DNA from: an uncultured Pseudomonadales bacterium
GTDB taxonomy: Bacteria; Patescibacteriota; Microgenomatia; UBA1400; PJMF01
Length of the DNA stretch: 64,000 bases
Direction: 5' to 3'
Assembly: GCA_964574595.1 (NCBI GenBank)
Contig: CAZNOF010000003.1
Coordinates: forward strand, 9,715 to 73,714
Shown: piece after piece, positions 1 to 64,000 of the stretch
How the letters are laid out: the number at the start of each line of letters is the position of its first letter
How positions within the stretch are numbered: the stretch's first letter is position 1
The notes under the pieces: model-generated
What the model was told of the DNA's origin: nothing
The model's database searches: none
What the model saw: the letters and a program-made list of their open reading frames with translations, nothing else
Position numbers and translations under genes: made by a program

Positions 1-59
1 ACCTTGCCTAATCTCACGCGCAGCAGCTTTCTAACGAGCCGCTGACATGTAACCAAAAA

Positions 60-91
60 CCCTTTCCGATCTACATCGGGAGGGGTTTTTT
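60..91 (+). terminator. Rho-independent terminator (11-bp GC-rich stem CCCTTTCCGAT/ATCGGGAGGGG, loop CTAC, then TTTTTT)
   Basis: Inverted repeat followed by a T-run, read directly; it would terminate a + strand gene lying upstream of the window. Confidence 0.6.
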
Positions 92-174
92 ATTGCTTAT
101 TTGATATAATTCGGTTGATTATTCAATCTCAATTGTTGAGGTTAAATAATTGAACCTTAAAATCTGGGCTATAT

Positions 175-687
175 ATGGAGGAAACGACAATGCCTGGAAT
201 GCTTACGATTCTCGAAACCGGAACATTTGTCCGCAACCATTTTTCAGAAATGACATCACCGCTTTACGAAGCGCTGTTAGAAATCATCCTTGACCCTCGT
301 CTCTACAATTCTTTTCAGATTTTGTGGAGCCGATATTGTCAGTTAAAGGATGGCCGAAAACTGGTGCCCCTTGATGAACTGATCAATATTATCGAGTACA
401 AAGAGCTAAAGCTCCTCGATACCGGTATGCTGGCCGGCGAGATGCACATTGATCTGATGATGGAAGAGGGGGTGCATTTTGAAGTTTACTATGCACCTGA
501 TGCTCTGGGGCAGCCAACGAATAAGTTGGCGTTTCTCCTGAATGGAAACCGCTACTCAAACTTTGAAAAGGTGTTGAATGAACTCATCTCAGATGAATTC
601 GCTCAGTCACAATTTCCAAGTGGGTACGCGGCTTATCTGAAGAAAATTACTCGCCGCCGTCGCCATTGGTGGGAGTTCTGGCGATAA
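175..687 (+). CDS. hypothetical protein (170 aa, soluble)
   Basis: ATG-initiated ORF followed by the bidirectional terminator at 713-744; no recognisable motif. Confidence 0.45.
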   Translation: MEETTMPGMLTILETGTFVRNHFSEMTSPLYEALLEIILDPRLYNSFQILWSRYCQLKDGRKLVPLDELINIIEYKELKLLDTGMLAGEMHIDLMMEEGVHFEVYYAPDALGQPTNKLAFLLNGNRYSNFEKVLNELISDEFAQSQFPSGYAAYLKKITRRRRHWWEFWR

Positions 688-712
688 CTTCTTCTAGTCC
701 AGTTACAAACCA

Positions 713-744
713 AAATCCCCTCTTTTTTAAGGAGGGGATTTTTA
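713..744. terminator. Bidirectional rho-independent terminator (AATCCCCTC / GAGGGGATT stem, A-run before and T-run after)
   Basis: Perfect 9-bp inverted repeat between the convergent ORF 175-687 (+) and nrdJ (-); flanked by A and T tracts so it can function on either strand. Confidence 0.65.
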
Positions 745-764
745 TTGCAATTTAAAATTCTCGA

Positions 765-2963
765 TTAAATTGGACAGGCTCCGTTGTCACATTTCAAATG
801 TTCATAGTCAATGTCTTCCAAGAGTGATTCATCTGCTTCAATCTCTTGTAAGGCCTTCATGAATTCAGAAATGGTGACTGGCTGTTCTGGTTGGTATTCA
901 TACGCTGTACTGTCTTGCTGTGGCATGACTGAGCAGCATTTGACCAAGGATTGATACTTACGCACCATTTCAGCGTACTGTTTGTAAGACACCTTCTTTG
1001 GGTTGTACTTCAAGGTGTAAGAAACTTGGTTACCAGTATCTTCCATTGGTTTACCATCTTCCGTAACGCCCACGATCCAGTACTTCTCTAACAGCATTAA
1101 CCATTTGTACTGCTCTTCTGGAGTTGCCTCGGCGGCAGTGACTAACAAGTCACCCATGCCTAAACGACAGATCAGTGGCTGAGTTGGGAAACCTACAGCG
1201 GTAGAACCTTGGTAACTCTTCAACTCTTTAATTGGATAGCCTTTTTTCTGATACTTCTTCACCATTGGATCATCACTTCTGTATTGGACCCAGCGAATGT
1301 ACTCACGCATACTTGGTAAATGTGCACCTTCTGTCAAAGCAAACAGCTTTGAAATCGTGCCAGATGGCTTAATAGTAGTATTCGTGTGAGGCACGTTGGC
1401 ACCTAAGACTTTGGCGTAGGTGATTGATTCTTCAACGACAGCACGTTTGAATCGAGCCACGGTGTCCCAAAATGCTTGAGATTTCTTCTCGTCAATTAAA
1501 TCTCTAAATGAAAGACCAAATTGATTCCAAGCAAACTCGTGAATACCGGTCATTCCCACCCCAATTCGGTTGGTGCGTTTCACTTCTCGGTTGTAAAGAC
1601 AGTCCATTGTGTTGACGCGCATCAAGGCGCGAGTGGCGGCGCGGAAGGCTTCTTCTGCATCGTCGATAGTTGGTGCGTAGTAAGGCACTACGTCAGCAAT
1701 CACACAGTAGCCACCCAACATGTTCAATGAAATCTCACCACATGGGTTTGGAATCTGGGAATAGACTTTGGCACCAGCATTGCGTGCTAACTTGGCCAAC
1801 ATTTTCTCGGTTCTCGCCAGAGGTTTGTACTTGGTACTTTCGGCAAATTTGCCATCTTTGTACTCTTCATAGCCCTCGTCATTTTGGACAAGTTTGTGCT
1901 GGTTAATGAACCCTGGCTCACCAGTTCCGTCTTTGTATGAAGCTTCCATAATGGCTTCGAGAACTTTTTTAGAGTGATTGGTTTTTTGCTTCCAGAACTT
2001 GTCATCCACAGCTACGGAGTTGTTGGCACTCCATAAGAAACCACCGCGTTTAATATTAATGAAGTCAAAAATCTCTGGATCAGTCCAGTTTTTTGTAGCG
2101 ATACGAGCACTACGGCGCGCACCACCTACCAAGACACATTCTGCTAAGTAGTGATCAACAAAAATGGTTTGCTTCCAAGGAGACATGCAGGCACCCTTAA
2201 TGGTGGTCATTTTTTCAATCGCATTCATCAATGGTTTTGGACCAGAGGAAGGTCGATCTTGCATACCCTTAATTGGAGCACCTTTTGGTCGAACTTTAGA
2301 GAAGTTCAAAATCAAGACAGTGTCTTTATATTTTTTCTCGTAGGCCATGATCTCAACCATTTCCACGGCTTGTGCCCAACCTTCTCGGCTGTCTGGCACG
2401 TCAAACCAGGTTACGGTGTCATCATCACAGTCGCCATATTTGTGCTTGGCATCGCGAACACTTTCGTCAAAACCCCACACAAAATCTGGATGTGTGTCAT
2501 CAATCACACAGCGGACGTTTGGCATATAGTTCCAGTCCACAATACACATGTCATCATCGTATGGACGGCCCACACCGGAACCATTCATTAGCAGGTAGAA
2601 CAAAATATAGGAGGAGGAAGCCGTACTACAGTTGGTGAATACTTCCATGTTACGAGTTGGTTGAGATTCATCACCATGTTGTAGGTGACGACCAGACATT
2701 AACAGAGAACCGTTGGCAATATGCTTGCGTAAAACATCATACTCAGCTTGGCGCATTTTCTTATCCATTTTACCGAGCATGGAGTTACCTTTAGCCACCC
2801 GGTCAGCAACTTCAGCCCAGGTTTCAAATCGCTCTTCACCATCTTTTTCTACCACTTTTCTGAGGTAGGTGCGTTTTGCCACAGCCATACCCATTCCACC
2901 ATCAAGTTTACGATCCATGAACTTCATCTTCTTCTTCGGTAAAGCTGTTGCTGCTGCAGTCAT
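765..2963 (-). CDS. nrdJ: Adenosylcobalamin-dependent ribonucleotide reductase, class II (NrdJ)
   Basis: 732-aa ORF with the class II RNR active-site motif NPCGEISL and a C-terminal Cys pair (CDNGACPI). It lies 13 bp downstream of nrdR on the same strand. Confidence 0.9.
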   Translation of the reverse strand: MTAAATALPKKKMKFMDRKLDGGMGMAVAKRTYLRKVVEKDGEERFETWAEVADRVAKGNSMLGKMDKKMRQAEYDVLRKHIANGSLLMSGRHLQHGDESQPTRNMEVFTNCSTASSSYILFYLLMNGSGVGRPYDDDMCIVDWNYMPNVRCVIDDTHPDFVWGFDESVRDAKHKYGDCDDDTVTWFDVPDSREGWAQAVEMVEIMAYEKKYKDTVLILNFSKVRPKGAPIKGMQDRPSSGPKPLMNAIEKMTTIKGACMSPWKQTIFVDHYLAECVLVGGARRSARIATKNWTDPEIFDFINIKRGGFLWSANNSVAVDDKFWKQKTNHSKKVLEAIMEASYKDGTGEPGFINQHKLVQNDEGYEEYKDGKFAESTKYKPLARTEKMLAKLARNAGAKVYSQIPNPCGEISLNMLGGYCVIADVVPYYAPTIDDAEEAFRAATRALMRVNTMDCLYNREVKRTNRIGVGMTGIHEFAWNQFGLSFRDLIDEKKSQAFWDTVARFKRAVVEESITYAKVLGANVPHTNTTIKPSGTISKLFALTEGAHLPSMREYIRWVQYRSDDPMVKKYQKKGYPIKELKSYQGSTAVGFPTQPLICRLGMGDLLVTAAEATPEEQYKWLMLLEKYWIVGVTEDGKPMEDTGNQVSYTLKYNPKKVSYKQYAEMVRKYQSLVKCCSVMPQQDSTAYEYQPEQPVTISEFMKALQEIEADESLLEDIDYEHLKCDNGACPI

Positions 2964-2976
2964 AGTTCCCTTTCAA

Positions 2977-3450
2977 CTAATCTGATTCTTCAGTGTCTTG
3001 GTCTTGAGCCAGCCGGGCGATTTCTTGTTGGAAATCTTCGACGCTGGCGAAATCTCGATAGACACTCGCAAATAATAAATAAGATAACTTGTCGATTTTT
3101 TTCAATCTATTAATCACCAAGTTGCCCACTTCCCAACTCTTTACTTCTGTAGACGCTTTAATGCGGAGTTTTCGTTCCACATCGTCTAATAATTCATCGA
3201 TCTGTGTGATGGTGACTGGTCGTTTCCACGTCGCTTTCACAATTCCCCGTTTTAACTTTTCCCTACTAAACTGATCTCTTCGGCCATCTTTTTTAATAAT
3301 GATCAGGTCTACACCCTCAACCCGCTCATACGTCGTAAATCTTTTTTGACAGCCTTCACACATTCGACGGCGTCGGATGGTAGATTGATCGTCAGCGTCT
3401 CGACTATCTAAAACCACTGTCTGGCATTTAAAGCAATACGGACACTTCAT
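2977..3450 (-). CDS. nrdR: Transcriptional repressor NrdR (zinc ribbon plus ATP-cone)
   Basis: MKCPYCF...CEGCQKRFTTYERVE zinc-ribbon and ATP-cone signature. Start trimmed to the internal ATG at 3450, because the longer ORF (to 3513) would run through the upstream palindromic operator. Confidence 0.85.
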   Translation of the reverse strand: MKCPYCFKCQTVVLDSRDADDQSTIRRRRMCEGCQKRFTTYERVEGVDLIIIKKDGRRDQFSREKLKRGIVKATWKRPVTITQIDELLDDVERKLRIKASTEVKSWEVGNLVINRLKKIDKLSYLLFASVYRDFASVEDFQQEIARLAQDQDTEESD

Positions 3451-3502
3451 ATGTAACGAATACTCATCTCTACCACAACATCTAGTATGGGTTTCGCTTT
3501 CC

Positions 3503-3522
3503 AAATACAACATGTTGTATTT
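3503..3522. promoter_or_regulatory. Perfect 20-bp palindrome AAATACAACATGTTGTATTT upstream of nrdR (candidate NrdR-box-like operator)
   Basis: Perfect inverted repeat with ACA..TGT arms, 53 bp upstream of the nrdR start codon; placement is typical of NrdR autoregulatory boxes. Confidence 0.45.
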
Positions 3523-3606
3523 GCTTAGCGGGTAGTAAGAATGACACGATTGGGTGATTGGAACAATGGTCTTAAATAGATCAAAAGATATCAGTTTCCA
3601 CGAATT

Positions 3607-5058
3607 TTACTGTCTTCTCTGGAAGGCATCTTTGACTGTCATAAAGGGCACTGGACAGTGCCTGTCTCGACAGAAAGCCTGGTAATATTTGGTATCAATA
3701 TAGACGGAACTAGCCATGTAGCCAACCACAGCCAGAATTAAGCTTGCTTTCAGCAACCACTGTCCCCATTTTTGGTCAGCAAACAACACGCCCAACCCTG
3801 TTAAACCAAACACCCCACCTAAAACGGCCCGCAAAGAAGTGGCTTCGGGCAATGGATGTGTTGGATAGCGAACTAAGCCAAAATTGTTGATTATGGTGAC
3901 CCACAGCAACATCAAAACACCTAGCGGCAATGTGGCCTCCGTCACAATTTGACCTGCTGAAATTGCCAATACCGTAAACAAGGGAATTTTGTACCAACCC
4001 AGTAAATCCTGCTCTGCGCTAGTTGCCCAAATCGTAACCATCAAAATAAAGACTGTCAGCAATAAGAAGAGCTGGTGCTTTTTCATTTTCGTTTTTGGGA
4101 AGAGGAGGGGCGCCAAACCAAGCAATAAGATCAGGTAGTAACTCATGTCCAAGACAATGAAGTGGTGGAAACCGGGGCTTTGTAAAATGAACGCTGGATT
4201 ACTCCAACCCAACAATCGGTGAGACTGATAAGCAAATGCTGCCAGAAACTGATTCCAACCCAACATCGCCCCATAACCACCATAGATGATTGAGAAAAGA
4301 GCGATACTTGAAACAAAATAAACAGTAGCAGTCTTATACTCTTTCTGCAAAATATAATAGACAGTCAAAATTGGCACCGCGATTAATCCAGTAAATTTAG
4401 AAAGAGCTGCCAGTACTGAGAAAATAATTGGCCATGCCACCTGCTTTTTTTTGACGGCTAAATAAACCGCCAGTAACAAAAAAGGTGTAACAAGGTTTTC
4501 ACCTACCACCATTCTTTGGGCAAAAATCAAAATCGGACTAAAACTGATCAGAAATAAACTAAACACACCTGCCCAGTAGCCAAACCACTCCTTGGCTAAG
4601 GCATAGACTAGATAAAGCGTCATGCCGGCAAAAATCAGCATTGGCCAACGGAGCAAGCTAGAAGGTGGAATACTAGCAAAATGGTACCCCCAAGCCTCTA
4701 CCCAACTACCAATAATAAGCGGCAACACAAACGGATGATCAAACCAAGGCTTGATCATTTGAAACGTGTCTATTGCATTAAAGTTGGCATCCCCCAGCGT
4801 AATTTTTTGATCATTGTATGAAGCAGGGTACTCAAAACTAGACCAAGAAATTGGCACATGCTTTTCAATCAAACTTTGACCGGCAAAGACGTAGGCTAAC
4901 TCATCTCCATCACTTTGAAATGGAATGTAATCAATTTTCCAAGCTCTCAGCAGTAACGCGGCAACCAACAGAAAAGCTACGAGGAGTGACTGATAGTGAG
5001 TTTTGAGGAATGGGAAAGATTTCACGATGAATGGATCATAACAAATAAAAACCCCCAC
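3607..5058 (-). CDS. Integral membrane glycosyltransferase, GT-C fold (PMT/ArnT-like, GT39/GT83-type)
   Basis: 483 aa with more than 10 predicted TM helices and a DE motif (SDGDELAY) in the first extracytoplasmic loop, as in the Dol-P/Und-P-sugar dependent PMT/ArnT family. Confidence 0.5.
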   Translation of the reverse strand: MGVFICYDPFIVKSFPFLKTHYQSLLVAFLLVAALLLRAWKIDYIPFQSDGDELAYVFAGQSLIEKHVPISWSSFEYPASYNDQKITLGDANFNAIDTFQMIKPWFDHPFVLPLIIGSWVEAWGYHFASIPPSSLLRWPMLIFAGMTLYLVYALAKEWFGYWAGVFSLFLISFSPILIFAQRMVVGENLVTPFLLLAVYLAVKKKQVAWPIIFSVLAALSKFTGLIAVPILTVYYILQKEYKTATVYFVSSIALFSIIYGGYGAMLGWNQFLAAFAYQSHRLLGWSNPAFILQSPGFHHFIVLDMSYYLILLLGLAPLLFPKTKMKKHQLFLLLTVFILMVTIWATSAEQDLLGWYKIPLFTVLAISAGQIVTEATLPLGVLMLLWVTIINNFGLVRYPTHPLPEATSLRAVLGGVFGLTGLGVLFADQKWGQWLLKASLILAVVGYMASSVYIDTKYYQAFCRDRHCPVPFMTVKDAFQRRQ

Positions 5059-5080
5059 TGCACTGAGTACAGCGGGGATT
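5047..5080 (-). terminator. Rho-independent terminator on the minus strand (CCCCGCTGTAC/GTGCAGTGGGG stem then TTTTTATTT)
   Basis: Inverted repeat and T-run read on the reverse complement, immediately downstream of the 5110-5469 gene. Confidence 0.45.
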
Positions 5081-5109
5081 TGCTCTGCGGATCAGCTAAG
5101 GAAAGACCG

Positions 5110-5469
5110 TTACGCTTTTGACGTGACCGTTAAAGGATCAAATGTCGATCCAGTTCCCTCTGGCCAATACACGCTGGACTCAAAGCGCTTTTGCGTAGTG
5201 GTGTCTTCTGCAAATACTGCGAGCACATATTGGCGCACATTCGCCAATGCTTGTGCCTGACCCGGACTGAGTTCTGGGACCACAATTACTTCCCGCATCT
5301 TGCCGGATTCATCAGGAGCAATCATTCCAGCTAACACACATCCATGAGGAATGGGTTCAGCTATCTTGCTCCCAACAATCACGAAACCAAAACACTTTGC
5401 ATAATCCTTTTTCAGGAACTCTGGGTTGTAATACAAACCAATTCCGTACATTTTATGTACTCCAATCAC
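5110..5469 (-). CDS. hypothetical protein (119 aa)
   Basis: ORF bounded by a terminator; no recognisable motif. Confidence 0.4.
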   Translation of the reverse strand: MIGVHKMYGIGLYYNPEFLKKDYAKCFGFVIVGSKIAEPIPHGCVLAGMIAPDESGKMREVIVVPELSPGQAQALANVRQYVLAVFAEDTTTQKRFESSVYWPEGTGSTFDPLTVTSKA

Positions 5470-5564
5470 TAAGGAACTTGAGTTGTAGCAAGCGGCGGAA
5501 TTATAACAATTTTATTACGATTTATCAATCTTATAGGACTTTTGTGGTGATTTTGAGAGAAATG

Positions 5565-6122
5565 TTAGTTTTTGAGGGAGGTGGCGATAACGATGTTTTG
5601 ATCTAGGAGGGATTTAATTGCGGCTTGGTCTTTATCTGGAATTTGGTCCATGATTTTGTTGGTTTCTTTTTCGTTGTACTCAATGGCTCGTACAATCACG
5701 TTTTTGACAGATGAAGGAGCAGAATGTTGTTGGGCTTCTAAAGCAGCTTGCTCAAGATATTTCAAAGATTTCGTTAAAGTGCTGACTGCAAAGTCTTTTT
5801 TATTTTGTTGAAGTAATTGTGTGGCCATTTCCAGGCGTGCGTTGCTATATTGAATCTCTAAAAAGATTCTGTCTGTGTTACTGGCAGTTTCTAACTTCAT
5901 GCGATCAGCAGCCATTAAAGCTGGATAGAGCATGTGATCTGGCAAAATTTCACGATTAAAATAGAGTTCACGAGTACCGGTCGGTTTGTTACCGCTGGAG
6001 TTGACTTGTGTTGCCGTAGCAAGGGAGGTAAGTAAGATACCTACCGCGAACACAAAAGCTAATAAAGAGAGCGTCAGACGAGTCTTCATAATATTGGAGA
6101 GACAACTGTCTAGTATACTCAT
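5565..6122 (-). CDS. hypothetical secreted or membrane-anchored protein (N-terminal signal/TM, helical)
   Basis: N-terminal hydrophobic segment LTLSLLAFVFAVGILLTSLATA followed by a helical region. Confidence 0.4.
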   Translation of the reverse strand: MSILDSCLSNIMKTRLTLSLLAFVFAVGILLTSLATATQVNSSGNKPTGTRELYFNREILPDHMLYPALMAADRMKLETASNTDRIFLEIQYSNARLEMATQLLQQNKKDFAVSTLTKSLKYLEQAALEAQQHSAPSSVKNVIVRAIEYNEKETNKIMDQIPDKDQAAIKSLLDQNIVIATSLKN

Positions 6123-6145
6123 TTAAGGAGTAATAGTCAAGAAAA

Positions 6146-6853
6146 CTACCTTGTGTAGATCACTATAACCATCCCCCAAATAGCCTGGGAGAGGGCTAGC
6201 GCGTACAGATTTCTGTAGCGAGCAAACAGCAAGGCCTGACCTAATCCAAAGAAGAATAACAAGAAAAGTTGACTGACCACCGTTACACCCTCAAATCGCA
6301 GTAACGTATTTGGGATGTGGAATAACAAAAAGATGGTAGAAATCATCAACAGCTGATTCACAAAAGACCATTTTGCATACTTCTCTGTCACAATCACCAT
6401 CACCCAGCAGTAAAAAAACAAGGTTTCCCAGAACCCGGTCATCATTGCCAAGAAGAACTCCCACCAAAATTGATCAGACATAAACAGTGGGACGGCTTGA
6501 ATGGTCACGTGTTGATGAAAAAGTGAGGCCAACACGCCAGAAAATCCGAAGATACCTCCGACGGCTAGCCCTAAGAACAATCCTGGAAATAACCGCCCTA
6601 AAGAAAAGGTCTGCGCCATGGACTTGGACTTGGTCAGCGTCATGTATAACCAAACAGGTAATCCAAAAAAGATGGCTTTGCCAATTGTTTCATCAAACCA
6701 AATCGGAAATTTAAACAGACTTCTATAGATGACCCAAACAATAAACACTAAAACCAGTAATGGGATAAATGCAACGTGGGTGATAGATGAATAGGACGAA
6801 GTTGTGGGTCGTCTGTTCGAGCTTTTCGAGGTTTTAGTCTTTTTTAATGGCAT
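6146..6853 (-). CDS. CPBP-family (CAAX protease / Abi-like) intramembrane metalloprotease-like protein
   Basis: Polytopic membrane protein with FLLFH (FxxxH) and HIPN (HxxxN) motifs and a degenerate EExxxR motif (FWETLFF). Confidence 0.4.
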   Translation of the reverse strand: MPLKKTKTSKSSNRRPTTSSYSSITHVAFIPLLVLVFIVWVIYRSLFKFPIWFDETIGKAIFFGLPVWLYMTLTKSKSMAQTFSLGRLFPGLFLGLAVGGIFGFSGVLASLFHQHVTIQAVPLFMSDQFWWEFFLAMMTGFWETLFFYCWVMVIVTEKYAKWSFVNQLLMISTIFLLFHIPNTLLRFEGVTVVSQLFLLFFFGLGQALLFARYRNLYALALSQAIWGMVIVIYTR

Positions 6854-7463
6854 CTAGCACAATTTCAAGCGCTTGCTGTTGGTTCATGGAAAATGTATCT
6901 ATTACAATATCGTAGAGATCAGGTTTCCAAAAATCAATTGGGTCATTTGGTTTTGCCAGGCCTTTATCAATCACATACTCTTTCCATTGCTCTGAGTACA
7001 TTCGGGTCCATTTAGCAACGTTTTTCTCTTTTCTTTCATGAATATGTTGCTTTGCTTGATCTACATTGATCTGGTCACGATTGACAATTCGGTCAATTCT
7101 GACAGCGTCATCACTACAAGTCATCAGCACTTTTAAGGTACCTTTGACCCCTTGAGCCATAAAACCAGATAGCCAAGATTCAATAATCCAGTTTTCTTCT
7201 GTCTCTAACTTCTCTCTCATTCCAAAATCTACTTGTCGATCAAAATCATCGCTGTAAACACTTGCGTCGTGATGAACTGAGTTCTTTTGTGCGTCAAATA
7301 GTCCTTTTTCGGCTGCGTAGGCTCGCATAAACTCACCGCCACTAAAGCCTTTCCAACCGTGAAACTTCAATCTTTCTCTCAATAAGTTTAGTAAGGTTGT
7401 AGAACCACAACCTGGCAAACCAGAAATAGTAATGTTTTTGTAGATTGATTCAGTATCACCCAT
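6834..7463 (-). CDS. Archaeal-type cytidylate kinase family P-loop NMP kinase
   Basis: N-terminal ITISGLPGCGSTT P-loop followed by GFSGGEFMR, resembling archaeal CMP kinase (ITISGxPGSGKTT...SAGExFR). Confidence 0.5.
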   Translation of the reverse strand: MGDTESIYKNITISGLPGCGSTTLLNLLRERLKFHGWKGFSGGEFMRAYAAEKGLFDAQKNSVHHDASVYSDDFDRQVDFGMREKLETEENWIIESWLSGFMAQGVKGTLKVLMTCSDDAVRIDRIVNRDQINVDQAKQHIHERKEKNVAKWTRMYSEQWKEYVIDKGLAKPNDPIDFWKPDLYDIVIDTFSMNQQQALEIVLDAIKKD

Positions 7464-7471
7464 ATAGATCC

Positions 7472-7978
7472 TTATTTAGTACTTGCTTGACCCAGCATTT
7501 TACACCGAGTCATGCCATTCATCATATTAGCAATCATCTCAATTTTACGTTCTGCCTCACTCAGCACAATTCTTTTCTCGTTTCCTGGGAAATAATGAAA
7601 CAACTGATTTCTGCACTCTAGCCAGGTATTCCACATTTCGCGAGACAGTTCGGGACCACACATATGCGCTATTTCATCATATAACCACTCGTTGTCACGA
7701 TGAGAAGGACTAATATCTGGATTAATGGCCTTTCCGATTCGGAAACGCTTGTCAGTATAAGTTTGTTGATTAATCAATCCAATTTTTAAGAAGAAGTCCT
7801 TTAAAAAACCCTCATAGGCTTTGGCCATCGGAAAAACAATAAAAGAATAGTCAGCAAAGTTCGAGTTCATCCTCTCTTCACGGGCAAGTAGCTCTAATGA
7901 GGTGCGGACTAACTCTTTTTGCCACTGAGTGAGAGTCACATACCAATCTTGAGCATAGTATGAGCCAAAACGTTGCAT
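7472..7978 (-). CDS. hypothetical protein (168 aa), possible HEPN-like Rx4H motif (RNQLFH)
   Basis: Soluble helical protein; only weak motif evidence. First gene of an apparent 3-gene minus-strand operon (7978 down to 6146). Confidence 0.4.
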   Translation of the reverse strand: MQRFGSYYAQDWYVTLTQWQKELVRTSLELLAREERMNSNFADYSFIVFPMAKAYEGFLKDFFLKIGLINQQTYTDKRFRIGKAINPDISPSHRDNEWLYDEIAHMCGPELSREMWNTWLECRNQLFHYFPGNEKRIVLSEAERKIEMIANMMNGMTRCKMLGQASTK

Positions 7979-8058
7979 AAACCCTAGCTTTTAGTGGATA
8001 ATCACTCCACTATAAAACAGCCACATTAAAGCCACAAGAAGAGATATAATAAAATCTA

Positions 8059-10425
8059 TTGATTATGACTTGGCATAAATTAATTCAGCAAAAAAAACAA
8101 AAAAAAGGTACTGCTACAAAAAAGCCCTTGCCTAAAATTTTGCGGATTCTCTTCTTTCCCTTTACCAACAAATACTTGCGAATCATCCTACTGATTCTGG
8201 TCGTCTTGTTTATTGCCTTACTCGCCTACACCTTAAAAGACTTACCATCTGCCGGAACATTAGGATCTGGAGACAAATTTGCGGTCAGTAGTCATATTGT
8301 CGATCGCAACGGCAAAGAACTCTACGAGATTTTTGCTGACGAAAATCGAACACCAATTAAAATTGATGACCTGCCTCCATATGTATATCAGGCAAGTGTC
8401 TCAATTGAAGATCGCTACTTCTTCCATCACTTTGGCTTTGACTTTATTGGTATCTCTCGCGCCGCCTACACAACTTTAACTGGGGGTAGATTAGAGGGTG
8501 GCTCTACGATCACCCAACAGCTTGTCAAAAATGCACTCTTAACCCGGGAACGAAGCTGGGAACGAAAAGCCAAAGAAGCCGTCTTAACCGTGGCTACGGA
8601 ATTGCTCTACTCAAAAATGCAAATTTTGGAAATGTATTTAAACTATATTCCATACGGGGGAACGGCAGTAGGTATCGAGTCTGCTTCTCAAAGATACTTT
8701 GACAAACACGCGAAAGATCTTGATTTAGCTGAAGCGGCCATGTTGGCAGGCTTACCTCAATCGCCATCTCAATACTCGCCATTTGGTTCAAATCCTGAAG
8801 CCGGGAAACTGCGTCAAGCTGAAGTGCTCCGGAGAATGGTCGAAGATAAGTACATTACTCAAGCTCAAGCTGATCAAGCAAAAAATGAAGTTCTCCACTT
8901 TGCTTTATCCCGAACAGATATTAAAGCTCCTCACTTTGTGTTCTATGTCAAAGATTTGCTTATTCAAAAGTATGGGATTGATAAAGTAGAAAAAGGTGGC
9001 CTACGAGTTACCACTTCACTTGATTTAGATATTCAGAACACCGCCCAAGCTTCACTTTCTGCTGAAGTGACGAAACTCAAAAACCTACGGGTGGGCAACG
9101 GTGCCGCAATGGTAGTTAAACCAAACACTGGCGAGATTTTAGCCATGATCGGTTCCAAAGATTACTTTGACACGGAAGAAGATGGTCAAGTCAATGTTAC
9201 CATCGCTCAACGACAACCGGGATCTTCTATTAAGCCGATCATGTATGCCACGGCTTTTCAAAATAAATTACTGAATCCTGGCACATATTTGCTTGATATA
9301 CCAACCTGTTTTGTAGTGGCTGGACAAAAAGATTACTGTCCGAAAAACTATGATGGTTCATTTCACGGTCCAATCGCCATTAGACCATCATTAGGTAACT
9401 CTTTAAATATTCCAGCGGTCAAATCCTTGAAGATGATTGGCGTTCAGAACTTTATTCAACAAGCAAACAAAATGGGTATTACTTCCTGGACTGATCCTTC
9501 TAAATATGGCTTATCACTGACTTTGGGTGGTGGCGAAGTCAGGATGATCGATATGGCGCAAGCCTTCTCCGTCATTGCAAATGAAGGCGTAAAAGTACCA
9601 TTAACCCCTATTTTGAAAGTTGAAGATTACCGAGGAAATGTATTGGATAGTGTCGATGTAGAGCAACGAAAAGCCGATTTAAAATCTATGACAGAAGACG
9701 ACTCTCAGTCGTCACTGAACGCCTTGCAAAGAGTGATGGATCGGGCACCTGCCTATTTGACAGCGCACATTATGCAAGACAACTCGGCTAGAACGATGGC
9801 TTTTGGTCCAAGCTCAAAATTAGTCATTCCAAAACAGATCGTGTCAGTTAAAACTGGAACTACAAATGACTTAAAAGATAACTGGACAGTTGGCTTTACT
9901 CCAGAGTTCTTGACTATTACTTGGGTGGGAAATAATGACGACACCGCTATGAATCAAGCGCTGGTATCTGGTATTACTGGAGCAGCACCTATTTGGAATG
10001 ACATCATGTCCTTCATCTTGAAAGATAAACAACCACTTTGGCAAGAAAAACCCGATGATGTAGCTTCAGCCCAAGTCTGCGTCAACGGCTTTCCACCTAA
10101 CGCATCAGGCAGTGCCACATTATCTGATCCAAACTGCCAGCCCAAAGGACAGGATCTGTATTGGACAAAATCAAACCCATCTAGTTCAAAATTCGAGACG
10201 AAGAATATTTGGATTCACAACGACACCGGAATCCCCTTCAAATCAGGAGACTCAACTGATAACTTATCACTACAGTCAAAGACCATTTTGAGTGACCCCG
10301 TCACCGGCGAGTACTGCTCAGACTGTACGCAACCTCTTGACGATAAAGGGAAACCAACTTACAGTCCTGGAGCACTTATTGATGACACGCAAAATCCGAC
10401 AAACACTCCACCACCTCAACAATAA
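8059..10425 (+). CDS. Class A penicillin-binding protein (PBP1A-type transglycosylase/transpeptidase), paralog 1
   Basis: GT51 motifs (EDRYFFHHFG, GGSTITQQLVKN) followed by transpeptidase SxxK (GSSIKP) and KTGTT motifs; N-terminal TM anchor. Confidence 0.9.
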   Translation: MIMTWHKLIQQKKQKKGTATKKPLPKILRILFFPFTNKYLRIILLILVVLFIALLAYTLKDLPSAGTLGSGDKFAVSSHIVDRNGKELYEIFADENRTPIKIDDLPPYVYQASVSIEDRYFFHHFGFDFIGISRAAYTTLTGGRLEGGSTITQQLVKNALLTRERSWERKAKEAVLTVATELLYSKMQILEMYLNYIPYGGTAVGIESASQRYFDKHAKDLDLAEAAMLAGLPQSPSQYSPFGSNPEAGKLRQAEVLRRMVEDKYITQAQADQAKNEVLHFALSRTDIKAPHFVFYVKDLLIQKYGIDKVEKGGLRVTTSLDLDIQNTAQASLSAEVTKLKNLRVGNGAAMVVKPNTGEILAMIGSKDYFDTEEDGQVNVTIAQRQPGSSIKPIMYATAFQNKLLNPGTYLLDIPTCFVVAGQKDYCPKNYDGSFHGPIAIRPSLGNSLNIPAVKSLKMIGVQNFIQQANKMGITSWTDPSKYGLSLTLGGGEVRMIDMAQAFSVIANEGVKVPLTPILKVEDYRGNVLDSVDVEQRKADLKSMTEDDSQSSLNALQRVMDRAPAYLTAHIMQDNSARTMAFGPSSKLVIPKQIVSVKTGTTNDLKDNWTVGFTPEFLTITWVGNNDDTAMNQALVSGITGAAPIWNDIMSFILKDKQPLWQEKPDDVASAQVCVNGFPPNASGSATLSDPNCQPKGQDLYWTKSNPSSSKFETKNIWIHNDTGIPFKSGDSTDNLSLQSKTILSDPVTGEYCSDCTQPLDDKGKPTYSPGALIDDTQNPTNTPPPQQ

Positions 10426-11614
10426 AAAGAAACTTGGACTTTTCTTCTTGATTTTTGGTCTGATTAGTTTGGTTGCTGGTGTGATTTGGTTTAGTAATCA
10501 AAAAACTCCCCTTATTTCTCCAATTACCAAAAACAGCTCGTTCCAGTTTTTATTCAATACGGAAGATGAGAATGCACATGCCAAGCGTGTTGTCTATGGA
10601 TTTTTGCCATATTGGAATCTCAGTAAATTTACTCTTCAGCCAGAAACTACGCATTTATCTTATTTTTCGCTAGCTATTGGTAGTGACGGCTCAATCCTGA
10701 CTAAATCAGGCGGTGAAACCGAGCAAGGGTACTTGAAACTCGGCAGTGATGAGGTGCTGTCATTTTTCAATCAACAGAAAGAACAAAAAGGTCGCGTCGA
10801 TTTGACATTTACCCAATTTGACAATGATGACATCTATAACTTTTTAGCATCGCCAAACGCTCATCAAAAATTCTTAACCAGTCTCGACTCGGTTTTAGAA
10901 GCCTACCCCATTGATGGCATCAATATTGATATTGAATACTCCGGTGAAATTTCGCCACAAATTCGAACTAACATGGTCACATTTATGACCACCCTTAGAC
11001 AACACCTCAACCAAAAGAAAAATCGCCCTCAGCTCTCAATCGATATGTACGTGAGTGGAGCTACCAAGTATTACATCTGGGACGTAGCGGCAATTCAACA
11101 ACAAGTAGACTACATTATTGTGATGGCGTATGACTTTCATCGGAAGTCCTCCCCAGCGGCAGGGCCAGTGGCTCCACTGTTTGGCGGCAAAAAACTTTGG
11201 GACTCAGACATCACCCAGTATTTGAAAGATTTTGTGGCACAAGTACCAGATCAGAAAAAGATATTACTTGGCATTCCCTTCTATGGATACGAATGGCAAA
11301 CGATTTCTTCAGACAGCCAGGCAGCCACTTTCCCAGACACGGGGTCCACTGCTACTTTAAGCCGTGTGGAAGACCTGTTGAATAATAAAGCAGCAAACGA
11401 TGTTCATGAGTACTGGAATGAAGATGCTCTGTCACCTTACTTGTCGTACAAGAAGGACAAAGAGACGCACATCATTTACTACGAAAACTCACGTTCAATT
11501 TCCTATAAATTGGACCTCGTGAACCAATTAGACTTAGGTGGGATTGCGATTTGGTCATTAGGCTACGAGGGAAATTCTCGCGACCTGTGGGACGTTATTC
11601 ATCGCAAGATATAA
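10382..11614 (+). CDS. Glycoside hydrolase family 18 domain protein (YaaH/SleL-like putative peptidoglycan hydrolase), membrane-anchored
   Basis: Catalytic-region motif DGINIDIEYS (DxxNxDxE variant of the GH18 DxxDxDxE motif), N-terminal TM segment. Start trimmed to ATG 10382, which still overlaps the PBP 3' end by 44 nt; the exact start is uncertain. Confidence 0.55.
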   Translation: MTRKIRQTLHHLNNKKKLGLFFLIFGLISLVAGVIWFSNQKTPLISPITKNSSFQFLFNTEDENAHAKRVVYGFLPYWNLSKFTLQPETTHLSYFSLAIGSDGSILTKSGGETEQGYLKLGSDEVLSFFNQQKEQKGRVDLTFTQFDNDDIYNFLASPNAHQKFLTSLDSVLEAYPIDGINIDIEYSGEISPQIRTNMVTFMTTLRQHLNQKKNRPQLSIDMYVSGATKYYIWDVAAIQQQVDYIIVMAYDFHRKSSPAAGPVAPLFGGKKLWDSDITQYLKDFVAQVPDQKKILLGIPFYGYEWQTISSDSQAATFPDTGSTATLSRVEDLLNNKAANDVHEYWNEDALSPYLSYKKDKETHIIYYENSRSISYKLDLVNQLDLGGIAIWSLGYEGNSRDLWDVIHRKI

Positions 11615-11663
11615 CATGCAATTGTCGCACCTATTTTGATATGGTAGTATCGCGACACAAGGC

Positions 11664-14066
11664 ATGTCAGCGACCCATTCCAAAAGTGTTATCGTTTATG
11701 AACACCTCCCCACTCCGGGCTGGTATCGTTTTGCCAAATGGATCTTAAAAAGAATCTATGCGATGGGTCGACCATTTCGAGATTACCGAGATACTCAAGA
11801 AGAAAAAGCAGCTGAAAAATTAGCTCGCCAAAGAAAGAAGGAAGTTGCCGAAGCGAAGGCTCGAGCAGAGGCTAGACGAACTGCCCCCAGACCCCTCAGA
11901 TTACCCGCCAACTATCCCAGTATTTTAGGCTTCTTGTTCAACGATCTTATCTCTCCCTTTCTTTATGTTTTTTGGTACCACCCAATCATTACATTTACCT
12001 GTATCTTTTTCAGTGTCTTTATTCTGGGTGGATCGTGGTGGACCTACGACACTGTCTTTAAAGATTTACCGTCTATTAGCCAGATAAATCAACGCAAACA
12101 GATTTTGACAACGAAAATTGAAGATCGAAACGGCAAGCTCCTCTACAGCATTTACAAAGATCAAAACCGCACGCTCATCCCTTTGTCCCGCGTTCCTCTT
12201 GCTGCCCGTTACGCCACGATTGCGATTGAAGATAAAGAGTTTTATTCCCACCATGGTTTTTCGATCAGTGGTATCGTTCGGGCAATTGGCGCAGATCTAC
12301 AAAGTGATAAAGCTCAAGGTGGATCAACCATCACCCAACAGCTCGTCAAACAAACGCTGCTGTCTCCTGAAAAAACATTCAAGCGGAAGATTCGCGAACT
12401 CCTACTATCATTCTTAATGGAGAAAACATACACCAAGGATGAAATTCTGGAAATGTACTTTAATGAAACTCCCTATGGCGGTTCTACCTATGGCATTGAA
12501 GAGGCTGCTCAGCGCTACTTTGGCAAACCCGCCTATAAACTTGACTTGGCCGAATCTAGTTATCTTGCTGGACTACCGGCTGCCCCATCTGCCTATTCAC
12601 CATATGGTCCAAGTCCTAACCTTGGGTTTGCTAGACAGCGAGAAGTGTTAAGAAGAATGGTTGAAGATAAATACATTACCGCCTCACAATCGGCCCAAGC
12701 TCAAGCACAGCAACTGACGTTCAAATCGGATACCACCAACATTCAAGCACCTCACTTTGTGATGTACGTCAGAAATCTGCTAGCCCAGGAGTATGGAGAG
12801 GACGGTGTGAACCAGGGTGGTCTTGAAGTCAGAACAACGCTGGATCTTGATACCCAAAATACCACTCAACAAATCGTCACTGAAGAAGTGGCGAAGCTGG
12901 CGCCCATGCACATTTCAAATGGTGCAGCTTTAATGACAAATCCGCAAACTGGTGAAATTCTGGCCATGGTTGGCTCAAAAAACTACTTTGATGTCAAAAA
13001 CGATGGACAAGTAAATGTGACACTTTCAGAAAGGCAGCCAGGATCCTCAATTAAACCGCTCACCTACTCAATTGCCCTGTCACGAGGCATGACACCATCA
13101 AGCATGATTTTGGATGAACCTATTACCTATAACATACCTGGCTCACCGTCCTATACGCCAAAAAACTACGATGGCAAATATCACGGTAATGTTACTCTGA
13201 GAACCTCACTCGCCTCTTCTTACAATATTCCAGCGGTAAAAACGCTGGCAGAGATCGGCATTCCAGATGAAGTTGCTAAAGCTAAGGAGTTTGGTATCTC
13301 CACTTGGGATGACTCCAGCCGATTTGGTTTGTCACTCACCCTGGGAGCTGGTGAAGTTTTAATGACTGATATGAATCAACTCTATGGCACGTTTGCTACG
13401 TATGGAGAAACCGTAAAATTGAATCCGATTCTAGAAATAAAGAATAATAAAGGTGAAGAGATTTATCGAAATACCTGTGCCTTAGATAATAAAGGCTGTC
13501 CAAGCACAAGAACTCTTGATCCCAAAGTGGCATACCAAATCACTGATATTCTGTCTGACAATCAGGCTAGGAGCCCCGCTTTTGGCCTTCGATCAGTGCT
13601 CTACATTCCCAATCAACAAGTGGCGGTAAAAACCGGCACCACCAACAGCATGCGAGACAACTGGACGTTTGGGTACACCACAGACAGAGTTGTGGGTGTT
13701 TGGGTTGGAAACAATGACAACTCCCCAATGAGTTACGTTGCTTCTGGTATCACTGGTGCGTCGCCTATTTGGAATAAAATTATTCGAACACAACTCGATG
13801 ATGATCACCCATTCGTCTTCCCAGTTCCAGAAGGACTTATTAAAGTTAAGATCTGTGGCAGAACAGGTACGCTAGCCTGCGCCGCTTGTCCAGATAATAA
13901 AGAAGAACTATTTACGCCTGGAACTGAGCCTACTGTTAGCTGCGATAATATGAGCATTCCTTCAAGCACACCGGCGCCAACCTTAAAACCCACACCAATT
14001 CCTTCGCCAAAACCAAGCCCCAAACCTGTGGTTAAACCAAGAACGCCAATTCGACGCAAAATGTAA
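11664..14066 (+). CDS. Class A penicillin-binding protein (PBP1A-type), paralog 2, with charged cytoplasmic N-extension and Pro-rich C-tail
   Basis: GT51 motifs (EDKEFYSHHGF, GGSTITQQLVKQ), SxxK (GSSIKP) and KTGTTNS; C-terminal PTPIPSPKPSPKPVVKP. Confidence 0.9.
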   Translation: MSATHSKSVIVYEHLPTPGWYRFAKWILKRIYAMGRPFRDYRDTQEEKAAEKLARQRKKEVAEAKARAEARRTAPRPLRLPANYPSILGFLFNDLISPFLYVFWYHPIITFTCIFFSVFILGGSWWTYDTVFKDLPSISQINQRKQILTTKIEDRNGKLLYSIYKDQNRTLIPLSRVPLAARYATIAIEDKEFYSHHGFSISGIVRAIGADLQSDKAQGGSTITQQLVKQTLLSPEKTFKRKIRELLLSFLMEKTYTKDEILEMYFNETPYGGSTYGIEEAAQRYFGKPAYKLDLAESSYLAGLPAAPSAYSPYGPSPNLGFARQREVLRRMVEDKYITASQSAQAQAQQLTFKSDTTNIQAPHFVMYVRNLLAQEYGEDGVNQGGLEVRTTLDLDTQNTTQQIVTEEVAKLAPMHISNGAALMTNPQTGEILAMVGSKNYFDVKNDGQVNVTLSERQPGSSIKPLTYSIALSRGMTPSSMILDEPITYNIPGSPSYTPKNYDGKYHGNVTLRTSLASSYNIPAVKTLAEIGIPDEVAKAKEFGISTWDDSSRFGLSLTLGAGEVLMTDMNQLYGTFATYGETVKLNPILEIKNNKGEEIYRNTCALDNKGCPSTRTLDPKVAYQITDILSDNQARSPAFGLRSVLYIPNQQVAVKTGTTNSMRDNWTFGYTTDRVVGVWVGNNDNSPMSYVASGITGASPIWNKIIRTQLDDDHPFVFPVPEGLIKVKICGRTGTLACAACPDNKEELFTPGTEPTVSCDNMSIPSSTPAPTLKPTPIPSPKPSPKPVVKPRTPIRRKM

Positions 14067-14068
14067 AA

Positions 14069-14335
14069 TTATTTAGAGAATTTCCAAATTAACAGGGAAA
14101 TGAAAATGGTAATTAGGAGTAAGATTGGAGCGACAAATCGCTGTCTTCGTTGAGAAATACGTTGTTGTTCTTTAAGAAATTTTCGTTCTTCGCGCTCTTG
14201 TTTTTTGCGTAGTTTTTCAGCCTCAATCTCTTCTGTAGAAAGCTGGACTTCCTCAGCTAATTGTTCTTCTGGAGTTGGTTCTTCTTTTTCTTTTTTTCTT
14301 CTAAACATGTTGAATATCTTTTGCCTTTGAGACAA
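14069..14335 (-). CDS. small tail-anchored membrane protein (charged coiled-coil N-region, C-terminal TM)
   Basis: 88-aa ORF; KE-rich region then ILLLITIFISLLIW. Confidence 0.35.
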   Translation of the reverse strand: MSQRQKIFNMFRRKKEKEEPTPEEQLAEEVQLSTEEIEAEKLRKKQEREERKFLKEQQRISQRRQRFVAPILLLITIFISLLIWKFSK

Positions 14336-14990
14336 TTAAGTTTACAACTTCATCAATCGATAAGTCACTCGTATCTATTACCCAGGCATCCTCAGTTACA
14401 TGCAGTGGATCGACAGCTCGTTCCATATCTCGTTTGTCTCGCTCAATAAGGTCATTATAAACACCTTGGAAGGTCACGTCTTGCCCTTTTGATTGGAGCT
14501 CCACAAGTCGACGCTTAGCACGGGTTTCATCACTAGCAGTCAAGAAAATTTTCAATTGAGCATTTGGTAATACTCTAAACGTAATATCTCGCCCCTCCAT
14601 TACCACGTCTTGAGCGGCAGCAATTTGTTGTTGTTTTTTGACTAGCTCTTGTCGAACTTTCTTCAAAACAGCCACTTTGGATGAACCTTGACCCACTTTT
14701 TCGGTGCGGATTTTCCAGGAGACATCCTCATCATTCAAGAGAACCGTGGTTAAACGACCGTCTTTCTCTTTTTCAGCTGGATTTCTCATCTCAATTCGTG
14801 AATCTTGAATTGCTGTAACTAATGCGTCTTCATCTTCAAAGGGAATGTTTTTTTGTATAGCAATTAAGGCTGTGACTCGGTACATGGCTCCGGTATCGAC
14901 ATACAACAGGTTTAGCCGTTGAGCTGTTAATCGAGCAACTGTACCTTTACCAGCTGCAACAGGACCATCCATTGCGATTTGAAATGACAT
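14301..14990 (-). CDS. cmk: Cytidylate kinase (bacterial type)
   Basis: MSFQIAMDGPVAAGKGTVARLTAQRLNLLYVDTGAMYR matches the Cmk N-terminus. Start trimmed to the internal ATG (14990) so it does not overlap the small ORF 15004-15198. Confidence 0.85.
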   Translation of the reverse strand: MSFQIAMDGPVAAGKGTVARLTAQRLNLLYVDTGAMYRVTALIAIQKNIPFEDEDALVTAIQDSRIEMRNPAEKEKDGRLTTVLLNDEDVSWKIRTEKVGQGSSKVAVLKKVRQELVKKQQQIAAAQDVVMEGRDITFRVLPNAQLKIFLTASDETRAKRRLVELQSKGQDVTFQGVYNDLIERDKRDMERAVDPLHVTEDAWVIDTSDLSIDEVVNLIVSKAKDIQHV

Positions 14991-15003
14991 GAGTGAAGAC
15001 TTT

Positions 15004-15198
15004 CTATTTTTTCTTTTGTGATTTTGGTTTTGACAACCACTCTTCTTGATCATTTGTGATCAATCCACCCAATCCTACCACAATTAAAATTATTGGCCAG
15101 AGACTCCACATGGCTGCTGGTAAAAGTCCTAAATTTGAAGCTAAGAAAATGAGACCCATCGCGATCATGGCTAGTGGCCAAAAAGTTCTTTTAGGCAT
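15004..15198 (-). CDS. small membrane protein (2 TM, 64 aa)
   Basis: Two hydrophobic helices; no homology recognisable. Confidence 0.3.
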   Translation of the reverse strand: MPKRTFWPLAMIAMGLIFLASNLGLLPAAMWSLWPIILIVVGLGGLITNDQEEWLSKPKSQKKK

Positions 15199-15263
15199 AT
15201 ATCCTCCTGATATTGAATATGATCATTATTGACTTAATGAAATTATTTTTCAAGTCAAGCAAT

Positions 15264-15696
15264 TTAGTGCATTCGGACTTTGCCCCGCAGTTCGCGCTGA
15301 ACATCTCGTTCCACAGCCTTTTTCTTCAGCTCGGCGCGGCGTTCATACTCTTTTTTGCCTTTGGCGACAGCAATCTTTAATTTGATTTTATTATCGAGTA
15401 ATTCAAAGGTTAGCGGAATGATTGCCAAACCCTTGACTGCAATCTGCTCCAGCAGCTCATTAATTTCTTTTCGTTTTAGAAGCAATTTGCGCGTTTGTTT
15501 TGGATCGTAATCGTGATTATCAGCAAATTTGTATGGAGTGATTTGAGCATTCAGTAATTTTGACAAAACTTCCCGTAAAGCTGCCACTCTTATTTCTGAG
15601 ACTTTTGACCTCACCACCCGTCAAAACAATCCCCGCCATCATGGTGTGGAGAACTTCATAATCCTGTCTAGCTTTTCGATTTTCTAATAGCAGCAT
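15264..15696 (-). CDS. smpB: SsrA-binding protein SmpB, reading frame interrupted (N-terminal ~58 codons from ATG 15696 in one frame, C-terminal 117 codons 15617-15264 in another)
   Basis: Frame from 15696 translates MLLLENRKARQDYEVLHTMMAGIVLTGGEVKSLRNKSGSFTGSFVKI (SmpB N-terminal consensus NKKARHDY...GIVLTGTEVKSLR). ORF-track frame translates ...NAQITPYKFADNHDYDPKQTRKLLLKRKEI...AKGKKEYERR (SmpB C-terminal consensus). The frames overlap at 15520-15617. Confidence 0.7.
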
Positions 15697-15710
15697 AGTT
15701 GGATTATAGC

Positions 15711-17585
15711 TTACAAATCGATCTGGAAGATTAACGCTCCACTTAAGACATAGCCTTTTTTGGTTTTTTCATTGGCTACCAGGCTAGTTGTGGTGGCTAA
15801 AGTTGGACTTTTGATCTCTCTTTGAAAGACACCTTCTTTGTTTAGGACGACCACTCTCTCCTTGGCTGGTTCCAGCACATACAGGTTCGATAAGCCTTCT
15901 TGAGTGAAAATCGTAATTGGGTTAGAAAAGGCCTCTTTGAGTCCAGTGATCGAAAAGTCAGATTGAGTGCCAGTCGTAAACTTCTTAATCTCGCCTGTTT
16001 TGGTACCTATCCAGACATCTCCATCAATTGCAAATGACTGAATTTGATTCAGATCAAAAACAATTGGTTGATGTAGCCAGCCAATTGGATCGGTAAGCGT
16101 GTCCTTTTTCGTATCATCCGGGGAGTAACGAAAGATATTATTTTGAGCAATACTAATCACGTAAATATACTGCTGATACGTACGCATTCCCGTCGCATTC
16201 TGCAATAAGTCGTTATTCTCTCTCAAAAGTTTAATATCTTGTGAGTTTGCTAAGTTGATTCGAAACAAACCATTTCCCATCACATAGGCATTTTGGCCTT
16301 GAATTTCAATATCTTTCATCTGAGCCGCATCACCAGTTGGAATATCGGTCCACTGTTTGGTATTTGTGTCGAGGGCAATGATTTTCCCTTGACCACTATC
16401 TAGGAATAACAACGTGTTGTCCTGAACAGCCATTCTGTTGGCAATAAAGTCAGATTTGACTAAGCGAAGATCATAAAATGGTTGCAAGACTGGAAACTCA
16501 TCAAGTCCCGAAATACTGGTGTAATAGTTTTTGACAGAGGTAAGTTCTGTTTGGAGGGCTGCAACTGTTGTTTTGCGGGAAGACTCTTGCTTGATTTTGC
16601 CATCAAGCAACACAATCAAGTCTTCAGTTTGTTGACGAGCCTGAACTGGATTCGTTTTAATCGTTTCCTTAATCTGAGCGAGTTGCGTTTCAATTGGTTG
16701 AATAATACCTTGGGCTCTCTTCAGTTCTTGTTGGCGTTGGACATTTTGGTAGACGAAGAAAGCGGTGATCGCCACAATCAGAATCAGTACTGGAATCGCA
16801 ATTCGAATCATCTGCTTGGTGGCTTGTCGGCGGACATAAACATCTTTAGAAAAAAACGAGCCAACTGTCTGTTTTAAGGAAATCACTGCACCTACCGCCG
16901 TTTTAAATACCATTGGTGAAGTTTGAATTTGTGGTTGAACTGGCACTTCAAACTTTTCGGGGGTGACTGCATCACCATCAGCAATAATTTGAGAGGCAGT
17001 TAATGGCGGTTCAGCTTGATCTCCGCTCGCCATTTGCAGCTCGACTAAAAGCGCTTGTGTGGTTGGGGATTCAAGTTGACGTAGTGACTTGGTGACATCA
17101 CTTTCCAAGGCATCAATTTTCCTGGCTTTTGGCAACTGCGCCTCTATGACTGGCACAGCAGCACTGGCTGAGCTCAAAACAAACACAAAGACATCATCGA
17201 GTTGCAGCTTGCCTTCGATAATTTTGAGTTCTTCTGTCGCAGTCAAGATTTGGCCTACTTTGAGCGTTCTTTTCAGTAGGACGGTTGAGTCAATAGCACA
17301 AACACTACAACGGTGCGCATCAAAATCAAAAAAACCAGCCACTAACTCGATATGCAAGTTTGCAGACTCAGCAGCTTGAACAGCTTCCTGACAAATTTGA
17401 TGTAACTCAAGAGCAGAATGGATTGATGAATTAGTTAAAAGTGTTGAAAACTCCGAACGATACTGGAGAGCTTTGTCACCGGAAATCGAGAGACAAAAAT
17501 AGGTTTTGCCGACTGAGTCGCTCAAAAATTCTGCCCAGCTCTGCGGCTGCGCGTAACCGAAAACTGGCGAAAAAGTAACCTTCAT
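15711..17585 (-). CDS. hypothetical bitopic membrane protein (cytoplasmic N-domain, single TM, extracytoplasmic beta-rich C-domain)
   Basis: 624 aa; TM IRIAIPVLILIVAITAFFVY near the middle; C-terminal half rich in repeated beta-strand-like segments (possible beta-propeller). Confidence 0.45.
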   Translation of the reverse strand: MKVTFSPVFGYAQPQSWAEFLSDSVGKTYFCLSISGDKALQYRSEFSTLLTNSSIHSALELHQICQEAVQAAESANLHIELVAGFFDFDAHRCSVCAIDSTVLLKRTLKVGQILTATEELKIIEGKLQLDDVFVFVLSSASAAVPVIEAQLPKARKIDALESDVTKSLRQLESPTTQALLVELQMASGDQAEPPLTASQIIADGDAVTPEKFEVPVQPQIQTSPMVFKTAVGAVISLKQTVGSFFSKDVYVRRQATKQMIRIAIPVLILIVAITAFFVYQNVQRQQELKRAQGIIQPIETQLAQIKETIKTNPVQARQQTEDLIVLLDGKIKQESSRKTTVAALQTELTSVKNYYTSISGLDEFPVLQPFYDLRLVKSDFIANRMAVQDNTLLFLDSGQGKIIALDTNTKQWTDIPTGDAAQMKDIEIQGQNAYVMGNGLFRINLANSQDIKLLRENNDLLQNATGMRTYQQYIYVISIAQNNIFRYSPDDTKKDTLTDPIGWLHQPIVFDLNQIQSFAIDGDVWIGTKTGEIKKFTTGTQSDFSITGLKEAFSNPITIFTQEGLSNLYVLEPAKERVVVLNKEGVFQREIKSPTLATTTSLVANEKTKKGYVLSGALIFQIDL

Positions 17586-17639
17586 TCTGTTGATTGTAAC
17601 ATGATCTGAAAAACTACTGCAGAGCTGAAGAGCCCGTAA

Positions 17640-17885
17640 TTAACGTAAGAAAGTGAAGGTAAAAACGAAGGCACCAATCGCCATTAACAAATGGAGGTAG
17701 CCCAATAGTTGAATCAATGGAGACAACGGCGTAATGACGGTCTTGCCCATGTTATCAATTTGACGTGCAGCGATAAAAGCAAAAATAACGTACAGACCAA
17801 AGCCAAGTAAAAACATTGCTTTAATAAACAAAAAGACTACAAGACTAATATTGGCGCCAGTAATTAAAGAAAGATCAAAGACCAT
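17640..17885 (-). CDS. small membrane protein (81 aa, 3 TM)
   Basis: Hydrophobic ORF immediately downstream of the bPH gene. Confidence 0.3.
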   Translation of the reverse strand: MVFDLSLITGANISLVVFLFIKAMFLLGFGLYVIFAFIAARQIDNMGKTVITPLSPLIQLLGYLHLLMAIGAFVFTFTFLR

Positions 17886-18637
17886 TAGTTGTTTCTCCTT
17901 GAACCATTTTGACGTTGCATTTCTGTGAGTAAGTCATTAATGAAGGCAGTAACTTGGCTTGGGTAAGGGACATCTTCAAATTCAAACTCGTCTGTCGCAG
18001 CTGCCGTTTGAATCACCACGGTTCCAAAATCAAAAATAGCCCCTAAGCTTCCGCTGGTGGTGAAGTTAATGTCTTCAATTTTGTCAAACTTGGCATAAGA
18101 AATATTCTTGAACAGCAAAGATTTAAAATCCACATCAATCACTCTTTCGTCTGTGATGATGTAGCAGTTGAAAAACCAACTTAAAAAGGACTCTAAACTA
18201 AATCCAATAATCATCATGTACCAGGCGACTCCCGCTACAACATGGAATTGCAGTGGTAAGAAACTCAGCACATTCACAAATGACAGTAAGAACGGGACAA
18301 ATGCCATGATGGCGGCAATAACCACCCACTTAACTTGAGTAACTGGATGTTGTCTGAGGAGTAATAAGACTGTCTCGTCACTATCGACGGTATCGAAAAA
18401 GGTATTGACTGGCTTTGGAGCAAAGGCCCGGAATGGATTTCTGGCTGGTTTTTCTTTCACCATCACTTGAGAATATTCATCAACGGAACGGTTTTTGAGG
18501 GGTGAATCACTGCTCACATATGGCAGGGTGGATTCTTCTGAATCTGGCTCAACAACTGGTTGGTCAGCAAGGTCGGCCTCAGGTGATTTGGCTTTTTTGG
18601 ATTTTAGATCGCGTTTGGAGTCAAACACCTCTGGCAT
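17885..18637 (-). CDS. Membrane protein with bacterial PH (bPH_2/DUF304, YdbS/YdbT-like) domain
   Basis: Two TM helices followed by YIITDERVIDVDFKSLLFKNISYAKFDKIEDINF, typical of bPH_2 domains. Confidence 0.5.
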   Translation of the reverse strand: MPEVFDSKRDLKSKKAKSPEADLADQPVVEPDSEESTLPYVSSDSPLKNRSVDEYSQVMVKEKPARNPFRAFAPKPVNTFFDTVDSDETVLLLLRQHPVTQVKWVVIAAIMAFVPFLLSFVNVLSFLPLQFHVVAGVAWYMMIIGFSLESFLSWFFNCYIITDERVIDVDFKSLLFKNISYAKFDKIEDINFTTSGSLGAIFDFGTVVIQTAAATDEFEFEDVPYPSQVTAFINDLLTEMQRQNGSRRNN

Positions 18638-18654
18638 AATGATTTGATTATACT

Positions 18655-20448
18655 TTATCTTTCTAAAATTGCCATGAAAGCTTCTTGGTTTAAAGTCACT
18701 TTCCCGATTTCCTTCATCTTCTTTTTACCCTTGGCTTGCTTGTTCAACAACTTCATTCTTCTGGTGTTGTCACCTCCATATAAATGAGCAGTTACATCTT
18801 TTCGATAGGCGCTGAGCGTCTCTCGAGCCACGACTTTGCCACCAATCGCAGCCTGGATTGGAATCTCAAATAACTGGCGATCAATCACGTCTTTCAGTTT
18901 CTTGACGACTAATCTGCCAATCTGCTCGGCAGACTCGCGAATCACGATCACTGATAAGGCTTCAATTACCTCACCTTGGACAATAATTGAAAGTTTCACA
19001 GCATCAATTGGTACAAAATTCAGAACTTCATATTCTAATGAGGCAAATCCAGAAGAAACTGATTTTAATTGGTCATGAAATTGAATAATAATCTCTGCCA
19101 ATGGCATCTTATACTCAATTTTCACTCGAGTACCAATATCTTGAACACTCAGTAAAATACCGCGGTGCTCTTCTGCCAACTGCATAACTCCACCTAAGTA
19201 CACTTTGGGCGTAAAAATAATGGCATGGGTAATTGGTTCACGAATTTCTTTAATTTGAGCGGGATCCGGCATTTCGGCTGGGGTTTTAATCTCCATGGTT
19301 TTGCCATTTGTGAGTGTCAATTGATACGTCACTGAAGGAGAGGTGGCAATTAAATCGATATTAAATTCACGATCAAGTCGCTCTCTGACAATTTCAGCAT
19401 GCAAAATACCTAAGAAACCAACTTTCAGGCCATTTCCTAAAGCTGGTGAGTGGGTACTTGAGTATTTTAAAGCAGCATCATCCAGTGATAATTTGCCCAT
19501 CGCATCGACTAAAGCCGTAAAATCATCACCGTCAATTGGATACAGTTCCATATAGACCATTGGCTGAGGCTCTTTATAGCCTGGTAATCGTTCCACTCGT
19601 TTTCGATCTTTTTCAGTTGTAATCGTGTCACCTACTGTGACTTTGACGACTTCTTTGACACCAGTAGAAACGTAACCGACTTCACCGGCTCTCAATTCTT
19701 CCCGAGGAATCATATCTGGTGAGAAAATACCTACATCCACTGGTAAGAAGGTGGTATCGGTTGCCATTAAGTGCAATTTTTCTTTTGTGAGAACACCTTC
19801 AACCACTTTAATGTAGGCAATCACTCCTTTGTGCTGGTCAAACTTGGATGTAAACACTAATGCTCTCAGTGGCACATCAATTAAACCGGCAGGTGGACGA
19901 ACTTTTTCTTTTATTTTGGCGAGTAATTTATCGATATTTAGACCACTCTTGGCGGAAACTGCCACGATGTCATCTTCAGCGACCCCAAACATCTCCATTA
20001 AATCGAGACTGACCGCATCTACGTCAGCAGATGGTAAGTCAATTTTGTTAATCACTGGAATAATGTTTAAACCAAGGGCTTTGGCTTTTTCGTAGTTTGA
20101 GAGCGTTTGGGCTTGGACACCTTGAGTCGCATCAACCACCAACAAAGCACCTTCACAGGCGGCTAAAGAACGGCTGACTTCGTATCCAAAGTCAACATGT
20201 CCTGGTGTATCAATCAAATTGTAAATAAAGCCTTCGTAATCCATTCGGACAGGGGCTAATTTAATCGTAATGCCACGCTCTTTTTCGATAGGGTTACTAT
20301 CCATTAAGCGTTCAACAAAATTTCTCTCTTCTACAGTGTGGGTATATTCAAGTAAACGGTCAGTTAAGGTCGTTTTACCATGATCAATATGAGCAATGAT
20401 TGAAAAATTGCGAATCACTTGCGTGGACAAGGGCTTTTGGTCCACCAT
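18655..20448 (-). CDS. lepA: Elongation factor 4 (LepA)
   Basis: IIAHIDHGKTTLTDRLL G1 motif, DTPGHVDF, NKID and the LepA-specific C-terminal domain; 597 aa. Confidence 0.92.
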   Translation of the reverse strand: MVDQKPLSTQVIRNFSIIAHIDHGKTTLTDRLLEYTHTVEERNFVERLMDSNPIEKERGITIKLAPVRMDYEGFIYNLIDTPGHVDFGYEVSRSLAACEGALLVVDATQGVQAQTLSNYEKAKALGLNIIPVINKIDLPSADVDAVSLDLMEMFGVAEDDIVAVSAKSGLNIDKLLAKIKEKVRPPAGLIDVPLRALVFTSKFDQHKGVIAYIKVVEGVLTKEKLHLMATDTTFLPVDVGIFSPDMIPREELRAGEVGYVSTGVKEVVKVTVGDTITTEKDRKRVERLPGYKEPQPMVYMELYPIDGDDFTALVDAMGKLSLDDAALKYSSTHSPALGNGLKVGFLGILHAEIVRERLDREFNIDLIATSPSVTYQLTLTNGKTMEIKTPAEMPDPAQIKEIREPITHAIIFTPKVYLGGVMQLAEEHRGILLSVQDIGTRVKIEYKMPLAEIIIQFHDQLKSVSSGFASLEYEVLNFVPIDAVKLSIIVQGEVIEALSVIVIRESAEQIGRLVVKKLKDVIDRQLFEIPIQAAIGGKVVARETLSAYRKDVTAHLYGGDNTRRMKLLNKQAKGKKKMKEIGKVTLNQEAFMAILER

Positions 20449-20454
20449 GAGATC

Positions 20455-20694
20455 CTACTTTGTCTTTAATAAACGAGCAATTTGACTCTTCATGTGAGCA
20501 GCTTTTTTCTTGTGGAAAACGTTAATTTTAGCAGCTCGATCAATTGCAGAAAATGCTTTTGAAACGGTTTCGGTGGTTGGAGTTTTTTTAGCAGCATCAA
20601 GCATGGTTTTAACACGTGACTTGGCTGGTTGACGAATTGCTGCTTTGCGACCACTCACTCTAAGAGCTTTTTTTGCGTTTTTTAAAATTGGCAT
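20455..20694 (-). CDS. rpsT: 30S ribosomal protein S20
   Basis: 79-aa basic protein MPILKNAKKALRVSGRKAAIRQPAKSRVKT..., canonical S20. Confidence 0.85.
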   Translation of the reverse strand: MPILKNAKKALRVSGRKAAIRQPAKSRVKTMLDAAKKTPTTETVSKAFSAIDRAAKINVFHKKKAAHMKSQIARLLKTK

Positions 20695-20800
20695 AAGACC
20701 TTTATTCTATATAAAATTCGGTAGCCTTGGATTGTACAAGATAACAGCCTAAATTTCAAATCCTCTTTTCTAGTTTTATTCAAGAAGTCTTCCCCCTATA

Positions 20801-22516
20801 ATGGCTTTGTTACGCGAAGGGCATATGTTTAAGTTTCCAAGAAGGCTTTTTTCATCCGATTGGCTCGAGAAGCAGCAGAGCACCATTTTATCAGCTGCCG
20901 CAGTGGTTATGATCGCCAATGTGGCCTCTGCTATATCTGGATTAGTCCGTCAACGACTGATTTTGAGTGTTTTCTTAAGTACTGAGAAAAGTGCTTACGC
21001 AGCCTACACCGTCTCGTCAACGCTGCCAGATATCGTTTTCCAATTTATCATTCTAGGTGCCCTCTCGGCTTCATTTATTCCGATTTTCAGTCAATATCAA
21101 AAACAAAGTGAAGAAGAAGCCTACAAAATGACTTCTTCAATGATGAACGTGCTGTTATTCATCTTTTTGATCTTCTCGGTTATCGTGTTCATCTTTGCTG
21201 CCCCAATCACTCGAGCTGTAACCGGCAAAGGCTTTACCGCCGAGCAAATCGAAATTTCCGCCAATTTGACCAGAATTATGCTTGGCGCCCAGTTTTTCTT
21301 TGCCATTTCTAACTTTTTTACCGGGATTTTGCAGACTCATCGTCGATTTGTTATCCCAGCTATTGCTCCCCTGGTTTATAACCTTGGTATTTTACTTGGT
21401 GTATACATTTTCTCCGGGAAATTTGGTATCTACTCTACAGGAATTGGTGTAGTGATTGGAGCCTTCCTGCACATGGCCATCCAGCTACCGCTGGTATACA
21501 AGATGGGCTTTCGTTATCGATTAAACTTCAATTTTAGACATCCAGGAATCAAGACCATGTTTAAGTTGACTCCACCAAGAGTCATTACTTTAGGTATTAA
21601 TCAATTTCAGGATCTGGCTGATAACTTCTTTGCCACATCGATTGTGGTTGGTGAGTTTGCCCAACTCAGCGTGGTCGTCATAACTTTGGCGCAGCAGCTA
21701 ATGACCTTGCCCATCCGCTTCTTTGGCGCTCCAATTGCTCAAGCAGCCTTGCCGTTCCTAGTCACCGAAGCTGAAAAGAGTGACTTAACAAATTTCCGAG
21801 ATCTGCTCCTGAAATCGATTCACCAGGTTTCGTTCTTCGTCTTCCCAGCCTCAATTTTGCTTTTGATCTTACGCATTCCGGTCGTCCGTATTGTCTATGG
21901 AACTGGTAGTTTCCCATGGCAAACCACAGTTCTCACAGCCAGAATTGTTGGAATCATCGCTATTTCTATTACTGCTCAATCAATCGTTCAAGTTTTAATT
22001 CGCGCCTTTTATGCGTTAAAGAATACCCGGACACCATTCATTATTACTTGTTTCACAGTCGGTTTGTATGTGACCTTGAACTGGATTTTCATCTTTATGA
22101 TGCAAATCGGAGTGGTTGGTATGGCGATTGCCATCACGATCACCGCCTTTGTTGAAATGTTCTTGTTCCTCCTTTTCCTGAACCGCCGAGTCAAAGGGAT
22201 GCTTGGAAAGTCTTTCTGGATTCCACAAATAAAAATGTTGATGGCCAGCTTTTTAATGGCAATCTTCTTATACTTACCGTTCAGAATTTTGGATGAATTA
22301 GTCTTTAATACCAGCAGGACAATCGAACTGATCCTTTTGACGATTTCTACATCCACTATTGGTATGCTAGTCTATATATACTTCGCATTGCTTTTTGACG
22401 TTTCGGAACTGTATATGATCCGTTCCGTAATGAATAAGTTCGGCACTTGGGGCAAGATTCTGTCCCGAAGCCAAGAAGTTGTTTTAGAGTCACCAATGGG
22501 CAATGAAGAAGTGTAA
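20801..22516 (+). CDS. murJ: Lipid II flippase MurJ (MviN family)
   Basis: 571 aa, about 14 TM helices, MOP-superfamily MurJ pattern; divergent from rpsT. Confidence 0.8.
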   Translation: MALLREGHMFKFPRRLFSSDWLEKQQSTILSAAAVVMIANVASAISGLVRQRLILSVFLSTEKSAYAAYTVSSTLPDIVFQFIILGALSASFIPIFSQYQKQSEEEAYKMTSSMMNVLLFIFLIFSVIVFIFAAPITRAVTGKGFTAEQIEISANLTRIMLGAQFFFAISNFFTGILQTHRRFVIPAIAPLVYNLGILLGVYIFSGKFGIYSTGIGVVIGAFLHMAIQLPLVYKMGFRYRLNFNFRHPGIKTMFKLTPPRVITLGINQFQDLADNFFATSIVVGEFAQLSVVVITLAQQLMTLPIRFFGAPIAQAALPFLVTEAEKSDLTNFRDLLLKSIHQVSFFVFPASILLLILRIPVVRIVYGTGSFPWQTTVLTARIVGIIAISITAQSIVQVLIRAFYALKNTRTPFIITCFTVGLYVTLNWIFIFMMQIGVVGMAIAITITAFVEMFLFLLFLNRRVKGMLGKSFWIPQIKMLMASFLMAIFLYLPFRILDELVFNTSRTIELILLTISTSTIGMLVYIYFALLFDVSELYMIRSVMNKFGTWGKILSRSQEVVLESPMGNEEV

Positions 22517-22533
22517 AATGAAATTGCGTTAAA

Positions 22534-23082
22534 ATGAAAAAGCCTGCCAACATCAATATAAATCTTTTACCAAAAGATCCTTTTTTAACCAGTACGGCTG
22601 GTCGATTTTTGCAATGGGTTTTGACTGTTGGCCGCTACTTAGTGGTTTTCACCGAGCTAATCGTGATTATCAGTTTTGGATCACGCTTCACGCTTGATCG
22701 CAGAGTCACTGATTTAAATAGTGGCATCTTGCAACGCAGTACCATCATTGCTTCGTATGGTGACTTGGAAGGAAAAGTTCGTGAAATTCAAAAGAAGACA
22801 GAAAGTTACGTTCAGGTGGAACAGAAGCAAAGCTTGGCCGACGCCTTTCCAGCCTTATCTGAAATCACTCCTCGCGATGTCACGCTCATCAACTTAACAA
22901 TCCAACCTGGAGCTGTCAGTTTCTCAGGAAGAACCAACTCTACAACTTCATTAAACTTGTTAATTAACAACTTGGTTCTTTCTAATAAATTCGCAGACGT
23001 CTCAGTTGAGCGACTTACTTCTGGAACAGCGCAAGATCCAGGATTCACTTTTAAGATAAACGCGACGGTGAAAGCAAAATGA
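22534..23082 (+). CDS. Type IV pilus assembly protein PilN-like (bitopic)
   Basis: N-terminus MKKPANININLLPKD (PilN INLLP motif) then a single TM and periplasmic domain. Confidence 0.5.
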   Translation: MKKPANININLLPKDPFLTSTAGRFLQWVLTVGRYLVVFTELIVIISFGSRFTLDRRVTDLNSGILQRSTIIASYGDLEGKVREIQKKTESYVQVEQKQSLADAFPALSEITPRDVTLINLTIQPGAVSFSGRTNSTTSLNLLINNLVLSNKFADVSVERLTSGTAQDPGFTFKINATVKAK

Positions 23083-23717
23083 CATCAAGAAGAAGCCAAA
23101 TTACCACCACTCTTTTACAGTTTTACGAAAAGCCTGTAGCAAAGGTATCTTCTGAACTTTTGTTCTCTATTTTTGCGGTGATCTTTTTTGCCGTATTTGC
23201 GATCAGACCCACAATTTTAACCATGTCTGATTTGATTAAAGAAATTAACGATAAACAAGCTTTGGAAGATCAGCTAACTCAAAAGATTGCTGCCCTTTCT
23301 ACAGTTCAGACTCAGTACTTAAATGAGCAAGAACGCTTGAAGGTTTTAGATGCTGCCCTGCCTTCAACTCCAGATTTGCAAGGAGCTCTTTTACTAATTG
23401 AAAAAACTGCCAGCGAAAATAATATTGCCATTTTGGAAATGGAAGCCAAAGAAGTTCCTCAGCAAGACCCGACTACTATCGACTTCTCCAAAAAAGCTCG
23501 TTTAAGTAAGCCATTGTTAATCAATATTACTGGTACATATCCAGATATTGCGCAATTTGTTGAGGGGATCAGGAATTTACGTAGAGAAATGGTGATCGAG
23601 TCCGTCTCTTTCACCCTGGCCGATGCTCAAGGAAAGAAACAACTATCAGCGAAAGTAACCGTCAGTTTGCAGTATTTTGGAGTTCAGTCGTCAGTACCAG
23701 GAGCAGCGACCAAATAA
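23079..23717 (+). CDS. Type IV pilus assembly protein PilO-like (bitopic, coiled-coil)
   Basis: Short N-terminus, TM (LFSIFAVIFFAVFAI), coiled-coil, then a C-terminal domain; translationally coupled to the pilN-like gene (4-nt overlap). Confidence 0.45.
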   Translation: MTSRRSQITTTLLQFYEKPVAKVSSELLFSIFAVIFFAVFAIRPTILTMSDLIKEINDKQALEDQLTQKIAALSTVQTQYLNEQERLKVLDAALPSTPDLQGALLLIEKTASENNIAILEMEAKEVPQQDPTTIDFSKKARLSKPLLINITGTYPDIAQFVEGIRNLRREMVIESVSFTLADAQGKKQLSAKVTVSLQYFGVQSSVPGAATK

Positions 23718-23724
23718 AGTAATT

Positions 23725-24171
23725 ATGGAAATGAAGACCACACTTAAATCACTCAATAATCAGCAAACTTTTCTCAAGTTACTGATCTTCTCATTTGTGA
23801 CAGTCATGATTTGGATCGGCTTTAGTATTTTTTCATCTCAACAAAAACCACAAATTTCTGAAGAGCTGCAAAAAATGGCCATTCCGCTCAGTCCACATAT
23901 TGATATGGATGTAATTAGTCGAATCGAACAAAAGAAAAGTTACACTGATGCAGAACTAGAGAATTTCACTATTTTTGTCGTTACTACTGACAGATCTGGA
24001 GCCCAAATCATTTCCACAAAAGACGGCTCTCCAGTGAATGCGCAGCAGACTCAACAAAGCCAAAGTACCCCTGCCATAACCTCTCCTGCTTCTGGGCTAA
24101 CTACCCCTGCCATAACAGAACCAGCTAGTCCCGCGGTTGCCACCGGCTCCAACGCTGCACTGCAACCCTAA
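23725..24171 (+). CDS. hypothetical membrane-anchored protein with C-terminal TPAIT(S/E)PAS repeats (possible pilus-assembly accessory)
   Basis: Start trimmed to ATG 23725 after the pilO stop; TM FLKLLIFSFVTVMIWIGFSIF; repeated TPAITSPASGLTTPAITEPASPA. Confidence 0.4.
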   Translation: MEMKTTLKSLNNQQTFLKLLIFSFVTVMIWIGFSIFSSQQKPQISEELQKMAIPLSPHIDMDVISRIEQKKSYTDAELENFTIFVVTTDRSGAQIISTKDGSPVNAQQTQQSQSTPAITSPASGLTTPAITEPASPAVATGSNAALQP

Positions 24172-24246
24172 GTCTTCGTGTCTTCTTCGCGTTGCGGACT
24201 CTTGTGAATTCACCTACAGTATATAGAGCACTATTGAACAAATTTA

Positions 24247-25821
24247 GTGAGATTTGTAATTATAATGAAAAAAACGTTTACACAGCGACAAATTCCTACT
24301 CTGTTAGGTATGGTAATTTTAATTGCTGCATTGGTAGGCGGAATTTTCTTTATTGGTCAAGGCGGTGGTGTGTTCGCTCCTCGAGCTACTGCTCAAACTA
24401 CTCCCAAAAAAGTGACTGTTAGTAATGTGAAGGATGATAGTTTCACTATTTCCTTTTTAACCGATGATGCAACCGCTGGTTTTGTAAAGTACGGCACAAC
24501 CGCCGATGCCCTGCAATCCCAGGCAAGTGATGACCGTGACCAATTCTCTGGCAGTGTTGGACAATTCACCACTCACCACATTACGATTCACGATTTACAA
24601 CCAGGCACCACCTATTACTACACACTCGGAACCACCGCTTCTTCTAAATACGATAACAACGGCGCTCCTTATTCGACAAAAACCACACCCAAAAGTGGCA
24701 CCTTACCTATTGCCAAAACAATCTACGGCACAGTGAATACCAGTTCAGGCAGTCCTGCCGCGGGATCCATTGTCTATGTCAACTTAGATGGCGCCTATCA
24801 ACTTTCAGCCTTAACCAAAGACTCTGGGAGTTGGGCAATTCCATTAGCCAACGCTCGATCTGCAACAACAGGTGAGTACCGCGCGGTCAATCCGACCGAT
24901 CAATTAGCCGTGACCATTCAAGGCGTAGATGTGAATCTGACAAGTACCCTAACTACGTCAGTAGAAAATGCTCAACCGGTTACCACTGTAACCCTAGGAC
25001 AAGATCAAGTGAATCAAAACTCAGGTGCTGGCACAACCCAAGCAGACAATAGTGCAACTTCACCCACTGTTTCTTCATCACCTGTGGCTTCGCCGATGAG
25101 CTCAGCTTCTCCTAGTAGTTTGGCTGGTTCAGACAGCCTGGGGAGTTTAACTAACTCAGGAGTTGCTTACCAAGTTCCTAATGACACTTCTGTCAGTACT
25201 ACCAGTTCTGGCACACAACTTACCACACAAACACCAATCGATACGGTCGTTGAAGTAAACACGGTTAAAACTGAAACAGTTCAAACGGATCAACCAGTTA
25301 TTCAAGGAAAAGCTGTTCCTAATGTACTTGTAAGTGTTGAAATTCACTCTGAAGCTGCCATCAACACCCAAGTTCAGACAGACAGTCAAGGCAACTATAG
25401 TGTGGATCTTCAGCAACTAGAAAAGCAGCTTGAGCCAGGTCAACATACCATCACCGTCACATACACAGATCCAAACACCAATAAGTCGGTCACTCAAACC
25501 AAAACATTTACGGTGCAAAGCCAAGGATTGATTGCTGCTGCCAACCCTTCTCCAACACCGTACAGTACCAATAATCCGTTTGTAATCGCCACTCCTTCCC
25601 CAACTCCAATTATTGCCACTGAGTCCGCCTCACCAACTCCAACTTTGGTGGCCACAACTTCTACTGTTATCTCAAAAGTAAGTACCACCAGTGCTATGCC
25701 AAGATCTGGATCAGCAACAACAACCTTCCTGTTAATTGGAGGCGGTTTGTTCTTTATCCTCGCCGGTGGCTTCAGCTACTGGGTTACTGCTCGACAATTA
25801 GATCCCCAAGATTTAGGATAA
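24247..25821 (+). CDS. Cell-surface protein: N-terminal anchor/signal, FN3-like domain, CarbopepD_reg-like and Ig-like domains, S/T/P-rich stalk, C-terminal sorting-signal-like tail (MPRSG plus hydrophobic segment)
   Basis: FN3-type motif LQPGTTYYYTLGTT; IYGTVNTSSGSPAAGSIVYV; S/T/P-rich region; C-terminus AMPRSGSATTTFLLIGGGLFFILAGG... Confidence 0.6.
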   Translation: MRFVIIMKKTFTQRQIPTLLGMVILIAALVGGIFFIGQGGGVFAPRATAQTTPKKVTVSNVKDDSFTISFLTDDATAGFVKYGTTADALQSQASDDRDQFSGSVGQFTTHHITIHDLQPGTTYYYTLGTTASSKYDNNGAPYSTKTTPKSGTLPIAKTIYGTVNTSSGSPAAGSIVYVNLDGAYQLSALTKDSGSWAIPLANARSATTGEYRAVNPTDQLAVTIQGVDVNLTSTLTTSVENAQPVTTVTLGQDQVNQNSGAGTTQADNSATSPTVSSSPVASPMSSASPSSLAGSDSLGSLTNSGVAYQVPNDTSVSTTSSGTQLTTQTPIDTVVEVNTVKTETVQTDQPVIQGKAVPNVLVSVEIHSEAAINTQVQTDSQGNYSVDLQQLEKQLEPGQHTITVTYTDPNTNKSVTQTKTFTVQSQGLIAAANPSPTPYSTNNPFVIATPSPTPIIATESASPTPTLVATTSTVISKVSTTSAMPRSGSATTTFLLIGGGLFFILAGGFSYWVTARQLDPQDLG

Positions 25822-25862
25822 CAGCTATTATTGATCAGTCTGCCAGACTCTTAAGATGTGCC

Positions 25863-26489
25863 GTGCCAAAAGTTGCTTTTATTGTGTCTCCCTATTACTT
25901 CAGTTCTCAGAAACGCTTATTTGACGTTTTTTTTACATTGCTCGTTTTGATTATTTCTCTGCCACTTCTATGCTTGATTGCACTGGTGATTTTTGTTGAC
26001 TCGGGATTGCCAATTATCTTCAAACAAAAACGAAAAGGACAGCTTGAGCAACCTTTCACTCTCTATAAATTGAGAACCATGAAACTTCACACACACGCTT
26101 CAAAAAAAGAGCTTTATAAGCACAACCAGGCACCATATCCCATGTTTAAGATGGCGAATGATCCCAGATATACCAGTATTGGCAAGCTCCTATCCCGATC
26201 CGGTTTAGACGAACTGCCTCAGTTGCTCAATATTTTAAAAGGTGAGATGAGCTGGGTAGGTCCTCGGCCATTACCCATTGAGGAAGCAAAACTGTTAGGG
26301 AAAGATTGGGACTTCAGATATCTTGTAAAACCAGGGATTATTTCTGAATGGGCAGTTAATAGCTCACGATATGAAAGCTTGAAAAAATGGAAGCAGTTAG
26401 AAGTTGAAACCTTAGAAAAAGGCAGTTTGAGAAATGATATTCAGCTCATTTTCAGAACTCTGCGATATCTGACAGCACTAAATTCGTAG
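25863..26489 (+). CDS. Bacterial sugar transferase (WbaP/EpsL-type polyprenyl-phosphate hexose-1-phosphate transferase C-domain)
   Basis: PF02397-like pattern: LFDVFFTLLVLIISLPLL TM, KFRTM-like YKLRTMK, WVGPRPLPIEE. Confidence 0.75.
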   Translation: MPKVAFIVSPYYFSSQKRLFDVFFTLLVLIISLPLLCLIALVIFVDSGLPIIFKQKRKGQLEQPFTLYKLRTMKLHTHASKKELYKHNQAPYPMFKMANDPRYTSIGKLLSRSGLDELPQLLNILKGEMSWVGPRPLPIEEAKLLGKDWDFRYLVKPGIISEWAVNSSRYESLKKWKQLEVETLEKGSLRNDIQLIFRTLRYLTALNS

Positions 26490-26584
26490 CTACCAGATCT
26501 AGCTTCGGATTTTCTTCTCTATTGACTTAGCCTAGTAATTTCACGTATTGTTACTTATATACTTTTTACCTGTGGTTACCCTGT

Positions 26585-28600
26585 TTGGAAGTAAAAATGG
26601 AAAATACAGTTAACATTCGCGAGACATCGACAGCTACTGTTCCCCCAGCAGCACCGAAAAAGAAAGTTCCTATCCAAGTGATACTTGGTGTAGTGGCTTT
26701 CGTATTATTAGTATTAGGTGGTGGAGTTGCTTTTTTCCTCTCACAACAATCTCAAGATATAAGACAGCAGGCTAGTTCAAGTTATGACACTTGTATCGCT
26801 GGCTGTAATGCTATGCCTCCAGGTCAAGCTCAAGGTCAATGTTTCGCTGGTTGCAGTACGGCAAATACTCCAACTCCAAGCACGGCACCTATTCAAACTT
26901 GTCTTCAATCTTTGAACCAAACTTGTTCAACTTCCTGTGGGGCAGGCATGATTGCAGGTGGTTCAGGCACATGTAATGCTGGATTAACTTGCTGTAAACC
27001 AAACCCACAAACCTGTCTAGTCGTTTCCGGTCAAACTTGTTCAACTTCTTGTGGAACAGGTTATTCTGCTGGAACTGGCACATGTGGCGGCGGTTTAACC
27101 TGCTGTAAATACGATCCAAGTAGTACTCTTTGTTACTCAACAAACTCAGATTGTATTCCAGCTGGTTCTTGTGGATCAAATGGCTATAACTATACAACCC
27201 AGGCAGCTTGTCAGGCAGCACTAGCTAACCTAAACATCTGTACCGCATCTGGTCAATGTCGCGGTGGTAAGCTCTGTACTGCAGCAGATGCCACAGCCAA
27301 TAAGACAACCGGTAGCGGCGCAAGTTGTACCAACACCTGCTACGGCGTAAATAATCAATGTAATGGACCTGGTCTATGTGGAAGTTCTGATTTCCCATTA
27401 CCAGATAGAGCTACATGTTTAATCGCCTTAAACGGTATCACTCCTAAATGTACATCAGTTGGTCTATGTATTAACTATCATCTCTGTACCGCTGCTGACG
27501 TGAGCAAAGCTGCTCAATCAACAACTGGTAGTGGTGCTATCTGTACTCCAGAAGTCGGACAATGCTACAGCAAATCAAATAACTGTGCTGCTACTGGAGC
27601 ATGTGGTGCAACTGGCGGATACATCTACTACACAAAGGCTGAATGTCAGACAACAACCTGTTGGGGTACCGCAAATGAATGTAATAGTAGAACTTATTCA
27701 TGTACGGCACCAAACACATATGACAACATCAATGCCTGTGTTGTGGCCTTAAACCCTCAAGCCACGAGTTGTTACAGTAGAACAAACAACTGTGCTACCG
27801 CTGGGACATGTGGTGCAACTGGTGGATACATCTACTATACAAAAGCTGACTGTCAAAATTATGGAAGCTCTTGTGCGACTGGTACCAAGTATTGTGCAGC
27901 AACAAACTCATGTATTGCTAACTCTGCAACTTGTCAGACCGCAGGATCATGTGTTCAGTCACAAGGTTCTTGTGAAGGCGCTGGTGCAACATGTTGTGGT
28001 GGATTAGTCTGCCAAGGTGTAGCTGGTTCAAGATTATGCCAACAGCAGAATGCAAACGACTGTGCTCCAACAGACCACTGTGGTGGCAACCAAGGCTACA
28101 TCGGCTTCCACTGCACAAACTTAACAAACGGTCAATGTAATAGTAATCCTCAGACCTTTGACACAATGGAAGCGGCTGTCGCCTACGCCGGAACATGTGG
28201 ACAAGCTGACACTGTCTGTGCAGCTCAACGCAATCTATGTGGTGGCTTCACCATCTTCAGTTCAGGTTGTACTCCAACCTCAACCAACCCACCTGCGTCT
28301 ACGCCTCCAGGTGTCACTCCAACACCAATTGGCCCAGTCTGTTTGAACATCGCTATGAGTAAACCAAATCCAGTGGTCGGTGACACCGTTACCTTCACCT
28401 GTGGAACAGTAGCTGGCGCTGCAAGATACGAATTCAGAGTCAAGTTACCAGATGGAACAATTCAAAACTTGGCTACCTCAACTACAAGCGTTAACGTCTC
28501 AACCTCGTTCACCGTTAATAGTTCAGGATCACACTTTGCACAATGTAGACTCTGCACAGGAGCAGCTGAAAGTACTTGTCAAGCATACTCAAGTATATAA
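26585..28600 (+). CDS. Cys-rich repeat surface protein (paralog A): N-terminal TM anchor with conserved GGGxxFxLSQ..DIRQQAS motif, tandem CSTSCGxG...GLTCCK and CYS(K/R)xNNCA(A/T)xGxCGATGGYIYYTKA(E/D)CQ modules
   Basis: 671 aa with more than 60 Cys; internal tandem repeats at the nucleotide level (26896-27123 as two ~114-nt units; 27555-27650 versus 27765-27860). Confidence 0.6.
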   Translation: MEVKMENTVNIRETSTATVPPAAPKKKVPIQVILGVVAFVLLVLGGGVAFFLSQQSQDIRQQASSSYDTCIAGCNAMPPGQAQGQCFAGCSTANTPTPSTAPIQTCLQSLNQTCSTSCGAGMIAGGSGTCNAGLTCCKPNPQTCLVVSGQTCSTSCGTGYSAGTGTCGGGLTCCKYDPSSTLCYSTNSDCIPAGSCGSNGYNYTTQAACQAALANLNICTASGQCRGGKLCTAADATANKTTGSGASCTNTCYGVNNQCNGPGLCGSSDFPLPDRATCLIALNGITPKCTSVGLCINYHLCTAADVSKAAQSTTGSGAICTPEVGQCYSKSNNCAATGACGATGGYIYYTKAECQTTTCWGTANECNSRTYSCTAPNTYDNINACVVALNPQATSCYSRTNNCATAGTCGATGGYIYYTKADCQNYGSSCATGTKYCAATNSCIANSATCQTAGSCVQSQGSCEGAGATCCGGLVCQGVAGSRLCQQQNANDCAPTDHCGGNQGYIGFHCTNLTNGQCNSNPQTFDTMEAAVAYAGTCGQADTVCAAQRNLCGGFTIFSSGCTPTSTNPPASTPPGVTPTPIGPVCLNIAMSKPNPVVGDTVTFTCGTVAGAARYEFRVKLPDGTIQNLATSTTSVNVSTSFTVNSSGSHFAQCRLCTGAAESTCQAYSSI

Positions 28601-28609
28601 AGAAATTAT

Positions 28610-30628
28610 ATGATTAACGCCGTAAGCTCAACGCCAAACAACAACGCCCAACCAGTTAGCCCAATTGGTGACACCAATATGCCAAATACTGCAGTCGTTC
28701 CTCCAGCCCCTGTTGCCCCAGCACCAGCAGCTCCAGTTACACCAATGGCTACTGTTACGACAACATCTTCTATTCCAATGACTCAACCGGCAGCTCCGGT
28801 GGCAAGTCCATCTCCAGTTTCAGTTGCTGAGCCATTGCCTGTCAGACCTGATTTGAGAGAAAACAAGACTTCTATCGATACATCCTCATTACCAACTTCT
28901 TCAGTTGGTGGTTCTACTCCTCCTGCAGCACCAATGATGCCAAAGAAGAAAAATAAAATGGGCATGATCTTAGGTGTGATTGCTTTATTTATTTTAGTGA
29001 TTGGTGGCGGAGCTGGTTTTTACTTATCACAACGCAATTCAGATATCAGACAACAAGCTAGTACAGGTACCGCAACCCCAGGTTGTAACACCACCTGTTC
29101 TACAAACTTAGACTGTCCAGCCGCTCACACCTGTTCTGCAGGTAAATGTGCTTTGACGGCTTGTTTGGCCACAGGTGCAACTTGTGACGCGAACAAGTGT
29201 GTGTTGACCAACCAATCAGCTTGTGTGCTGAACTTTGTGGCCACAACCACCACGACTACTTCACTCTCTTGTGTTAAGTCATCGTATCGAGATGAACTCA
29301 GTAACAGTGCTGGTAGTTATACATTAACAACTGCCAAGTCCACCTTTAGTCCATCTGACGTTGTTGTCTACAAAGTAGCCATGACTGCCAATAACTTGGG
29401 AACTTCACAGTTAGTTTTGAAAGATATTCTGGCCGATGCTTCAGGTAATAACTTGGGTAAGGTTACCTTCTTAGACTCAGATTGTGGTGCAAACGCTTAC
29501 AACGCCACAACAAAGACATTAACTTGTACGGACACTCAATCAGCTGCCAATGCCACTGTAAATCACATTTTCCGTGTCAGATTAGCAGCAAGTATTGCTG
29601 ATGGTACTGTCATTAAGAACGCCGCTACCGTCGTAGCCGGTGCCACGAATGCCTCTTGTGAAGTGAACGTAACTGTAAGTAATCCTACTGCCAGTCCAAG
29701 TCCATCACCAAGTCCAAGCCCATCTCCATCACCAAGTCCTAGTCCAACTCCAACTGCGACCACATACACATGTAATGGATCATGTACCACAGATGCTCAA
29801 TGTCAAACCGTGAACAGTGCCTATGTCTGTTCCAACAACCTGTGTCGCTTGGGTACCAACACGTCATCAACGACATGTACACCTGCCACGACAACCTACG
29901 CTTGTAACAGTAGCTGTACAACCGATGCCCAATGTCAAACTGCGAACAGTGCCTACTCATGTTCATCTGGCTACTGTCGACTAGCTGCGAACACGTCTTC
30001 AAGTACCTGTTCTCCAGCTAACATCACATATGCCTGTAACAGTAGTTGTTCTACAGACGCACAATGTCAGACAGCCAATGGTAGTTACACCTGTGACGCC
30101 AACAGTGGCAACAAGTGTCGCTTAGACTCAAACAGAGGCTCAGAGACCTGTACAGTACCTGTGAACACTTATGCCTGTAACAGTAGCTGTTCCACTGATG
30201 CTCAATGTCAGACAGCCAACAGTAACTACGTATGTAGTAACAGTGTCTGCCGCCTGAGTAGTAATGTGTCTGCCGAGAACTGTCAGCCAAGTACACCAGT
30301 CATCGTGAATGTCCCAGTTGGTTGTAACCAGACATGTGCCTCCAACTCAGACTGTTCTGCAAGTAACCAAGTCTGTGTACAAACAGATGCTGGCCAACGC
30401 TGCAGACTGGATAACTATCCAAACAGTGAGACATGTTTGCCACCTTCTCAGACTACAACCACTGTCTATGTGTCACCAACTCCAACCACAACAGTTGCAG
30501 CTGCTACACCACAGCCAGAGAAACCAGCTGAGTTACCAAGAACAGGTTCAACAGAGACAACAGTACGATTCTTACTCATGGGTGCAGCAGCAGTCGTCTT
30601 AGGCGCACTCGGACTGCTCCTCCTCTAA
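28610..30628 (+). CDS. Cys-rich repeat surface protein (paralog B) with LPRTG sortase-type C-terminal sorting signal
   Basis: Pro/Ala-rich N-region, TM with the same GGGAGFYLSQRNSDIRQQAS motif, (SP)n linker, 4-5 tandem ~44-aa TYACNSSC(S/T)TDAQCQTANSxYxCS...CRL modules (29762-30300), C-terminal LPRTGSTETT plus hydrophobic tail. Confidence 0.65.
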   Translation: MINAVSSTPNNNAQPVSPIGDTNMPNTAVVPPAPVAPAPAAPVTPMATVTTTSSIPMTQPAAPVASPSPVSVAEPLPVRPDLRENKTSIDTSSLPTSSVGGSTPPAAPMMPKKKNKMGMILGVIALFILVIGGGAGFYLSQRNSDIRQQASTGTATPGCNTTCSTNLDCPAAHTCSAGKCALTACLATGATCDANKCVLTNQSACVLNFVATTTTTTSLSCVKSSYRDELSNSAGSYTLTTAKSTFSPSDVVVYKVAMTANNLGTSQLVLKDILADASGNNLGKVTFLDSDCGANAYNATTKTLTCTDTQSAANATVNHIFRVRLAASIADGTVIKNAATVVAGATNASCEVNVTVSNPTASPSPSPSPSPSPSPSPSPTPTATTYTCNGSCTTDAQCQTVNSAYVCSNNLCRLGTNTSSTTCTPATTTYACNSSCTTDAQCQTANSAYSCSSGYCRLAANTSSSTCSPANITYACNSSCSTDAQCQTANGSYTCDANSGNKCRLDSNRGSETCTVPVNTYACNSSCSTDAQCQTANSNYVCSNSVCRLSSNVSAENCQPSTPVIVNVPVGCNQTCASNSDCSASNQVCVQTDAGQRCRLDNYPNSETCLPPSQTTTTVYVSPTPTTTVAAATPQPEKPAELPRTGSTETTVRFLLMGAAAVVLGALGLLLL

Positions 30629-30651
30629 TCTCTGTCTCGATATAGAAATAA

Positions 30652-30684
30652 AAAGCCCTCTGATGTGAATCAGGGGGCTTTTCA
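30652..30684 (+). terminator. Rho-independent terminator (GCCCTCTGA/TCAGGGGGC stem then TTTT)
   Basis: Inverted repeat plus T-run 24 nt after the stop of the 28610-30628 gene. Confidence 0.6.
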
Positions 30685-30686
30685 GG

Positions 30687-30692
30687 TATAAT
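30687..30692 (+). promoter_or_regulatory. TATAAT -10 element 14 nt upstream of the tRNA gene
   Basis: Exact TATAAT hexamer between the terminator and the tRNA 5' end. Confidence 0.4.
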
Positions 30693-30705
30693 CTCATCTA
30701 GTGAG

Positions 30706-30778
30706 AGCCGGTAGCTCAGTTGGTAGAGCGGAAAGCTTATACCTTTCTGGTCGCGGGTTCGAGTCCCTCCCGGCTCAC
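30706..30778 (+). tRNA. tRNA-Ile with anticodon UAU (decodes AUA); CCA not encoded
   Basis: Manual cloverleaf: acceptor GAGCCGG/CCGGCTC, D-stem GCTC/GAGC, anticodon stem GAAAG/CTTTC with loop CTTATAC (U33, anticodon TAT, A37), T-loop TTCGAGT, discriminator A. Confidence 0.7.
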
Positions 30779-30789
30779 AACATTTAGAT

Positions 30790-31449
30790 ATGCCTAATCA
30801 TTCTTTTGAATCAGCCTCTCAACACAACCCACTTGATGCTGAATTTTCAATGAAACAAAACAAGTGGGATGCCATCTTCGCAGAAGTCAGACAATATGTG
30901 GATGGCATCGGTGGTGAAATGGATATCGGTATTTTAGAAACGGTGGTCGCTTTTAACGCCAATGGAATCCAAACGCGTCAATCCTGCGAAGGCCACCTCG
31001 ACCATGGAGTTGCTGCACCTTGGGTAGACATAGAAAGTACTCTTCCAGACGATAGGCTCTCTCAATTAGAAAAAAGAAAATCAAAAATGGCAGATGCTAT
31101 TTGGAAACGTTTTGACAGTAAAAAGGGGTATAAGGTGACTGAGGCAGAGCTTCAGGAGATGAATCGATTGTATGCTGAGGCCTCCGAACTACGGCGTCAA
31201 ATTGAGCGTCCTACCTTAGAGTCCTTAAAGAAAATCATTACTCTTCTAACCGAGTTCTATTCGAATCATCAAGTTCCATTCGATACCCAGCTTACGGTTC
31301 AATCTTTTGGTCAATCACTCAGAATTCAAAGTCAGGGTGCTGGTATTCAAGAACTCGAATCAGATGAGAACAAAGCGTTGAAGCTCAAGCAATATCAAGC
31401 GGAAATGAACGCATTTACTGCTTTTTTGAAAAATAAATACTTTTCATAA
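30790..31449 (+). CDS. hypothetical protein (219 aa, soluble)
   Basis: ORF starting 12 nt after the tRNA; no recognisable motif. Confidence 0.45.
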   Translation: MPNHSFESASQHNPLDAEFSMKQNKWDAIFAEVRQYVDGIGGEMDIGILETVVAFNANGIQTRQSCEGHLDHGVAAPWVDIESTLPDDRLSQLEKRKSKMADAIWKRFDSKKGYKVTEAELQEMNRLYAEASELRRQIERPTLESLKKIITLLTEFYSNHQVPFDTQLTVQSFGQSLRIQSQGAGIQELESDENKALKLKQYQAEMNAFTAFLKNKYFS

Positions 31450-32247
31450 TTAATAAGTCGCTTGGATTTTCTTTCCTCTATTCATCAACCACACAACGGC
31501 AATGGAAATCTCATAGAGCACTACTAGCGGAATGGCTAAAATGCACTGATTGAGTGGGTCTGGAGTTAAGATAGCACCCGCCAGAAAGCTGAATACGATT
31601 ACATAGCGTTGTTGTTTTAATAACCAGCGGTGATCGAGTCTATAAAGGTGATTGGTAATATAAAAAACCAGCGGGATTTCAAACACCAAACCGAATGCAA
31701 ACAGGTACTCTGTAATGAAAGATAAGTATTCATCAGTGGTAATCAGCGACTTGAGTTCAGGAGATGAAAAAGTATTAAAAAAGTGGATGGTGACAGGCAA
31801 ACTCACATAGTAGCCAAAGAGAATACCAGCCGTAAATAAAATTACGCTCACTAAAACAATCAACAAAATTACTTTCCGTTCAAATTGTGGAAATGCGGGA
31901 GCTAAAAACATTAACACTTCATACAAGACGATTGGAATTGATAGCAGCATGCCAACAAAAAAAACGACTGTAAAAGTAAATGACAGGGCGCCGATCGGGG
32001 CGTTGTAAAAAAGTGAGGCGTGGAGTGGCTCGACCAAGAGTTCTAATAAACGTTCATGAAAGAATGAAACAATAAATACTAAAAGAAAAATGCTGCCGGC
32101 GCAAATAAGGAGTCTTTGGCGAAGTTCTGACAAATGTTCTTGGAAGGTTTGTTTTTTCGGCAGCTCAGCAACTACAATGACTGGCTCAAGTAATTTAATC
32201 TTCTTTTTTGGGTGCTTTGGGAGGGGTTTTCTCTTCTCTGACATCAT
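31450..32247 (-). CDS. tatC: Sec-independent protein translocase TatC
   Basis: QEHLSELRQRL N-motif and 6 TM helices; the annotated 5' end overlaps tatA by 53 nt, so the true start is probably downstream. Confidence 0.75.
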   Translation of the reverse strand: MMSEKRKPLPKHPKKKIKLLEPVIVVAELPKKQTFQEHLSELRQRLLICAGSIFLLVFIVSFFHERLLELLVEPLHASLFYNAPIGALSFTFTVVFFVGMLLSIPIVLYEVLMFLAPAFPQFERKVILLIVLVSVILFTAGILFGYYVSLPVTIHFFNTFSSPELKSLITTDEYLSFITEYLFAFGLVFEIPLVFYITNHLYRLDHRWLLKQQRYVIVFSFLAGAILTPDPLNQCILAIPLVVLYEISIAVVWLMNRGKKIQATY

Positions 32248-32380
32248 CTGTTAAGCCTTTGCGAATTTCTCGAATTGCTTCACCAATACTACGAGAAAGC
32301 TCGGGGATTTTTTTGCCGCCAAATAAGAACACTATGATGAGGAGGACGATGAGAAGCTCTTCAGATTTTAAACCAAACAT
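32195..32380 (-). CDS. tatA: Sec-independent protein translocase TatA/E
   Basis: 61 aa: MFGLKSEELLIVLLIIVFLFGGKKIPELSRSIGEAIREIRKG (TatA TM plus amphipathic helix signature). Confidence 0.7.
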   Translation of the reverse strand: MFGLKSEELLIVLLIIVFLFGGKKIPELSRSIGEAIREIRKGLTDDVREEKTPPKAPKKED

Positions 32381-33372
32381 TGCAATTTCCTTCTGGATTC
32401 AGTACCGTGAATGAGTGTAATATTTTTTACAGAAAAAACAAGCCTACTTTTCATCAGATAATAATAGGTTTATACATCGCTTTTTTTATCCTTTTCCCAA
32501 ATCCTGTTTTTGCCACAACCTATGGCTCAGGACACTATAACAGCGGCCAGTACGGCATAGGAGAAGTTGCTACTCCCCCCGCAACTTCTAACTCATCATC
32601 TGGAAGTAATTCTTCACAAAATTCCACCACACCCGCCATTACGCCAAATTGTGAACAAAGTCTGCCAGGCACGGTTCCTCAAATCTATGCCGCCGTTTCT
32701 TCAAAATCGGACCAAATTACCCTGTACTTCACAGATTCTGGCGAGCCATTTGATCACTACGCACTCACCTACGGACTTCAGTCCGGTAAGTATTCATTCG
32801 GTTCAGACAATATAGGCGGTCATGGTTTAAGAACTTTTACTGTAAATTCATTGACAGCAAACACTACCTACTTCTTTAAAGTACGAGCTGGCAATGGCTG
32901 TGCAGCTGGCGGTTGGTCAAACGAATTCTCGGCAAAGACAGTGGGCAAGGTAGCTTTTCGTGTTCCAGCTAAAGAACTAGAAATTGTGAGTACTGATGTC
33001 CAGGTGACTTCATCAGCCCAATCTGCCTCAGCAGTACATGTCAAAGTCCTCGACCCAAATCAACTTCCCGTACAGTCTGTTCAAGTCACCATAGACCCCA
33101 AGACCCAAACGGCTTCGACAGATGATGCCGGTATAGCTACCTTTTCAGGAATAGAAAATGGAGTTCATCAGTTAACATATGCACACAATGATTTTGTGGG
33201 GAAAGAAAATATTGTGGTGCAAAACCAAGACGTAAACGTAACAGTCACTGTCCAGGAAAAAACGTCACTCTTTAGTTCCTGGCGATATCTCATTTTGGCA
33301 TTGGTTGGAATTGGCATCATCTTGTCAGGTGGAATTCTGTTTATTGCTCGACGAAACAAAAATAATACATGA
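32380..33372 (+). CDS. Surface protein with signal peptide, FN3 domain, CarbopepD_reg-like domain and C-terminal TM anchor
   Basis: ORF-track start is TTG 32380 (an in-frame GTG at 32407 is also possible); signal IIIGLYIAFFILFPNPVFA; FN3 motif TTYFFKVRAGNGCAAGGWSNEF; C-terminal YLILALVGIGIILSGGILFIARRNK. Confidence 0.55.
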   Translation: MQFPSGFSTVNECNIFYRKNKPTFHQIIIGLYIAFFILFPNPVFATTYGSGHYNSGQYGIGEVATPPATSNSSSGSNSSQNSTTPAITPNCEQSLPGTVPQIYAAVSSKSDQITLYFTDSGEPFDHYALTYGLQSGKYSFGSDNIGGHGLRTFTVNSLTANTTYFFKVRAGNGCAAGGWSNEFSAKTVGKVAFRVPAKELEIVSTDVQVTSSAQSASAVHVKVLDPNQLPVQSVQVTIDPKTQTASTDDAGIATFSGIENGVHQLTYAHNDFVGKENIVVQNQDVNVTVTVQEKTSLFSSWRYLILALVGIGIILSGGILFIARRNKNNT

Positions 33373-33375
33373 TAA

Positions 33376-33606
33376 TTGATCATAGTTCAGAATAAGAATA
33401 GCGTTATATATAAAAGGTCTACCGTGTCTAGTCAGCTTTCACAACTCTTTCAAAAGGAAATGACTCGTAAAGAGTTCCTCTTATTTATTGGATTAGGCTT
33501 TATTGCGTTGATTGGCATTTCCTCTCGCCTAAGAAGTATTTCTGAGCTCCTACATAGCACGCCTTCGGTGCCAAAAGGCTTTGGGTCTAGCAAGTATGGT
33601 AAATAG
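33376..33606 (+). CDS. small membrane protein (76 aa)
   Basis: Single TM (FLLFIGLGFIALIGI); followed by the terminator. Confidence 0.3.
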   Translation: MIIVQNKNSVIYKRSTVSSQLSQLFQKEMTRKEFLLFIGLGFIALIGISSRLRSISELLHSTPSVPKGFGSSKYGK

Positions 33607-33611
33607 ATACA

Positions 33612-33645
33612 AAAAAGCCTCTTAGGTAATCCTAGAGGCTTTTTA
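33612..33645. terminator. Bidirectional rho-independent terminator (AGCCTCTTAGG/CCTAGAGGCT, A-run before and T-run after)
   Basis: Inverted repeat between convergent genes 33376-33606 (+) and 33671-35188 (-). Confidence 0.6.
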
Positions 33646-33670
33646 ACATATTCAATTGTCGAGACACGTA

Positions 33671-35188
33671 TCACTCAGCCGCCTTCTCCTCCACTTTCTT
33701 CTTTGGTTTAAGATACCCCTTCACGTAAGATTGGACCTTGGGGTCTCCAGAGTTGAACAGTCGCAAAAAGGTTTTGCTTGCCTGCTCATTCTCTTCTTCC
33801 TTTTGAAGAATAAAGATGGCGAACTGGATGGCAAAAACAGGTTGGGCGCGATCCAAAATGATCTTGAGATGAATCGGCCAGTATTCCACCGGCATCATTT
33901 GGACAATTTGCACGCTATTGTCTCGAACCTGCGGATCACTGCTGGTGTACTGATACACGACGGCATCCATCGCCTTCACAAAGGCTTCACGATGCGCCTC
34001 CAGCTTCTCGGGCTCACCGTTGAGCTTCTTAAGGATAGCTAGGGCCACATCAGACTCTGGTCGACCGTTCAGAACACCCAAGTACTCCATCAGTAATTCA
34101 GGGCTAGCTTCGTTGTACAGCGCATCGTAAGAGAGCTCGTCGGCGCTTTCACCAAGGTGCTGAGTACGAATCATGAACTCCACTAGATCCGCACTTTCAA
34201 ATGCCATCCGAGCTTCAACCAGAAACGGCAGAAAGTTATGAATCGGTTGACCTTCATCAAACATTCGATAAATAACTTTCGTGATTGGCTCCAGAGCCCG
34301 CTGAAATGCTTGTGCTGAAGCCGAATGCTTTGCAGCAGCCAGCTCAGCGGCTAGCTTCGCCCGTACATAATTCGAGGTAGTTGAAATGACCTGATAAAGG
34401 GCCGCTTCATCCGATGACACGAGTAAGCACACAATGTCCCAGATAGGAAAGTTGACCAAGGGCAAGTTAGCCTGAATCATCTTCAGGGCAAATTCCTTCT
34501 TCAGTTCCTGATCTTCCAGCTTGTAATAAGCAGCCGTCAGATATCCCTCAATTTTCCTGACCAACTCTCGGTCAAGCTCGGTGAGAACATCAGTCGCAAA
34601 CCGTATGAGCTGTACTGGGTCAATCATGGCGAGAACGCGGGCACACTGGACCACGTCCTGCTCACTTGTGGTTCGTAACAGAAGTGCGTTAACTTGAAAA
34701 GTCAGGTCTTGAAGCGCCGCTTGGTCTGTCCACTGCTTTGGATTAAAGAAGCTGAACGCCACTTGAGTGTAATCCGGATCCTTCAGCAAGGTGCTGATGA
34801 GTGGTAATCCTCGTTCTTTGAGCGCCTTCACTGCATCAACGCAATGCGCCAAGATGCAGGTGGGCTTTTTGTACCAGACAGAAAGGACGCCCAGCGCGAT
34901 CGTCACATGGGCGTTTGCTTCCAAGAGAATCACAATCGTTTTTTCTGACTGATCAATCACGAGTAGCGGCAGAATTTGCTGCTCCTGAACTTCTTGTGGC
35001 AGAGCTAAAAAGCCGTTGAGTCCGACTTGGTGGAGGTATGCTAGCCAGACTTGTCTAGACACACCCAGATTTTTATAGATGTCACTTTCCACTCCTAAAT
35101 CGAGTGGATCAGTAACTTGGATAGTGGCGATTTTTTTGGCATCGTCACCTTTGATAAAATCCTCTAGAATGCGCGATTGCACGGTCAT
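33671..35188 (-). CDS. hypothetical soluble all-alpha protein (505 aa), visibly GC-richer than its neighbours
   Basis: Long ORF preceded by a strong AAGGAG SD 7 nt before the ATG; no recognisable catalytic motif. Confidence 0.55.
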   Translation of the reverse strand: MTVQSRILEDFIKGDDAKKIATIQVTDPLDLGVESDIYKNLGVSRQVWLAYLHQVGLNGFLALPQEVQEQQILPLLVIDQSEKTIVILLEANAHVTIALGVLSVWYKKPTCILAHCVDAVKALKERGLPLISTLLKDPDYTQVAFSFFNPKQWTDQAALQDLTFQVNALLLRTTSEQDVVQCARVLAMIDPVQLIRFATDVLTELDRELVRKIEGYLTAAYYKLEDQELKKEFALKMIQANLPLVNFPIWDIVCLLVSSDEAALYQVISTTSNYVRAKLAAELAAAKHSASAQAFQRALEPITKVIYRMFDEGQPIHNFLPFLVEARMAFESADLVEFMIRTQHLGESADELSYDALYNEASPELLMEYLGVLNGRPESDVALAILKKLNGEPEKLEAHREAFVKAMDAVVYQYTSSDPQVRDNSVQIVQMMPVEYWPIHLKIILDRAQPVFAIQFAIFILQKEEENEQASKTFLRLFNSGDPKVQSYVKGYLKPKKKVEEKAAE

Positions 35189-35386
35189 CTCATGTACTCC
35201 TTATGTCTAATCGACAATATGAACTTGTTAAATTTCCGAAACGAAACATTATTCGCAATGAGCGGCGTTGAACCGCTAAGCGAGATAATCTCAAATTTCT
35301 TGGTGATTATATATCAAATCTGGTAAAAAACCTATAATAGTTGATAAATCGCTGTTATAGTGATGAGTGGAAAATGAAAAAATCTG

Positions 35387-38095
35387 CTAGCTTTTCAGAA
35401 GTTCTTGGCTGATTCGGAAGTAACGCTGTTCACCTTGTTGTGTCTGATGATCTAAATCAAATTTACCCCAATAGCAGTCGGTTTCTCGCTCAGGATCTTT
35501 GAAATTACTCAGGCAAATATCATATTCACGGCGAGCAGCTTCAATATCCCCTCGAAGATAGTAGTAATTTGCTAATTGAGCCGATGAAAAGTAATCCCTT
35601 CTTAGATCATAAGAGAAAGATATTAAGAGCTGCTGAACCAGCTGCCACCTTTTTTGTTCGATCAACTCGTTAATCAGTCTTTGGGTTTGTTTACGCAGTT
35701 CATACTTGGCTAAAAAGATATCTAAAGCATGCTGTTTTTGCAGCTCTAAGATAAATGAACGATACAGCTGGCGATCATACGTTGATGGGTGAAAGGGAAA
35801 TGGCGTGGCTGACTCAAAATCTGGATCTATTTGCTGAGCTTTAAGATAGAGCTTGGTGGCACTGCCCATGTCTCCAGACAAATATAGCTGATTCGCTGAT
35901 TTCGCCAGCTCAGCTGATAAGATTTTTTTCCAGCTAAATTCAACTGTTTCTTTTGCCATGTTTTTATCAAGAAGTTGCCAAACTTGATACCAAGCATCAA
36001 GAATCTGTGTTCTTTTCTGAAGATCTGAATTTGCATCTCGATTTTTCAACATGGCATCTGCAGCGTCAGAATAGACATTCCAGGTTTGCCATCGATTACC
36101 ATCATCAACTGCTAACAATAGCTGGACGTCCCTGATCGCTTCCGCTGATTGTTGCTGCCCCAGGTCATACTGCATCTGCCCTATCAACCAAGGTGTAAGC
36201 GTTGTTTTGTAATTTACTAAAAATCCTGTTGGCTGGAGCAAGACGATAGTTTTTTTCATTTCATTTGGCGGAAAACGCGAGGGACTTGTGAAGGCATCAA
36301 ATGGGCGAGACATTGCTAACCCTGAGTCAAATGTTGCCATAGATAAATAGATTTTTGCACTATAGCCAATGTTCTTTTCAGAAAAATTTTTCACCGCAGT
36401 ACTCGCTTGATCAAACAGATCCATCTTTATAGATAAATCGAGCAACTGAATCTTCTCTCCTTGATAGGTCTGGCGAATGTTTTCAAAAGTACTTAAATAG
36501 AGATCTGGCTTATTCTGATTCAAGGCGAGATCTAGCAGTTGCACCTTATTTGCAAGATCAAAGGGCGTAAGTTTCATCAATCTTTGCCTCAACTCTATTT
36601 CTTGGGCGGGAGAAATTCCCGAAGTCAGCAAGTAACTTTTAATTACCTCTGGGCTCATACTATAGAAACTCAAAAGGTACGACACTTCCGGTGAAGTTTT
36701 TATTTGATCTTGAACTCGCCAATAAATGACCGGAAATATTTTGACACTCTGAACCTTCATTCCGGAATACCAAAGGACAGTACTCACTAGATAGCCAGTC
36801 ATCCACAGCCCTAGGAAAATATACCCTAAAGCTACTAATACTCCTGAGAAAAAAACGGGAACGGGAGACGCTGCCAATGCTTGAAATTGATGAAAGCGTT
36901 TTGGAGAATCTTCCTTCTCTCTTAACAGTAATGCCAATGAAATCAGTAACAGTAGCCAAACAACAGAGTAACTTAAGTTGAAGTCAAATAAACTATCTAT
37001 ACAGATACTCATCACCGAAACGTACAAAATGTCAGCGGGAGAAGTCACGCTGAGATTTTTTGGCCGAGCCACCAGGAGCACATAGCCTACTAAACCAAAG
37101 AAAGGCAAACTAAATATTAGTCCGTATTCTGCTAAGAGTTGGAGCATTTCATTGTGCGCGTAAGAACTGAAATAATAGGGCAAGGCAGCTTTTTGATTTG
37201 ATACAACTGTGAAGGTGCCGCCACCCGATCCCCAGAGTGGTTTCTCAATTATCGACTGGACTGCCTGCTTCCAGTACTGAATGCGGAAATCAGAAGTCAG
37301 CTCTTTACAGGTTTGTCTATTCACCGAAGCAGCAAAACATATTTTTTCTGGCTTTATTTTCGTAACAGCAAAGAGACCTAGAACGAGACACCCAACAATT
37401 GATGCCAGCACTAACTTTAGTGGGAACGTTGTTTTTGAATTGTTTTTTTGACTGATGAACCAAAGAAATATTATTACTGCAATGCCAATGGCGATATCAA
37501 TTCTGGCAAAACTCATGACCAATGTAATCAGGAGTATTCCCAAGGGGACATAGCCGTACCACTTTTTTTTGCTGTCCTGAATAACCAGAAAAGCAATTGG
37601 GATACAGAAAAGATACAAAATCGATGCATGGTTGTGGCCGAAGTTGGCTACCAATAAATTCATTCCCGGTAAATGACTACTCAAACTCGGCAGAAAAAAG
37701 AAGAGCGTGCTGAGAAATGAAATATTCAATCCAATCAAAAGGATGCCATACAACAAAAAATGTAATGGTAATTTCTGAGGAGAGGAATGATAAAAGAAAT
37801 CAAACGCACAAACAGCCAGTGACATTAATATGAAAGCGTTCAACGTCAGGGGCAAACTAATGCTAAAGAAAAGTGAGAGGAATGTGCCAAGGTAAAAGCA
37901 CAACAGCAGCGCGACCGCGAGGGGATGTTTTTTTAAAGCTTCTTTCCGATTCTGAAGCCCGTGTGAAAAAAAGAGAACCAGACCGAGTAACCCCCAAAGC
38001 AATATCCCTACAGGCGTCTCACCCATGACCGTAATCAGAAAAAAGATACTTAAAAAAGACAGGTAGAAGAAGAACTGGCTTCGAGAAAGAGTCAC
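35387..38095 (-). CDS. Polytopic membrane protein, O-antigen ligase/polymerase-like (Wzy_C-type) with C-terminal TPR repeats
   Basis: 902 aa; more than 12 TM helices in the N-terminal 420 aa, then a soluble TPR-like region (YYYLRGDIEAARREYDICL). Confidence 0.45.
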   Translation of the reverse strand: MTLSRSQFFFYLSFLSIFFLITVMGETPVGILLWGLLGLVLFFSHGLQNRKEALKKHPLAVALLLCFYLGTFLSLFFSISLPLTLNAFILMSLAVCAFDFFYHSSPQKLPLHFLLYGILLIGLNISFLSTLFFFLPSLSSHLPGMNLLVANFGHNHASILYLFCIPIAFLVIQDSKKKWYGYVPLGILLITLVMSFARIDIAIGIAVIIFLWFISQKNNSKTTFPLKLVLASIVGCLVLGLFAVTKIKPEKICFAASVNRQTCKELTSDFRIQYWKQAVQSIIEKPLWGSGGGTFTVVSNQKAALPYYFSSYAHNEMLQLLAEYGLIFSLPFFGLVGYVLLVARPKNLSVTSPADILYVSVMSICIDSLFDFNLSYSVVWLLLLISLALLLREKEDSPKRFHQFQALAASPVPVFFSGVLVALGYIFLGLWMTGYLVSTVLWYSGMKVQSVKIFPVIYWRVQDQIKTSPEVSYLLSFYSMSPEVIKSYLLTSGISPAQEIELRQRLMKLTPFDLANKVQLLDLALNQNKPDLYLSTFENIRQTYQGEKIQLLDLSIKMDLFDQASTAVKNFSEKNIGYSAKIYLSMATFDSGLAMSRPFDAFTSPSRFPPNEMKKTIVLLQPTGFLVNYKTTLTPWLIGQMQYDLGQQQSAEAIRDVQLLLAVDDGNRWQTWNVYSDAADAMLKNRDANSDLQKRTQILDAWYQVWQLLDKNMAKETVEFSWKKILSAELAKSANQLYLSGDMGSATKLYLKAQQIDPDFESATPFPFHPSTYDRQLYRSFILELQKQHALDIFLAKYELRKQTQRLINELIEQKRWQLVQQLLISFSYDLRRDYFSSAQLANYYYLRGDIEAARREYDICLSNFKDPERETDCYWGKFDLDHQTQQGEQRYFRISQELLKS

Positions 38096-38195
38096 CTCTT
38101 GAGTGTAGCATTTTCACCAAGATAGTCGATACGAAATGGTTCCCAAGGAGTGTTCCTTGACTAACCTATCTTTATACTCTATTTTGAAGGTGTCG

Positions 38196-38417
38196 ATGAC
38201 GTTTCACACTCTTATAAACATCTGGAAAAAAATAAAAGAATTCCAACAAAGCGTATTCAATTTTTTGGTCCTTCATATTGTCTACTTCATCGGAATTGGA
38301 CTGACGGCCATGGTGGCAAAAGCCGTGGGCAAGCATTTTTTGACTCGAGAATATCAATCAACAAGCTGGCAGAAAGCCGGCACAACCAAGCCTGTAGCCT
38401 CTGAACACATGTTTTAG
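38196..38417 (+). CDS. small membrane protein preceding the carbamoyltransferase (SxtJ-like placement)
   Basis: Start trimmed to ATG 38196; one TM (FNFLVLHIVYFIGIGLTAMVA); its stop abuts the carbamoyltransferase start. Confidence 0.35.
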   Translation: MTFHTLINIWKKIKEFQQSVFNFLVLHIVYFIGIGLTAMVAKAVGKHFLTREYQSTSWQKAGTTKPVASEHMF

Positions 38418-38418
38418 T

Positions 38419-40134
38419 ATGACAATCCTAGGAATTTCCTGTTACTACCATGATTCTGCTGCCTGTCTGATGCGTGATGGGAAAATTATTGCCGCTGCTG
38501 CAGAAGAGCGCTTCACCAGAAAAAAGCATGATAATGACTTCCCAATTGAGGCAATTAAATTTTGTCTTGACTTCGGAAAAATTGCCATGAATGAGGTAGA
38601 TGTGGTCTCATTTTATGAAAAACCAATCTGGAAATTTGAACGAATTCTTCATCAACACTTGGAGCATTTCCCATTAAGCTATAAAGCTTTCATGAATACA
38701 GCCGGAGGTTGGTTTAATCAGAAACTGAACATTCAGAAACGCTTACAAGACGACTTACACTTTTTTGGGAAAGTTGAGTATATCCCGCACCACGTCTCGC
38801 ATGCCGCAAGTAGTTTTTATCTTTCACCATTTAAAGAAGCAGTGATCGTGACACTGGACGGTGTGGGTGAGTGGGCAACCACAACCGTGGGTCAAGCAAA
38901 TGCAAAAGGAATCCAGATAGATCAAGAGATAGCTTTCCCCCATTCACTCGGTTTACTTTACAGTGCTCTAACGACATACCTTGGTTTCTCTGCCAATGAT
39001 GCTGAGTACAAAGTCATGGGTTTAGCTGCCTACGGAAATCCTAAACCTTTCCGGAAAAAATTTGCTGAGTTGATTACTCAGTTTCCAGATGGTAGCTACC
39101 AACTGAACATGAAGTATTTTGAGTACGATCATGCTGAACATATGTTCACTCCGGCTCTAGAAGAGCTCTTTGGCTACCCCAGGAGAGTTCCTGAAAGTAA
39201 GGCCTATTCTTATCATGAGAATATTGCAGCCGCACTTCAAGAAACACTCGAGCAAATCACCTTTCAAATTCTGCGGGTTGCCTATGATACGTATAAACTA
39301 CCGAATGTTTGTTTAGCTGGTGGAGTAGCCCTTAACTCAGTTATGAATGGGAAAATTCTCAAAGAAACTCCATTTAAGCAGGTATTTATTCCACCAGATC
39401 CAAGTGATGCGGGTGGCGCAATGGGTGCGGCACTGTGGACCCACCATCACCAAAGCTCAGATACAGTAGCAAAAAAACTTGTGAAAAAGCATGAGTTCTC
39501 TCCGTACCTTGGCCCCGAGTACAGTTGGCATCATATTCAAAACCTACTAAGTAAACATCAACTGAAGTATGAGCTAGTCACTGATCAAAAAAAGCTCATC
39601 GACAAGGCCGCGCTCTATCTAACAAAAGATAAGGTCATTGGATGGTTCCAGGGTCGAATGGAATGGGGTCCTAGAGCGCTGGGTAATCGAAGCATTCTAG
39701 CTTCTGCCAGAAAACCAGAAATGAAAGACATTATTAATGCTCGAATTAAACACCGTGAACTTTTTCGTCCATTTGCGCCAGTCATTATGGAAGAATATGC
39801 CGATGAGTTTTTTGAGACCGACGATCATCTGCCTATCTCGGCAAAATGGATGTTGATGGTCTACCCTTTTAAGGAGAAAAAGAAGAAACTTTTACCGGCC
39901 GTAGTTCATGTTGACGGGACAGGCAGACTTCAAACTGTTGCCCGCAAAGATAACCGTTTATACTACGACGTAGTAAGTGCATATTTTAAAAGAACTGGAG
40001 TGCCGAGTATCATTAATACATCATTTAATGTACGTGGTGAACCAATTGTCTGTACTCCAGAGGATGCAATTCAATGTTTCTTAAAAACAGACATCGATTA
40101 CCTGTTCATTGATCAGTTCATCGTGAGAAAGTAA
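38419..40134 (+). CDS. Carbamoyltransferase (NodU/CmcH family)
   Basis: N-terminus MTILGISCYYHDSAACLMRDGKIIAAAAEERFTRKKHD and C-terminal carbamoyltransferase region; 571 aa. Confidence 0.88.
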   Translation: MTILGISCYYHDSAACLMRDGKIIAAAAEERFTRKKHDNDFPIEAIKFCLDFGKIAMNEVDVVSFYEKPIWKFERILHQHLEHFPLSYKAFMNTAGGWFNQKLNIQKRLQDDLHFFGKVEYIPHHVSHAASSFYLSPFKEAVIVTLDGVGEWATTTVGQANAKGIQIDQEIAFPHSLGLLYSALTTYLGFSANDAEYKVMGLAAYGNPKPFRKKFAELITQFPDGSYQLNMKYFEYDHAEHMFTPALEELFGYPRRVPESKAYSYHENIAAALQETLEQITFQILRVAYDTYKLPNVCLAGGVALNSVMNGKILKETPFKQVFIPPDPSDAGGAMGAALWTHHHQSSDTVAKKLVKKHEFSPYLGPEYSWHHIQNLLSKHQLKYELVTDQKKLIDKAALYLTKDKVIGWFQGRMEWGPRALGNRSILASARKPEMKDIINARIKHRELFRPFAPVIMEEYADEFFETDDHLPISAKWMLMVYPFKEKKKKLLPAVVHVDGTGRLQTVARKDNRLYYDVVSAYFKRTGVPSIINTSFNVRGEPIVCTPEDAIQCFLKTDIDYLFIDQFIVRK

Positions 40135-40136
40135 CT

Positions 40137-40280
40137 ATGTTTAAAGAGTTAATGCAGTTTCTGCTACAAAACAAAAAATGGTGGCTTATTCCACCAGTAA
40201 TCGTCTTCGTCATTTTTGCACTACTTGTTGTCTTCTCCACCACGTCACCTATTGGTCCTTTCGTGTACATGCTTTTTTAA
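40137..40280 (+). CDS. 48-aa small membrane protein (DUF5989-like), not in the ORF track (under 60 aa)
   Basis: ATG 40137, TAA 40278-40280: MFKELMQFLLQNKKWWLIPPVIVFVIFALLVVFSTTSPIGPFVYMLF, a pattern I recall as commonly encoded right after carbamoyltransferase genes. Confidence 0.45.
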   Translation: MFKELMQFLLQNKKWWLIPPVIVFVIFALLVVFSTTSPIGPFVYMLF

Positions 40281-40288
40281 TTTTTAAA

Positions 40289-41266
40289 ATGACAAAACAG
40301 ATTCAAATTCTCATATTGATAGTAGTAATGCTATCTTCAGCTTTTTTAAGCCTTAAAGCAGTGTTTTTTGTCGGAAATGAATTCTTTTTTGACAAATTGT
40401 TTTATCACAAAGATGCAAAGTTAGGTTACGTGGGTCCCCAAGAAAATTGGGCTGATTCAAAGTTTAGTAACAGAAATGCAGATCTCACGAAGCTTGTTTC
40501 AGACACTGCGCGATATCAGCAAAACGGACAGAAGGTACTGGGAATGAAGGATGACAAGACGTATAAAATCGCTGTGATAGGTGACTCATATGTTTGGGGT
40601 CAAGGAATTGCCGATGAAGACAGGTTTGTACATCTTTTAGAGAAGCGACTCTCCAAAATTCGACCAACAAAAGTTGTCTCCCTCTCTCGCTGTGGTGACT
40701 CAATTTTTGACAACTACATCAAGTACACCCAAATACAAAAACTCGAAGAGCCCTATGATTTAGTTATCTTTGGATTGGTGAACAATGATCTCATCTTTTC
40801 AGAAGGTGACAGCTATGACGAAACACAACAAACAGCAATCCAGTCCTCCTGCACAACTGGTCCGGTAGCTTGGGACAATCAAATGAAGACAGAAGAATAC
40901 TCAACAGTAGTGGAGCGTAGTTTTGATCCAACTTCTCAAAATTACTGCGCTTTTCAACACATCCTCCCACTTCTGCCAAAGGAAAAAACACTCTACTACA
41001 ATTTTGATGAGTTTAAGAATGACTGGAAACCCATATCGAGTTATGGAAACGAACTGGAAAAAGCAGGTTTAACAGTCATCTCAACCAAGTCGTACTTTGA
41101 GAGTCATAAAACGAACTATCCTGATATTTTTAAGCCAAACGGTTTTGACCGATTTCAAGTAAGTCCAAAAGAAGGACATCCTTCGGCTTTAGCTAATAAA
41201 ATGTTTTCCGATCAGCTTTTCACAGAGATTACTCAAAATAAAAAATGGCAGTTTACAGCGAACTAA
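40289..41266 (+). CDS. SGNH/GDSL-family hydrolase (esterase/acylhydrolase), N-terminal TM anchor
   Basis: Start trimmed to ATG 40289; block I motif KIAVIGDSYVWGQG (GDSxxxG). Confidence 0.6.
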   Translation: MTKQIQILILIVVMLSSAFLSLKAVFFVGNEFFFDKLFYHKDAKLGYVGPQENWADSKFSNRNADLTKLVSDTARYQQNGQKVLGMKDDKTYKIAVIGDSYVWGQGIADEDRFVHLLEKRLSKIRPTKVVSLSRCGDSIFDNYIKYTQIQKLEEPYDLVIFGLVNNDLIFSEGDSYDETQQTAIQSSCTTGPVAWDNQMKTEEYSTVVERSFDPTSQNYCAFQHILPLLPKEKTLYYNFDEFKNDWKPISSYGNELEKAGLTVISTKSYFESHKTNYPDIFKPNGFDRFQVSPKEGHPSALANKMFSDQLFTEITQNKKWQFTAN

Positions 41267-42735
41267 TCACACAAGCGCAAAGTTACGTTGTCCTGAACCA
41301 GAATATCCCTCGATTTAAAACAGACTCCATACACATCTTTGATTTTTTGCAAAGACGTTCGTCTCGGTTTTTCTAAAATGGTTGTTTGATCAATGTAGTA
41401 ATAGTTAACACAACTCTGAACATCCTCTTCTACCTTAGGACGCATCAGTCGAACGTTGCTTTGGGCTGGCATGTTCGCAACCACAGAAGAATAAATCCAA
41501 TCAGGTGTAGTGAACAAACAGGAACCAGTAGGAAAAGACTGATTTAACAGCATTTTCACTGGGTTCGCATGAAAGTCCCAGTAATAAAAATCCGTATTCC
41601 GATAATAGTCAAAAAAAGAAAATGCGGTCAGAAAGATGAAAAGAAAAAAGACTGCCGACAAGAACATATTCTTCTTTAAGTATGGGATAACAGAAAAAAT
41701 CAATGTGAAAGTAATCGGAACAATAAATGTAAAACAAACCCGAGCATAAAAAAATGAGTTCTGAAAAGAAACACACAGCACCACAAAAGCGGCTATCATC
41801 CCACCTAACGCAATCCATTGATTGAGAAGGAATGGGAACGGACTCTTTCTTTTTTTCGACTTCTCTAGCAGTAATGCGATGACTAATAAACTAGCAACAA
41901 TCAATAGCCCATTTACAAATAACCACTTAAAATCTAGGTTATCTACAAATCCAAATAAATCACCCAATAATAAAACAAACTCCTTTAAACTAGGCACTGG
42001 TGCCCACTGATTTGCGTGTGCTGTTAAAAAGAGATTTTTCCAAAAAATCGGGAGATACCAAATATCAAATAACCCTGATAAAACAACACTTCCTAACAAA
42101 ACTCTCCAAATTCTTGATTTGTTTTGGATCCAACCCAAACCGGCAAAAACGAGTAAAAAGCAGGAGAATAAGAAAAAAGAATAATCGAACAACAAGCCAA
42201 CCGCCATCAGCAGACTCAGACCAACTAGTTCTCTTTTACTTGGCTCAATTCTGTGCTGCTGATTTCTCCAAAGAATTCTTAGAACCCAACTGAAGGAAAT
42301 GAGTGTTGCCCCAAGCACACTGGCATACATTAGATATCCTGCCGTTAGGTGAATGACATAGGGGTTTAATGCTAACCATCCTAAAGGTAAAACTCGGTAT
42401 CTGAGTGGGAAAGGCGACAGTAACCAAAAGCTGATTCCAATGGCAGAAGTGAAAATCAATATTTGGACAAAACGCAGGGTAAATACTGAAGGCTTTAGGT
42501 CCACCAGTGGATCCATAGCCATGTACCAAAGAGGCGGATGATCAAAGTCAGGTGCTGTTATCAAGCCAGTAAAGCTGTGGACTTGATTAAACTCTAAGGC
42601 AAAGATCTCATCTTCTGTGAAATCGTATCGAGTTGTAGAGTAAATTCTGGAAAAAAGTGCGAGCAGAATCAAACAAGTAAAACACAGCCACTGAATTGAC
42701 CTACTAGAAAAGGGGAGCTGCTTGAGTCGTAACAT
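41263..42735 (-). CDS. Integral membrane glycosyltransferase, GT-C fold (PMT/ArnT-like)
   Basis: 490 aa, more than 10 TM; first-loop acidic motif YDFTEDEIF. Confidence 0.5.
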   Translation of the reverse strand: MLRLKQLPFSSRSIQWLCFTCLILLALFSRIYSTTRYDFTEDEIFALEFNQVHSFTGLITAPDFDHPPLWYMAMDPLVDLKPSVFTLRFVQILIFTSAIGISFWLLSPFPLRYRVLPLGWLALNPYVIHLTAGYLMYASVLGATLISFSWVLRILWRNQQHRIEPSKRELVGLSLLMAVGLLFDYSFFLFSCFLLVFAGLGWIQNKSRIWRVLLGSVVLSGLFDIWYLPIFWKNLFLTAHANQWAPVPSLKEFVLLLGDLFGFVDNLDFKWLFVNGLLIVASLLVIALLLEKSKKRKSPFPFLLNQWIALGGMIAAFVVLCVSFQNSFFYARVCFTFIVPITFTLIFSVIPYLKKNMFLSAVFFLFIFLTAFSFFDYYRNTDFYYWDFHANPVKMLLNQSFPTGSCLFTTPDWIYSSVVANMPAQSNVRLMRPKVEEDVQSCVNYYYIDQTTILEKPRRTSLQKIKDVYGVCFKSRDILVQDNVTLRLCD

Positions 42736-42786
42736 CAGAATTGGTTTCCTCTATCTTCCAGTACAAAAGAAGCTAAAATCGTTACC

Positions 42787-43551
42787 ATGCAGCCAGATTC
42801 AGCCGTGCACTCTATTCAAATCGATGGCTTGCCCTTCATTGTAGGGACTTTCCCCGAGGTAATCAACAGAATTTGTCACAACATTTTACAAAAGAAATCG
42901 CAAATCATCTTACCTTGTTCTCTTAACGATCTGGCTAGTATTTCGTCTCAGCCAAAACTCTTTGCGAGTTACCAAAAAGTAGATATTTGCACAACAGATG
43001 GCATGCCTCTCGTCTGGATTTCTTCACTCAAAACAAAAAACCTCAATCAGCGAGTTTATGGACCAGACTTAATGAAAGCCATTTTTCAAAAATTGCAAAA
43101 GAGTCAAGCCAGACATGTTCTCTACGGTGCTACACCAAACACAGTCGCTTTATTAAAAAAGAAATTGCTGCATCTAGCTCCACACTCACAAATTGTGGAA
43201 ACATTTTCTCCGCCTATGAGAAAGCTATCTGACTTGGAAGAAAAAAAATACCTTTCTCAATTAAAAAAGTCACGTCCGGATGTGGTCTGGATTGGTATTA
43301 GCTCACCGGCCCAAATTGAGCAAGCAGCCCGCTGGAAAAAAGCTCTTCAGAAGACAACATTTATCTGCGTAGGTGCCGCATTTGATTTTGTCTCGGGATC
43401 AAAAAACAGTGCTCCAAACTGGATGAAAAAAAATGGATTTGAGTGGTTTTTTAGATTGATAAATGAACCTAAAAGACTATGGAAAAGATACTTGTATACC
43501 ATTCCCAAGTACCTGTTAATTCATGGATTTCGTTTGGTTTTCAATCCATAA
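42787..43551 (+). CDS. WecB/TagA/CpsF-family glycosyltransferase (GT26)
   Basis: 254 aa with GT26 pattern (..DGMPLVW.., GPDLM, VYGATPN..., WIGISSPAQIEQAARW). Confidence 0.7.
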   Translation: MQPDSAVHSIQIDGLPFIVGTFPEVINRICHNILQKKSQIILPCSLNDLASISSQPKLFASYQKVDICTTDGMPLVWISSLKTKNLNQRVYGPDLMKAIFQKLQKSQARHVLYGATPNTVALLKKKLLHLAPHSQIVETFSPPMRKLSDLEEKKYLSQLKKSRPDVVWIGISSPAQIEQAARWKKALQKTTFICVGAAFDFVSGSKNSAPNWMKKNGFEWFFRLINEPKRLWKRYLYTIPKYLLIHGFRLVFNP

Positions 43552-44472
43552 ATACGTTTTTGTGAGGCCACTTTCCAAGGAAATGCTTGGCGCCCAATTC
43601 AGAAGAGATTTTATTAGCGTATTGTCCGAATTTCTACCGCGGACACCTTGAAAACCCTCAACGTGTTTTAGGGACAGTTTCTTCTTAGCAATTTTTGCGA
43701 CCAAAAGAGCCATTTCATTTATCGAAATCATTCGATCTGAACCAATATTAATCGGTCGATCAACAGAAGAATGCATCAGACGAAAGATCCCATCACAACA
43801 ATCATCAATATAACAATATGAACGCGTCTGTTCTCCATCTCCCCAAATTTCAATCTCATCAATTTTTTTGGCCAAAGCAACTTTTCGACAAATAGCCGCG
43901 GGAGACTTCTCTCGTCCACCTTCAAACGTTCCTTCTGGTCCATAAATATTGTGAAAACGAGCAATCTTTACATCCAGACCAAAATCTGTTCGATAGGCTT
44001 GGCAAAGTTGCTCGGTAAAGAGCTTTTCCCAACCATAGGCGGTATCTGGTTCAGCAGGAATCGCGTCCTGCTCTTTTAAACTCACCTTATCAGTTTTACG
44101 TTGTAAATGGAGCGGGTAGACACAAGCTGATGAGGAATAAAAAACTTTAGGGATCTGCTTTTTCTGAGCAGCTTCTAATGAATTGACATTTATTCTGACA
44201 TTATGTGTCATTAAATCAGCATGATGCTCTGAAATGTAGCCAACCCCACCCATATCGGCGGCTAAGCAATAGAGCTCATCGCAATGAGTGATTGCCTGCA
44301 TGGCACTTACAGGATTCCGCAAATCCGCCACAAGAAACGTATCAGCTATAGATGGGCTAAATTCAGGTTTTTTTATATCAATTCCTGTAACGTAATACCC
44401 TTTTTCTTTTAAGAATTTCACTAGATGAGAACCAATAAACCCACCTGCACCTGTGACGATTGCCGTTTTCAT
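43516..44472 (-). CDS. NAD-dependent epimerase/dehydratase (extended SDR)
   Basis: N-terminal Rossmann motif MKTAIVTGAGGFIGSHL and catalytic YxxxK region. Confidence 0.8.
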   Translation of the reverse strand: MKTAIVTGAGGFIGSHLVKFLKEKGYYVTGIDIKKPEFSPSIADTFLVADLRNPVSAMQAITHCDELYCLAADMGGVGYISEHHADLMTHNVRINVNSLEAAQKKQIPKVFYSSSACVYPLHLQRKTDKVSLKEQDAIPAEPDTAYGWEKLFTEQLCQAYRTDFGLDVKIARFHNIYGPEGTFEGGREKSPAAICRKVALAKKIDEIEIWGDGEQTRSYCYIDDCCDGIFRLMHSSVDRPINIGSDRMISINEMALLVAKIAKKKLSLKHVEGFQGVRGRNSDNTLIKSLLNWAPSISLESGLTKTYLWIENQTKSMN

Positions 44473-44495
44473 AGACAGAGTATAACATCCCTTGT

Positions 44496-46301
44496 ATGTG
44501 CGGAATCGTAGGTGGTTTTGGCTCTCGTTGTCAAAAGCGAGACATTCTCACCGGACTTGAATTACTTCAACATCGTGGCAAAGACGAACAGTTTTTTGCC
44601 CAGTGTGCTTCTCACGCATTTTTGGGAATGAATCGGCTGAGCATTCAAGATTCTCAACCTGGTTTATATCCTTTCAAGTACAAGCAGTATTCTCTGCTTT
44701 TAAATGGTGAACTGTATAACTTAGCTGAACTCACAAAACACTTACTAAAAAAAGGAATTAAGTGCAAAACAAAATGCGATGCAGAGGTCATTCTCCCGCT
44801 ATTTGATTTGTATGGTAGTGAAGCGTTTAAAATGCTCGACGGCATGTTTGCTATTGCCATCTATGATGAACAAAGAAAAGCAATCTCACTCGCTCGCGAC
44901 TTATTCGGTGAGAAACCACTCTACTACACAGTTGTTGATGATTCACTCTTTTTTGCCTCTGAGACTCAAGCGCTTCCCGCCTTTACTCATCAAATTGATG
45001 AATCGGCTATTCCAGAGTTTTTGACGTTTGGTTTTTTGAATTCGAGTAGAACATTTTATAAGCAGGTAATGAAGGTTTTACCAGGCGAATTTGTCCAGAT
45101 ATCCCATGGCAAAGTCATAAAAAATCAGTTCGACGTGCTGAGCAATTACTTAGATACACGGCTTGATCAAGCTACAACGGAAAGCACATCAAATGAGTTA
45201 GAGAAACGACTGCAAAAGATTACTCATAAGAAAATTGCTGGTGAGTCACCCATAGGCCTCTTTTTGAGTGGTGGCTTGGATTCTAGTCTACTTGCTGCTT
45301 TGTTGCAGAAAGAAACTAAAAACAAGCTTTTTACGTACTCCATTGGCTTTGAAAAGGCAAACCATGATGAGAGCAGAGAAGCAAAACTCGTCTCCGAAAA
45401 ATTACAGACAAAACATCAGCACCTCCTTTTTTCAGAAAAAGAGATTGCTCCAATTTGGCATCAAATTCACTCAAGAGGCGATGAACCTTTCACTGATCCT
45501 GCTATCTTGCCGACCTTTCTTCTAGCAAAAGCCGCTAAAAAAGATGTTAAAGTCGTTTTAACTGGTGAAGGGGCAGATGAAATTTTTGGAGGCTATCGTA
45601 GGTATCAACGTTATTGCTTCAGTCAAAAAACACAAAATGATGCAATAGCAGATCTAATTGCAAAAAAACTACCAGTTCCCCTAAACCTTTTCAAACTCTT
45701 TGCTTCTCCCCAAAAATCTTACACGCCAGTCAGTTACGGCCTTTTCTGGAATACGCACCGGAAAGTATATCTCGATATGATCGAGAAAGTCTGGCAGGAG
45801 ACAATCGAACTAGAACCCAACATGAAAAATCTCTCAATCCCTCAATCGCTCCAGCTGCACGATTTACGCCATTATGTTTCTGAGCAGTTGTGTATGAAAA
45901 CAGACAAAATCTTAATGCAACATGATATTGAATCAAGAGCACCGTACCTTGATAAAACCCTGCTTCCGTACATGCAATTAGCTGGTCGTGACATGGCTTC
46001 TTCGCCAACAAGTGAAAATAAACAGTTGCTTCGTGAAGTTGCCAGCCGGTATTTACCAGACGAAATTGTTCATAAGCCTAAACACGGTTTTTCTTTGCCA
46101 ATTGGCGACCTGCTTCAGCACTCATTGCGAGAAGATGTGGAAAAATTGTATAAAGCGCACCCACTTCTGACAAATTACCTTAACCCAAAAGAGATTACAG
46201 CAGTGCTCGATTCTTTCTTTCAAGGGAATGTTCGTAAGAAAAATGATGTCTGGAACTTACTCACCATCAATACTTGGTTAACTGGCCAAAACAACCCTTA
46301 G
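44496..46301 (+). CDS. asnB: Asparagine synthase (glutamine-hydrolysing), AsnB family
   Basis: MCGIVGGFG N-terminal nucleophile Cys and SGGLDSS PP-loop motif. Confidence 0.85.
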   Translation: MCGIVGGFGSRCQKRDILTGLELLQHRGKDEQFFAQCASHAFLGMNRLSIQDSQPGLYPFKYKQYSLLLNGELYNLAELTKHLLKKGIKCKTKCDAEVILPLFDLYGSEAFKMLDGMFAIAIYDEQRKAISLARDLFGEKPLYYTVVDDSLFFASETQALPAFTHQIDESAIPEFLTFGFLNSSRTFYKQVMKVLPGEFVQISHGKVIKNQFDVLSNYLDTRLDQATTESTSNELEKRLQKITHKKIAGESPIGLFLSGGLDSSLLAALLQKETKNKLFTYSIGFEKANHDESREAKLVSEKLQTKHQHLLFSEKEIAPIWHQIHSRGDEPFTDPAILPTFLLAKAAKKDVKVVLTGEGADEIFGGYRRYQRYCFSQKTQNDAIADLIAKKLPVPLNLFKLFASPQKSYTPVSYGLFWNTHRKVYLDMIEKVWQETIELEPNMKNLSIPQSLQLHDLRHYVSEQLCMKTDKILMQHDIESRAPYLDKTLLPYMQLAGRDMASSPTSENKQLLREVASRYLPDEIVHKPKHGFSLPIGDLLQHSLREDVEKLYKAHPLLTNYLNPKEITAVLDSFFQGNVRKKNDVWNLLTINTWLTGQNNP

Positions 46302-47384
46302 AAATCGCTCTCTGTTAACTAGAGAAAAATCACGAATTACTTTTTGCTGAGCCCGCTCTCCCATTGTCTGGAGCTGTTTGGGATCTTTCAAAAGCATGTC
46401 CACCTTAGCGTAAAACTCCGAAATAGAGTCAAAAATAAAACCAGTGAATTGTTGCTCAATCACTTCATGAACGCCTGGAAAGTGAGCTGCAACTACTGGA
46501 AGTTGGTGAGCGGCCGCTTCCAAAATAATCATTGGCAAGCCTTCATTTTTTGATGGAAGAACTAGCATCCGACTTTGTTTGAAAAGAAGAGCAATTTCTG
46601 GCTTTGTTTTATATCCTAAAAAGTGAACTGATTTTCCCAGTCCATTTTTATGAACAAGTTCCTCTAAATAGGCTTTTTCAACGCCGTCACCCACCAAACC
46701 AACCTGAACAGCCACTCGTTTTTTCCGAAGGACACTAGCTAGTGCCAGAACGAGATCAATTCGCTTCTCTTTGGCAAATCGACCAACAAAAAGTAGATCA
46801 AACTTTTTCTCTTGATGGGGTGGCGAAACCTTTTGAAAATCGTACCAGCTTGGAATAATCTGTATCTTTTCTTTCGGAAGCTTAAATTGGTAAACAAGGT
46901 CCGCCTTCATTGCTTTCGTTAGAACCAGAATTGCATCAGCCTGTCGATAGAAAAACGAAACAATCCATCGCCAATAGCTTTTCTCATACTGAGCGATATA
47001 TTTTGATAAATAAATTTCTTCACTTATAGTGACCCGCACGCCAACTCCAACCACCTGAGCTAGTTTTTTGTAGAGCACAGCTAAACAAGAAAACCGATTT
47101 GAAAATGTTAGCAGATGGGTTGGACGCAAGCTCCAGAGATTTTTTAGTAACCAAATACCAAATTGCAGTTGCCCCCCCTGATACAGCTCTTGAGAAAACG
47201 AGTGAACTTGGAACAGGCTGCTTTTGGGAAGTTTCACTCTATTTGGGTAGCGTCTTTTCAACAGCAGGGTTACTTTTACGCCTGGAGTAGGCTGTTTCAA
47301 TAGCGAAGAAAGCAGTTCCTCTAGCCTGGTTTGAATACCGCCAAAGTCTAGATCCCACAAAATAATAACGAGGTGTTTTTGCAT
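46278..47384 (-). CDS. Glycosyltransferase family 4 (GT-B, group 1)
   Basis: C-terminal EGLPMIILEAAAHQLPVVA (GT4 E-x7-E region). Confidence 0.8.
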   Translation of the reverse strand: MQKHLVIILWDLDFGGIQTRLEELLSSLLKQPTPGVKVTLLLKRRYPNRVKLPKSSLFQVHSFSQELYQGGQLQFGIWLLKNLWSLRPTHLLTFSNRFSCLAVLYKKLAQVVGVGVRVTISEEIYLSKYIAQYEKSYWRWIVSFFYRQADAILVLTKAMKADLVYQFKLPKEKIQIIPSWYDFQKVSPPHQEKKFDLLFVGRFAKEKRIDLVLALASVLRKKRVAVQVGLVGDGVEKAYLEELVHKNGLGKSVHFLGYKTKPEIALLFKQSRMLVLPSKNEGLPMIILEAAAHQLPVVAAHFPGVHEVIEQQFTGFIFDSISEFYAKVDMLLKDPKQLQTMGERAQQKVIRDFSLVNRERFLRVVLAS

Positions 47385-47417
47385 GGTTGCGCCAGAGTAT
47401 ATACTTCACCACACAGA

Positions 47418-48278
47418 ATGAAAATTGTAATTGGCATCATTACTCACCAAAGACCTCAGCAGGTTCTTAGAATTGCTCGCTTACTAGCACCCCAGCTAGC
47501 AAGTGATGATGCTGTCTGGATCTTGGAGAACGGAAGTCGACAGCTTAATAAAAGAAGGCTTAAATCAATTCATTCTCAGATTTCTCTTTTCCATTTACCT
47601 GCCAAATCAATTCCAATAGCTCGTAATTATCTGTTTTCCCAGGCCAAAGTAGCTCACGATTTTTTACTATTTCTTGATGACGACGTGGTTGTTTCTCAAA
47701 ACTGGCTTTCTGAGTTAAAAAAGCAGTTGAAAGTTGCACAGTTAAACCAGACTGAAGTGGTGCAAGGCAACTTCCACAGTTTTCCAAAACAAAACATCTA
47801 CGCGCAAACAACTGAGATATTGACCCAACTATGGCTGGGCGAAAACATGATTGATCAATCTCATCTAAAAATACTTGATACCAAGCATGTTGCATTTAAC
47901 TTAAAAAGATTTCAGCGAGTTCGTGAGTTGTTTGATCCGACATTGTCATATGCGAGTGATATCGCTGCGGCAGCTCTATTAACTCAACGACATCATTTCT
48001 CAATTGTTTTTGCTCAAAACATCTCAGTTTTTCATCAAGAACGAACGCAGTGGTGGCAGTTTGTGCAACACCGGTATAGATTGTCTAAATCATTCCGAAA
48101 AGTTGCGGAAAAATATCCCAACTTTTTTGGATCAGCATCTACAAATCAAAAGTTTAGAACACTCTGGACGCAACTGAAAATGACGCCACTTCAAAAAACC
48201 TGGATTCTTTTCAATCTTCTGTTGATTTACGCTTCAGTTTGGGTGAGTAACTTAATAACTTCGCTTCTCCGCTTTTGA
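47418..48278 (+). CDS. Glycosyltransferase family 2
   Basis: Start trimmed to MKIVIGIITH; DxD region LFLDDDVVVSQNW. Confidence 0.6.
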   Translation: MKIVIGIITHQRPQQVLRIARLLAPQLASDDAVWILENGSRQLNKRRLKSIHSQISLFHLPAKSIPIARNYLFSQAKVAHDFLLFLDDDVVVSQNWLSELKKQLKVAQLNQTEVVQGNFHSFPKQNIYAQTTEILTQLWLGENMIDQSHLKILDTKHVAFNLKRFQRVRELFDPTLSYASDIAAAALLTQRHHFSIVFAQNISVFHQERTQWWQFVQHRYRLSKSFRKVAEKYPNFFGSASTNQKFRTLWTQLKMTPLQKTWILFNLLLIYASVWVSNLITSLLRF

Positions 48279-49303
48279 TCAAAATTCTTTTTTAAATACG
48301 CAAATGCTGAAAGCTGCATTTGATGATACATCTTGGAATTAGACCTGACAGTCAAGTATTTTTTGACCAGAAGCTTGACGTTCTTCTGGCAGAAACCTGT
48401 TTCACCATCTACCACCAGGTCTTGAATCCCAGGCACATTTTTCCCTAGAATCACACAACCATACCTCATCGCTTCAAGTCCAATCAGAGGCATTCCTTCG
48501 TATTTTGAAAGCAAGAGTAGAAATCTTGTCTTCTTCAGCTCTCTTGCGATTTGGTGAGATGGCGGGTAAATACTAATTGAGTTCGACAAACCAGCTTTTT
48601 TAATCGCCGTAGCCAGATGATTCTTCAGAACTCCTTCACCAAAAATTGCAAGTTTGGCTGAGATCTTTTTCTTTTTTAACTCTTTCATAAATTTGATGTA
48701 CAGCATCGGATCTTTTTGTGCCACAAGCCGTCCCGCAAACAGGAACTCTTCAGTTTTTTGATATTTTTTAAGTGACTTTTCTGGAACTTCTATCCAATTT
48801 GGCAAATAGCGTGCAGGAGGCGTGGGCACGTGCAGGCGCATGTAGAAATCATGCAGAGCAGCTTGTGATGGAGCTAATACTTCATCCGCAGTTGGATAAA
48901 GGTTTGACAGGAGTTTTGTACTATAAATCTGTTCTTTTCTTAGGTACGTATCGACATTTACCACCAATCTACTCTTGATAAATGGCAGGAATTTTTTCAC
49001 TTGTAAGAGAAAAATCGTGGTTTTTTCCAGTGAAACAAAAATTGACAAAGGTCGATATATCAAAATAATAAGCAGCAAGTAGTAATAATATCTTCTTTTA
49101 ATGAGATTTGGCAAAATCTGAGGACAATAGATGAACTGAACTCTAGAATCCAGCTCTGCAGACCGATCAAAGTTCTCCTTCTTTTCTAGATAGAGAATGA
49201 CCTTAACTTTTTTTGATTTGACTAAAGTGTTTGCTAAGTCAATAATCTTGGTTTGTACACCGCCTAAGCCGAGATTGTAGAATGGAAATAAAATTGTAAT
49301 CAT
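48227..49303 (-). CDS. Glycosyltransferase family 4
   Basis: MITILFPFYNLGLGGVQT N-terminus and YEGMPLIGLEAMRYGCVIL motif; start trimmed to the internal ATG 49303. Confidence 0.78.
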   Translation of the reverse strand: MITILFPFYNLGLGGVQTKIIDLANTLVKSKKVKVILYLEKKENFDRSAELDSRVQFIYCPQILPNLIKRRYYYYLLLIILIYRPLSIFVSLEKTTIFLLQVKKFLPFIKSRLVVNVDTYLRKEQIYSTKLLSNLYPTADEVLAPSQAALHDFYMRLHVPTPPARYLPNWIEVPEKSLKKYQKTEEFLFAGRLVAQKDPMLYIKFMKELKKKKISAKLAIFGEGVLKNHLATAIKKAGLSNSISIYPPSHQIARELKKTRFLLLLSKYEGMPLIGLEAMRYGCVILGKNVPGIQDLVVDGETGFCQKNVKLLVKKYLTVRSNSKMYHQMQLSAFAYLKKNFDQKRRSEVIKLLTQTEA

Positions 49304-50806
49304 ATGACTCGTCTTCGCACATACATCACTTGTTTTCTCCCAATTATTGCTATCACTATCTCTTTGTACATTACCCTGCAAACAGCATATCGGCAGCCAC
49401 TCTGGCTCGATGAACAATATTCACTTTTGTTTTCTCAAATGTTCTCACCTGGACAGCTCTTAATGAACTTCACTGCGGACATTCACCCCGGATTATATTA
49501 CCTTTATTTGAAATCGTTATTGTTAATCACACAAAGTCCCTTCGTTTTACGACTCCTCAGCTCTGTTGTACCTGCATATATCGGTTTATGTATGCTTTAT
49601 TGGTATGGCATAAGGCAGAAAAGCAAAAAATACCTCTTGCTTGCTGTTTCACTCCTAATGCTTCATCCACTCTTAATTAATGTCATTTGGCAGCTAAGAA
49701 TGTATGGACTAGTTGTGATGGTCATTTGCCTTTTCTACATTCTCTTGGATACGTGGCAAAAAACACAGAAACTCGGGTATTTACAATTATTGTCTGTTCT
49801 CCTGGTAATTACGGTGTTAATTGATTATTCGCTGCTATGGCTCCCTGCTGCGACAACCCTGCTTTTGCTTTTTGATCAACGAAAGAACTTGAAACAATGG
49901 GGGCTTGGACTTGGGGTACTTCTGCTATTGGCAACGCTTTTTTCATCCGGTCAAATTGGAAAGGATAAGCTGAACTTGGTTGGCTGGATTTCCACACCAA
50001 ATCTGGCATCAATCGCGTCAGTATATGGCACAATACTCGGCTTTTCCCAAGATTTTTTTGCCGTACACAAGCAACTGCAAATTGGCGATATGCTCTTTGA
50101 TGGTGTCCTAGTTATTTCACTAATTACGGCAGGACGATTCTTTTGGCAGAACCGAGCTAATCTTAACAAAGATAGCTCAGAACGAAATTTGCTGCTTTTT
50201 TCCATTGTCCCCATGCTGCTTCTTTTTCTGTTCTCGCTCGTACTTCCGATTCTGTCACATTTACCGTTTTTTTATCATTTCATTCCTGGGGTCTCTCTAT
50301 TCATTCCCCGAGTACAACTTGGGTTCTTCATGCTGGGCTCACTCTATCTTACAGAGTGCTTAGTAGTAAAAAAACAAACAAAATATTTGTTACCAATTGG
50401 CTTACTGATCGGATGTATTTGGGCAGTCAACAGTTACCGCTTTAACCTATCCCAACCGGTTGAAATTCCAACTGAACAGCTTCAAGTAGAAGAAACTCTA
50501 CTTAGGAATCACCCAGCAATTCTTTTTCCAAGTTGGCTCTATATTGAAACCCTCCAACCTGACAGACTCTCAGAAATTCCAGTGATAGCTAAACAAATTG
50601 AGGATGCAAAACAAGTAGAAAATGCTTTATCTGATACTCAAAAAATTTGCTCACTAGTGAAGGGGAAGAATGTCTCCACGAAAAAATTCATCACTGAAAA
50701 CTTAAAATGGGAAACAAAATTGATTGAATCTCAACTTCACACCTGCTGCGCGCTGACCAGTGAAATGAATGGGTTTGCTGAGTGGACTTGTCCATCTGCT
50801 CACTAG
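49304..50806 (+). CDS. Integral membrane protein, putative GT-C glycosyltransferase (PMT/ArnT-like)
   Basis: 500 aa, more than 10 TM, first-loop motif WLDEQYS. Confidence 0.45.
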   Translation: MTRLRTYITCFLPIIAITISLYITLQTAYRQPLWLDEQYSLLFSQMFSPGQLLMNFTADIHPGLYYLYLKSLLLITQSPFVLRLLSSVVPAYIGLCMLYWYGIRQKSKKYLLLAVSLLMLHPLLINVIWQLRMYGLVVMVICLFYILLDTWQKTQKLGYLQLLSVLLVITVLIDYSLLWLPAATTLLLLFDQRKNLKQWGLGLGVLLLLATLFSSGQIGKDKLNLVGWISTPNLASIASVYGTILGFSQDFFAVHKQLQIGDMLFDGVLVISLITAGRFFWQNRANLNKDSSERNLLLFSIVPMLLLFLFSLVLPILSHLPFFYHFIPGVSLFIPRVQLGFFMLGSLYLTECLVVKKQTKYLLPIGLLIGCIWAVNSYRFNLSQPVEIPTEQLQVEETLLRNHPAILFPSWLYIETLQPDRLSEIPVIAKQIEDAKQVENALSDTQKICSLVKGKNVSTKKFITENLKWETKLIESQLHTCCALTSEMNGFAEWTCPSAH

Positions 50807-51676
50807 CTATTCTGGCTTCACATCCATGAGTGTCATAAATACCGTAAAATCCGGGAAATCGAGATTCAGAAAGTGACCTAAGGTCAATGGCTCTTCTTCT
50901 CGATATAGATAGCGTCCATCAATCTGGGTTGTTATGAACCTCACCGTCAATTCTACTTGTTCTCTATCTGGATCAGGTGCTGAGACAATCGTATCTCCAG
51001 AAGGAAACTGCTGCTGACCAGCAGATTTTTTAACATCCAGAATTTCAGCAATGACATTCCCGTGATTGTCTTTAACAACCATCCCTTTTTTAACATTGTC
51101 TGCTAAAAAGGTTCGAATTCCTTTAAACCGAATGTTCAGTGGGTATTTAATATCCTCATTATATTGTGTTTCAAGCACTCCTTTGACAATAAAACTTTTC
51201 TTTTCTGGCTCCACAGAAGAGGCAGAAACGTCTATAACTACACCCTGTATGGAAACGCCACCTAGTTTGAATGTTTGCAGCTCACCAATTAAAACAGGGA
51301 TTCCATTGTAGAGATATTGATTCGAGGTCTTGTTATAAACAGAGCGAACTCTAATCGTCACGTACACAGCTTGGGTGGTATTTGTAACTGGGTAATAATT
51401 CAGCTTAGTAATTTCTAAGTTTGTTCTGCCTAGAAAGTCCTTATCTAAGGTACCTTCTTTTAGGTTCGCAATATACCAATCGGCTGGGTTGTTTTGCCAA
51501 AGTGGCAAGAATGTTTTTTCATTACTAATTCTGAGCGTGACATTGACATATTCAGTTCTTCTCAAAAAGGCAACAACAATGAGAACCACGCACGCTAAAA
51601 ATATTGCTACACCAATTAAATCAATTAAATGGAATTTAAGAATTCGTTTTTTGATTTGGGCTACTGTCTTATTCAT
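50807..51676 (-). CDS. hypothetical membrane-anchored protein (N-terminal TM, beta-rich ectodomain)
   Basis: 289 aa; TM LIDLIGVAIFLACVVLIVVAFL. Confidence 0.4.
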   Translation of the reverse strand: MNKTVAQIKKRILKFHLIDLIGVAIFLACVVLIVVAFLRRTEYVNVTLRISNEKTFLPLWQNNPADWYIANLKEGTLDKDFLGRTNLEITKLNYYPVTNTTQAVYVTIRVRSVYNKTSNQYLYNGIPVLIGELQTFKLGGVSIQGVVIDVSASSVEPEKKSFIVKGVLETQYNEDIKYPLNIRFKGIRTFLADNVKKGMVVKDNHGNVIAEILDVKKSAGQQQFPSGDTIVSAPDPDREQVELTVRFITTQIDGRYLYREEEPLTLGHFLNLDFPDFTVFMTLMDVKPE

Positions 51677-53183
51677 ATGATTTAACCTCAGCTAAAATTA
51701 AACTTAACACAATGTAATACGATATAAAGTTATTGAATGGTTGAAACAACATTGCAATAAACTGAGCAAGTAGAAGGCTAGCATACACCCACTTAAAAAA
51801 ATCGCTAGTTTTTGCTTTCCAGATGCGCCTGGTCACCCAATAGATTGCAACTGCCGTTGCCATGGCAGTAAGAGCACCTCGCTCAGATAAAAACAAATAA
51901 AATCCGTTGTGCACCGACTCTGGGAAATATGACATCACACCATAGGGATCATTTCGGTATGCCGTCGGAATGAACATGGCACTTCCAACACCCCACCACC
52001 AATTTTGTTGAATAATGGCGGTCGCTTCTGTGATTAATTGATTTCTAACCGTAAACCCTCCCGATTCACTAAAACTAAATTTACTTCTCCACAGTCTGTC
52101 ACCAACCATTAAACTCAAGAAGAAAACGAGCAAAAATATGGTGTATTTGTACGGTTCTAGCTTTTTATAAACGAACTGAGTGTATTTGATCAAACGTTTC
52201 ATTTGTGTCAAAAACAGGAGTGTGAGTCCTCCTGCCATACCCAAATAAATTGATCGACTCTGGCAGAGAAGTATGACGACTAAAACGATACCCGTCGTAT
52301 AAGAGAGCCAAATATTTCTTGTGCCAATATTTTCTTTTTCTTCTAAGTAAACCCAAATAAGTAGGAAACAACTGAGTAAAATGAGGAAATCGTTACCCAA
52401 GGTGTTTGCGTCACCTCTCAGGCCAATTGGTCGAAATTGATTTGCGTTTTCATCAGCACCCAAGCCAAAGTAGGGAATTTGCTCTGTCTGCTCTATCTTC
52501 AAACCAAGCGAAGATCTCTTAATTGTTTGAAGAAGCACAATCGACGAATGAAAAAGGAGTGCCAGCATAATTTGGATGAGCAAAAGAGAAAAAATAGTTC
52601 GTTTCTTTTTGGAGTTCTTGCAGTAATTAAAGACAATAAGACCCCAGGAAAGGACACCTAACTCCCAGCTTAGATATAAAATTGATAACGTTGGCAAAAC
52701 ACTTGATTTATAGGCTGAAAAGAGTCCCAAAGAGCAAACCAACAGAAAAAGAGCGAATGAGATTGGAACGCTCAATTTGCTTCTCATCTTCAAGATCAGC
52801 AGAGGGATAGCTACCATACAAATCACTAAAAATAGATAAAACGGGCTTAAAGTAAAATACAGTGATCTTCCTGGCTGATAAATCCTTCCCGATTCCGCAT
52901 GTTGCGGCACCACAATATACTGATACAACTGTCCAATATTAAAAAGACTCATTGGAAAAAAGGAAAAGACAAGTGACTCAAAAAAAGAGTTGGTAACAAA
53001 GAATAAAGCTAAGAAGAAAAGTATTGACCAGGCAAAGAAGGTTTTATTGTCCGTTAGTGCCACGGAACCGATGAAGTAGAATAGGGTCAGTAGGAGCTGT
53101 GGTTGCTGCCTCCAAGACGAAATTATGTATTCTAAAAACTTATTAAAACGAAGTCTCATTGTGTTTCCAAGTAATGAAGGCAA
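51669..53183 (-). CDS. Polytopic membrane protein, O-antigen ligase/polymerase (Wzy-like)
   Basis: 504 aa, about 12 TM with a large periplasmic loop near the C-terminal third. Confidence 0.45.
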   Translation of the reverse strand: MPSLLGNTMRLRFNKFLEYIISSWRQQPQLLLTLFYFIGSVALTDNKTFFAWSILFFLALFFVTNSFFESLVFSFFPMSLFNIGQLYQYIVVPQHAESGRIYQPGRSLYFTLSPFYLFLVICMVAIPLLILKMRSKLSVPISFALFLLVCSLGLFSAYKSSVLPTLSILYLSWELGVLSWGLIVFNYCKNSKKKRTIFSLLLIQIMLALLFHSSIVLLQTIKRSSLGLKIEQTEQIPYFGLGADENANQFRPIGLRGDANTLGNDFLILLSCFLLIWVYLEEKENIGTRNIWLSYTTGIVLVVILLCQSRSIYLGMAGGLTLLFLTQMKRLIKYTQFVYKKLEPYKYTIFLLVFFLSLMVGDRLWRSKFSFSESGGFTVRNQLITEATAIIQQNWWWGVGSAMFIPTAYRNDPYGVMSYFPESVHNGFYLFLSERGALTAMATAVAIYWVTRRIWKAKTSDFFKWVYASLLLAQFIAMLFQPFNNFISYYIVLSLILAEVKSYE

Positions 53184-54309
53184 ATCTGAGATTTGCGATT
53201 TTCTTTACCAAACTTGTCGTATCTTAGCAAAAAATAATCTTGTTATAGTCATCAATATTCAAAAAGCAAAAAGTTTTAAAGAAATCATAGAAAATCTGTT
53301 TCATAGTCAATCTGACTTTCAATTAGTGAAAAAACAGGAACAGGTATATTACTTTACACCAGTTTTGTTGCTACCTTTTCGCCGATTTCCAACGATTGTC
53401 AAAATAAATACAGTCATAAATATATTGATAATGCAACTTATTTTAGACATTTTCTTCAGACAGTATCAAAAAAGATTCCTTTGGTTTTTCTTTCCACAAT
53501 TAGCAGATCTTCACCAATATTTTGGGAAAACTTGGAAGACCATTTATGACGTCATAGATTTTTACACTTCCCCAAATCTACAAATCAATCAAAAACTAGA
53601 TGAGCAAAAGAAATACTTGCTGAACACTTCTTTTTTAGTGACTACCATTTCAGGGACACTCAAGTCTGTTTACCTCAAACTACATAAGAGAGAAATACAT
53701 GTTGTACCTCAGGGCTTCAACCAAGAAATGTTCCAGGTATCAAAAAAATCACCTCACATACCACTTCTTCAGCAAGATAAACCAATCATTGGATTTATTG
53801 GCCATATAAATGAGCGACTCGACTTCGCACTACTTTCAAAGCTCATCAAAAAGAATACTCAGTGGAGGTTTGTTTTTGTCGGTCCTAAAGAAACAAATAT
53901 TAATGTGGCGATTACTGAGAATCATGATCAAATAAATGAAATTTTAAACCATGATAATGTTGTTTGGATCGATGAACAGCCTAAAAATGTCATACCCTCT
54001 CTGATCAATCAGTTCTCTGTCTGTATGATTCCCTATGATATCCAATACGAGTTTAATCGTTACTGTTATCCCATGAAGGTATTTGAGTACTTTTATGCTC
54101 AAAAACCAGTTATCTCAACTGAAATCATTGAACTGAAGAAACTTCAGCCGCTTCTCTCAATCGCTAGATCTGCAAATGACTGGGAGAGAGAACTGAAGAA
54201 ACTCCTAAGTAGCCCATGGTCACAAAAAAATGGTTCACTCCAAAGGAAACGCGCGCTGGAGAACAGCTGGGAGAAAAAATTAGAGGCAATCAGCCAGTAT
54301 TTGGCGTAA
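53125..54309 (+). CDS. Glycosyltransferase (GT-B fold, group 1-like)
   Basis: IGFIGHINERLDFALL...FVFVGP region; the 5' end overlaps the divergent upstream gene by 59 nt, so the start is uncertain. Confidence 0.45.
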   Translation: MYSKNLLKRSLIVFPSNEGKSEICDFLYQTCRILAKNNLVIVINIQKAKSFKEIIENLFHSQSDFQLVKKQEQVYYFTPVLLLPFRRFPTIVKINTVINILIMQLILDIFFRQYQKRFLWFFFPQLADLHQYFGKTWKTIYDVIDFYTSPNLQINQKLDEQKKYLLNTSFLVTTISGTLKSVYLKLHKREIHVVPQGFNQEMFQVSKKSPHIPLLQQDKPIIGFIGHINERLDFALLSKLIKKNTQWRFVFVGPKETNINVAITENHDQINEILNHDNVVWIDEQPKNVIPSLINQFSVCMIPYDIQYEFNRYCYPMKVFEYFYAQKPVISTEIIELKKLQPLLSIARSANDWERELKKLLSSPWSQKNGSLQRKRALENSWEKKLEAISQYLA

Positions 54310-54346
54310 CTTTTCCTAAGCCAAATGGATGAAGCTTCAAAAATGA

Positions 54347-55069
54347 TTAACTAGCTCGATATTTTTTGATGACTTCTACTCCACCAATTTTTTTAATTTT
54401 CCCGCTATCCACCCATATAATTTTATTACAATTTTCTTCAAGAAATTCTAGCCAGTGAGAAACCACAATGATGGTTTTTTTCTGCTTGAATAGACTTTTA
54501 ATACGCTGACTCAATTTTTTTTGAAAGTTATCATCGCCTGCTGAAATTCCCTCATCCAATATTAACGTATCTGGATTAGCATGAATGGCAATCGCAAAAC
54601 CTAGCCGAAGTTTCATACCCTGAGAGTATGTATAAAGTGGAGTGTCAATAAATTTACCGATACCGGCAAACTCTACAATATCGGAAAACTGGGCAATTAT
54701 TTCCTTTTTGGTCATGCCAATGATCAACCCGTTCAAATAAATATTTTCCTCGCCGGTTAAATCCGGATGAAACCCTGCTTCTAAATCGATCAGTGAAACA
54801 ATACGCCCTTTTGTCTTAACAGAGCCAGTTGTTGGTGTAGAGATACCTGCTATAACCTTGAGCAAGGTTGTTTTTCCCGAACCATTTTTCCCAATGATTC
54901 CAATTTTCTCCCCTCTCTCTATTTCCAACGAGAGATCATTCAAAGCAGTAAACTGCTCAGAGTGAAACCCTTTCAGAATTTGCTCAGAAAAAGTCGGCTT
55001 TTGATGATGAAGCGTGTACTTTTTTGTCACGTGGTGAATATCAATTACAATGTCTTTTTTCATATCCAA
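54347..55069 (-). CDS. ABC transporter ATP-binding protein, polysaccharide/teichoic-acid export type (Wzt/TagH-like)
   Basis: Walker A GIIGKNGSGKTTLLKVIAG, signature LSQGMKLRLGFA, Walker B LILDEGIS. Confidence 0.85.
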   Translation of the reverse strand: MDMKKDIVIDIHHVTKKYTLHHQKPTFSEQILKGFHSEQFTALNDLSLEIERGEKIGIIGKNGSGKTTLLKVIAGISTPTTGSVKTKGRIVSLIDLEAGFHPDLTGEENIYLNGLIIGMTKKEIIAQFSDIVEFAGIGKFIDTPLYTYSQGMKLRLGFAIAIHANPDTLILDEGISAGDDNFQKKLSQRIKSLFKQKKTIIVVSHWLEFLEENCNKIIWVDSGKIKKIGGVEVIKKYRAS

Positions 55070-55857
55070 TCGTCGAAAAACTGCGCTTCATGTCTGAAGA
55101 TCAGCACTCCTGCAATAAAAAGAACACCTGTTTCAAATATACTCAGTCCAAGACTCCATAAATCAGGCATTGGCCTACTTAATAAAATTGATTGATACGT
55201 CTCAATCATGCTGGTCAACGGGTTTAACTTAATAATCGTTTGCAAGTGACTAGGCAGAACTGACGAAAAATAGACAATCGGCGTAGCGTAAAACCACAAC
55301 GGGACAAATGCCTGAACAAAAAATGTAATATCACGATACTTCACATTCAGAGCAGAAGTAATAAAGCTCATTCCAGTCAAAAGTACCGTCGTCCAAATCA
55401 GCAAGATTGGCAAAAAAATTAATTTCCAAATAATTACTTTTTGCAGGGCAATCAGGACGATCACAAAAAGCCCAAAAGCGATCAAGGTATGAAATAAGTT
55501 AGACAAAATAATTGATAACACAATCACTTCTCTGGGGAACTTTGCTTTTTCAATTAATGGAAGCTCAAAAACAATTCCCGGGGTTGTTTTCAAAAAACTT
55601 AATGAGAAATAGTTCCAAACTAATAACCCAGTAAAAAGATAGAGAAAGTAGTCTACAACTGACGTTTTAAACACAAACGAAAAGACACCGCCAATGATGA
55701 CCATCTGCAAAACAGGATTTAAAATAATCCAGAGAAACCCCAAAATAGCATATCGATATCTTGCTTTGATCTCACGTTCCGTCATTGCGATAAGAAGTTC
55801 CCATCCATGCTTCCAAGATGGAGTTGTCAGATCAAAGTACGACGAGAACAAACGCAT
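55060..55857 (-). CDS. ABC-2 type transporter permease (Wzm/TagG-like)
   Basis: 265 aa, 6 TM; translationally coupled to the ATPase. Confidence 0.8.
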   Translation of the reverse strand: MRLFSSYFDLTTPSWKHGWELLIAMTEREIKARYRYAILGFLWIILNPVLQMVIIGGVFSFVFKTSVVDYFLYLFTGLLVWNYFSLSFLKTTPGIVFELPLIEKAKFPREVIVLSIILSNLFHTLIAFGLFVIVLIALQKVIIWKLIFLPILLIWTTVLLTGMSFITSALNVKYRDITFFVQAFVPLWFYATPIVYFSSVLPSHLQTIIKLNPLTSMIETYQSILLSRPMPDLWSLGLSIFETGVLFIAGVLIFRHEAQFFDDWI

Positions 55858-55908
55858 AGTCGATACTTTACCATAAATTTGATGTTATGATGCCTTTACT
55901 ACACGCAT

Positions 55909-56754
55909 ATGCAAGAACAGACTCCAAATTGGTGGCAAAAAGCATTCTCAATAGAACAACTGGATACTTTTTTCTCCAATCACCAAGGCGATACTGAAAA
56001 GGAAACTGCGTTTTTAGAACGCGTCGGAAAAGTTTCTAAGCAGGCTGAAATTCTCGACGTATGCTGCGGATTTGGCCGCCACTCACTCGCTTTAGCAAAA
56101 AAAGGCTACACTCACATCACAGCAATTGACGTTTCAAAAGATTACATTAAGTTAGGAAAAGAGCTTAGTCAAAAACAAGCAATTCAACCGCACTTCATTG
56201 CGCAAGACATCCGCAAATCTCGTTTTACTGATGCTTTCTTTCAATTTATTTTTGTGATGTATACCTCGTTTGGCTACTTTCCAGACGAAGATAATCGCAA
56301 ACTGTTAAAGAAATTAACAAAAACATTAAGACCTGATGGCCGGTTGGTAATTGATGTCATGAATGCGGAACTCCTGTTTAGTGACATTCTTCGGGATGGA
56401 GTAAAGGTTAATCAAAAAGTGTGGACAAGAACACGAATGTATGAGAACAATGGCATTTCGTATATTGATCATGACACCTACTTTTTAGATAAAGGTCGAG
56501 TTAAACTGCTCCGCAAATGGCAAAAGGCTAAGAAAAAAGGTTCTTATACCATGGATATTATCCATTACACGCTTGATCAGTATCAAAGCATGTTTCAAGA
56601 AAACGGCTTATATATTGAAAAAGTGCTCGGCAACTACGATGGATCTCGATATTCAGCCACATCCCCAAGAAAAATTATGGTGGTCAAAAAAGGGACTAAA
56701 CGCGAGTCAATTTGGGACAGCCTCAGAGGTTACCTTGATGAAGTGCTGCATTAG
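55909..56754 (+). CDS. Class I SAM-dependent methyltransferase
   Basis: Motif I ILDVCCGFGRHSLALAKKGY and post-I acidic residue (AIDVS). Confidence 0.8.
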   Translation: MQEQTPNWWQKAFSIEQLDTFFSNHQGDTEKETAFLERVGKVSKQAEILDVCCGFGRHSLALAKKGYTHITAIDVSKDYIKLGKELSQKQAIQPHFIAQDIRKSRFTDAFFQFIFVMYTSFGYFPDEDNRKLLKKLTKTLRPDGRLVIDVMNAELLFSDILRDGVKVNQKVWTRTRMYENNGISYIDHDTYFLDKGRVKLLRKWQKAKKKGSYTMDIIHYTLDQYQSMFQENGLYIEKVLGNYDGSRYSATSPRKIMVVKKGTKRESIWDSLRGYLDEVLH

Positions 56755-57855
56755 TTTTTCGTATGATTTTTTCATTGAGAACTTTTTAACGACGGATGAT
56801 CTTGCTTGCAAAGCATGCCTCCTATAGGTTTTTGGTGAAGTCAGATACTTTTCAATTGCTTGCGAAAAAAAGAATGCTGATGGATATGCTACTGCAAAGC
56901 CATTTTCATCATCGTGAACTACTTCAATATTTCCTGAACCATTCGTTACAACAGTTGGGACACCACACAGGAGTGACTCAATTCCGGCATTTGGCAAGGC
57001 GAATTTTCGACTAGGAATGAGATGAATAAATGCCTTTTGAAAAACTTCAGCCACTTCACTTGAAGCCAGATAGGGCTTAAAGAATACTTGCTGCCGCACA
57101 CCTGCCGCACTCGCCCGCTCAATCAGAGCCGCTACATATTGTTTGTCTGATGCTGCTTCCCTCATTCCATAATGATGAAACTCGACTTCTGGATGCTTTC
57201 GGCAAATAATTGCGGCTGAATCAATAAATTCTTCTAAATTTCGATTTACGTCAATTCGACTCATCGTCACAATAATTTTTTTGCTTGACCTAGTTCTGGG
57301 AGAGAGTTTCTTGGGCTGAAACTTTTTCTCATCAATTCCATCATAAATCAGAGTTATTTTCTGGGGGTCTATTCTGTACTCATCCAAGAATACTTCTTTC
57401 ACATACTCAGAGATGGCAATGTGACTAGTTCCATGACCAGCTCTCAACAAACTCCTTAGCAGGAAGTTATCAATTGTCCAAATATCCCGATCATGTATGA
57501 CTAGCTTTTTTTGAAATATGTGAGCAAATGGCGCACAAAAAAGCACCCATTGATAGTGATTGCAGTAGATCAGATCTGGATTACTTACGATCATCTGCCA
57601 AAAACAATTGATCAGCATTTTCAATTGTGCCAATCGAGAGCGAAATGATTTTGGATAGACATTCGTAAAAAAATCAGCAGAGATATTAATGATTTTGATG
57701 TTTTGAGGAAAATGATAGGTATGTAGCACGGAATTTGGAACCGTGGCAACAGTGATCTTCCAAGCTGGCTGTTTTTGAGCAAGGTACAAGAGGAAATGAG
57801 CTAATTGAGTGGGCGGCCCACCAATTGCTTCTAGCTCAACGCAAAATATTTTCAT
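56707..57855 (-). CDS. Glycosyltransferase family 4
   Basis: GT-B fold; C-terminal GIESLLCGVPTVV region. Confidence 0.65.
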   Translation of the reverse strand: MKIFCVELEAIGGPPTQLAHFLLYLAQKQPAWKITVATVPNSVLHTYHFPQNIKIINISADFFTNVYPKSFRSRLAQLKMLINCFWQMIVSNPDLIYCNHYQWVLFCAPFAHIFQKKLVIHDRDIWTIDNFLLRSLLRAGHGTSHIAISEYVKEVFLDEYRIDPQKITLIYDGIDEKKFQPKKLSPRTRSSKKIIVTMSRIDVNRNLEEFIDSAAIICRKHPEVEFHHYGMREAASDKQYVAALIERASAAGVRQQVFFKPYLASSEVAEVFQKAFIHLIPSRKFALPNAGIESLLCGVPTVVTNGSGNIEVVHDDENGFAVAYPSAFFFSQAIEKYLTSPKTYRRHALQARSSVVKKFSMKKSYEKLMQHFIKVTSEAVPN

Positions 57856-59189
57856 TTGGAAACCTGAGCCACTGTATTCAAATACTCTGACTGCAACCGT
57901 AAAATTGGGACTCGTGACTTCTTAAGCTGGAACGCAAAAAATCGTCTCAAGTACGTTACATCAAAAAATCGCGTCGCACTCATCTCTGCACAGTTCTTTT
58001 CTAGTATTTCCCTAAAAAGAGTTATGGAATCCTGGCCACTGAGTGAGAAAAACTCTTTGACTACCTTTTTCCGAGCTAGAAGAGTGGCTTTTTTTTCTGG
58101 CGATTCTGTCAGTTTTAAAATCAGCTTAAACAACTCTTGAAAAGTTTCAACCGCATATGAATACCGTCTCACTTCAGTAAGTGAAGGCAGTGTTCCCCAA
58201 ATTCCTTGACCTTCTTCAGGATAGAAAAAAATACTCGGCCGATCTAATGACATAAAATCGATAGAAATGCTTGATAAATCAGTAACAAGAACGTCACTTG
58301 CTAACAGGTTATTTTTCGGCCCTTGGTAGTTGTACTGTTCGGTATTTTCTAAATGTACGTAGCCGGAAAATTCTTTGGCAACTTTTTTCATTTTTCTGTC
58401 AACTTGGTAATGTTGAACAGCTAAGTGGTGCGGACGGAGAATGAGGTTAAAGTGATGTTTTTTCGTCCATTCACAAAACGCTCTTAATAGCTGCTCGTCT
58501 TCCTCAAAAGTTCCGACTGGCCAAATCTTCTTCGACTCCCAGCTAGGTGCGTAGCAAATCGTTTTCTTCTTTGGATCCAGACCAATCTTTTTCAGATACG
58601 CCTTTTTTTCAAAATCTTTTTCATTCAAGTAAAAATTGAGGAGTCTTCCAGGAGAAATTACCCGATCCATTTGCGCTGGCGATAAATGGCAGCGCTCGAT
58701 TACTTTTTGTCTAGTAAATTGACCATTTGTAAAAGTCAGCCAATAGTTTTTGAAACTTTTTACACGAGTCTCGTCAAAGTATGAGCTCCCGATCTCAAAC
58801 AGATGTCCATGAAAAACCTGCACCGTATATTTGCCAATCATTTCTTCCAATTCTGGAATGACCATATCAAGCAACCAAATTGCTTTTTCACCTACCAGTG
58901 ATCTGACCGAGTAGATGTAGGGCTCTAACTCAGCAAACCAGCTATCATAGAGTCGAAACTGCTTTTTTTTAATCAAGCTATCTTTTGGATAGCAATCCAC
59001 ACCCGCAATTTCGCAAAGCATTTTTCTTTTGATAAATGCGGGAGCATTTTGATACGATCCCCGATTGGTATACACCATCATCGGTTCAAGTACTTCAGAA
59101 TTCATTAAAGCTTGGTAGTAAATTTCCATACTTCTACCACAACCAACATCTTCTAGAGCTAATATCACTACTGGTATTTTATGTAACAT
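57852..59189 (-). CDS. CDP-alditol/CDP-glycerol phosphotransferase (TagB/TagF/TarL family)
   Basis: C-terminal VLVTDLSSISIDFMSLDRPSIFFY matches the TagF-family (I/L)TDYSS...D...KP(I/V)IF(F/Y) block. Confidence 0.6.
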   Translation of the reverse strand: MLHKIPVVILALEDVGCGRSMEIYYQALMNSEVLEPMMVYTNRGSYQNAPAFIKRKMLCEIAGVDCYPKDSLIKKKQFRLYDSWFAELEPYIYSVRSLVGEKAIWLLDMVIPELEEMIGKYTVQVFHGHLFEIGSSYFDETRVKSFKNYWLTFTNGQFTRQKVIERCHLSPAQMDRVISPGRLLNFYLNEKDFEKKAYLKKIGLDPKKKTICYAPSWESKKIWPVGTFEEDEQLLRAFCEWTKKHHFNLILRPHHLAVQHYQVDRKMKKVAKEFSGYVHLENTEQYNYQGPKNNLLASDVLVTDLSSISIDFMSLDRPSIFFYPEEGQGIWGTLPSLTEVRRYSYAVETFQELFKLILKLTESPEKKATLLARKKVVKEFFSLSGQDSITLFREILEKNCAEMSATRFFDVTYLRRFFAFQLKKSRVPILRLQSEYLNTVAQVSK

Positions 59190-59199
59190 ATTGAGGTAC

Positions 59200-59970
59200 T
59201 TATGCTTGAATTTTCTTCAGGACAGCAGCACATTTGCTTTCAGCAATCTTAAGATCTTCAGGTGTATCAACTTCACAACATAAGAGATCTGCGCAGTCTA
59301 CAGCAATCGGGACTGATTTTTTCACTTTGTATGAGGTATATGAGTCTTCAGCATACAGCTTATAAAACTCTTCACCTTGGAGCAGTGCTAGCTCTTTTGC
59401 CAGCCCAGCTGCTGCTTTTTTAGAGATGAACTCAATTCCAATACCGATTCCGTCTGACTCATCACTTTTCAACTGCTTACTGAACCGAAGAATTTTATGA
59501 GAATTCTTCTCTAAGGAGACTCGGTACTCAGTTAAGTCCTCGCCTGCCTTTTTGGGCAAGAAAGCAACATTTATTCCTTGGCCGGAACTCATGAGACGGT
59601 ACAACAACTCAGGTTCGTAGATTAAGTCACCATCTTGTCGAAAAAAACTTTGACCCTTAATAAAAGGGGCAGCTAAAGAAAACGAGTGAAGGGTATTTGT
59701 TTCCTGATATGAGGGGTTTTCTACGTAGACTTTTTCAAACTCAGGAAATTCTGTATTTATATATCTTCGAATCTGATCTTGTCGGCCACCCACAACCAGA
59801 ATCAACTTTTTTACCCCAATTTTTCGTAAAGAAGAAAGCGCATACCAGATGACTGGTTTCGTGCCGACTTGCAACAGCGATTTATGCGTCACCTCAGTAA
59901 GGTTCTTCATCCGGGATCCAATTCCCGCCAGTAAAATGATGGCTAACTGAGTTTTTTCCATACCTACCAT
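59200..59970 (-). CDS. Sugar/alditol-phosphate nucleotidyltransferase (IspD/TarI/LicC-like cytidylyltransferase)
   Basis: N-terminus AIILLAGIGSRM (GxGxR nucleotide-binding loop). Confidence 0.65.
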   Translation of the reverse strand: MVGMEKTQLAIILLAGIGSRMKNLTEVTHKSLLQVGTKPVIWYALSSLRKIGVKKLILVVGGRQDQIRRYINTEFPEFEKVYVENPSYQETNTLHSFSLAAPFIKGQSFFRQDGDLIYEPELLYRLMSSGQGINVAFLPKKAGEDLTEYRVSLEKNSHKILRFSKQLKSDESDGIGIGIEFISKKAAAGLAKELALLQGEEFYKLYAEDSYTSYKVKKSVPIAVDCADLLCCEVDTPEDLKIAESKCAAVLKKIQA

Positions 59971-59977
59971 TCAAATA

Positions 59978-60340
59978 TTGGCCTATATTAACACGTCTCT
60001 TTTGGGTTTGCTATGCAAATTCGTTTTCCGTTTTCTTACTGAAATTTCAGAAACAGGACTTATAATGTCATCAGATATGGCAAAGAACAAAAATAACCCC
60101 GACCAGCCAGCACAGCCAGATCAGATTAATCACTTTGATCAACCTGAAGTGTGGGACATCATGGATCCAGGCGATCAATCTTTCTGGGAAGAGTTTTTCC
60201 GTCTAGAAGAATTACTCGAGACCACGGACGAACTAGATCCACCAGTTTTTTCAATTTCCGTACAAAACCATCAAACTGGTGAGGTCAGAACATTCTCCCA
60301 TATTCAGCTGAAACCAGCTCGAAAAAAACTGCTCTGCTAA
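59978..60340 (+). CDS. hypothetical acidic protein (start uncertain)
   Basis: ORF-track call; no motif; alternative ATG at about 60065. Confidence 0.3.
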   Translation: MAYINTSLLGLLCKFVFRFLTEISETGLIMSSDMAKNKNNPDQPAQPDQINHFDQPEVWDIMDPGDQSFWEEFFRLEELLETTDELDPPVFSISVQNHQTGEVRTFSHIQLKPARKKLLC

Positions 60341-60394
60341 TCTGATAAACGGCTGTTTCTTACTAGCTGTTCTACTAGGCTACGTGTATCATAA

Positions 60395-61450
60395 ATGAAT
60401 ATGAAAAAATGGTTACAATTACCTGGGAATGTGTTTGGCTGGATTCGTCGACACTGGAAACTCTCACTCTTTATTATCGTCATAATAGCAGGAATAGGCA
60501 TTTGGCAGTATCAAAAAGCCAAATCAGCAGTACCTCAACTTAAATTTGCTAAGGCAGAAAAAACTCAATTAACTGAGACACTCTCTGTTTCTGGGGTCAT
60601 TGACGCGAAAGAAAGTGCTAACTTACGCTTTGCCACTGGTGGGAAACTAACCTACTTGGGTGCCCAAGAGGGTGATGTGGTGAAAAAAGGTCAAACATTG
60701 GCTAGAATTGACGCGCGAACTATTCAAAAACAGATGCAGCAAAGTTTGAATAGCTACTTCATTCAACGTTTAACGTACGACCAGGATCAAGCCGACCGAG
60801 CAAATAAAACCTACACTGATGCTTTGGGTCGTCAGCAACAACAAGATCAAGCAACCTTGAACAACTCTGTATTGAGTGTCGAAATTCAAGATATCACCAT
60901 TCAAAACTCGGTGCTGAGTACTCCAATTGGTGGCATTTTAGTCAGCTCACCAGCATCTGTGACTGGCACTAATTTACTTGCTACCGATATGTTCCAAGTC
61001 ATTAACCCGCAATCACTCGTTTTCCGAGCGACAGTGGATCAAGCAGACGTTTCCAAAGTAGCTAAAGCCCAACCTGGAGAAGTCACGCTGGACGCGTACC
61101 CAGATCAAAAGTTGAGTACTCAAGTGTCATACATCTCCTACAAGAGTGCGCAGAGTTCAACAGGAACTGTTTACATCGTTGAGATGCCTATTCAAGCTTC
61201 CGGTGCCGCAGATTTAAATAGATACCGACTGGGAATGAATGGTGATGCTTCAATTATTTTGAATCAAAAAGATGATGTCCTCGCTGTACCTGTCGGCGCG
61301 ATTCGTGAAAAGAATGGTCAAACCTTCGTCCGAGTAAAAACTGGTGCAAATACTGCGACTGACCGAGAAATTAAAACTGGTTTAGAAACTGATTCTCAAA
61401 TAGAAGTTACCAGCGGACTCAATCAAGGTGATGAAGTCGTGGTGCCATAA
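60395..61450 (+). CDS. Efflux transporter periplasmic adaptor (membrane fusion protein, HlyD/MacA family)
   Basis: N-terminal TM, biotin-lipoyl-like hairpin (GDVVKKGQTLARID), coiled-coil, beta-barrel. Confidence 0.8.
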   Translation: MNMKKWLQLPGNVFGWIRRHWKLSLFIIVIIAGIGIWQYQKAKSAVPQLKFAKAEKTQLTETLSVSGVIDAKESANLRFATGGKLTYLGAQEGDVVKKGQTLARIDARTIQKQMQQSLNSYFIQRLTYDQDQADRANKTYTDALGRQQQQDQATLNNSVLSVEIQDITIQNSVLSTPIGGILVSSPASVTGTNLLATDMFQVINPQSLVFRATVDQADVSKVAKAQPGEVTLDAYPDQKLSTQVSYISYKSAQSSTGTVYIVEMPIQASGAADLNRYRLGMNGDASIILNQKDDVLAVPVGAIREKNGQTFVRVKTGANTATDREIKTGLETDSQIEVTSGLNQGDEVVVP

Positions 61451-61453
61451 CGT

Positions 61454-62236
61454 ATGCTACTTCAACTCAAAAATGTCTCTAAAGTCTACACCGTGGGTAC
61501 TGAAGAAATTCGTGCTTTAAATGAAGTTACTATGGAGATTGATGAGGGTGAGTTTGTGGCCGTTATGGGTCCATCTGGATCTGGAAAATCGACTTTTTTA
61601 CAAGTTGCCAGTTTGCTGAACAATGTCTCTGGTGGTGCAATTTACTTAAAGGGCAAAGACGTCACTAAGTATACCGAAATTGAGCTAGCGAGACTCAGAA
61701 ATAAAGAAATTGGGTTTGTCTTTCAACAGTTCAACCTACTCGCCCGTACATCTGCCTTAGAAAATGTGGAGTTGCCATTAGTGTATGGTGGCGTTCTCAG
61801 TTCTGAACGAAGAAAACGAGCCACAGAAATGTTAGGCAAAGTGGGACTGAGTGATCGTTTATCAAACACCCCGGCCCAACTTTCTGGAGGCCAGCAACAA
61901 CGCGTAGCTATCGCCCGAGCCTTGGTTAATGAGCCGGCACTTATCTTTGCTGATGAACCAACTGGAAACCTCGACTCAAAAAGCGGCGAAGATATAAAGA
62001 ATTTGCTAATCAACCTTCATAAAGAAGGTAAGACTATTATCATGGTGACTCATGAACAAGAAGTCGCAGAAATTGCCAAGCGGATTGTGCTGTTTCATGA
62101 TGGAGAAATTTTGTACGATGACAAGTATGGTTTTAATGAACACGTTAAGAGTGAAAAAGCCATGGAGTATTTGGCAACCTTAAAGAAACAAGGTAAAAAA
62201 GTGCGAGGAATGTTTGGGAAAGTCACCGGTAAATAA
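61454..62236 (+). CDS. ABC transporter ATP-binding protein (MacB/LolD-type)
   Basis: Walker [14 protein letters not shown], signature [15 protein letters not shown], Walker [12 protein letters not shown]. Confidence 0.88.
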
Positions 62237-63452
62237 TATGAGTTTTGAGAACACATTTTACACAGCTTTAAAAGCGATTCTCGTTAACAAGAGAAGAGCT
62301 TTTTTAACCATGCTTGGTGTGATTATTGGTGTGGGTTCTGTGGTTCTTTTGACAAGTATTGGTACTGGCTTGCAGTCGTACGTCAGTGATCAATTTGCGA
62401 GTCTTGGATCAAATACGTTATATGTGGTTCCGGGAAATCCGTTCGGTGGCAATGGTGCAACGGGTGGTCAAGACGCCATCGTGGAACGAACCAAACCAAC
62501 ATTAAAAATTGAAGATCTAAACAAAATCTTACGAGCCAATCGTGACACGTTGGTACGCGGTATCGCATCTAGTTTAGGTAGTGGTGAAGCGAAATACGCT
62601 CAGGTGACGAAAAAAGTTACGCTTTACGGAACAACCGCTGGCTATGAATTCGTTCAGAATACGAAGGCCACTAAAGGTCGCTGGTACGATTCTTCTGATG
62701 ATGAACTAAACCGCCGGGTTGCGGTACTCGGACCGAAAATTGCCACCGAGCTTTTTGGAGATGTTGACCCCGTAAATAAAAAAATAAAACTGGATGGTCA
62801 ATCCTATACAGTCATCGGCGTCCTCGAATCAAAAGGTGGCGGCTTTGGTGGACCAAGTTTTGATAATTACGTGTATCTACCGTTTAACACTTTACGTAAC
62901 AACTTTAACGTTCAAGTCATCAGCTCTTTTGTTTTTCAGACTGTAGATAAAGAAAGTATTCCAACGGCCAAAAGTGGAATTGAAGGTGTGATGTTAAAGC
63001 GACTCAAAAAAGATGACTTTACTGTCTTTGACCAAAGCCAACTACTCACAACTATTAATAGTGTCTTGGGAATTCTGACCGTGGGATTAGGCGGAATTGC
63101 CGCTATTTCCTTAGTCGTTGGTGGCATTGGAATTATGAATATTATGTTGGTATCAGTAACAGAGCGAACCAAAGAAATTGGCTTACGAAAAGCCTTAGGA
63201 GCCACCCCCAACACCATTTTAACTCAATTTTTAATTGAAGCATCATTGCTTTCTGGCATCGGTGGTTTAATTGGAATTGCCATTGCCTTCTTAGGCACCC
63301 TAGCTATCCAAAGCGTCTTCCCAGCTAGAATCTTACCGTCGTCTATCATGTTGGCCTTTGGTGTTTCTAGCGCCGTCGGTGTCATCTTTGGTGCAGCTCC
63401 CGCTCGATTCGCCTCGCAGCTCTCTCCGATCGAAGCCTTGAGATCCGAGTAA
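62214..63452 (+). CDS. ABC transporter permease (FtsX/MacB-type)
   Basis: N-terminal TM, large periplasmic domain, C-terminal 3-TM FtsX domain. Confidence 0.8.
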   Translation: MGKSPVNNMSFENTFYTALKAILVNKRRAFLTMLGVIIGVGSVVLLTSIGTGLQSYVSDQFASLGSNTLYVVPGNPFGGNGATGGQDAIVERTKPTLKIEDLNKILRANRDTLVRGIASSLGSGEAKYAQVTKKVTLYGTTAGYEFVQNTKATKGRWYDSSDDELNRRVAVLGPKIATELFGDVDPVNKKIKLDGQSYTVIGVLESKGGGFGGPSFDNYVYLPFNTLRNNFNVQVISSFVFQTVDKESIPTAKSGIEGVMLKRLKKDDFTVFDQSQLLTTINSVLGILTVGLGGIAAISLVVGGIGIMNIMLVSVTERTKEIGLRKALGATPNTILTQFLIEASLLSGIGGLIGIAIAFLGTLAIQSVFPARILPSSIMLAFGVSSAVGVIFGAAPARFASQLSPIEALRSE

Positions 63453-63474
63453 AGACTGTGCTACGCTTACGGAT

Positions 63475-63915
63475 ATGAAATTCCTCAAAGGATTGTTGAC
63501 TCTTGTTCTGCTAGCTGGCGTATTAGGCGTAGGAATTGTGATAGCAGCACCAAAATATCCTCAAGCCCAAATGGTCATGGATAAACTGCATTTAGCTGTT
63601 TTACAGCCAGTTGCCAATGAAACACTGGCCAGTGCAGCACAGATTCAATCTAAGTTGCCAGAATTAGGTCAAGTTTTAGGTATTAAAACGGAGGCCAGTC
63701 CTGTGCCAGGTGCAAATAAGGAAGCTTCTCTACCACAGAAAACCCTGGAGTATGCCAAGTATGCCTACTGCCAACAGGTAGTGAAAGACTATGAAGCTAG
63801 AAATGGAATTGTCTCAAGTGGCTCAGCCACTCCCAAACCGTCTCCAAAACCATCAGAGAGCGCAAGGCCAGTAGGCAGTCCATTACTCAAGCCAACAACC
63901 CCATACAGAAAATAA
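63475..63915 (+). CDS. hypothetical secreted protein (signal peptide; Pro/Ser-rich C-terminus)
   Basis: MKFLKGLLTLVLLAGVLGVGIVIAAP signal-like N-terminus. Confidence 0.4.
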   Translation: MKFLKGLLTLVLLAGVLGVGIVIAAPKYPQAQMVMDKLHLAVLQPVANETLASAAQIQSKLPELGQVLGIKTEASPVPGANKEASLPQKTLEYAKYAYCQQVVKDYEARNGIVSSGSATPKPSPKPSESARPVGSPLLKPTTPYRK

Positions 63916-64000
63916 GAAACTAAAGATCTTTAGAGCTTCGCTCTGACTTTCATCTCGGCTTCAAGCTCTGCCCGATCAACACCAAACTTCAAGCGTGACA

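Follow-up and report, generated by a model that had tools for sequence, protein, structure and literature searches.

Gene pair and shared domain organization

Examination of the window, the whole 64-kb stretch of DNA analyzed here, reveals two adjacent genes, A and B, whose products are built from several distinct modules (Table 1). A preliminary description had placed two open reading frames at 26585-30628, and both are found there, except that translation of A probably starts at ATG 26597 (MENTVN) rather than TTG 26585, because an identical NCBI protein (P0058) and the orthologues begin with MENTVN and a GGAAG lies 8 nt upstream. The two genes are most likely co-transcribed. Protein A combines an N-terminal module (N-module) with a variable Cys-rich passenger, a conserved Cys core and an Ig-like C-terminal domain (CTD), whereas B displays, in order, a MINA start, a leader, the N-module, a 9-Cys module, a CLIPPER domain, five six-Cys repeats and an LPRTG sorting signal. 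Cysteine makes up 10.0% of the residues of A (67 Cys) and 6.4% of those of B (43 Cys), as against 0-1% in 12 neighboring proteins. The earlier view of the pair as disulfide-rich surface proteins, and hence exported ones, is supported. The window DNA as such belongs to this group of ultrasmall bacteria, the Patescibacteria, and is of the Microgenomates type.

Table 1. Genes A and B and the modules of their products
Feature	Positions	Strand	Description	Remarks
Gene A	26597..28600	+	667 aa from the probable start ATG 26597	ORF list gives TTG 26585
N-module of A	26645..26782	+	PAAPKKK, TM helix with GGG, then FFLSQQSQDIRQQASS	BLASTP A vs B, profile search
Four-Cys segment and PT linker of A	26783..26884	+	CxxxC...CxxxC	conserved in L001 orthologue
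Two T units of A	26885..27118	+	C-x7-C-x3-C-x10/11-C-x5-CC-K	DNA repeats D6, D9; family with beta-defensin-like six-Cys motif
Variable center of A	27119..27871	+	five Y units (C[YW]x5Cx5-6Cx11-13C) interleaved with two Z units (Cx5Cx5Cx16-18C)	
Cys-rich core of A	27872..28270	+	...CCxGxxCQGVxG...GYIGFxC..NGQC..NPQTF..YAGTCGQxD...	conserved in closer A-family members
A-type CTD	28325..28597	+	~91 aa	ends ...AQCRLCTGAAESTCQAYSSI at the C-terminus
Gene B	28610..30628	+	672 aa	start 9 nt past A stop codon
MINA start and leader of B	28610..28933	+	104-aa P/T/S/A/N-rich low-complexity leader	presumably cytoplasmic
N-module of B	28934..29071	+	MMPKKKNK, TM helix with GGG, then FYLSQRNSDIRQQASTGT	BLASTP, profile search
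N-terminal 9-Cys module of B	29078..29224	+	first six Cys C-x3-C-x5-C-x5-C-x4-C-x4-C	variant of the repeat unit
CLIPPER/DUF11-type (CnaA-like) Ig domain of B	29255..29689	+		K223, D272, N337 conserved
(SP)n/TP linker of B	29690..29758	+	simple 6-24 nt DNA repeat (Tandem Repeats Finder)	absent from L001 orthologue
Five tandem six-Cys units of B	29759..30445	+	44-50 aa each	short helix and beta-hairpin; knottin- or toxin-like mini-domain
C-terminal sorting signal of B	30533..30625	+	LPRTG, STETTVR, 19-aa hydrophobic stretch	ends LLLL

The N-module as a candidate export signal

A BLASTP comparison of A with B recovers 48% identity over 79 aa (E 3e-15) and no alignment beyond it, confirming the common TM/GGG/DIRQQAS segment noted earlier and confining the homology of the two proteins to this module of 46-79 aa. 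Its pattern is a polybasic stretch, a Gly-containing TM helix of ~22 aa and an invariant juxtamembrane QDxRQQA(S/A), which reads QDIRQQAS in A and B; upstream lie a conserved start (MINA in B, MENTVN in A) and a low-complexity spacer, the length of which varies from 20 to 190 aa across the family. The module matches no Pfam or NCBIfam model. Profile searches against 1.84 billion proteins recovered 953 cluster representatives at E<=1e-3 (229 at E<=1e-10), in which the module always lies within the first ~200 residues and is followed by diverse passengers. The term paralogous is thus apt for the N-module of A and B but not for the rest of the proteins, as hundreds of otherwise unrelated proteins carry it. 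A start with MIN is seen in 67 of 202 fetched proteins and Asn at position 3 in 97 of them; the MIN(A/V) start, which in the related locus L001 lies 3 codons past the upstream stop, shows synonymous codon variation between loci and hence conservation at the peptide level. Given this, and the lack of a conserved internal Met in the long leader, the leader is translated.

In two related loci (L002 and L004) the orthologous A-type proteins have a classical signal peptide in place of the N-module; the passenger therefore requires export, not this particular anchor. Accordingly, we consider the N-module more likely to be a lineage-specific, previously undescribed and extended export signal than a permanent form of the membrane anchor proposed earlier, of which the shared occurrence still stands. 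An uncleaved type II signal-anchor, which would tether A to the membrane and place its Ig-like CTD at the far end, appears rather unlikely to us, even though several features speak for it: the helix is long, follows a polybasic stretch and is prolonged through QDIRQQAS in an AlphaFold2 model (B residues 117-151); the presumed cleavage site, with Gln at -3 and ~12 residues beyond the hydrophobic core, is atypical on both counts and poor for signal peptidase I; a conserved extreme N-terminus and so long a leader would be costly if merely discarded; and some B homologues have a second anchor type with a small-residue motif ~20 aa past the helix. Under such an arrangement B would be held at both ends, by the membrane at its N-terminus and the wall at its C-terminus, or be freed by another protease, and the MINA tag and cytoplasmic leader could have an intracellular role, for example in partner binding or regulation. 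Against it, an ordinary cleavable signal peptide suffices in the two A-type orthologues and the conservation of the module breaks off abruptly, exactly past QQA(S/A), as at a processing site. Furthermore, we know of no sortase substrate that is tethered at both ends.

An extended export signal would recall the GspB/accessory Sec (KxYKxGKxW), YSIRK and ESPR signals, whose long N-terminal targeting regions likewise include a conserved motif well ahead of the hydrophobic core. Which export route GspB takes depends on the glycines G75, G79 and G80 of that core (PMC5578698); the N-module helix similarly has a conserved GxGxG/GGG and precedes large repetitive surface proteins. However, models of these signal types show no sequence match to the N-module, which is marked by a conserved MINA at the very start of the protein and QDxRQQA past the helix, with a low-complexity spacer of 20-190 aa in between and putative cleavage. 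No SecA2 or SecY2 was seen in the window.

Modules of protein B and its sorting signal

In the AlphaFold2 model of B, pLDDT is ~90 at residues 161-180, drops to 70-78 by residue 200 and exceeds 90 in the CLIPPER domain and the repeats. The Ig domain has the CLIPPER structure 9ifr as its top Foldseek match in PDB (E 1.7e-6), and 14 of the 57 proteins of the B homologue set carry a precomputed PF01345 annotation. K223, D272 and N337 form a putative isopeptide triad; a K-D-N triad is described for CLIPPER (10.1101/2025.04.25.650565). Thus, the center of B is a CLIPPER/DUF11 domain, although the earlier impression that the Cys modules resemble no known domain holds for the B repeat and most A modules, which match no characterized family above threshold. 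The next-best structural matches are the Gram-positive pilins EbpB, BcpA and SpaD, and NCBI names one B homologue an isopeptide-forming domain-containing fimbrial protein. It is nevertheless highly improbable that B is the pilin of a sortase-assembled pilus with A as accessory subunit: the B family consensus shows no conserved YPKN-type pilin-motif lysine, B has a single Ig-like domain with mini-domains for the remainder, A has no LPxTG, and the one sortase found near B-type genes (below) fits no class, class C included.

The repeat unit of B has the pattern C-x3-C-x5-C-x8-C-x4-C-x10-C. The preliminary description had counted 4-5 tandem units with five Cys each; there are five, with six Cys each and 30 in total. 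Their DNA spacing from 29757 is 132, 132 and 141 nt, in agreement with the periods of ~132-141 nt given before, and Tandem Repeats Finder missed them. With ~41 aa, six Cys, a short helix and a beta-hairpin the unit is weakly similar to knottins and CS-alpha-beta proteins (potato carboxypeptidase inhibitor, EETI-II, scorpion K-channel toxins), and it shares with the carboxypeptidase-inhibitor knottins a like opening, C-N-x-x-C-x-T-x-x-x-C.

As previously noted, B ends in LPRTG with a hydrophobic tail (residues 642-672; 26 aa after the motif). Orthologues retain the signal: none of 47 B homologues departs from L642, P643 or G646, and at the fourth motif position 19 have T, 15 A and 13 S. B resembles LPXTG sortase substrates and fibrillar adhesins with CLIPPER stalk domains in its LPxTG, C-terminal hydrophobic segment, N-terminal export signal, CnaA-like Ig domain with Lys-Asp-Asn in the order known from 9ifr, repetitive stalk and low-complexity linkers. 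It differs from them in its tail, which lacks basic residues at the end (0/47 homologues with K, R or H among the final 12 aa), scores 15.1 bits with Pfam Gram_pos_anchor (PF00746; cut-off 20) and does not match TIGR01167; in the roughly equal shares of T, A and S at the fourth motif position; in a stalk of six-Cys mini-domains instead of Ig repeats; and in being exported, on our reading, by the lineage-specific N-module, where those proteins have a classical or YSIRK signal peptide.

The 64-kb window has no gene for a sortase, an oxidoreductase or a signal peptidase, as judged by Pfam on 47 ORFs, tblastn with the sortase of locus L005 and a motif scan, so that the search for a sortase and an oxidoreductase suggested earlier was negative within these bounds. 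The L005 sortase itself (PF04203; GH and TLYTC motifs) is encoded two genes away from two B-type genes, scores 23-35 bits against class models with cut-offs of 140-166, and is the only case of a sortase near A/B-type genes among ~14 related loci. Sortases are near-ubiquitous in Microgenomates, and an MdbA-like oxidoreductase together with VKOR is enriched in CPR (PMC6744442).

Modules of protein A

The units reported earlier in A, two CSTSCGxG...CCK and two CYS(K/R)xNNCA...YIYYTKA(E/D)CQ, are present. A profile of the T-unit family searched against PDB sequences, in a comparison accompanied by a shuffle control, retrieved beta-defensins as all of its top 15 matches (best E 0.0013). Pfam Defensin_beta (PF00711) is the best family for 8 of 14 T-family units, with a maximum of 19.5 bits against a cut-off of 21, and the two T units of the window have no Pfam match. 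Over the whole 36-position model, each of the six Cys of human beta-defensin 1 has a counterpart in the T-unit family, as do GG-x-C, GTC and the terminal CCK; however, the T units of A have Cys spacings of 7/3/10-11/5 instead of 6/4/9/6 and are near-neutral beads within large proteins. The similarity may be due to convergence; trans-defensins are reported from animals only in PMC11561630. These likenesses, and the weak one of the B unit to scorpion toxins and protease-inhibitor knottins, could indicate toxin or antimicrobial effectors released against a host cell, a notion to which we give very little credence: all toxin and defensin matches are sub-threshold or marginal, and the modules are near-neutral by inspection rather than cationic and are set inside 670-aa proteins with anchoring signals and no evident processing sites between units.

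No PDB relatives were found for the Y/Z units, of which Y3 and Y5 are DNA copies (27563-27648 and 27770-27855) with 84% identity. The Cys core has 32 invariant columns (alignment A8, 7 sequences) and no PDB or Pfam relative was found for it. The CTD, which has 10 invariant columns (alignment A5, 17 sequences), weakly resembles Ig V-set and PKD domains and is probably an Ig-like beta-sandwich. Thus, A indeed has no LPxTG, as stated before, but it has a conserved C-terminal domain that had gone unnoticed.

Divergence between relatives

Comparison with L001 reveals that A and B diverge faster than their neighbors: LepA is 97% and PilN 93% identical, B is 66% identical, and A aligns at its termini only. 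The Y/Z region is missing from the L001, L002 and L004 orthologues, in which unrelated Cys modules replace the center of A, namely Dickkopf_N repeats in L001 (PF04706; E 4.7e-13, 6 stretches), other repeats in L002 and DUF5648 in L004. The window A has no Dickkopf_N repeat, its center being made of T, Y and Z units without a Pfam match. Identity of the CTD, on the other hand, remains at 67-80% for L001 and L002, the two closest relatives, while the passengers are swapped. On these alignments the center of A, rather than the B repeats, is the real hot spot of change.

The preliminary description had inferred ongoing repeat expansion and contraction, with the proteins as variable antigens for phage or immune evasion, and an A center that is different in every relative, a simple DNA repeat in the SP linker that is missing in the closest orthologue, and 1-6 C-terminal units across the B family are in keeping with this. 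We nonetheless consider it quite unlikely. At only 61-75% DNA identity, the B repeats lend themselves poorly to slippage or recombination, and the closest orthologue matches B in all five units and in their order. Unit number differs between species and is not visibly variable within a population. Nothing supports immune or phage evasion: neither near-identical repeats nor an invertible DNA switch came to light, and the scan of window ORFs showed no diversity-generating element, invertase or silent cassette.

Gene-neighborhoods and proposed function

The gene order of the window, with an A-type gene immediately ahead of a B-type one, recurs in L001, L002/3, L004, L005, L007, L008, L018, L020, L026 and L028, giving at least 11 related loci from two different genomic contexts; the gap is 3-22 nt in 10 of the 11 and ~300 nt in L018. 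In L027 the B-type genes have no A-type companion. Of 138 proteins with the N-module, 53 end in the A-type CTD, 21 in an LPxTG tail and none in both, and in 41 of the 53 the CTD lies <=6 aa from the C-terminus. A-type and B-type proteins would represent two alternative architectures on one lineage-specific N-terminal export module.

We lean towards the explanation that A and B are a co-transcribed, exported and oxidatively folded pair with a role in adhesion or contact, in which B is a sortase-anchored stalk and A its fast-evolving, secreted partner; cleavage, disulfides, the isopeptide bond, wall linkage and any binding activity are what we infer for it. The N-module would act as an extended Sec-type signal sequence in an N-in/C-out orientation and probably be removed at or near its invariant Ala, since conservation ends there. 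The Cys modules of both proteins would form disulfides outside the membrane, and a sortase would cut B at LPRT|G and attach it to the wall, where it would be a stalk of five mini-domains bearing the isopeptide-stabilized CLIPPER domain and a distal Cys module. A would bear rapidly exchanged Cys mini-domains between the export module and the conserved CTD, which, as the alternative to an LPxTG tail, presumably keeps A at the surface, possibly on B or the wall. The most likely role of the pair would be adhesion to or contact with another cell or surface, and the candidate function in host attachment advanced earlier is plausible. Points against this explanation are the negative search of the window for sortase, oxidoreductase and signal peptidase genes, the single sortase neighbor among ~14 related loci, the tail without basic residues and the atypical presumed cleavage site.

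A tentative extension of this explanation, compatible with it though on balance doubtful, is that A docks through its CTD on wall-anchored B or the adjacent wall, such that a single anchor would serve to present a ligand-binding, Cys-rich partner that changes fast. The B-type genes of L027 argue against it, a B neighbor need not accompany each of the 53 CTD proteins, and wall glycopolymers or a host ligand might be what the CTD binds. It would, however, fit the mutual exclusion and extreme C-terminal position of the CTD, the recurrent gene order in two genomic contexts and the exchange of passengers on a conserved CTD. By analogy, the CTD calls to mind that of the type IX secretion system (T9SS) and the dockerin-cohesin system, in that a small conserved domain terminates proteins with very diverse passengers, excludes another C-terminal anchor and is encoded beside a wall-anchored partner; it has no sequence or demonstrated structural relation to either, and the organism of the window differs from those with T9SS in having neither an outer membrane nor that system. 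Consistent with docking, cohesin domains are present in some N-module proteins.

Organization of the gene pair

The two genes, here termed A (667 aa) and B (672 aa), lie on the same strand 9 nt apart and are therefore probably co-transcribed; promoter and terminator scans of the region performed no better than on shuffled sequence. Translation of A most likely begins at the ATG at 26597 (MENTVN), since an identical NCBI protein (P0058) and the orthologs in two loci fetched for comparison (L001 and L002) begin there, and a GGAAG is found 8 nt upstream. Cysteine accounts for 10.0% of A (67 residues) and 6.4% of B (43 residues), as against 0-1% in 12 neighboring proteins. All sequence motifs that the preliminary description had listed in A and B were recovered. 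Neither protein reaches a Pfam or NCBIfam threshold, and exact-sequence look-up using the NCBI copy of A gave no match. Hits to WAP (E 0.017), DUF4215 (E 0.02) and Disintegrin (E 0.55) were dismissed as noise. BLASTP aligns residues 6-75 of A with residues 84-160 of B (48% identity, E 3e-15) and returns no further alignment, with all other segments at E >10. The earlier designation of the two proteins as paralogs is thus justified for this N-terminal segment and overstated beyond it. The segment, which we call the N-module, consists of a polybasic stretch, a Gly-containing TM helix and the sequence QDIRQQAS, and is a lineage-wide signal rather than a mark of paralogy.

Coordinates of the gene pair, its neighbors and related features (positions in the window unless a locus is named)
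Feature	Position	Strand	Remark
Class A PBP ORF	8059-10425	+	overlaps GH18 ORF by 134 nt
GH18 chitinase-like ORF	10292-11614	+	mechanical ORF list
Second class A PBP	11664-14066		
MurJ, PilN (INLLP motif), PilO, small TM protein	20801-24171	+	directly upstream of surface-protein cluster
fn3/Pur_ac_phosph_N + Big_13 protein	24247-25821	+	conserved upstream of A
Relatives of the fn3/Big_13 protein	L001 5115-6647; L002 5501-7003; L004 5890-7434; L026 5242-6684		
A	26585/26597-28600	+	ORF list
B	28610-30628	+	ORF list
Beta-sandwich of B	residues 216-360 of B		AlphaFold2
TatC + 61-aa TatA-like gene	31450-32380	-	just downstream of pair; syntenic in L001
Cell-envelope glycopolymer gene block	38419-59970		
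HlyD/MacB-FtsX genes	60395-63452		
Split A position in L002	7781-8044 (short ORF, N-module) + 8051-9991		
Split A position in L004	7564-8289 (short ORF, N-module) + 8273-9988		
DUF8128/DUF87/TrwB-like (VirD4-type) ATPase + HlyD-ABC-MacB/FtsX transporter	L026 15617-17779; L027 13032-15365; L028 15801-18061		

The N-module

A 46-position profile of the N-module, built from 25 sequences (alignment A1) and searched against 1.84 billion cluster representatives, recovers 953 proteins at E<=1e-3 and 229 at E<=1e-10, with the match falling in the first ~200 residues in every case. The consensus is PKKK-x3-K-x-I-x-G-x3-LLL-x3-G-x-G-x-G-x-YL(S/T)Q-x2-QD(I/V/L)RQQA(S/A); conservation ends directly after it, and the downstream sequences vary widely and in many cases have a very high Cys content, reaching 93 residues. 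Ahead of the polybasic stretch runs a low-complexity leader of 20-190 aa. The protein begins with MIN (mostly MINA) in 67 of the 202 fetched sequences, and Asn occupies position 3 in 97 of them. B itself starts with MINAVSS, the conserved MIN(A/V) being encoded by 28610-28621, and the MINA codons differ synonymously between loci, which suggests that the peptide itself is conserved. In the L001 ortholog of B (9947) a MINA-type start is found three codons past the upstream stop, which indicates that the deposited start, 18 codons later, is placed too late. An internal start of B (MMPKKK...) was rejected, the MINA start being conserved and most homologs having no Met at that point. In about half of the B homologs a second anchor type (...IAQRQ...VAPxAPxSxPxA) stands behind the MINA start. 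We found no explanation for a conserved tetrapeptide MIN(A/V) 20-190 aa upstream of a TM helix; a link to the INLLP motif of PilN was dropped, as the PilN of the window has its own INLLP and the MINA proteins lack LLP.

Gram-positive LPXTG adhesins carry extended signal peptides, to which the N-module may be likened in its working. In sequence the module is unrelated to the YSIRK (TIGR01168/PF04650), KxYKxGKxW (TIGR03715) and ESPR (PF13018) types, none of which matches A or B at E<=0.1 in Pfam/NCBIfam searches. In GspB, the export route is set by Gly residues in the hydrophobic core (PMC5578698).

Loci were collected with the exact pattern QDIRQQAS only, so that the 20 loci obtained undersample the N-module family. 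The genomes concerned, with up to four such loci each, are labeled Pacebacteria/Paceibacterota, Patescibacteria group or Levyibacteriota, and several metagenome-assembled genomes are labeled Pseudomonadales or Gammaproteobacteria; B homologs are also named Microgenomates. N-module, CTD (the C-terminal domain of A-type proteins, probably Ig-like) and B-type genes occur in CPR-like contexts in L012, L014, L017, L018, L019, L021, L022 and L005 (GCA_020632255.1), and the labels "uncultured Pseudomonadales" or "Gammaproteobacteria" of several of these assemblies are probably wrong. Among P0054, P0048, P0055 and P0056 are three N-module proteins with cohesin domains (PF00963) and a PBP1C-like penicillin-binding protein with one copy of the B-type six-Cys unit at its C-terminus. 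Literature searches on Patescibacteria sorting signals, Pacebacteria Cys-rich surface proteins and Microgenomates sortase substrates returned nothing specific, and neither the N-module nor the CTD, the B repeat or the A-B pair is described in the profile libraries and literature searched.

A conserved pair with two exclusive endings

L001, L002, L004 and the more distant L026 share with the window the gene order LepA-S20-MurJ-PilN-PilO-small ORF-fn3 protein-(sugar transferase)-A-B, and L005, L020 and L027 show a second context, S1-PGK-.... When each module was compared by tblastn with all fetched loci, a CTD-ending ORF was found directly upstream of a B-type gene (Cys repeats and an LPxTG tail) in the window and in L001, L002/3, L004, L005, L007, L008, L018, L020, L026 and L028, with a gap of 3-22 nt in all of these except L018 (about 300 nt); the N-module alone had been the basis for fetching four of these loci. 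L027 departs from the pattern in that it has B-type genes and an IS element and lacks a CTD. Identity to L001 is 97% for LepA, 93% for PilN, 86% for MurJ and 66% for B, and A aligns at its termini only.

Profile HMMs for the C-terminal classes, built here and run on the 138 best N-module representatives, identify a CTD in 53, an LPxTG tail in 21, both in none and another ending in 64, 41 of which are shorter than 300 aa and probably mostly fragments. The CTD ends within 6 aa of the C-terminus in 41 of the 53, and at least one B-type repeat is present in 40 of the 138. A and B therefore stand for two exclusive C-terminal classes of N-module proteins. The impression from word-indexed searches that the A family is rare (four matches for A and three for its C-terminal region) is misleading, given the CTD count obtained with the HMMs.

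Modules of protein A

Reading from the N-terminus, the N-module of A is followed by a CxxxC...CxxxC segment and two T units. Five Y units with two Z units interspersed come next, then a conserved Cys core and, after a PT linker, the 91-aa CTD; T, Y and Z are distinct families of Cys-rich modules. No PDB or Pfam relatives were found for the Y units, the Z units or the Cys core. An alignment of 17 CTD sequences has 10 invariant columns. The CTD scores 16.6 bits against PKD, below the cut-off of 23.5; among the members PKD matches 3 of 17 and Ig_3 matches 2 of 17, all below threshold, and the best PDB profile matches are Ig V domains (E 0.008). At the sequence level the CTD thus weakly resembles Ig V-set and PKD domains, and in position and logic only it may be compared to C-terminal sorting or docking domains.

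The center of the A position is different in every relative: L001 has Dickkopf_N repeats (E 4.7e-13), L002 a CIxNG...CCSG...CK repeat and L004 DUF5648 repeats. In L002 and L004 the position is split, with a short separate ORF upstream bearing the N-module and a second ORF with a classical signal peptide, another Cys-repeat passenger and the same CTD, which looks like cassette replacement by recombination.

A profile built from 14 T units retrieves beta-defensins as all of its best 15 PDB sequence matches, aligning with human BD-1 at E 0.0013 across the six Cys and the GG-x-C, GTC and CCK motifs, and the real score is not attained by any of 2000 shuffles of BD-1 in which the Cys were kept in place. 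Defensin_beta (PF00711) is the best Pfam family for 8 of the 14 units, at no more than 19.5 bits against a cut-off of 21. As the two T units of the window have no Pfam match and a shifted Cys spacing, and as the relation comes from profiles rather than from a predicted fold, we regard it as a possible lead and not as membership. A paper on bacterial defensins (PMC11561630) describes only cis-defensins in bacteria and trans-defensins only in animals; if the T units fold as their motif suggests, they would bear on the origin of the beta-defensin fold.

Modules of protein B

B begins with the MINA start and a 104-aa leader, followed by the N-module, a 9-Cys module, a beta-sandwich, an (SP)n linker, the repeats, a PT linker and the tail. 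In an AlphaFold2 model built with 47 sequences, the sandwich has a pLDDT of 90-97 and the repeats mostly about 90 or more. The top Foldseek match of the sandwich in the PDB is a CLIPPER (DUF11) domain (9ifr, E 1.7e-6), with three Gram-positive pilins (EbpB, BcpA and SpaD) next, and the predicted structure is of the CnaA-like fold of CLIPPER/DUF11 type. The corresponding Pfam family PF01345 does not match B at E<=0.1; precomputed matches to it exist in 14 of 57 B homologs. K223 (38/45), D272 (44/45) and N337 (40/44) are conserved in the B family and follow one another as do K715, D748 and N806 in 9ifr, where they form the isopeptide triad (10.1101/2025.04.25.650565), and hence the sequence suggests that the CLIPPER domain of B may likewise contain an isopeptide bond.

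The repeats begin at 29757, with DNA spacings of 132, 132 and 141 nt and 61-75% identity in a DNA repeat search; Tandem Repeats Finder did not report them. Of the four to five units with five Cys each that had been described previously, the 132-141 nt periodicity stands and the count is five, whereas each unit has six Cys. Across the B family the C-terminal unit is present in 1-6 copies, and the ongoing repeat turnover postulated earlier was not supported. Since fold searches with whole B are dominated by the Ig domain, one unit was modeled separately from 55 units, giving a short helix and a hairpin (pLDDT 92). Its relatives are marginal, namely scorpion toxins and the squash knottin EETI-II (Foldseek E about 5) and carboxypeptidase-inhibitor knottins (profile E 0.1-1.2). 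The B repeat thus has no firm match to a well-characterized repeat family, as the preliminary description had supposed.

Sorting signal of B and a model for export

The LPRTG motif occupies residues 642-646 of B, within about 35 aa of the C-terminus. In 47 homologs L642, P643 and G646 are invariant and position 645 is T (19), A (15) or S (13), which bears out the previously noted sortase-type signal; the assignment of A and B as surface proteins likewise holds. The motif is followed by STETTVR and then by FLLMGAAAVVLGALGLLLL, a 19-aa hydrophobic stretch ending in LLLL, and AlphaFold2 predicts residues 648-671 as a helix. B has no positively charged C-terminal tail: K, R or H occurs in the last 12 aa of none of the 47 family members, which have a single R or K ahead of the hydrophobic stretch. 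PF00746 scores the tail of B at 15.1 bits, below its cut-off of 20, and TIGR01167 is not reported for B at E<=0.1. Given the missing basic tail and the sub-threshold score, we call it a variant of the classical sorting signal. The fn3/Pur_ac_phosph_N and Big_13 protein encoded upstream of A ends in MPRSG followed by a TM segment, AR/AQ and an acidic tail, the motif being LPVTG in L004 and VPVSG in L026; this suggests that the cluster encodes a second sortase-type substrate, whose tail differs in style from that of B.

Neither a sortase nor an oxidoreductase or signal peptidase was found in Pfam, tblastn and motif scans of the 64-kb window. L005 encodes, two genes away from a pair of B-type genes, a sortase that carries GH and TLYTC motifs and fits no known class. 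Sortases occur almost throughout the Microgenomates, and CPR show an enrichment of VKOR and of an MdbA-like oxidoreductase (PMC6744442).

From sequence, structural models and genomic context we infer that the N-module, with its polybasic stretch ahead of the helix, inserts N-in/C-out and serves as an extended export signal, which would probably be removed near the invariant Ala. The Cys modules would then be oxidized outside the membrane, and a sortase would cut B between LPRT and G and join it to the wall. Wall-linked B could use its repeats as a stalk that carries the CLIPPER domain and the N-terminal Cys module at its far end, and would in its working resemble a sortase-anchored fibrillar adhesin with a CLIPPER domain. 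A may be exported and held by its CTD on the wall or on B, docking on B being the more novel option.

The main rival, that the N-module is a retained type II anchor, draws on the weak points of this scheme: Gln stands at -3 of the presumed cleavage site, which is located 12 residues past the hydrophobic core, the AlphaFold2 helix continues through the QDxRQQA motif, the enzymes sought were not found in the window and the B tail lacks a basic end. Removal of the N-module as an export signal is in turn favored by the end of conservation at the Ala and by its replacement with a classical signal peptide. A more far-reaching proposal, in which the N-module is the address label of a dedicated, undescribed Microgenomates-type export and sorting route, the endings are either a sortase signal without basic tail or an Ig-like docking domain attaching A to the B scaffold, and the T units have a genuine bacterial beta-defensin (trans-defensin) fold, appears unlikely to us in this full form.

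An attached life on other cells is generally assumed for Patescibacteria, and to our knowledge almost nothing is known of their surface proteins beyond type IV pili. The locus points to a family-wide surface-protein grammar, in which a single export module specific to the lineage, with no fewer than 953 sequence clusters, is combined with either of two mutually exclusive C-termini, and in which relatives exchange disulfide-rich mini-domains from a common pool. This grammar, the conserved A-to-B pair and the beta-defensin-like lead are the main outcome beyond the preliminary description, whose suggestion of immune or phage evasion found no support. Profiles of the N-module, the CTD and the tail without basic end provide handles for metagenome surface proteomes, and the scheme makes testable predictions on processing, sortase specificity and docking.

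Genomic neighborhood

The conserved two-gene unit adjoins pilN/pilO and cell-wall genes. The order MurJ-PilN-PilO-small TM protein is itself conserved in L001, L002, L004 and L026; no pilin, PilM, PilB or PilC was found among the window ORFs scanned, and the CPR Pam pilus, described recently, belongs to an unrelated system of chaperone-usher-like type. Downstream of the pair are genes for TatC and a TatA-like protein, and a twin-arginine motif is absent from A and B. Farther upstream, the true start of the GH18 ORF that overlaps the first PBP gene is probably further downstream than listed. The glycopolymer block encodes a carbamoyltransferase, WecG/TagA, an epimerase, an asparagine synthase-like protein and several GT1/GT2/GT4 glycosyltransferases, together with two Wzy-like proteins, an ABC-2 exporter and a CDP-glycerol glycerophosphotransferase, which suggests that a teichoic-acid-like or O-antigen-like polymer is specified near the surface-protein genes. 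At three loci, a VirD4-type ATPase and an HlyD-ABC-MacB/FtsX transporter are encoded a few genes downstream of B-type genes.

What the first reader, a model, noticed from the sequence alone, without database searches (positions are those of the whole stretch)
35387..59970. About 25-kb cell-surface glycopolymer (teichoic-acid-like) biosynthesis and export island
Contiguous genes, listed in genomic order, encode the following. A Wzy_C-like membrane protein with TPR. A carbamoyltransferase with small membrane partners. An SGNH hydrolase. Three GT-C (PMT/ArnT-like) membrane transferases across the window, two of them inside this island. A GT26 WecB/TagA-type primer glycosyltransferase. An NAD-dependent epimerase. 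AsnB. Several GT4/GT2 enzymes. A second Wzy-like protein. Wzt/Wzm ABC exporter. A SAM methyltransferase. A TagF-family phosphotransferase adjacent to an IspD/TarI-like cytidylyltransferase. The combination of TagA-like primer GT, CDP-alditol cytidylyltransferase, TagF-like polymerase and ABC-2 exporter is the logic of wall teichoic acid synthesis. The carbamoyltransferase, methyltransferase and AsnB (possible amidation) suggest a decorated polymer. If the host is a CPR bacterium this would be an unusually complete glycopolymer pathway for such a reduced genome.
Basis: partly seen in the sequence, partly recalled or inferred. Interest (0 to 1): 0.6.

Follow-up and report, generated by a model that had tools for sequence, protein, structure and literature searches.

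The report
Surface glycan cluster with swappable phosphotransferase cassette
This is a real, tightly packed gene cluster for building and exporting a cell-surface sugar polymer in an uncultured bacterium; its teichoic-acid-like part is a small, rare, swappable three-gene cassette rather than the core of the pathway, so it is an interesting variant but not a new kind of system.

Summary
The gene inventory is largely confirmed. In 35387-59970, 17 of 21 ORFs pass a Pfam curated cut-off for a family used in glycan synthesis or export, and one more (GDSL hydrolase) hits below cut-off. The TagF-like assignment holds: Pfam 57 bits, TagF/TarL/Cps3D top the fold search, and both catalytic His are present. 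The 'IspD/TarI-like' assignment fails. The adjacent enzyme is an NTP_transferase closest to IPCT, PntC and LicC. No TagO, TagD, TarIJ, MnaA or LCP ligase lies in the window; the primer is a small Bac_transf enzyme 9 kb upstream.

Comparative loci decide the reading. A relative (L012) keeps the backbone gene for gene, with the same strand interleaving: Wzy_C, GT26, GT4, GT2, GT4, GT-C-like, 289-aa protein, Wzy_C, GT4-like, Wzt, Wzm. It carries a different cassette where the window has methyltransferase, GT4, TagF-like and NTase. The NTase plus TagF-like pair, usually with the methyltransferase, recurs in other glycan clusters.

The best reading is an ABC-exported heteroglycan with exchangeable decoration cassettes. 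The 445-aa TagF-like enzyme has no polymerase-type N-terminal domain and probably adds one or a few CDP-activated phospho-head groups. The donor is unknown.

The parts
25863..26489 (+). Small monotopic phosphoglycosyltransferase (Bac_transf, 208 aa).
   Evidence: Pfam PF02397 at 170 bits; TIGR03025 C-terminal domain. Its homologue sits directly beside the cluster in L010, L005, L007, L009, L013 and L004.
35387..38095 (-). 902-aa Wzy_C (O-antigen ligase/polymerase family) membrane protein with a large helical C-terminal domain that may contain TPR repeats.
   Evidence: PF04932 at 59 bits; TPR only at E 0.007; about 11 TM segments. The orthologue in L012 is 36% identical over 925 aa.
38136..42735 (.). 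Accessory block absent from L012: 93-aa 1-TM ORF (+), NodU/CmcH-type O-carbamoyltransferase 38419-40134 (+), membrane-anchored weak GDSL/SGNH-like protein 40178-41266 (+), and a 490-aa GT-C-like membrane protein 41263-42735 (-).
   Evidence: hhalign of the 490-aa protein against the 500-aa family gives probability 96.8%, E 2e-10. The block is missing between Wzy_C and GT26 in L012.
42787..43551 (+). GT26 WecG/TagA/CpsF-family glycosyltransferase.
   Evidence: PF03808 at 170 bits; TIGR00696 at 128 bits against a cut-off of 69. The TarA equivalog model scores only 76 against 350. It is 50% identical to the L012 orthologue.
43516..46301 (.). SDR epimerase/dehydratase (-) and AsnB-type glutamine amidotransferase (+). 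This is a probable sugar-modification pair, absent from L012 and present in L010.
   Evidence: The AsnB homologue in L010 is 39% identical and sits next to a GT4 and an epimerase.
46278..49417 (.). GT4 (-), GT2 (+) and GT4 (-): cytoplasmic glycosyltransferases of the conserved backbone.
   Evidence: Pfam. L012 orthologues are 45%, 41% and 58% identical, in the same order and on the same strands.
49304..50806 (+). 500-aa polytopic membrane protein with a GT-C-like fold.
   Evidence: No Pfam hit. AF2 model has pLDDT 80. The top 19 Foldseek PDB hits are GT-C enzymes (PglB, STT3, AglB, ALG12, AftA, ArnT, EmbA/B), with TM-scores mostly 0.4-0.5. D36-E37 is invariant.
50807..53183 (-). 289-aa single-TM protein of unknown function and a 504-aa Wzy_C protein. 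The two are always adjacent.
   Evidence: Orthologues occur in L012 (56% and 46%), L008 and L013.
53125..54309 (+). GT4-type, TuaH-like glycosyltransferase.
   Evidence: TuaH model 107 bits, below cut-off. Homologues lie near the TagF-like gene in L001, L005, L007, L009 and L013, and also in L012, which has no TagF-like gene.
54347..55857 (-). Wzt (240 aa, no C-terminal carbohydrate-binding domain) and Wzm ABC-2 glycan exporter.
   Evidence: PF00005 and PF01061. Best NCBIfam models are teichoic-acid and galactan exporters, all below cut-off. They are 64-68% identical to L012 and 45-59% to L005, L007, L009 and L013.
55909..56754 (+). Class I SAM methyltransferase belonging to the cassette.
   Evidence: Its orthologue lies immediately upstream of the NTase in L001, L005, L006/L014, L007, L008, L009 and L016. 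It is absent in L013 and L017.
56707..57855 (-). GT4 glycosyltransferase overlapping the TagF-like gene by 4 nt.
   Evidence: A homologue lies in L008 near the cassette.
57852..59189 (-). TagF-family CDP-alcohol phosphotransferase made of the GT-B catalytic domain only (445 aa).
   Evidence: PF04464 at 57 bits. The profile hits TarL at 2e-18, Cps3D at 4e-16 and TagF at 1e-15. AF2 pLDDT is 84.6 and Foldseek is topped by TagF, Cps3D, TarL and Bcs3. H127 aligns with TagF H444 and H254 with H584.
59200..59970 (-). NTP_transferase-fold nucleotidyltransferase of LicC/IPCT/PntC type; probable maker of the CDP-activated donor.
   Evidence: PF00483 and PF12804 hit, with no IspD hit. Full-length matches to 4jd0 (2e-11) and 6pd1 (1e-10), plus LicC 1jyk (9e-10). 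It is adjacent to the TagF-like gene in every locus recovered.

Best explanation
The region is a cluster for an undecaprenyl-phosphate-linked heteroglycan that is assembled in the cytoplasm and exported by an ABC-2 transporter.

Shown:
- The gene families are present.
- A conserved backbone set exists: Wzy_C(900 aa), GT26, GT4, GT2, GT4, GT-C-like, 289-aa protein, Wzy_C(500 aa), GT4-like, Wzt, Wzm. A relative keeps it gene for gene.
- Three blocks in the window are accessory: carbamoyltransferase/GDSL-like/GT-C-like; epimerase/AsnB; and methyltransferase/GT4/TagF-like/NTase.

Inferred mechanism:
1. The small Bac_transf enzyme at 25863-26489 primes Und-P.
2. GT26 and the GT4/GT2 enzymes build the chain.
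3. The LicC/IPCT-type nucleotidyltransferase makes a CDP-activated phospho-alcohol.
4. The domain-minimal TagF-like enzyme uses H127 as base and H254 on the leaving group. It transfers one or a few phospho-head groups onto the glycan as a phosphodiester decoration or cap. The partner methyltransferase modifies the head group or its acceptor.
5. Wzm/Wzt export the product.
6. Outside the membrane, the GT-C-like proteins and the carbamoyl/acyl enzymes tailor it, and a Wzy_C-family protein ligates it to its acceptor.

The donor head group (polyol or amino-alcohol) and the final acceptor (wall, lipid or protein) are not determined.
For: -
- L012 (GCA_964746005.1) has eleven collinear orthologues at 36-68% identity on identical strands. 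Downstream of Wzm it carries PLP-decarboxylase/Methyltransf_24/QueC-like/PqqD instead of MTase/GT4/TagF-like/NTase. It also lacks the carbamoyltransferase and AsnB blocks.
- NTase followed by TagF-like is adjacent and co-directional in all 10 independent loci recovered. The MTase precedes them in 7. These loci have different backbones, including a Wzx/Wzy cluster with sulfotransferases (L001).
- L008 and L010 are one 24-kb contig that unites the PGT, Wzy_C, GT-C-like, GT26, AsnB and GT4 genes with the cassette.
- The TagF fold and both catalytic His are present.
- The protein is 445 aa, the GT-B domain only, and its closest curated model is the non-processive TarF.
- PMC10901376 states that polymerising TagF-like enzymes carry an extra N-terminal domain.
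- The NTase's nearest solved relatives all make CDP-alcohols.
Against: - No biochemical data exist, and processivity cannot be read from sequence.
- A TuaH-like GT often neighbours the TagF-like gene (L001, L005, L007, L009, L013). A GT plus phosphotransferase pair could build a repeating poly(glycosyl-X-phosphate).
- The short Wzt without a carbohydrate-binding domain gives no evidence for a cap-recognition mechanism.
- Two Wzy_C proteins are unexpected in a purely ABC-dependent pathway.
- The PGT is 9 kb away from the island in the window.
- Whether L012's genome has the cassette elsewhere is unknown.
Confidence: 0.55

Rival explanations
1. This is a genuine teichoic-acid-like polymer. GT26 completes a linkage unit. 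The TagF-like enzyme, alone or alternating with a neighbouring GT4/TuaH-like enzyme, builds a repeating phosphodiester-linked main chain from a CDP-polyol made by the adjacent NTase. Wzm/Wzt act as TagGH.
For: - Every characterised TagF-family enzyme uses CDP-glycerol or CDP-ribitol (established knowledge; PMC10901376 and PMC5974469).
- TagF/TarL/Cps3D are the top fold and profile hits.
- The best NCBIfam models for Wzt are teichoic-acid exporters.
- An aldo-keto reductase resembling L-glyceraldehyde-3-P or methylglyoxal reductases sits directly downstream of the TagF-like gene in L005, L006/L014, L007 and L009. This gives a TarJ/TarI/TarL-like reduce-activate-transfer logic.
- A TuaH-like GT is a frequent neighbour.
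- LPXTG-type sorting signals indicate a Gram-positive-type wall.
Against: - No IspD/TarI, TarJ, TagD, TagO, MnaA or LCP ligase lies in the 64-kb window.
- The aldo-keto reductase is absent from the window.
- The enzyme lacks the N-terminal domain of known polymerases.
- The backbone and exporter persist without the cassette in L012.
- The canonical polyol-contacting WHGTPLK motif reads FHG(E/H)LF(E/D/N) in this subfamily.
Confidence: 0.25
2. This is a protein O-glycosylation pathway of the S-layer/slg type. A glycan is built on Und-PP by a PGT and GTs, capped, exported by Wzm/Wzt, and transferred by a Wzy_C-family O-oligosaccharyltransferase onto Ser/Thr-rich wall-anchored surface proteins or pilins encoded next to the cluster. 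This concerns the acceptor and is compatible with the best explanation.
For: - Two Wzy_C proteins are core to the cluster and no LCP ligase is present.
- Two roughly 670-aa Ser/Thr/Pro-rich surface proteins (26585-30628, one with LPRTG plus a TM segment) and a 524-aa protein (24247-25821) lie between the PGT and the island.
- Their homologues flank the cluster in L012 (63% identity) and L010 (43% identity).
- PilN and PilO genes are nearby.
- The PGT + GTs + methyltransferase + Wzm/Wzt + Wzy_C O-OTase architecture is that of the Geobacillus stearothermophilus slg cluster (my own knowledge, not tested here).
Against: - Wzy_C membership does not distinguish polymerase, WaaL-type ligase and O-OTase.
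- No glycosylation sequon or experimental glycoprotein is known.
- Adjacency of the surface-protein genes could simply reflect conserved gene order in the lineage.
Confidence: 0.25
3. The region holds two or more independent pathways lying side by side: a Wzy-dependent polysaccharide and an ABC-dependent, phosphate-containing one. It is not one system.
For: - Wzy_C proteins and an ABC-2 exporter coexist.
- The genes are on interleaved strands with 14 strand switches.
- The accessory blocks come and go between relatives.
Against: - No Wzx flippase (Polysacc_synt) or chain-length regulator was found in the island.
- The interleaved backbone, including both Wzy_C genes and Wzm/Wzt, is conserved as one unit in L012.
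- Only one initiating PGT was found in the window.
Confidence: 0.12

Closest known systems
Wall teichoic acid tag/tar pathway of Bacillus and Staphylococcus (TagO, TagA, TagB, TagD or TarIJ, TagF/TarL, TagGH, LCP)
   Same: - A GT26 TagA-family enzyme.
- A TagF-family GT-B phosphotransferase with both catalytic His.
- An adjacent nucleotidyltransferase that probably makes the CDP-donor.
- An ABC-2 exporter.
- A probable monoderm wall with sortase substrates.
   Different: - The initiator is a Bac_transf PGT, not TagO.
- The NTase is LicC/IPCT-type, not TagD or IspD/TarI.
- There is no reductase, MnaA or LCP ligase in the window.
- The TagF-like enzyme lacks the polymerase N-terminal domain.
- Five extra GTs, two Wzy_C and two GT-C-like proteins are present.
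- The phosphotransferase cassette is dispensable in a relative.
TagF-like capsule polymerases of Gram-negative pathogens (Cps3D, Cps7D, Bcs3; PMC5974469, PMC10299916)
   Same: - A TagF-like domain works inside an ABC-transporter-dependent glycan pathway together with glycosyltransferases.
- Cps3D (8qoy) and Bcs3 (8a0c) are among the top structural matches.
   Different: - Those are large multidomain enzymes of about 1000-1200 aa that fuse GT, TagF-like and TPR modules and use CDP-glycerol or CDP-ribitol.
- The enzyme here is a stand-alone 445-aa domain with a different donor-loop motif and a different NTase partner.
ABC-transporter-dependent O-antigen and S-layer glycan pathways (PGT or WecA, GTs, terminal methyl or phosphomethyl cap, Wzm/Wzt, WaaL/WsaB Wzy_C ligase)
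   Same: - A PGT, serial GT4/GT2 enzymes, a methyltransferase and phosphate chemistry near the exporter.
- Wzm/Wzt.
- Wzy_C-family proteins as candidate ligases.
- Low-GC, cassette-like variability between relatives.
   Different: - Wzt has no carbohydrate-binding domain.
- The phosphate would come from a CDP-alcohol through a TagF-like enzyme rather than from a WbdD-type kinase.
- There are two Wzy_C proteins plus GT-C-like proteins.
- The genes are interleaved on both strands instead of forming an operon.
LicC / IPCT / PntC phospho-alcohol cytidylyltransferases
   Same: The NTase matches them over its full length and better than it matches sugar-1-phosphate nucleotidylyltransferases. All three make CDP-alcohols or a CMP-phosphonate used to decorate surface polymers or to make solutes.
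   Different: - Identity is only about 25-30%.
- The usual partner transferases are LicD or CDP-alcohol phosphatidyltransferases, not a TagF-like enzyme.
- Substrate specificity here is unknown.
Bacillus subtilis teichuronic acid (tua) operon
   Same: - A small or large Bac_transf initiator (TuaA).
- GT4 TuaC-like, GT2 TuaG-like and TuaH-like enzymes, with TuaH the best NCBIfam model for 53125-54309.
- A Wzy-like membrane protein (TuaE).
   Different: - All hits are far below the equivalog cut-offs.
- tua uses a Wzx flippase, not an ABC exporter.
- No UDP-glucose dehydrogenase is present here.

Membership tests
Wall teichoic acid (tag/tar) pathway | TagO/WecA-type (PF00953) GlcNAc-1-P transferase as initiator | tested here: not met
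   No PF00953 hit among the 56 window ORFs scanned against Pfam. The only initiator is the Bac_transf PGT at 25863-26489. Only the 64-kb window could be tested, not the whole genome.
Wall teichoic acid (tag/tar) pathway | TagA (GT26) ManNAc transferase | tested here: inconclusive
   GT26 family membership is met (PF03808 at 170 bits; TIGR00696 at 128 against 69). The TarA equivalog model scores only 76 bits against a cut-off of 350, and no MnaA lies in the window.
Wall teichoic acid (tag/tar) pathway | CDP-glycerol or CDP-ribitol supply by TagD (PF01467) or TarI (IspD, PF01128) plus TarJ | tested here: not met
   The NTase 59200-59970 hits PF00483 and PF12804 only, with no IspD or TagD model at E<=0.01. 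No reductase lies in the window.
Wall teichoic acid (tag/tar) pathway | Processive TagF/TarL-type polymerase with an extra N-terminal domain | tested here: not met
   The protein is 445 aa. The AF2 model is a single GT-B unit that aligns to the TagF C-terminal domain only. The best curated model is TarF (34 bits). The criterion comes from PMC10901376.
Wall teichoic acid (tag/tar) pathway | TagGH ABC-2 exporter | tested here: met
   PF00005 and PF01061 are above cut-off. TagH models are the best NCBIfam hits but fall below equivalog cut-offs (207 against 538; 194 against 320).
Wall teichoic acid (tag/tar) pathway | LCP (LytR-CpsA-Psr) ligase to peptidoglycan | tested here: not met
   No LCP hit among the window ORFs scanned. 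The rest of the genome was not available.
TagF-like / Glyphos_transf (PF04464) | Profile match above the curated cut-off | tested here: met
   57.1 bits against 22.1, covering profile positions 171-331. The subfamily profile hits TarL at 1.9e-18, Cps3D at 4e-16 and TagF at 1.5e-15.
TagF-like / Glyphos_transf (PF04464) | GT-B fold closest to TagF | tested here: met
   The model has pLDDT 84.6 and pTM 0.85. Foldseek ranks 1-15 are TagF, Cps3D, TarL and Bcs3, at E 1e-12 to 1e-10.
TagF-like / Glyphos_transf (PF04464) | Two invariant catalytic histidines (TagF H444/H584; TarL H300/H433) | tested here: met
   H127 in VQVFHG aligns with TagF IQTWHG. H254 in RPHHL aligns with TagF RMH584YL. Both are invariant in the subfamily.
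TagF-like / Glyphos_transf (PF04464) | Canonical donor-loop motif WHG(T)P(L)K that contacts the polyol | tested here: not met
   The subfamily has FHG(E/H)LF followed by E/D/N/Q. The Lys is kept in only 1 of 9 members. The functional meaning is inferred only.
IspD/TarI cytidylyltransferase | Match to PF01128 or the TarI/IspD NCBIfam models | tested here: not met
   Neither appears in the Pfam list (E<=0.01) nor among the best 25 of 38 NCBIfam hits shown, which are sugar-1-P NTases and IPCT/DIPPS.
LicC/IPCT/PntC-type phospho-alcohol cytidylyltransferase | Full-length similarity to characterised members; CTP specificity; phospho-alcohol substrate | tested here: inconclusive
   The top three PDB matches are 4jd0 (residues 9-241, 2e-11), 6pd1 (9-243, 1e-10) and 1jyk (9e-10). 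Nearly all sugar-1-P enzymes match only the first 60-100 residues. Nucleotide and substrate specificity cannot be tested with these tools.
GT-C glycosyltransferases | Polytopic fold of PglB/ArnT/PMT type with an acidic motif in the first external loop | tested here: inconclusive
   49304-50806 has no Pfam hit (PMT_2 at E=5). Its AF2 model (pLDDT 80) nevertheless matches only GT-C enzymes at the top (TM-scores mostly 0.4-0.5, E 2e-3 to 0.2), and D36-E37 is invariant. 41263-42735 is homologous over 240 columns. hhalign finds no link to the window's PMT_2 protein.
ABC-transporter-dependent Und-PP-glycan pathway (O-antigen / S-layer glycan type) | Initiating PGT, cytoplasmic GTs, Wzm/Wzt and a Wzy_C-family ligase, with no Wzx | tested here: met
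   All families are present and no Polysacc_synt flippase is in the island. The set is conserved as a unit in L012. A ligase as opposed to a polymerase role for the Wzy_C proteins cannot be tested here.

The most novel reading that the evidence does not exclude
The NTase plus TagF-like pair, usually with its methyltransferase, is a horizontally mobile decoration cassette. In it a TagF-family enzyme has been recruited to a new donor class: a CDP-activated non-polyol head group, such as an N-methylated phospho-amino-alcohol resembling phosphocholine or phosphoethanolamine. It would install a zwitterionic cap on an ABC-exported glycan, which Wzy_C-family ligases then attach to LPXTG or Ser/Thr-rich surface proteins of an ultrasmall (CPR-type) bacterium.

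Hints:
- The NTase resembles LicC and PntC.
- The methyltransferase's annotated relatives are small-molecule N-methyltransferases.
- PLP decarboxylases, a threonine-transaldolase-like enzyme and a P-loop kinase-like gene accompany the cassette in other loci.
- The polyol-contacting Lys of the TagF motif is replaced by acidic or polar residues.
Probability: 0.15. Interest if true: 0.65.

Novelty: new variant of a known kind. Interest (0 to 1): 0.4.

Why it matters
Surface glycopolymers of uncultured, probably episymbiotic bacteria are essentially uncharacterised, and they are likely to mediate attachment to hosts. This cluster shows a modular design: a conserved ABC-exported glycan backbone with exchangeable decoration cassettes. 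It also defines a very rare TagF-like subfamily. Only 8 representatives reach E<1e-30 among 1.8 billion proteins, and only 5 loci were found in 185,579 species genomes. The subfamily is paired with a non-canonical cytidylyltransferase. If its donor is not a classical CDP-polyol, the chemistry of the TagF family would be widened. If it is a CDP-polyol, this is simply a teichoic-type phospho-decoration outside Firmicutes. In either case the finding is incremental for glycobiology rather than a new principle.

Tried and rejected
- **Campylobacter O-methyl-phosphoramidate pathway.** I considered it because a methyltransferase, an NTP_transf-type cytidylyltransferase and an APS-kinase-like gene occur in L001. 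I rejected it. No glutamine kinase or amidohydrolase homologue is present, and the APS-kinase-like gene is in L001 only, where sulfotransferases explain it.
- **GT2 47373-48278 as a GtrB/ArnC-type Und-P-sugar synthase feeding the GT-C-like proteins.** NCBIfam gave no support.
- **Link between the in-island GT-C-like proteins and the window's PMT_2 protein.** BLASTP and hhalign found none.
- **Promoter and terminator consensus scan of 41000-60500.** Counts equalled those of shuffled sequence, so it was uninformative.
- **Rfam scan of the window.** It found only one tRNA.
- **Locating the window's own contig through P0154.** The protein is not on record in the contig index.
- **Literature searches.** Searches for this cassette or for teichoic acids in CPR found nothing specific.
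- **Top PDB match of the methyltransferase (9ri2, 'putative methyltransferase').** It carries no functional information.

Full report
**Observation.**
The interval 35387-59970 holds 21 tightly packed ORFs.
- Wzy_C protein of 902 aa.
- NodU/CmcH-type carbamoyltransferase, preceded by one 93-aa single-TM ORF.
- GT26 WecG/TagA-family enzyme.
- SDR epimerase/dehydratase.
- AsnB (TIGR01536, above its cut-off).
- GT4, GT2 and GT4.
- A second Wzy_C protein.
- A GT4/TuaH-like enzyme.
- Wzt (240 aa) and Wzm.
- A class I SAM methyltransferase.
- Another GT4.
- A Glyphos_transf (TagF-family) protein.
- A nucleotidyltransferase 10 nt upstream of it on the same strand.

Some items are weaker:
- The TPR hit is sub-threshold.
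- The 'SGNH hydrolase' scores 24 bits against a cut-off of 32.9.
- The two in-island 'GT-C' proteins have no Pfam or NCBIfam match even at E<=5.

**GT-C-like proteins.**
I built an alignment of 13 homologues of the 500-aa protein. The AF2 model has pLDDT 80. Its 19 best Foldseek matches in the PDB are all GT-C enzymes: PglB, STT3, AglB, ALG12, AftA, ArnT and EmbA/B. TM-scores are mostly 0.4-0.5 and E-values are modest.

An Asp-Glu pair just after TM1 is invariant. The 490-aa protein is homologous over about 240 columns (hhalign 96.8%). The GT-C reading is therefore supported at fold level only. The third GT-C, outside the island (3607-5058), is a regular PMT_2 hit.

**TagF-like enzyme.**
Evidence for membership of the TagF family:
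- Pfam PF04464 scores 57 bits against a cut-off of 22.
- A subfamily profile hits TarL (2e-18), Cps3D (4e-16) and TagF (1e-15) in the PDB.
- The AF2 model (pLDDT 84.6, pTM 0.85) is closest to TagF, Cps3D, TarL and Bcs3.
- H127 (VQVFHG) aligns with the TagF catalytic base H444 (IQTWHG). H254 (RPHHL) aligns with H584. Both are invariant in the subfamily.

Evidence that it is not a classical polymerase:
- The protein is only the GT-B catalytic unit.
- The TarL paper states that polymerising family members carry an additional N-terminal domain (PMC10901376).
- The nearest curated model is the non-processive TarF.
- The canonical WHGTPLK donor loop reads FHG(E/H)LF(E/D/N) in this subfamily.

The subfamily is very rare:
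- Eight representatives reach E<1e-30 among 1.84 billion proteins.
- Five loci were found in 185,579 species genomes.
- Five loci were found in the metagenome collection.

**Nucleotidyltransferase.**
The 'IspD/TarI-like' call fails. Only PF00483 and PF12804 match. NCBIfam lists sugar-1-P nucleotidyltransferases and IPCT/DIPPS.

The three best solved relatives are inositol-1-P cytidylyltransferase 4jd0, the AEP cytidylyltransferase PntC 6pd1 and phosphocholine cytidylyltransferase LicC 1jyk. The first two match over the whole length. Nearly all sugar-1-P enzymes match only the N-terminal nucleotide loop. A CDP-alcohol-forming role is therefore plausible, but the head group is open.

**What is missing.**
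The window ORFs scanned against Pfam and NCBIfam (nearly every ORF of 120 aa or more) contain no TagO/WecA, MnaA, TagD, TarJ or LCP ligase.

The only initiating enzyme is a small Bac_transf phosphoglycosyltransferase at 25863-26489, 9 kb upstream. An LPRTG-plus-TM sorting signal on the 672-aa protein at 28610-30628 indicates a sortase-bearing, Gram-positive-type wall.

**Comparative evidence.**
Three observations carry the argument.

1. *The backbone is conserved without the cassette.* L012 (GCA_964746005.1, 389-kb contig) carries, in the same order and on the same strands, orthologues at 36-68% identity of Wzy_C(900 aa), GT26, GT4, GT2, GT4, the 500-aa GT-C-like protein, the 289-aa protein, Wzy_C(500 aa), the GT4-like enzyme, Wzt and Wzm. 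A homologue of the upstream surface protein is also present. L012 lacks the carbamoyltransferase block and the epimerase/AsnB pair. After Wzm it carries PLP-decarboxylase/Methyltransf_24/QueC-like/PqqD in place of MTase/GT4/TagF-like/NTase.

2. *The cassette is portable.* NTase followed by TagF-like is adjacent and co-directional in every other locus found. These are L001, L004, L005, L006/L014, L007, L008, L009, L013, L016 and L017.
   - The methyltransferase lies immediately upstream in seven of them.
   - Their contexts differ. L001 is a Wzx/Wzy cluster with sulfotransferases.
   - L005, L007, L009 and L013 have PGT, Wzm, Wzt and the cassette.

3. *One contig unites cassette and backbone.* The 24-kb contig covered by L008 and L010 joins the cassette with AsnB, several GT4s, the 289-aa protein, Wzy_C, GT26, the GT-C-like protein, a larger Wzy_C and the PGT. 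It also carries a homologue of the window's 24247-25821 protein.

The backbone is thus a conserved unit, and the TagF-like block is one of several exchangeable accessory cassettes. The island is 39.5% GC against 42.9% for the rest of the window, which is typical of variable polysaccharide loci.

**Mechanism.**
The most economical reading has these steps:
1. A Und-P-linked heteroglycan is initiated by the PGT.
2. It is extended by GT26 and the GT4/GT2 enzymes.
3. It is decorated in the cytoplasm with one or a few phospho-head groups. The TagF-like enzyme transfers them from a CDP-donor made by the NTase, and a methylation step follows or precedes.
4. It is exported by Wzm/Wzt.
5. It is tailored outside the membrane by the GT-C-like proteins and the carbamoyl/acyl enzymes.
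6. It is ligated by a Wzy_C protein.

Steps 1, 2 and 4 rest on family membership and synteny. Steps 3, 5 and 6 are inferred.

**Donor identity.**
Two lines of context disagree.

*For a polyol donor:*
- All known TagF enzymes use CDP-glycerol or CDP-ribitol.
- An aldo-keto reductase follows the TagF-like gene in four or five related loci. Its best models are methylglyoxal and L-glyceraldehyde-3-P reductases, all below cut-off.

*For an amino-alcohol donor:*
- The NTase resembles LicC and PntC.
- The methyltransferase's annotated relatives are small-molecule N-methyltransferases.
- An Orn/DAP-type PLP decarboxylase lies directly upstream of the methyltransferase in L005, L008 and L009.
- In some related loci the cassette is also accompanied by group II decarboxylases and a threonine-transaldolase-like enzyme. 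L005 additionally has a gamma-glutamyl-amine synthetase-like enzyme, and L005 and L009 a P-loop kinase-like gene.
- The donor-loop Lys is lost.

None of these accessory genes is in the window, so I leave the head group undetermined.

**Rivals.**
- A true teichoic-acid-like repeating polymer remains possible at about 0.25, for example with the TagF-like enzyme alternating with the frequently neighbouring TuaH-like GT.
- The acceptor could be protein, as in slg-type O-glycosylation. The two Wzy_C proteins, the absence of an LCP ligase and the conserved neighbouring Ser/Thr-rich, sortase-anchored proteins all point that way.
- Independent juxtaposed pathways are unlikely, because the interleaved backbone is inherited as one unit.

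**Host.**
A CPR or Patescibacteria origin is plausible but not demonstrated:
- Homologues of the 500-aa protein and of the cassette occur in Woesebacteria and Roizmanbacteria records.
- The window has a DUF5667 protein, PilN/PilO and sortase signals.
- The ≥90%-identity cluster of the window's LepA holds only one named member, labelled 'soil metagenome'.

The cluster is not unusually complete. Precursor, anchoring and several canonical teichoic-acid genes are absent from the window. Similar clusters exist in at least two relatives.

**Verdict.**
The cluster is real and the TagF call is correct. The IspD call is wrong, and the 'WTA logic' is only partly supported. I rate it a new variant of a known kind, with moderate interest.

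Noticed in passing
window 35387-59970; L012 3371-16648: Genes alternate strands at 14 of 20 junctions with almost no intergenic DNA. Convergent pairs overlap by 4-52 nt and divergent pairs are 0-51 nt apart. L012 keeps the same interleaving gene for gene, and there a GT4 and the GT-C-like gene are exactly back-to-back. In L005, L007, L009 and L013 the shared genes are co-directional. How such a cluster is transcribed is unexplained.
   Followed up: partly
window 26585-30628 and 24247-25821: Two tandem surface proteins of about 670 aa, rich in Ser/Thr/Pro, lie between the PGT and the island. One ends in LPRTG plus a hydrophobic tail. A 524-aa Pur_ac_phosph_N/Big_13 protein ends in MPRSG plus a TM segment. 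Homologues flank the cluster in L012 (63% identity) and L010 (43% identity). They are possible glycan acceptors.
   Followed up: partly
window 30705-30778: A tRNA-Ile with anticodon TAT, which is uncommon in bacteria. Both ARAGORN and Rfam (65.5 bits) find a tRNA here; the Ile(TAT) identity is ARAGORN's.
   Followed up: no
window 19214-19306: ARAGORN calls a 93-nt tRNA-Lys(CTT) on the + strand, inside the LepA gene on the - strand. Rfam does not report it, so it is probably a false positive.
   Followed up: partly
L008/L010 (CAZYNM010000017.1) and L005, L007, L009: These contigs are labelled Pseudomonadales or Gammaproteobacteria MAGs. Yet L010 shares a non-glycan neighbour (43% identity to 24247-25821) and the PGT (54%) with the window. 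The aldo-keto reductase beside the TagF-like gene is 64-68% identical between the Roizmanbacteria contig L006 and the 'Gammaproteobacteria' loci. This suggests either recent horizontal transfer of the cassette or unreliable bin labels.
   Followed up: no
window 57852-59189 (database note): In the 90%-identity protein collection, the window's TagF-like protein sits in a cluster represented by a 54-aa Bordetella 'integrase core domain' fragment. This looks like a clustering artefact and explains why the self-hit was missing from the homology search.
   Followed up: partly
L001 (Ga0214473_10000302) 8455-10004: Two tandem paralogues of the cassette NTase (33% and 31% identity to the window's) precede the TagF-like gene. 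An APS-kinase-like gene, two sulfotransferases, two radical-SAM enzymes and ScmC/PqqD-like genes lie in the same glycan cluster.
   Followed up: no
window 60395-63452: A MacA/MacB-type tripartite efflux set (HlyD adaptor, ABC ATPase, MacB_PCD/FtsX permease) lies directly downstream of the island. It is probably unrelated to the glycan pathway.
   Followed up: no
window 8059-14066: Two class A penicillin-binding proteins (788 and 800 aa) flank a GH18 chitinase-like gene. MurJ lies at 20801-22516 and PilN/PilO at 22534-23717. The whole window is rich in envelope genes.
   Followed up: no
alignment A2, columns about 60-100 (subfamily N-terminal region): Most members of the TagF-like subfamily carry a conserved H-x3-D-C-x4-C-x-L-x4-H pattern, which may be a metal site. 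The window protein has lost most of it: it keeps the first Cys but lacks the second Cys and the His residues.
   Followed up: no
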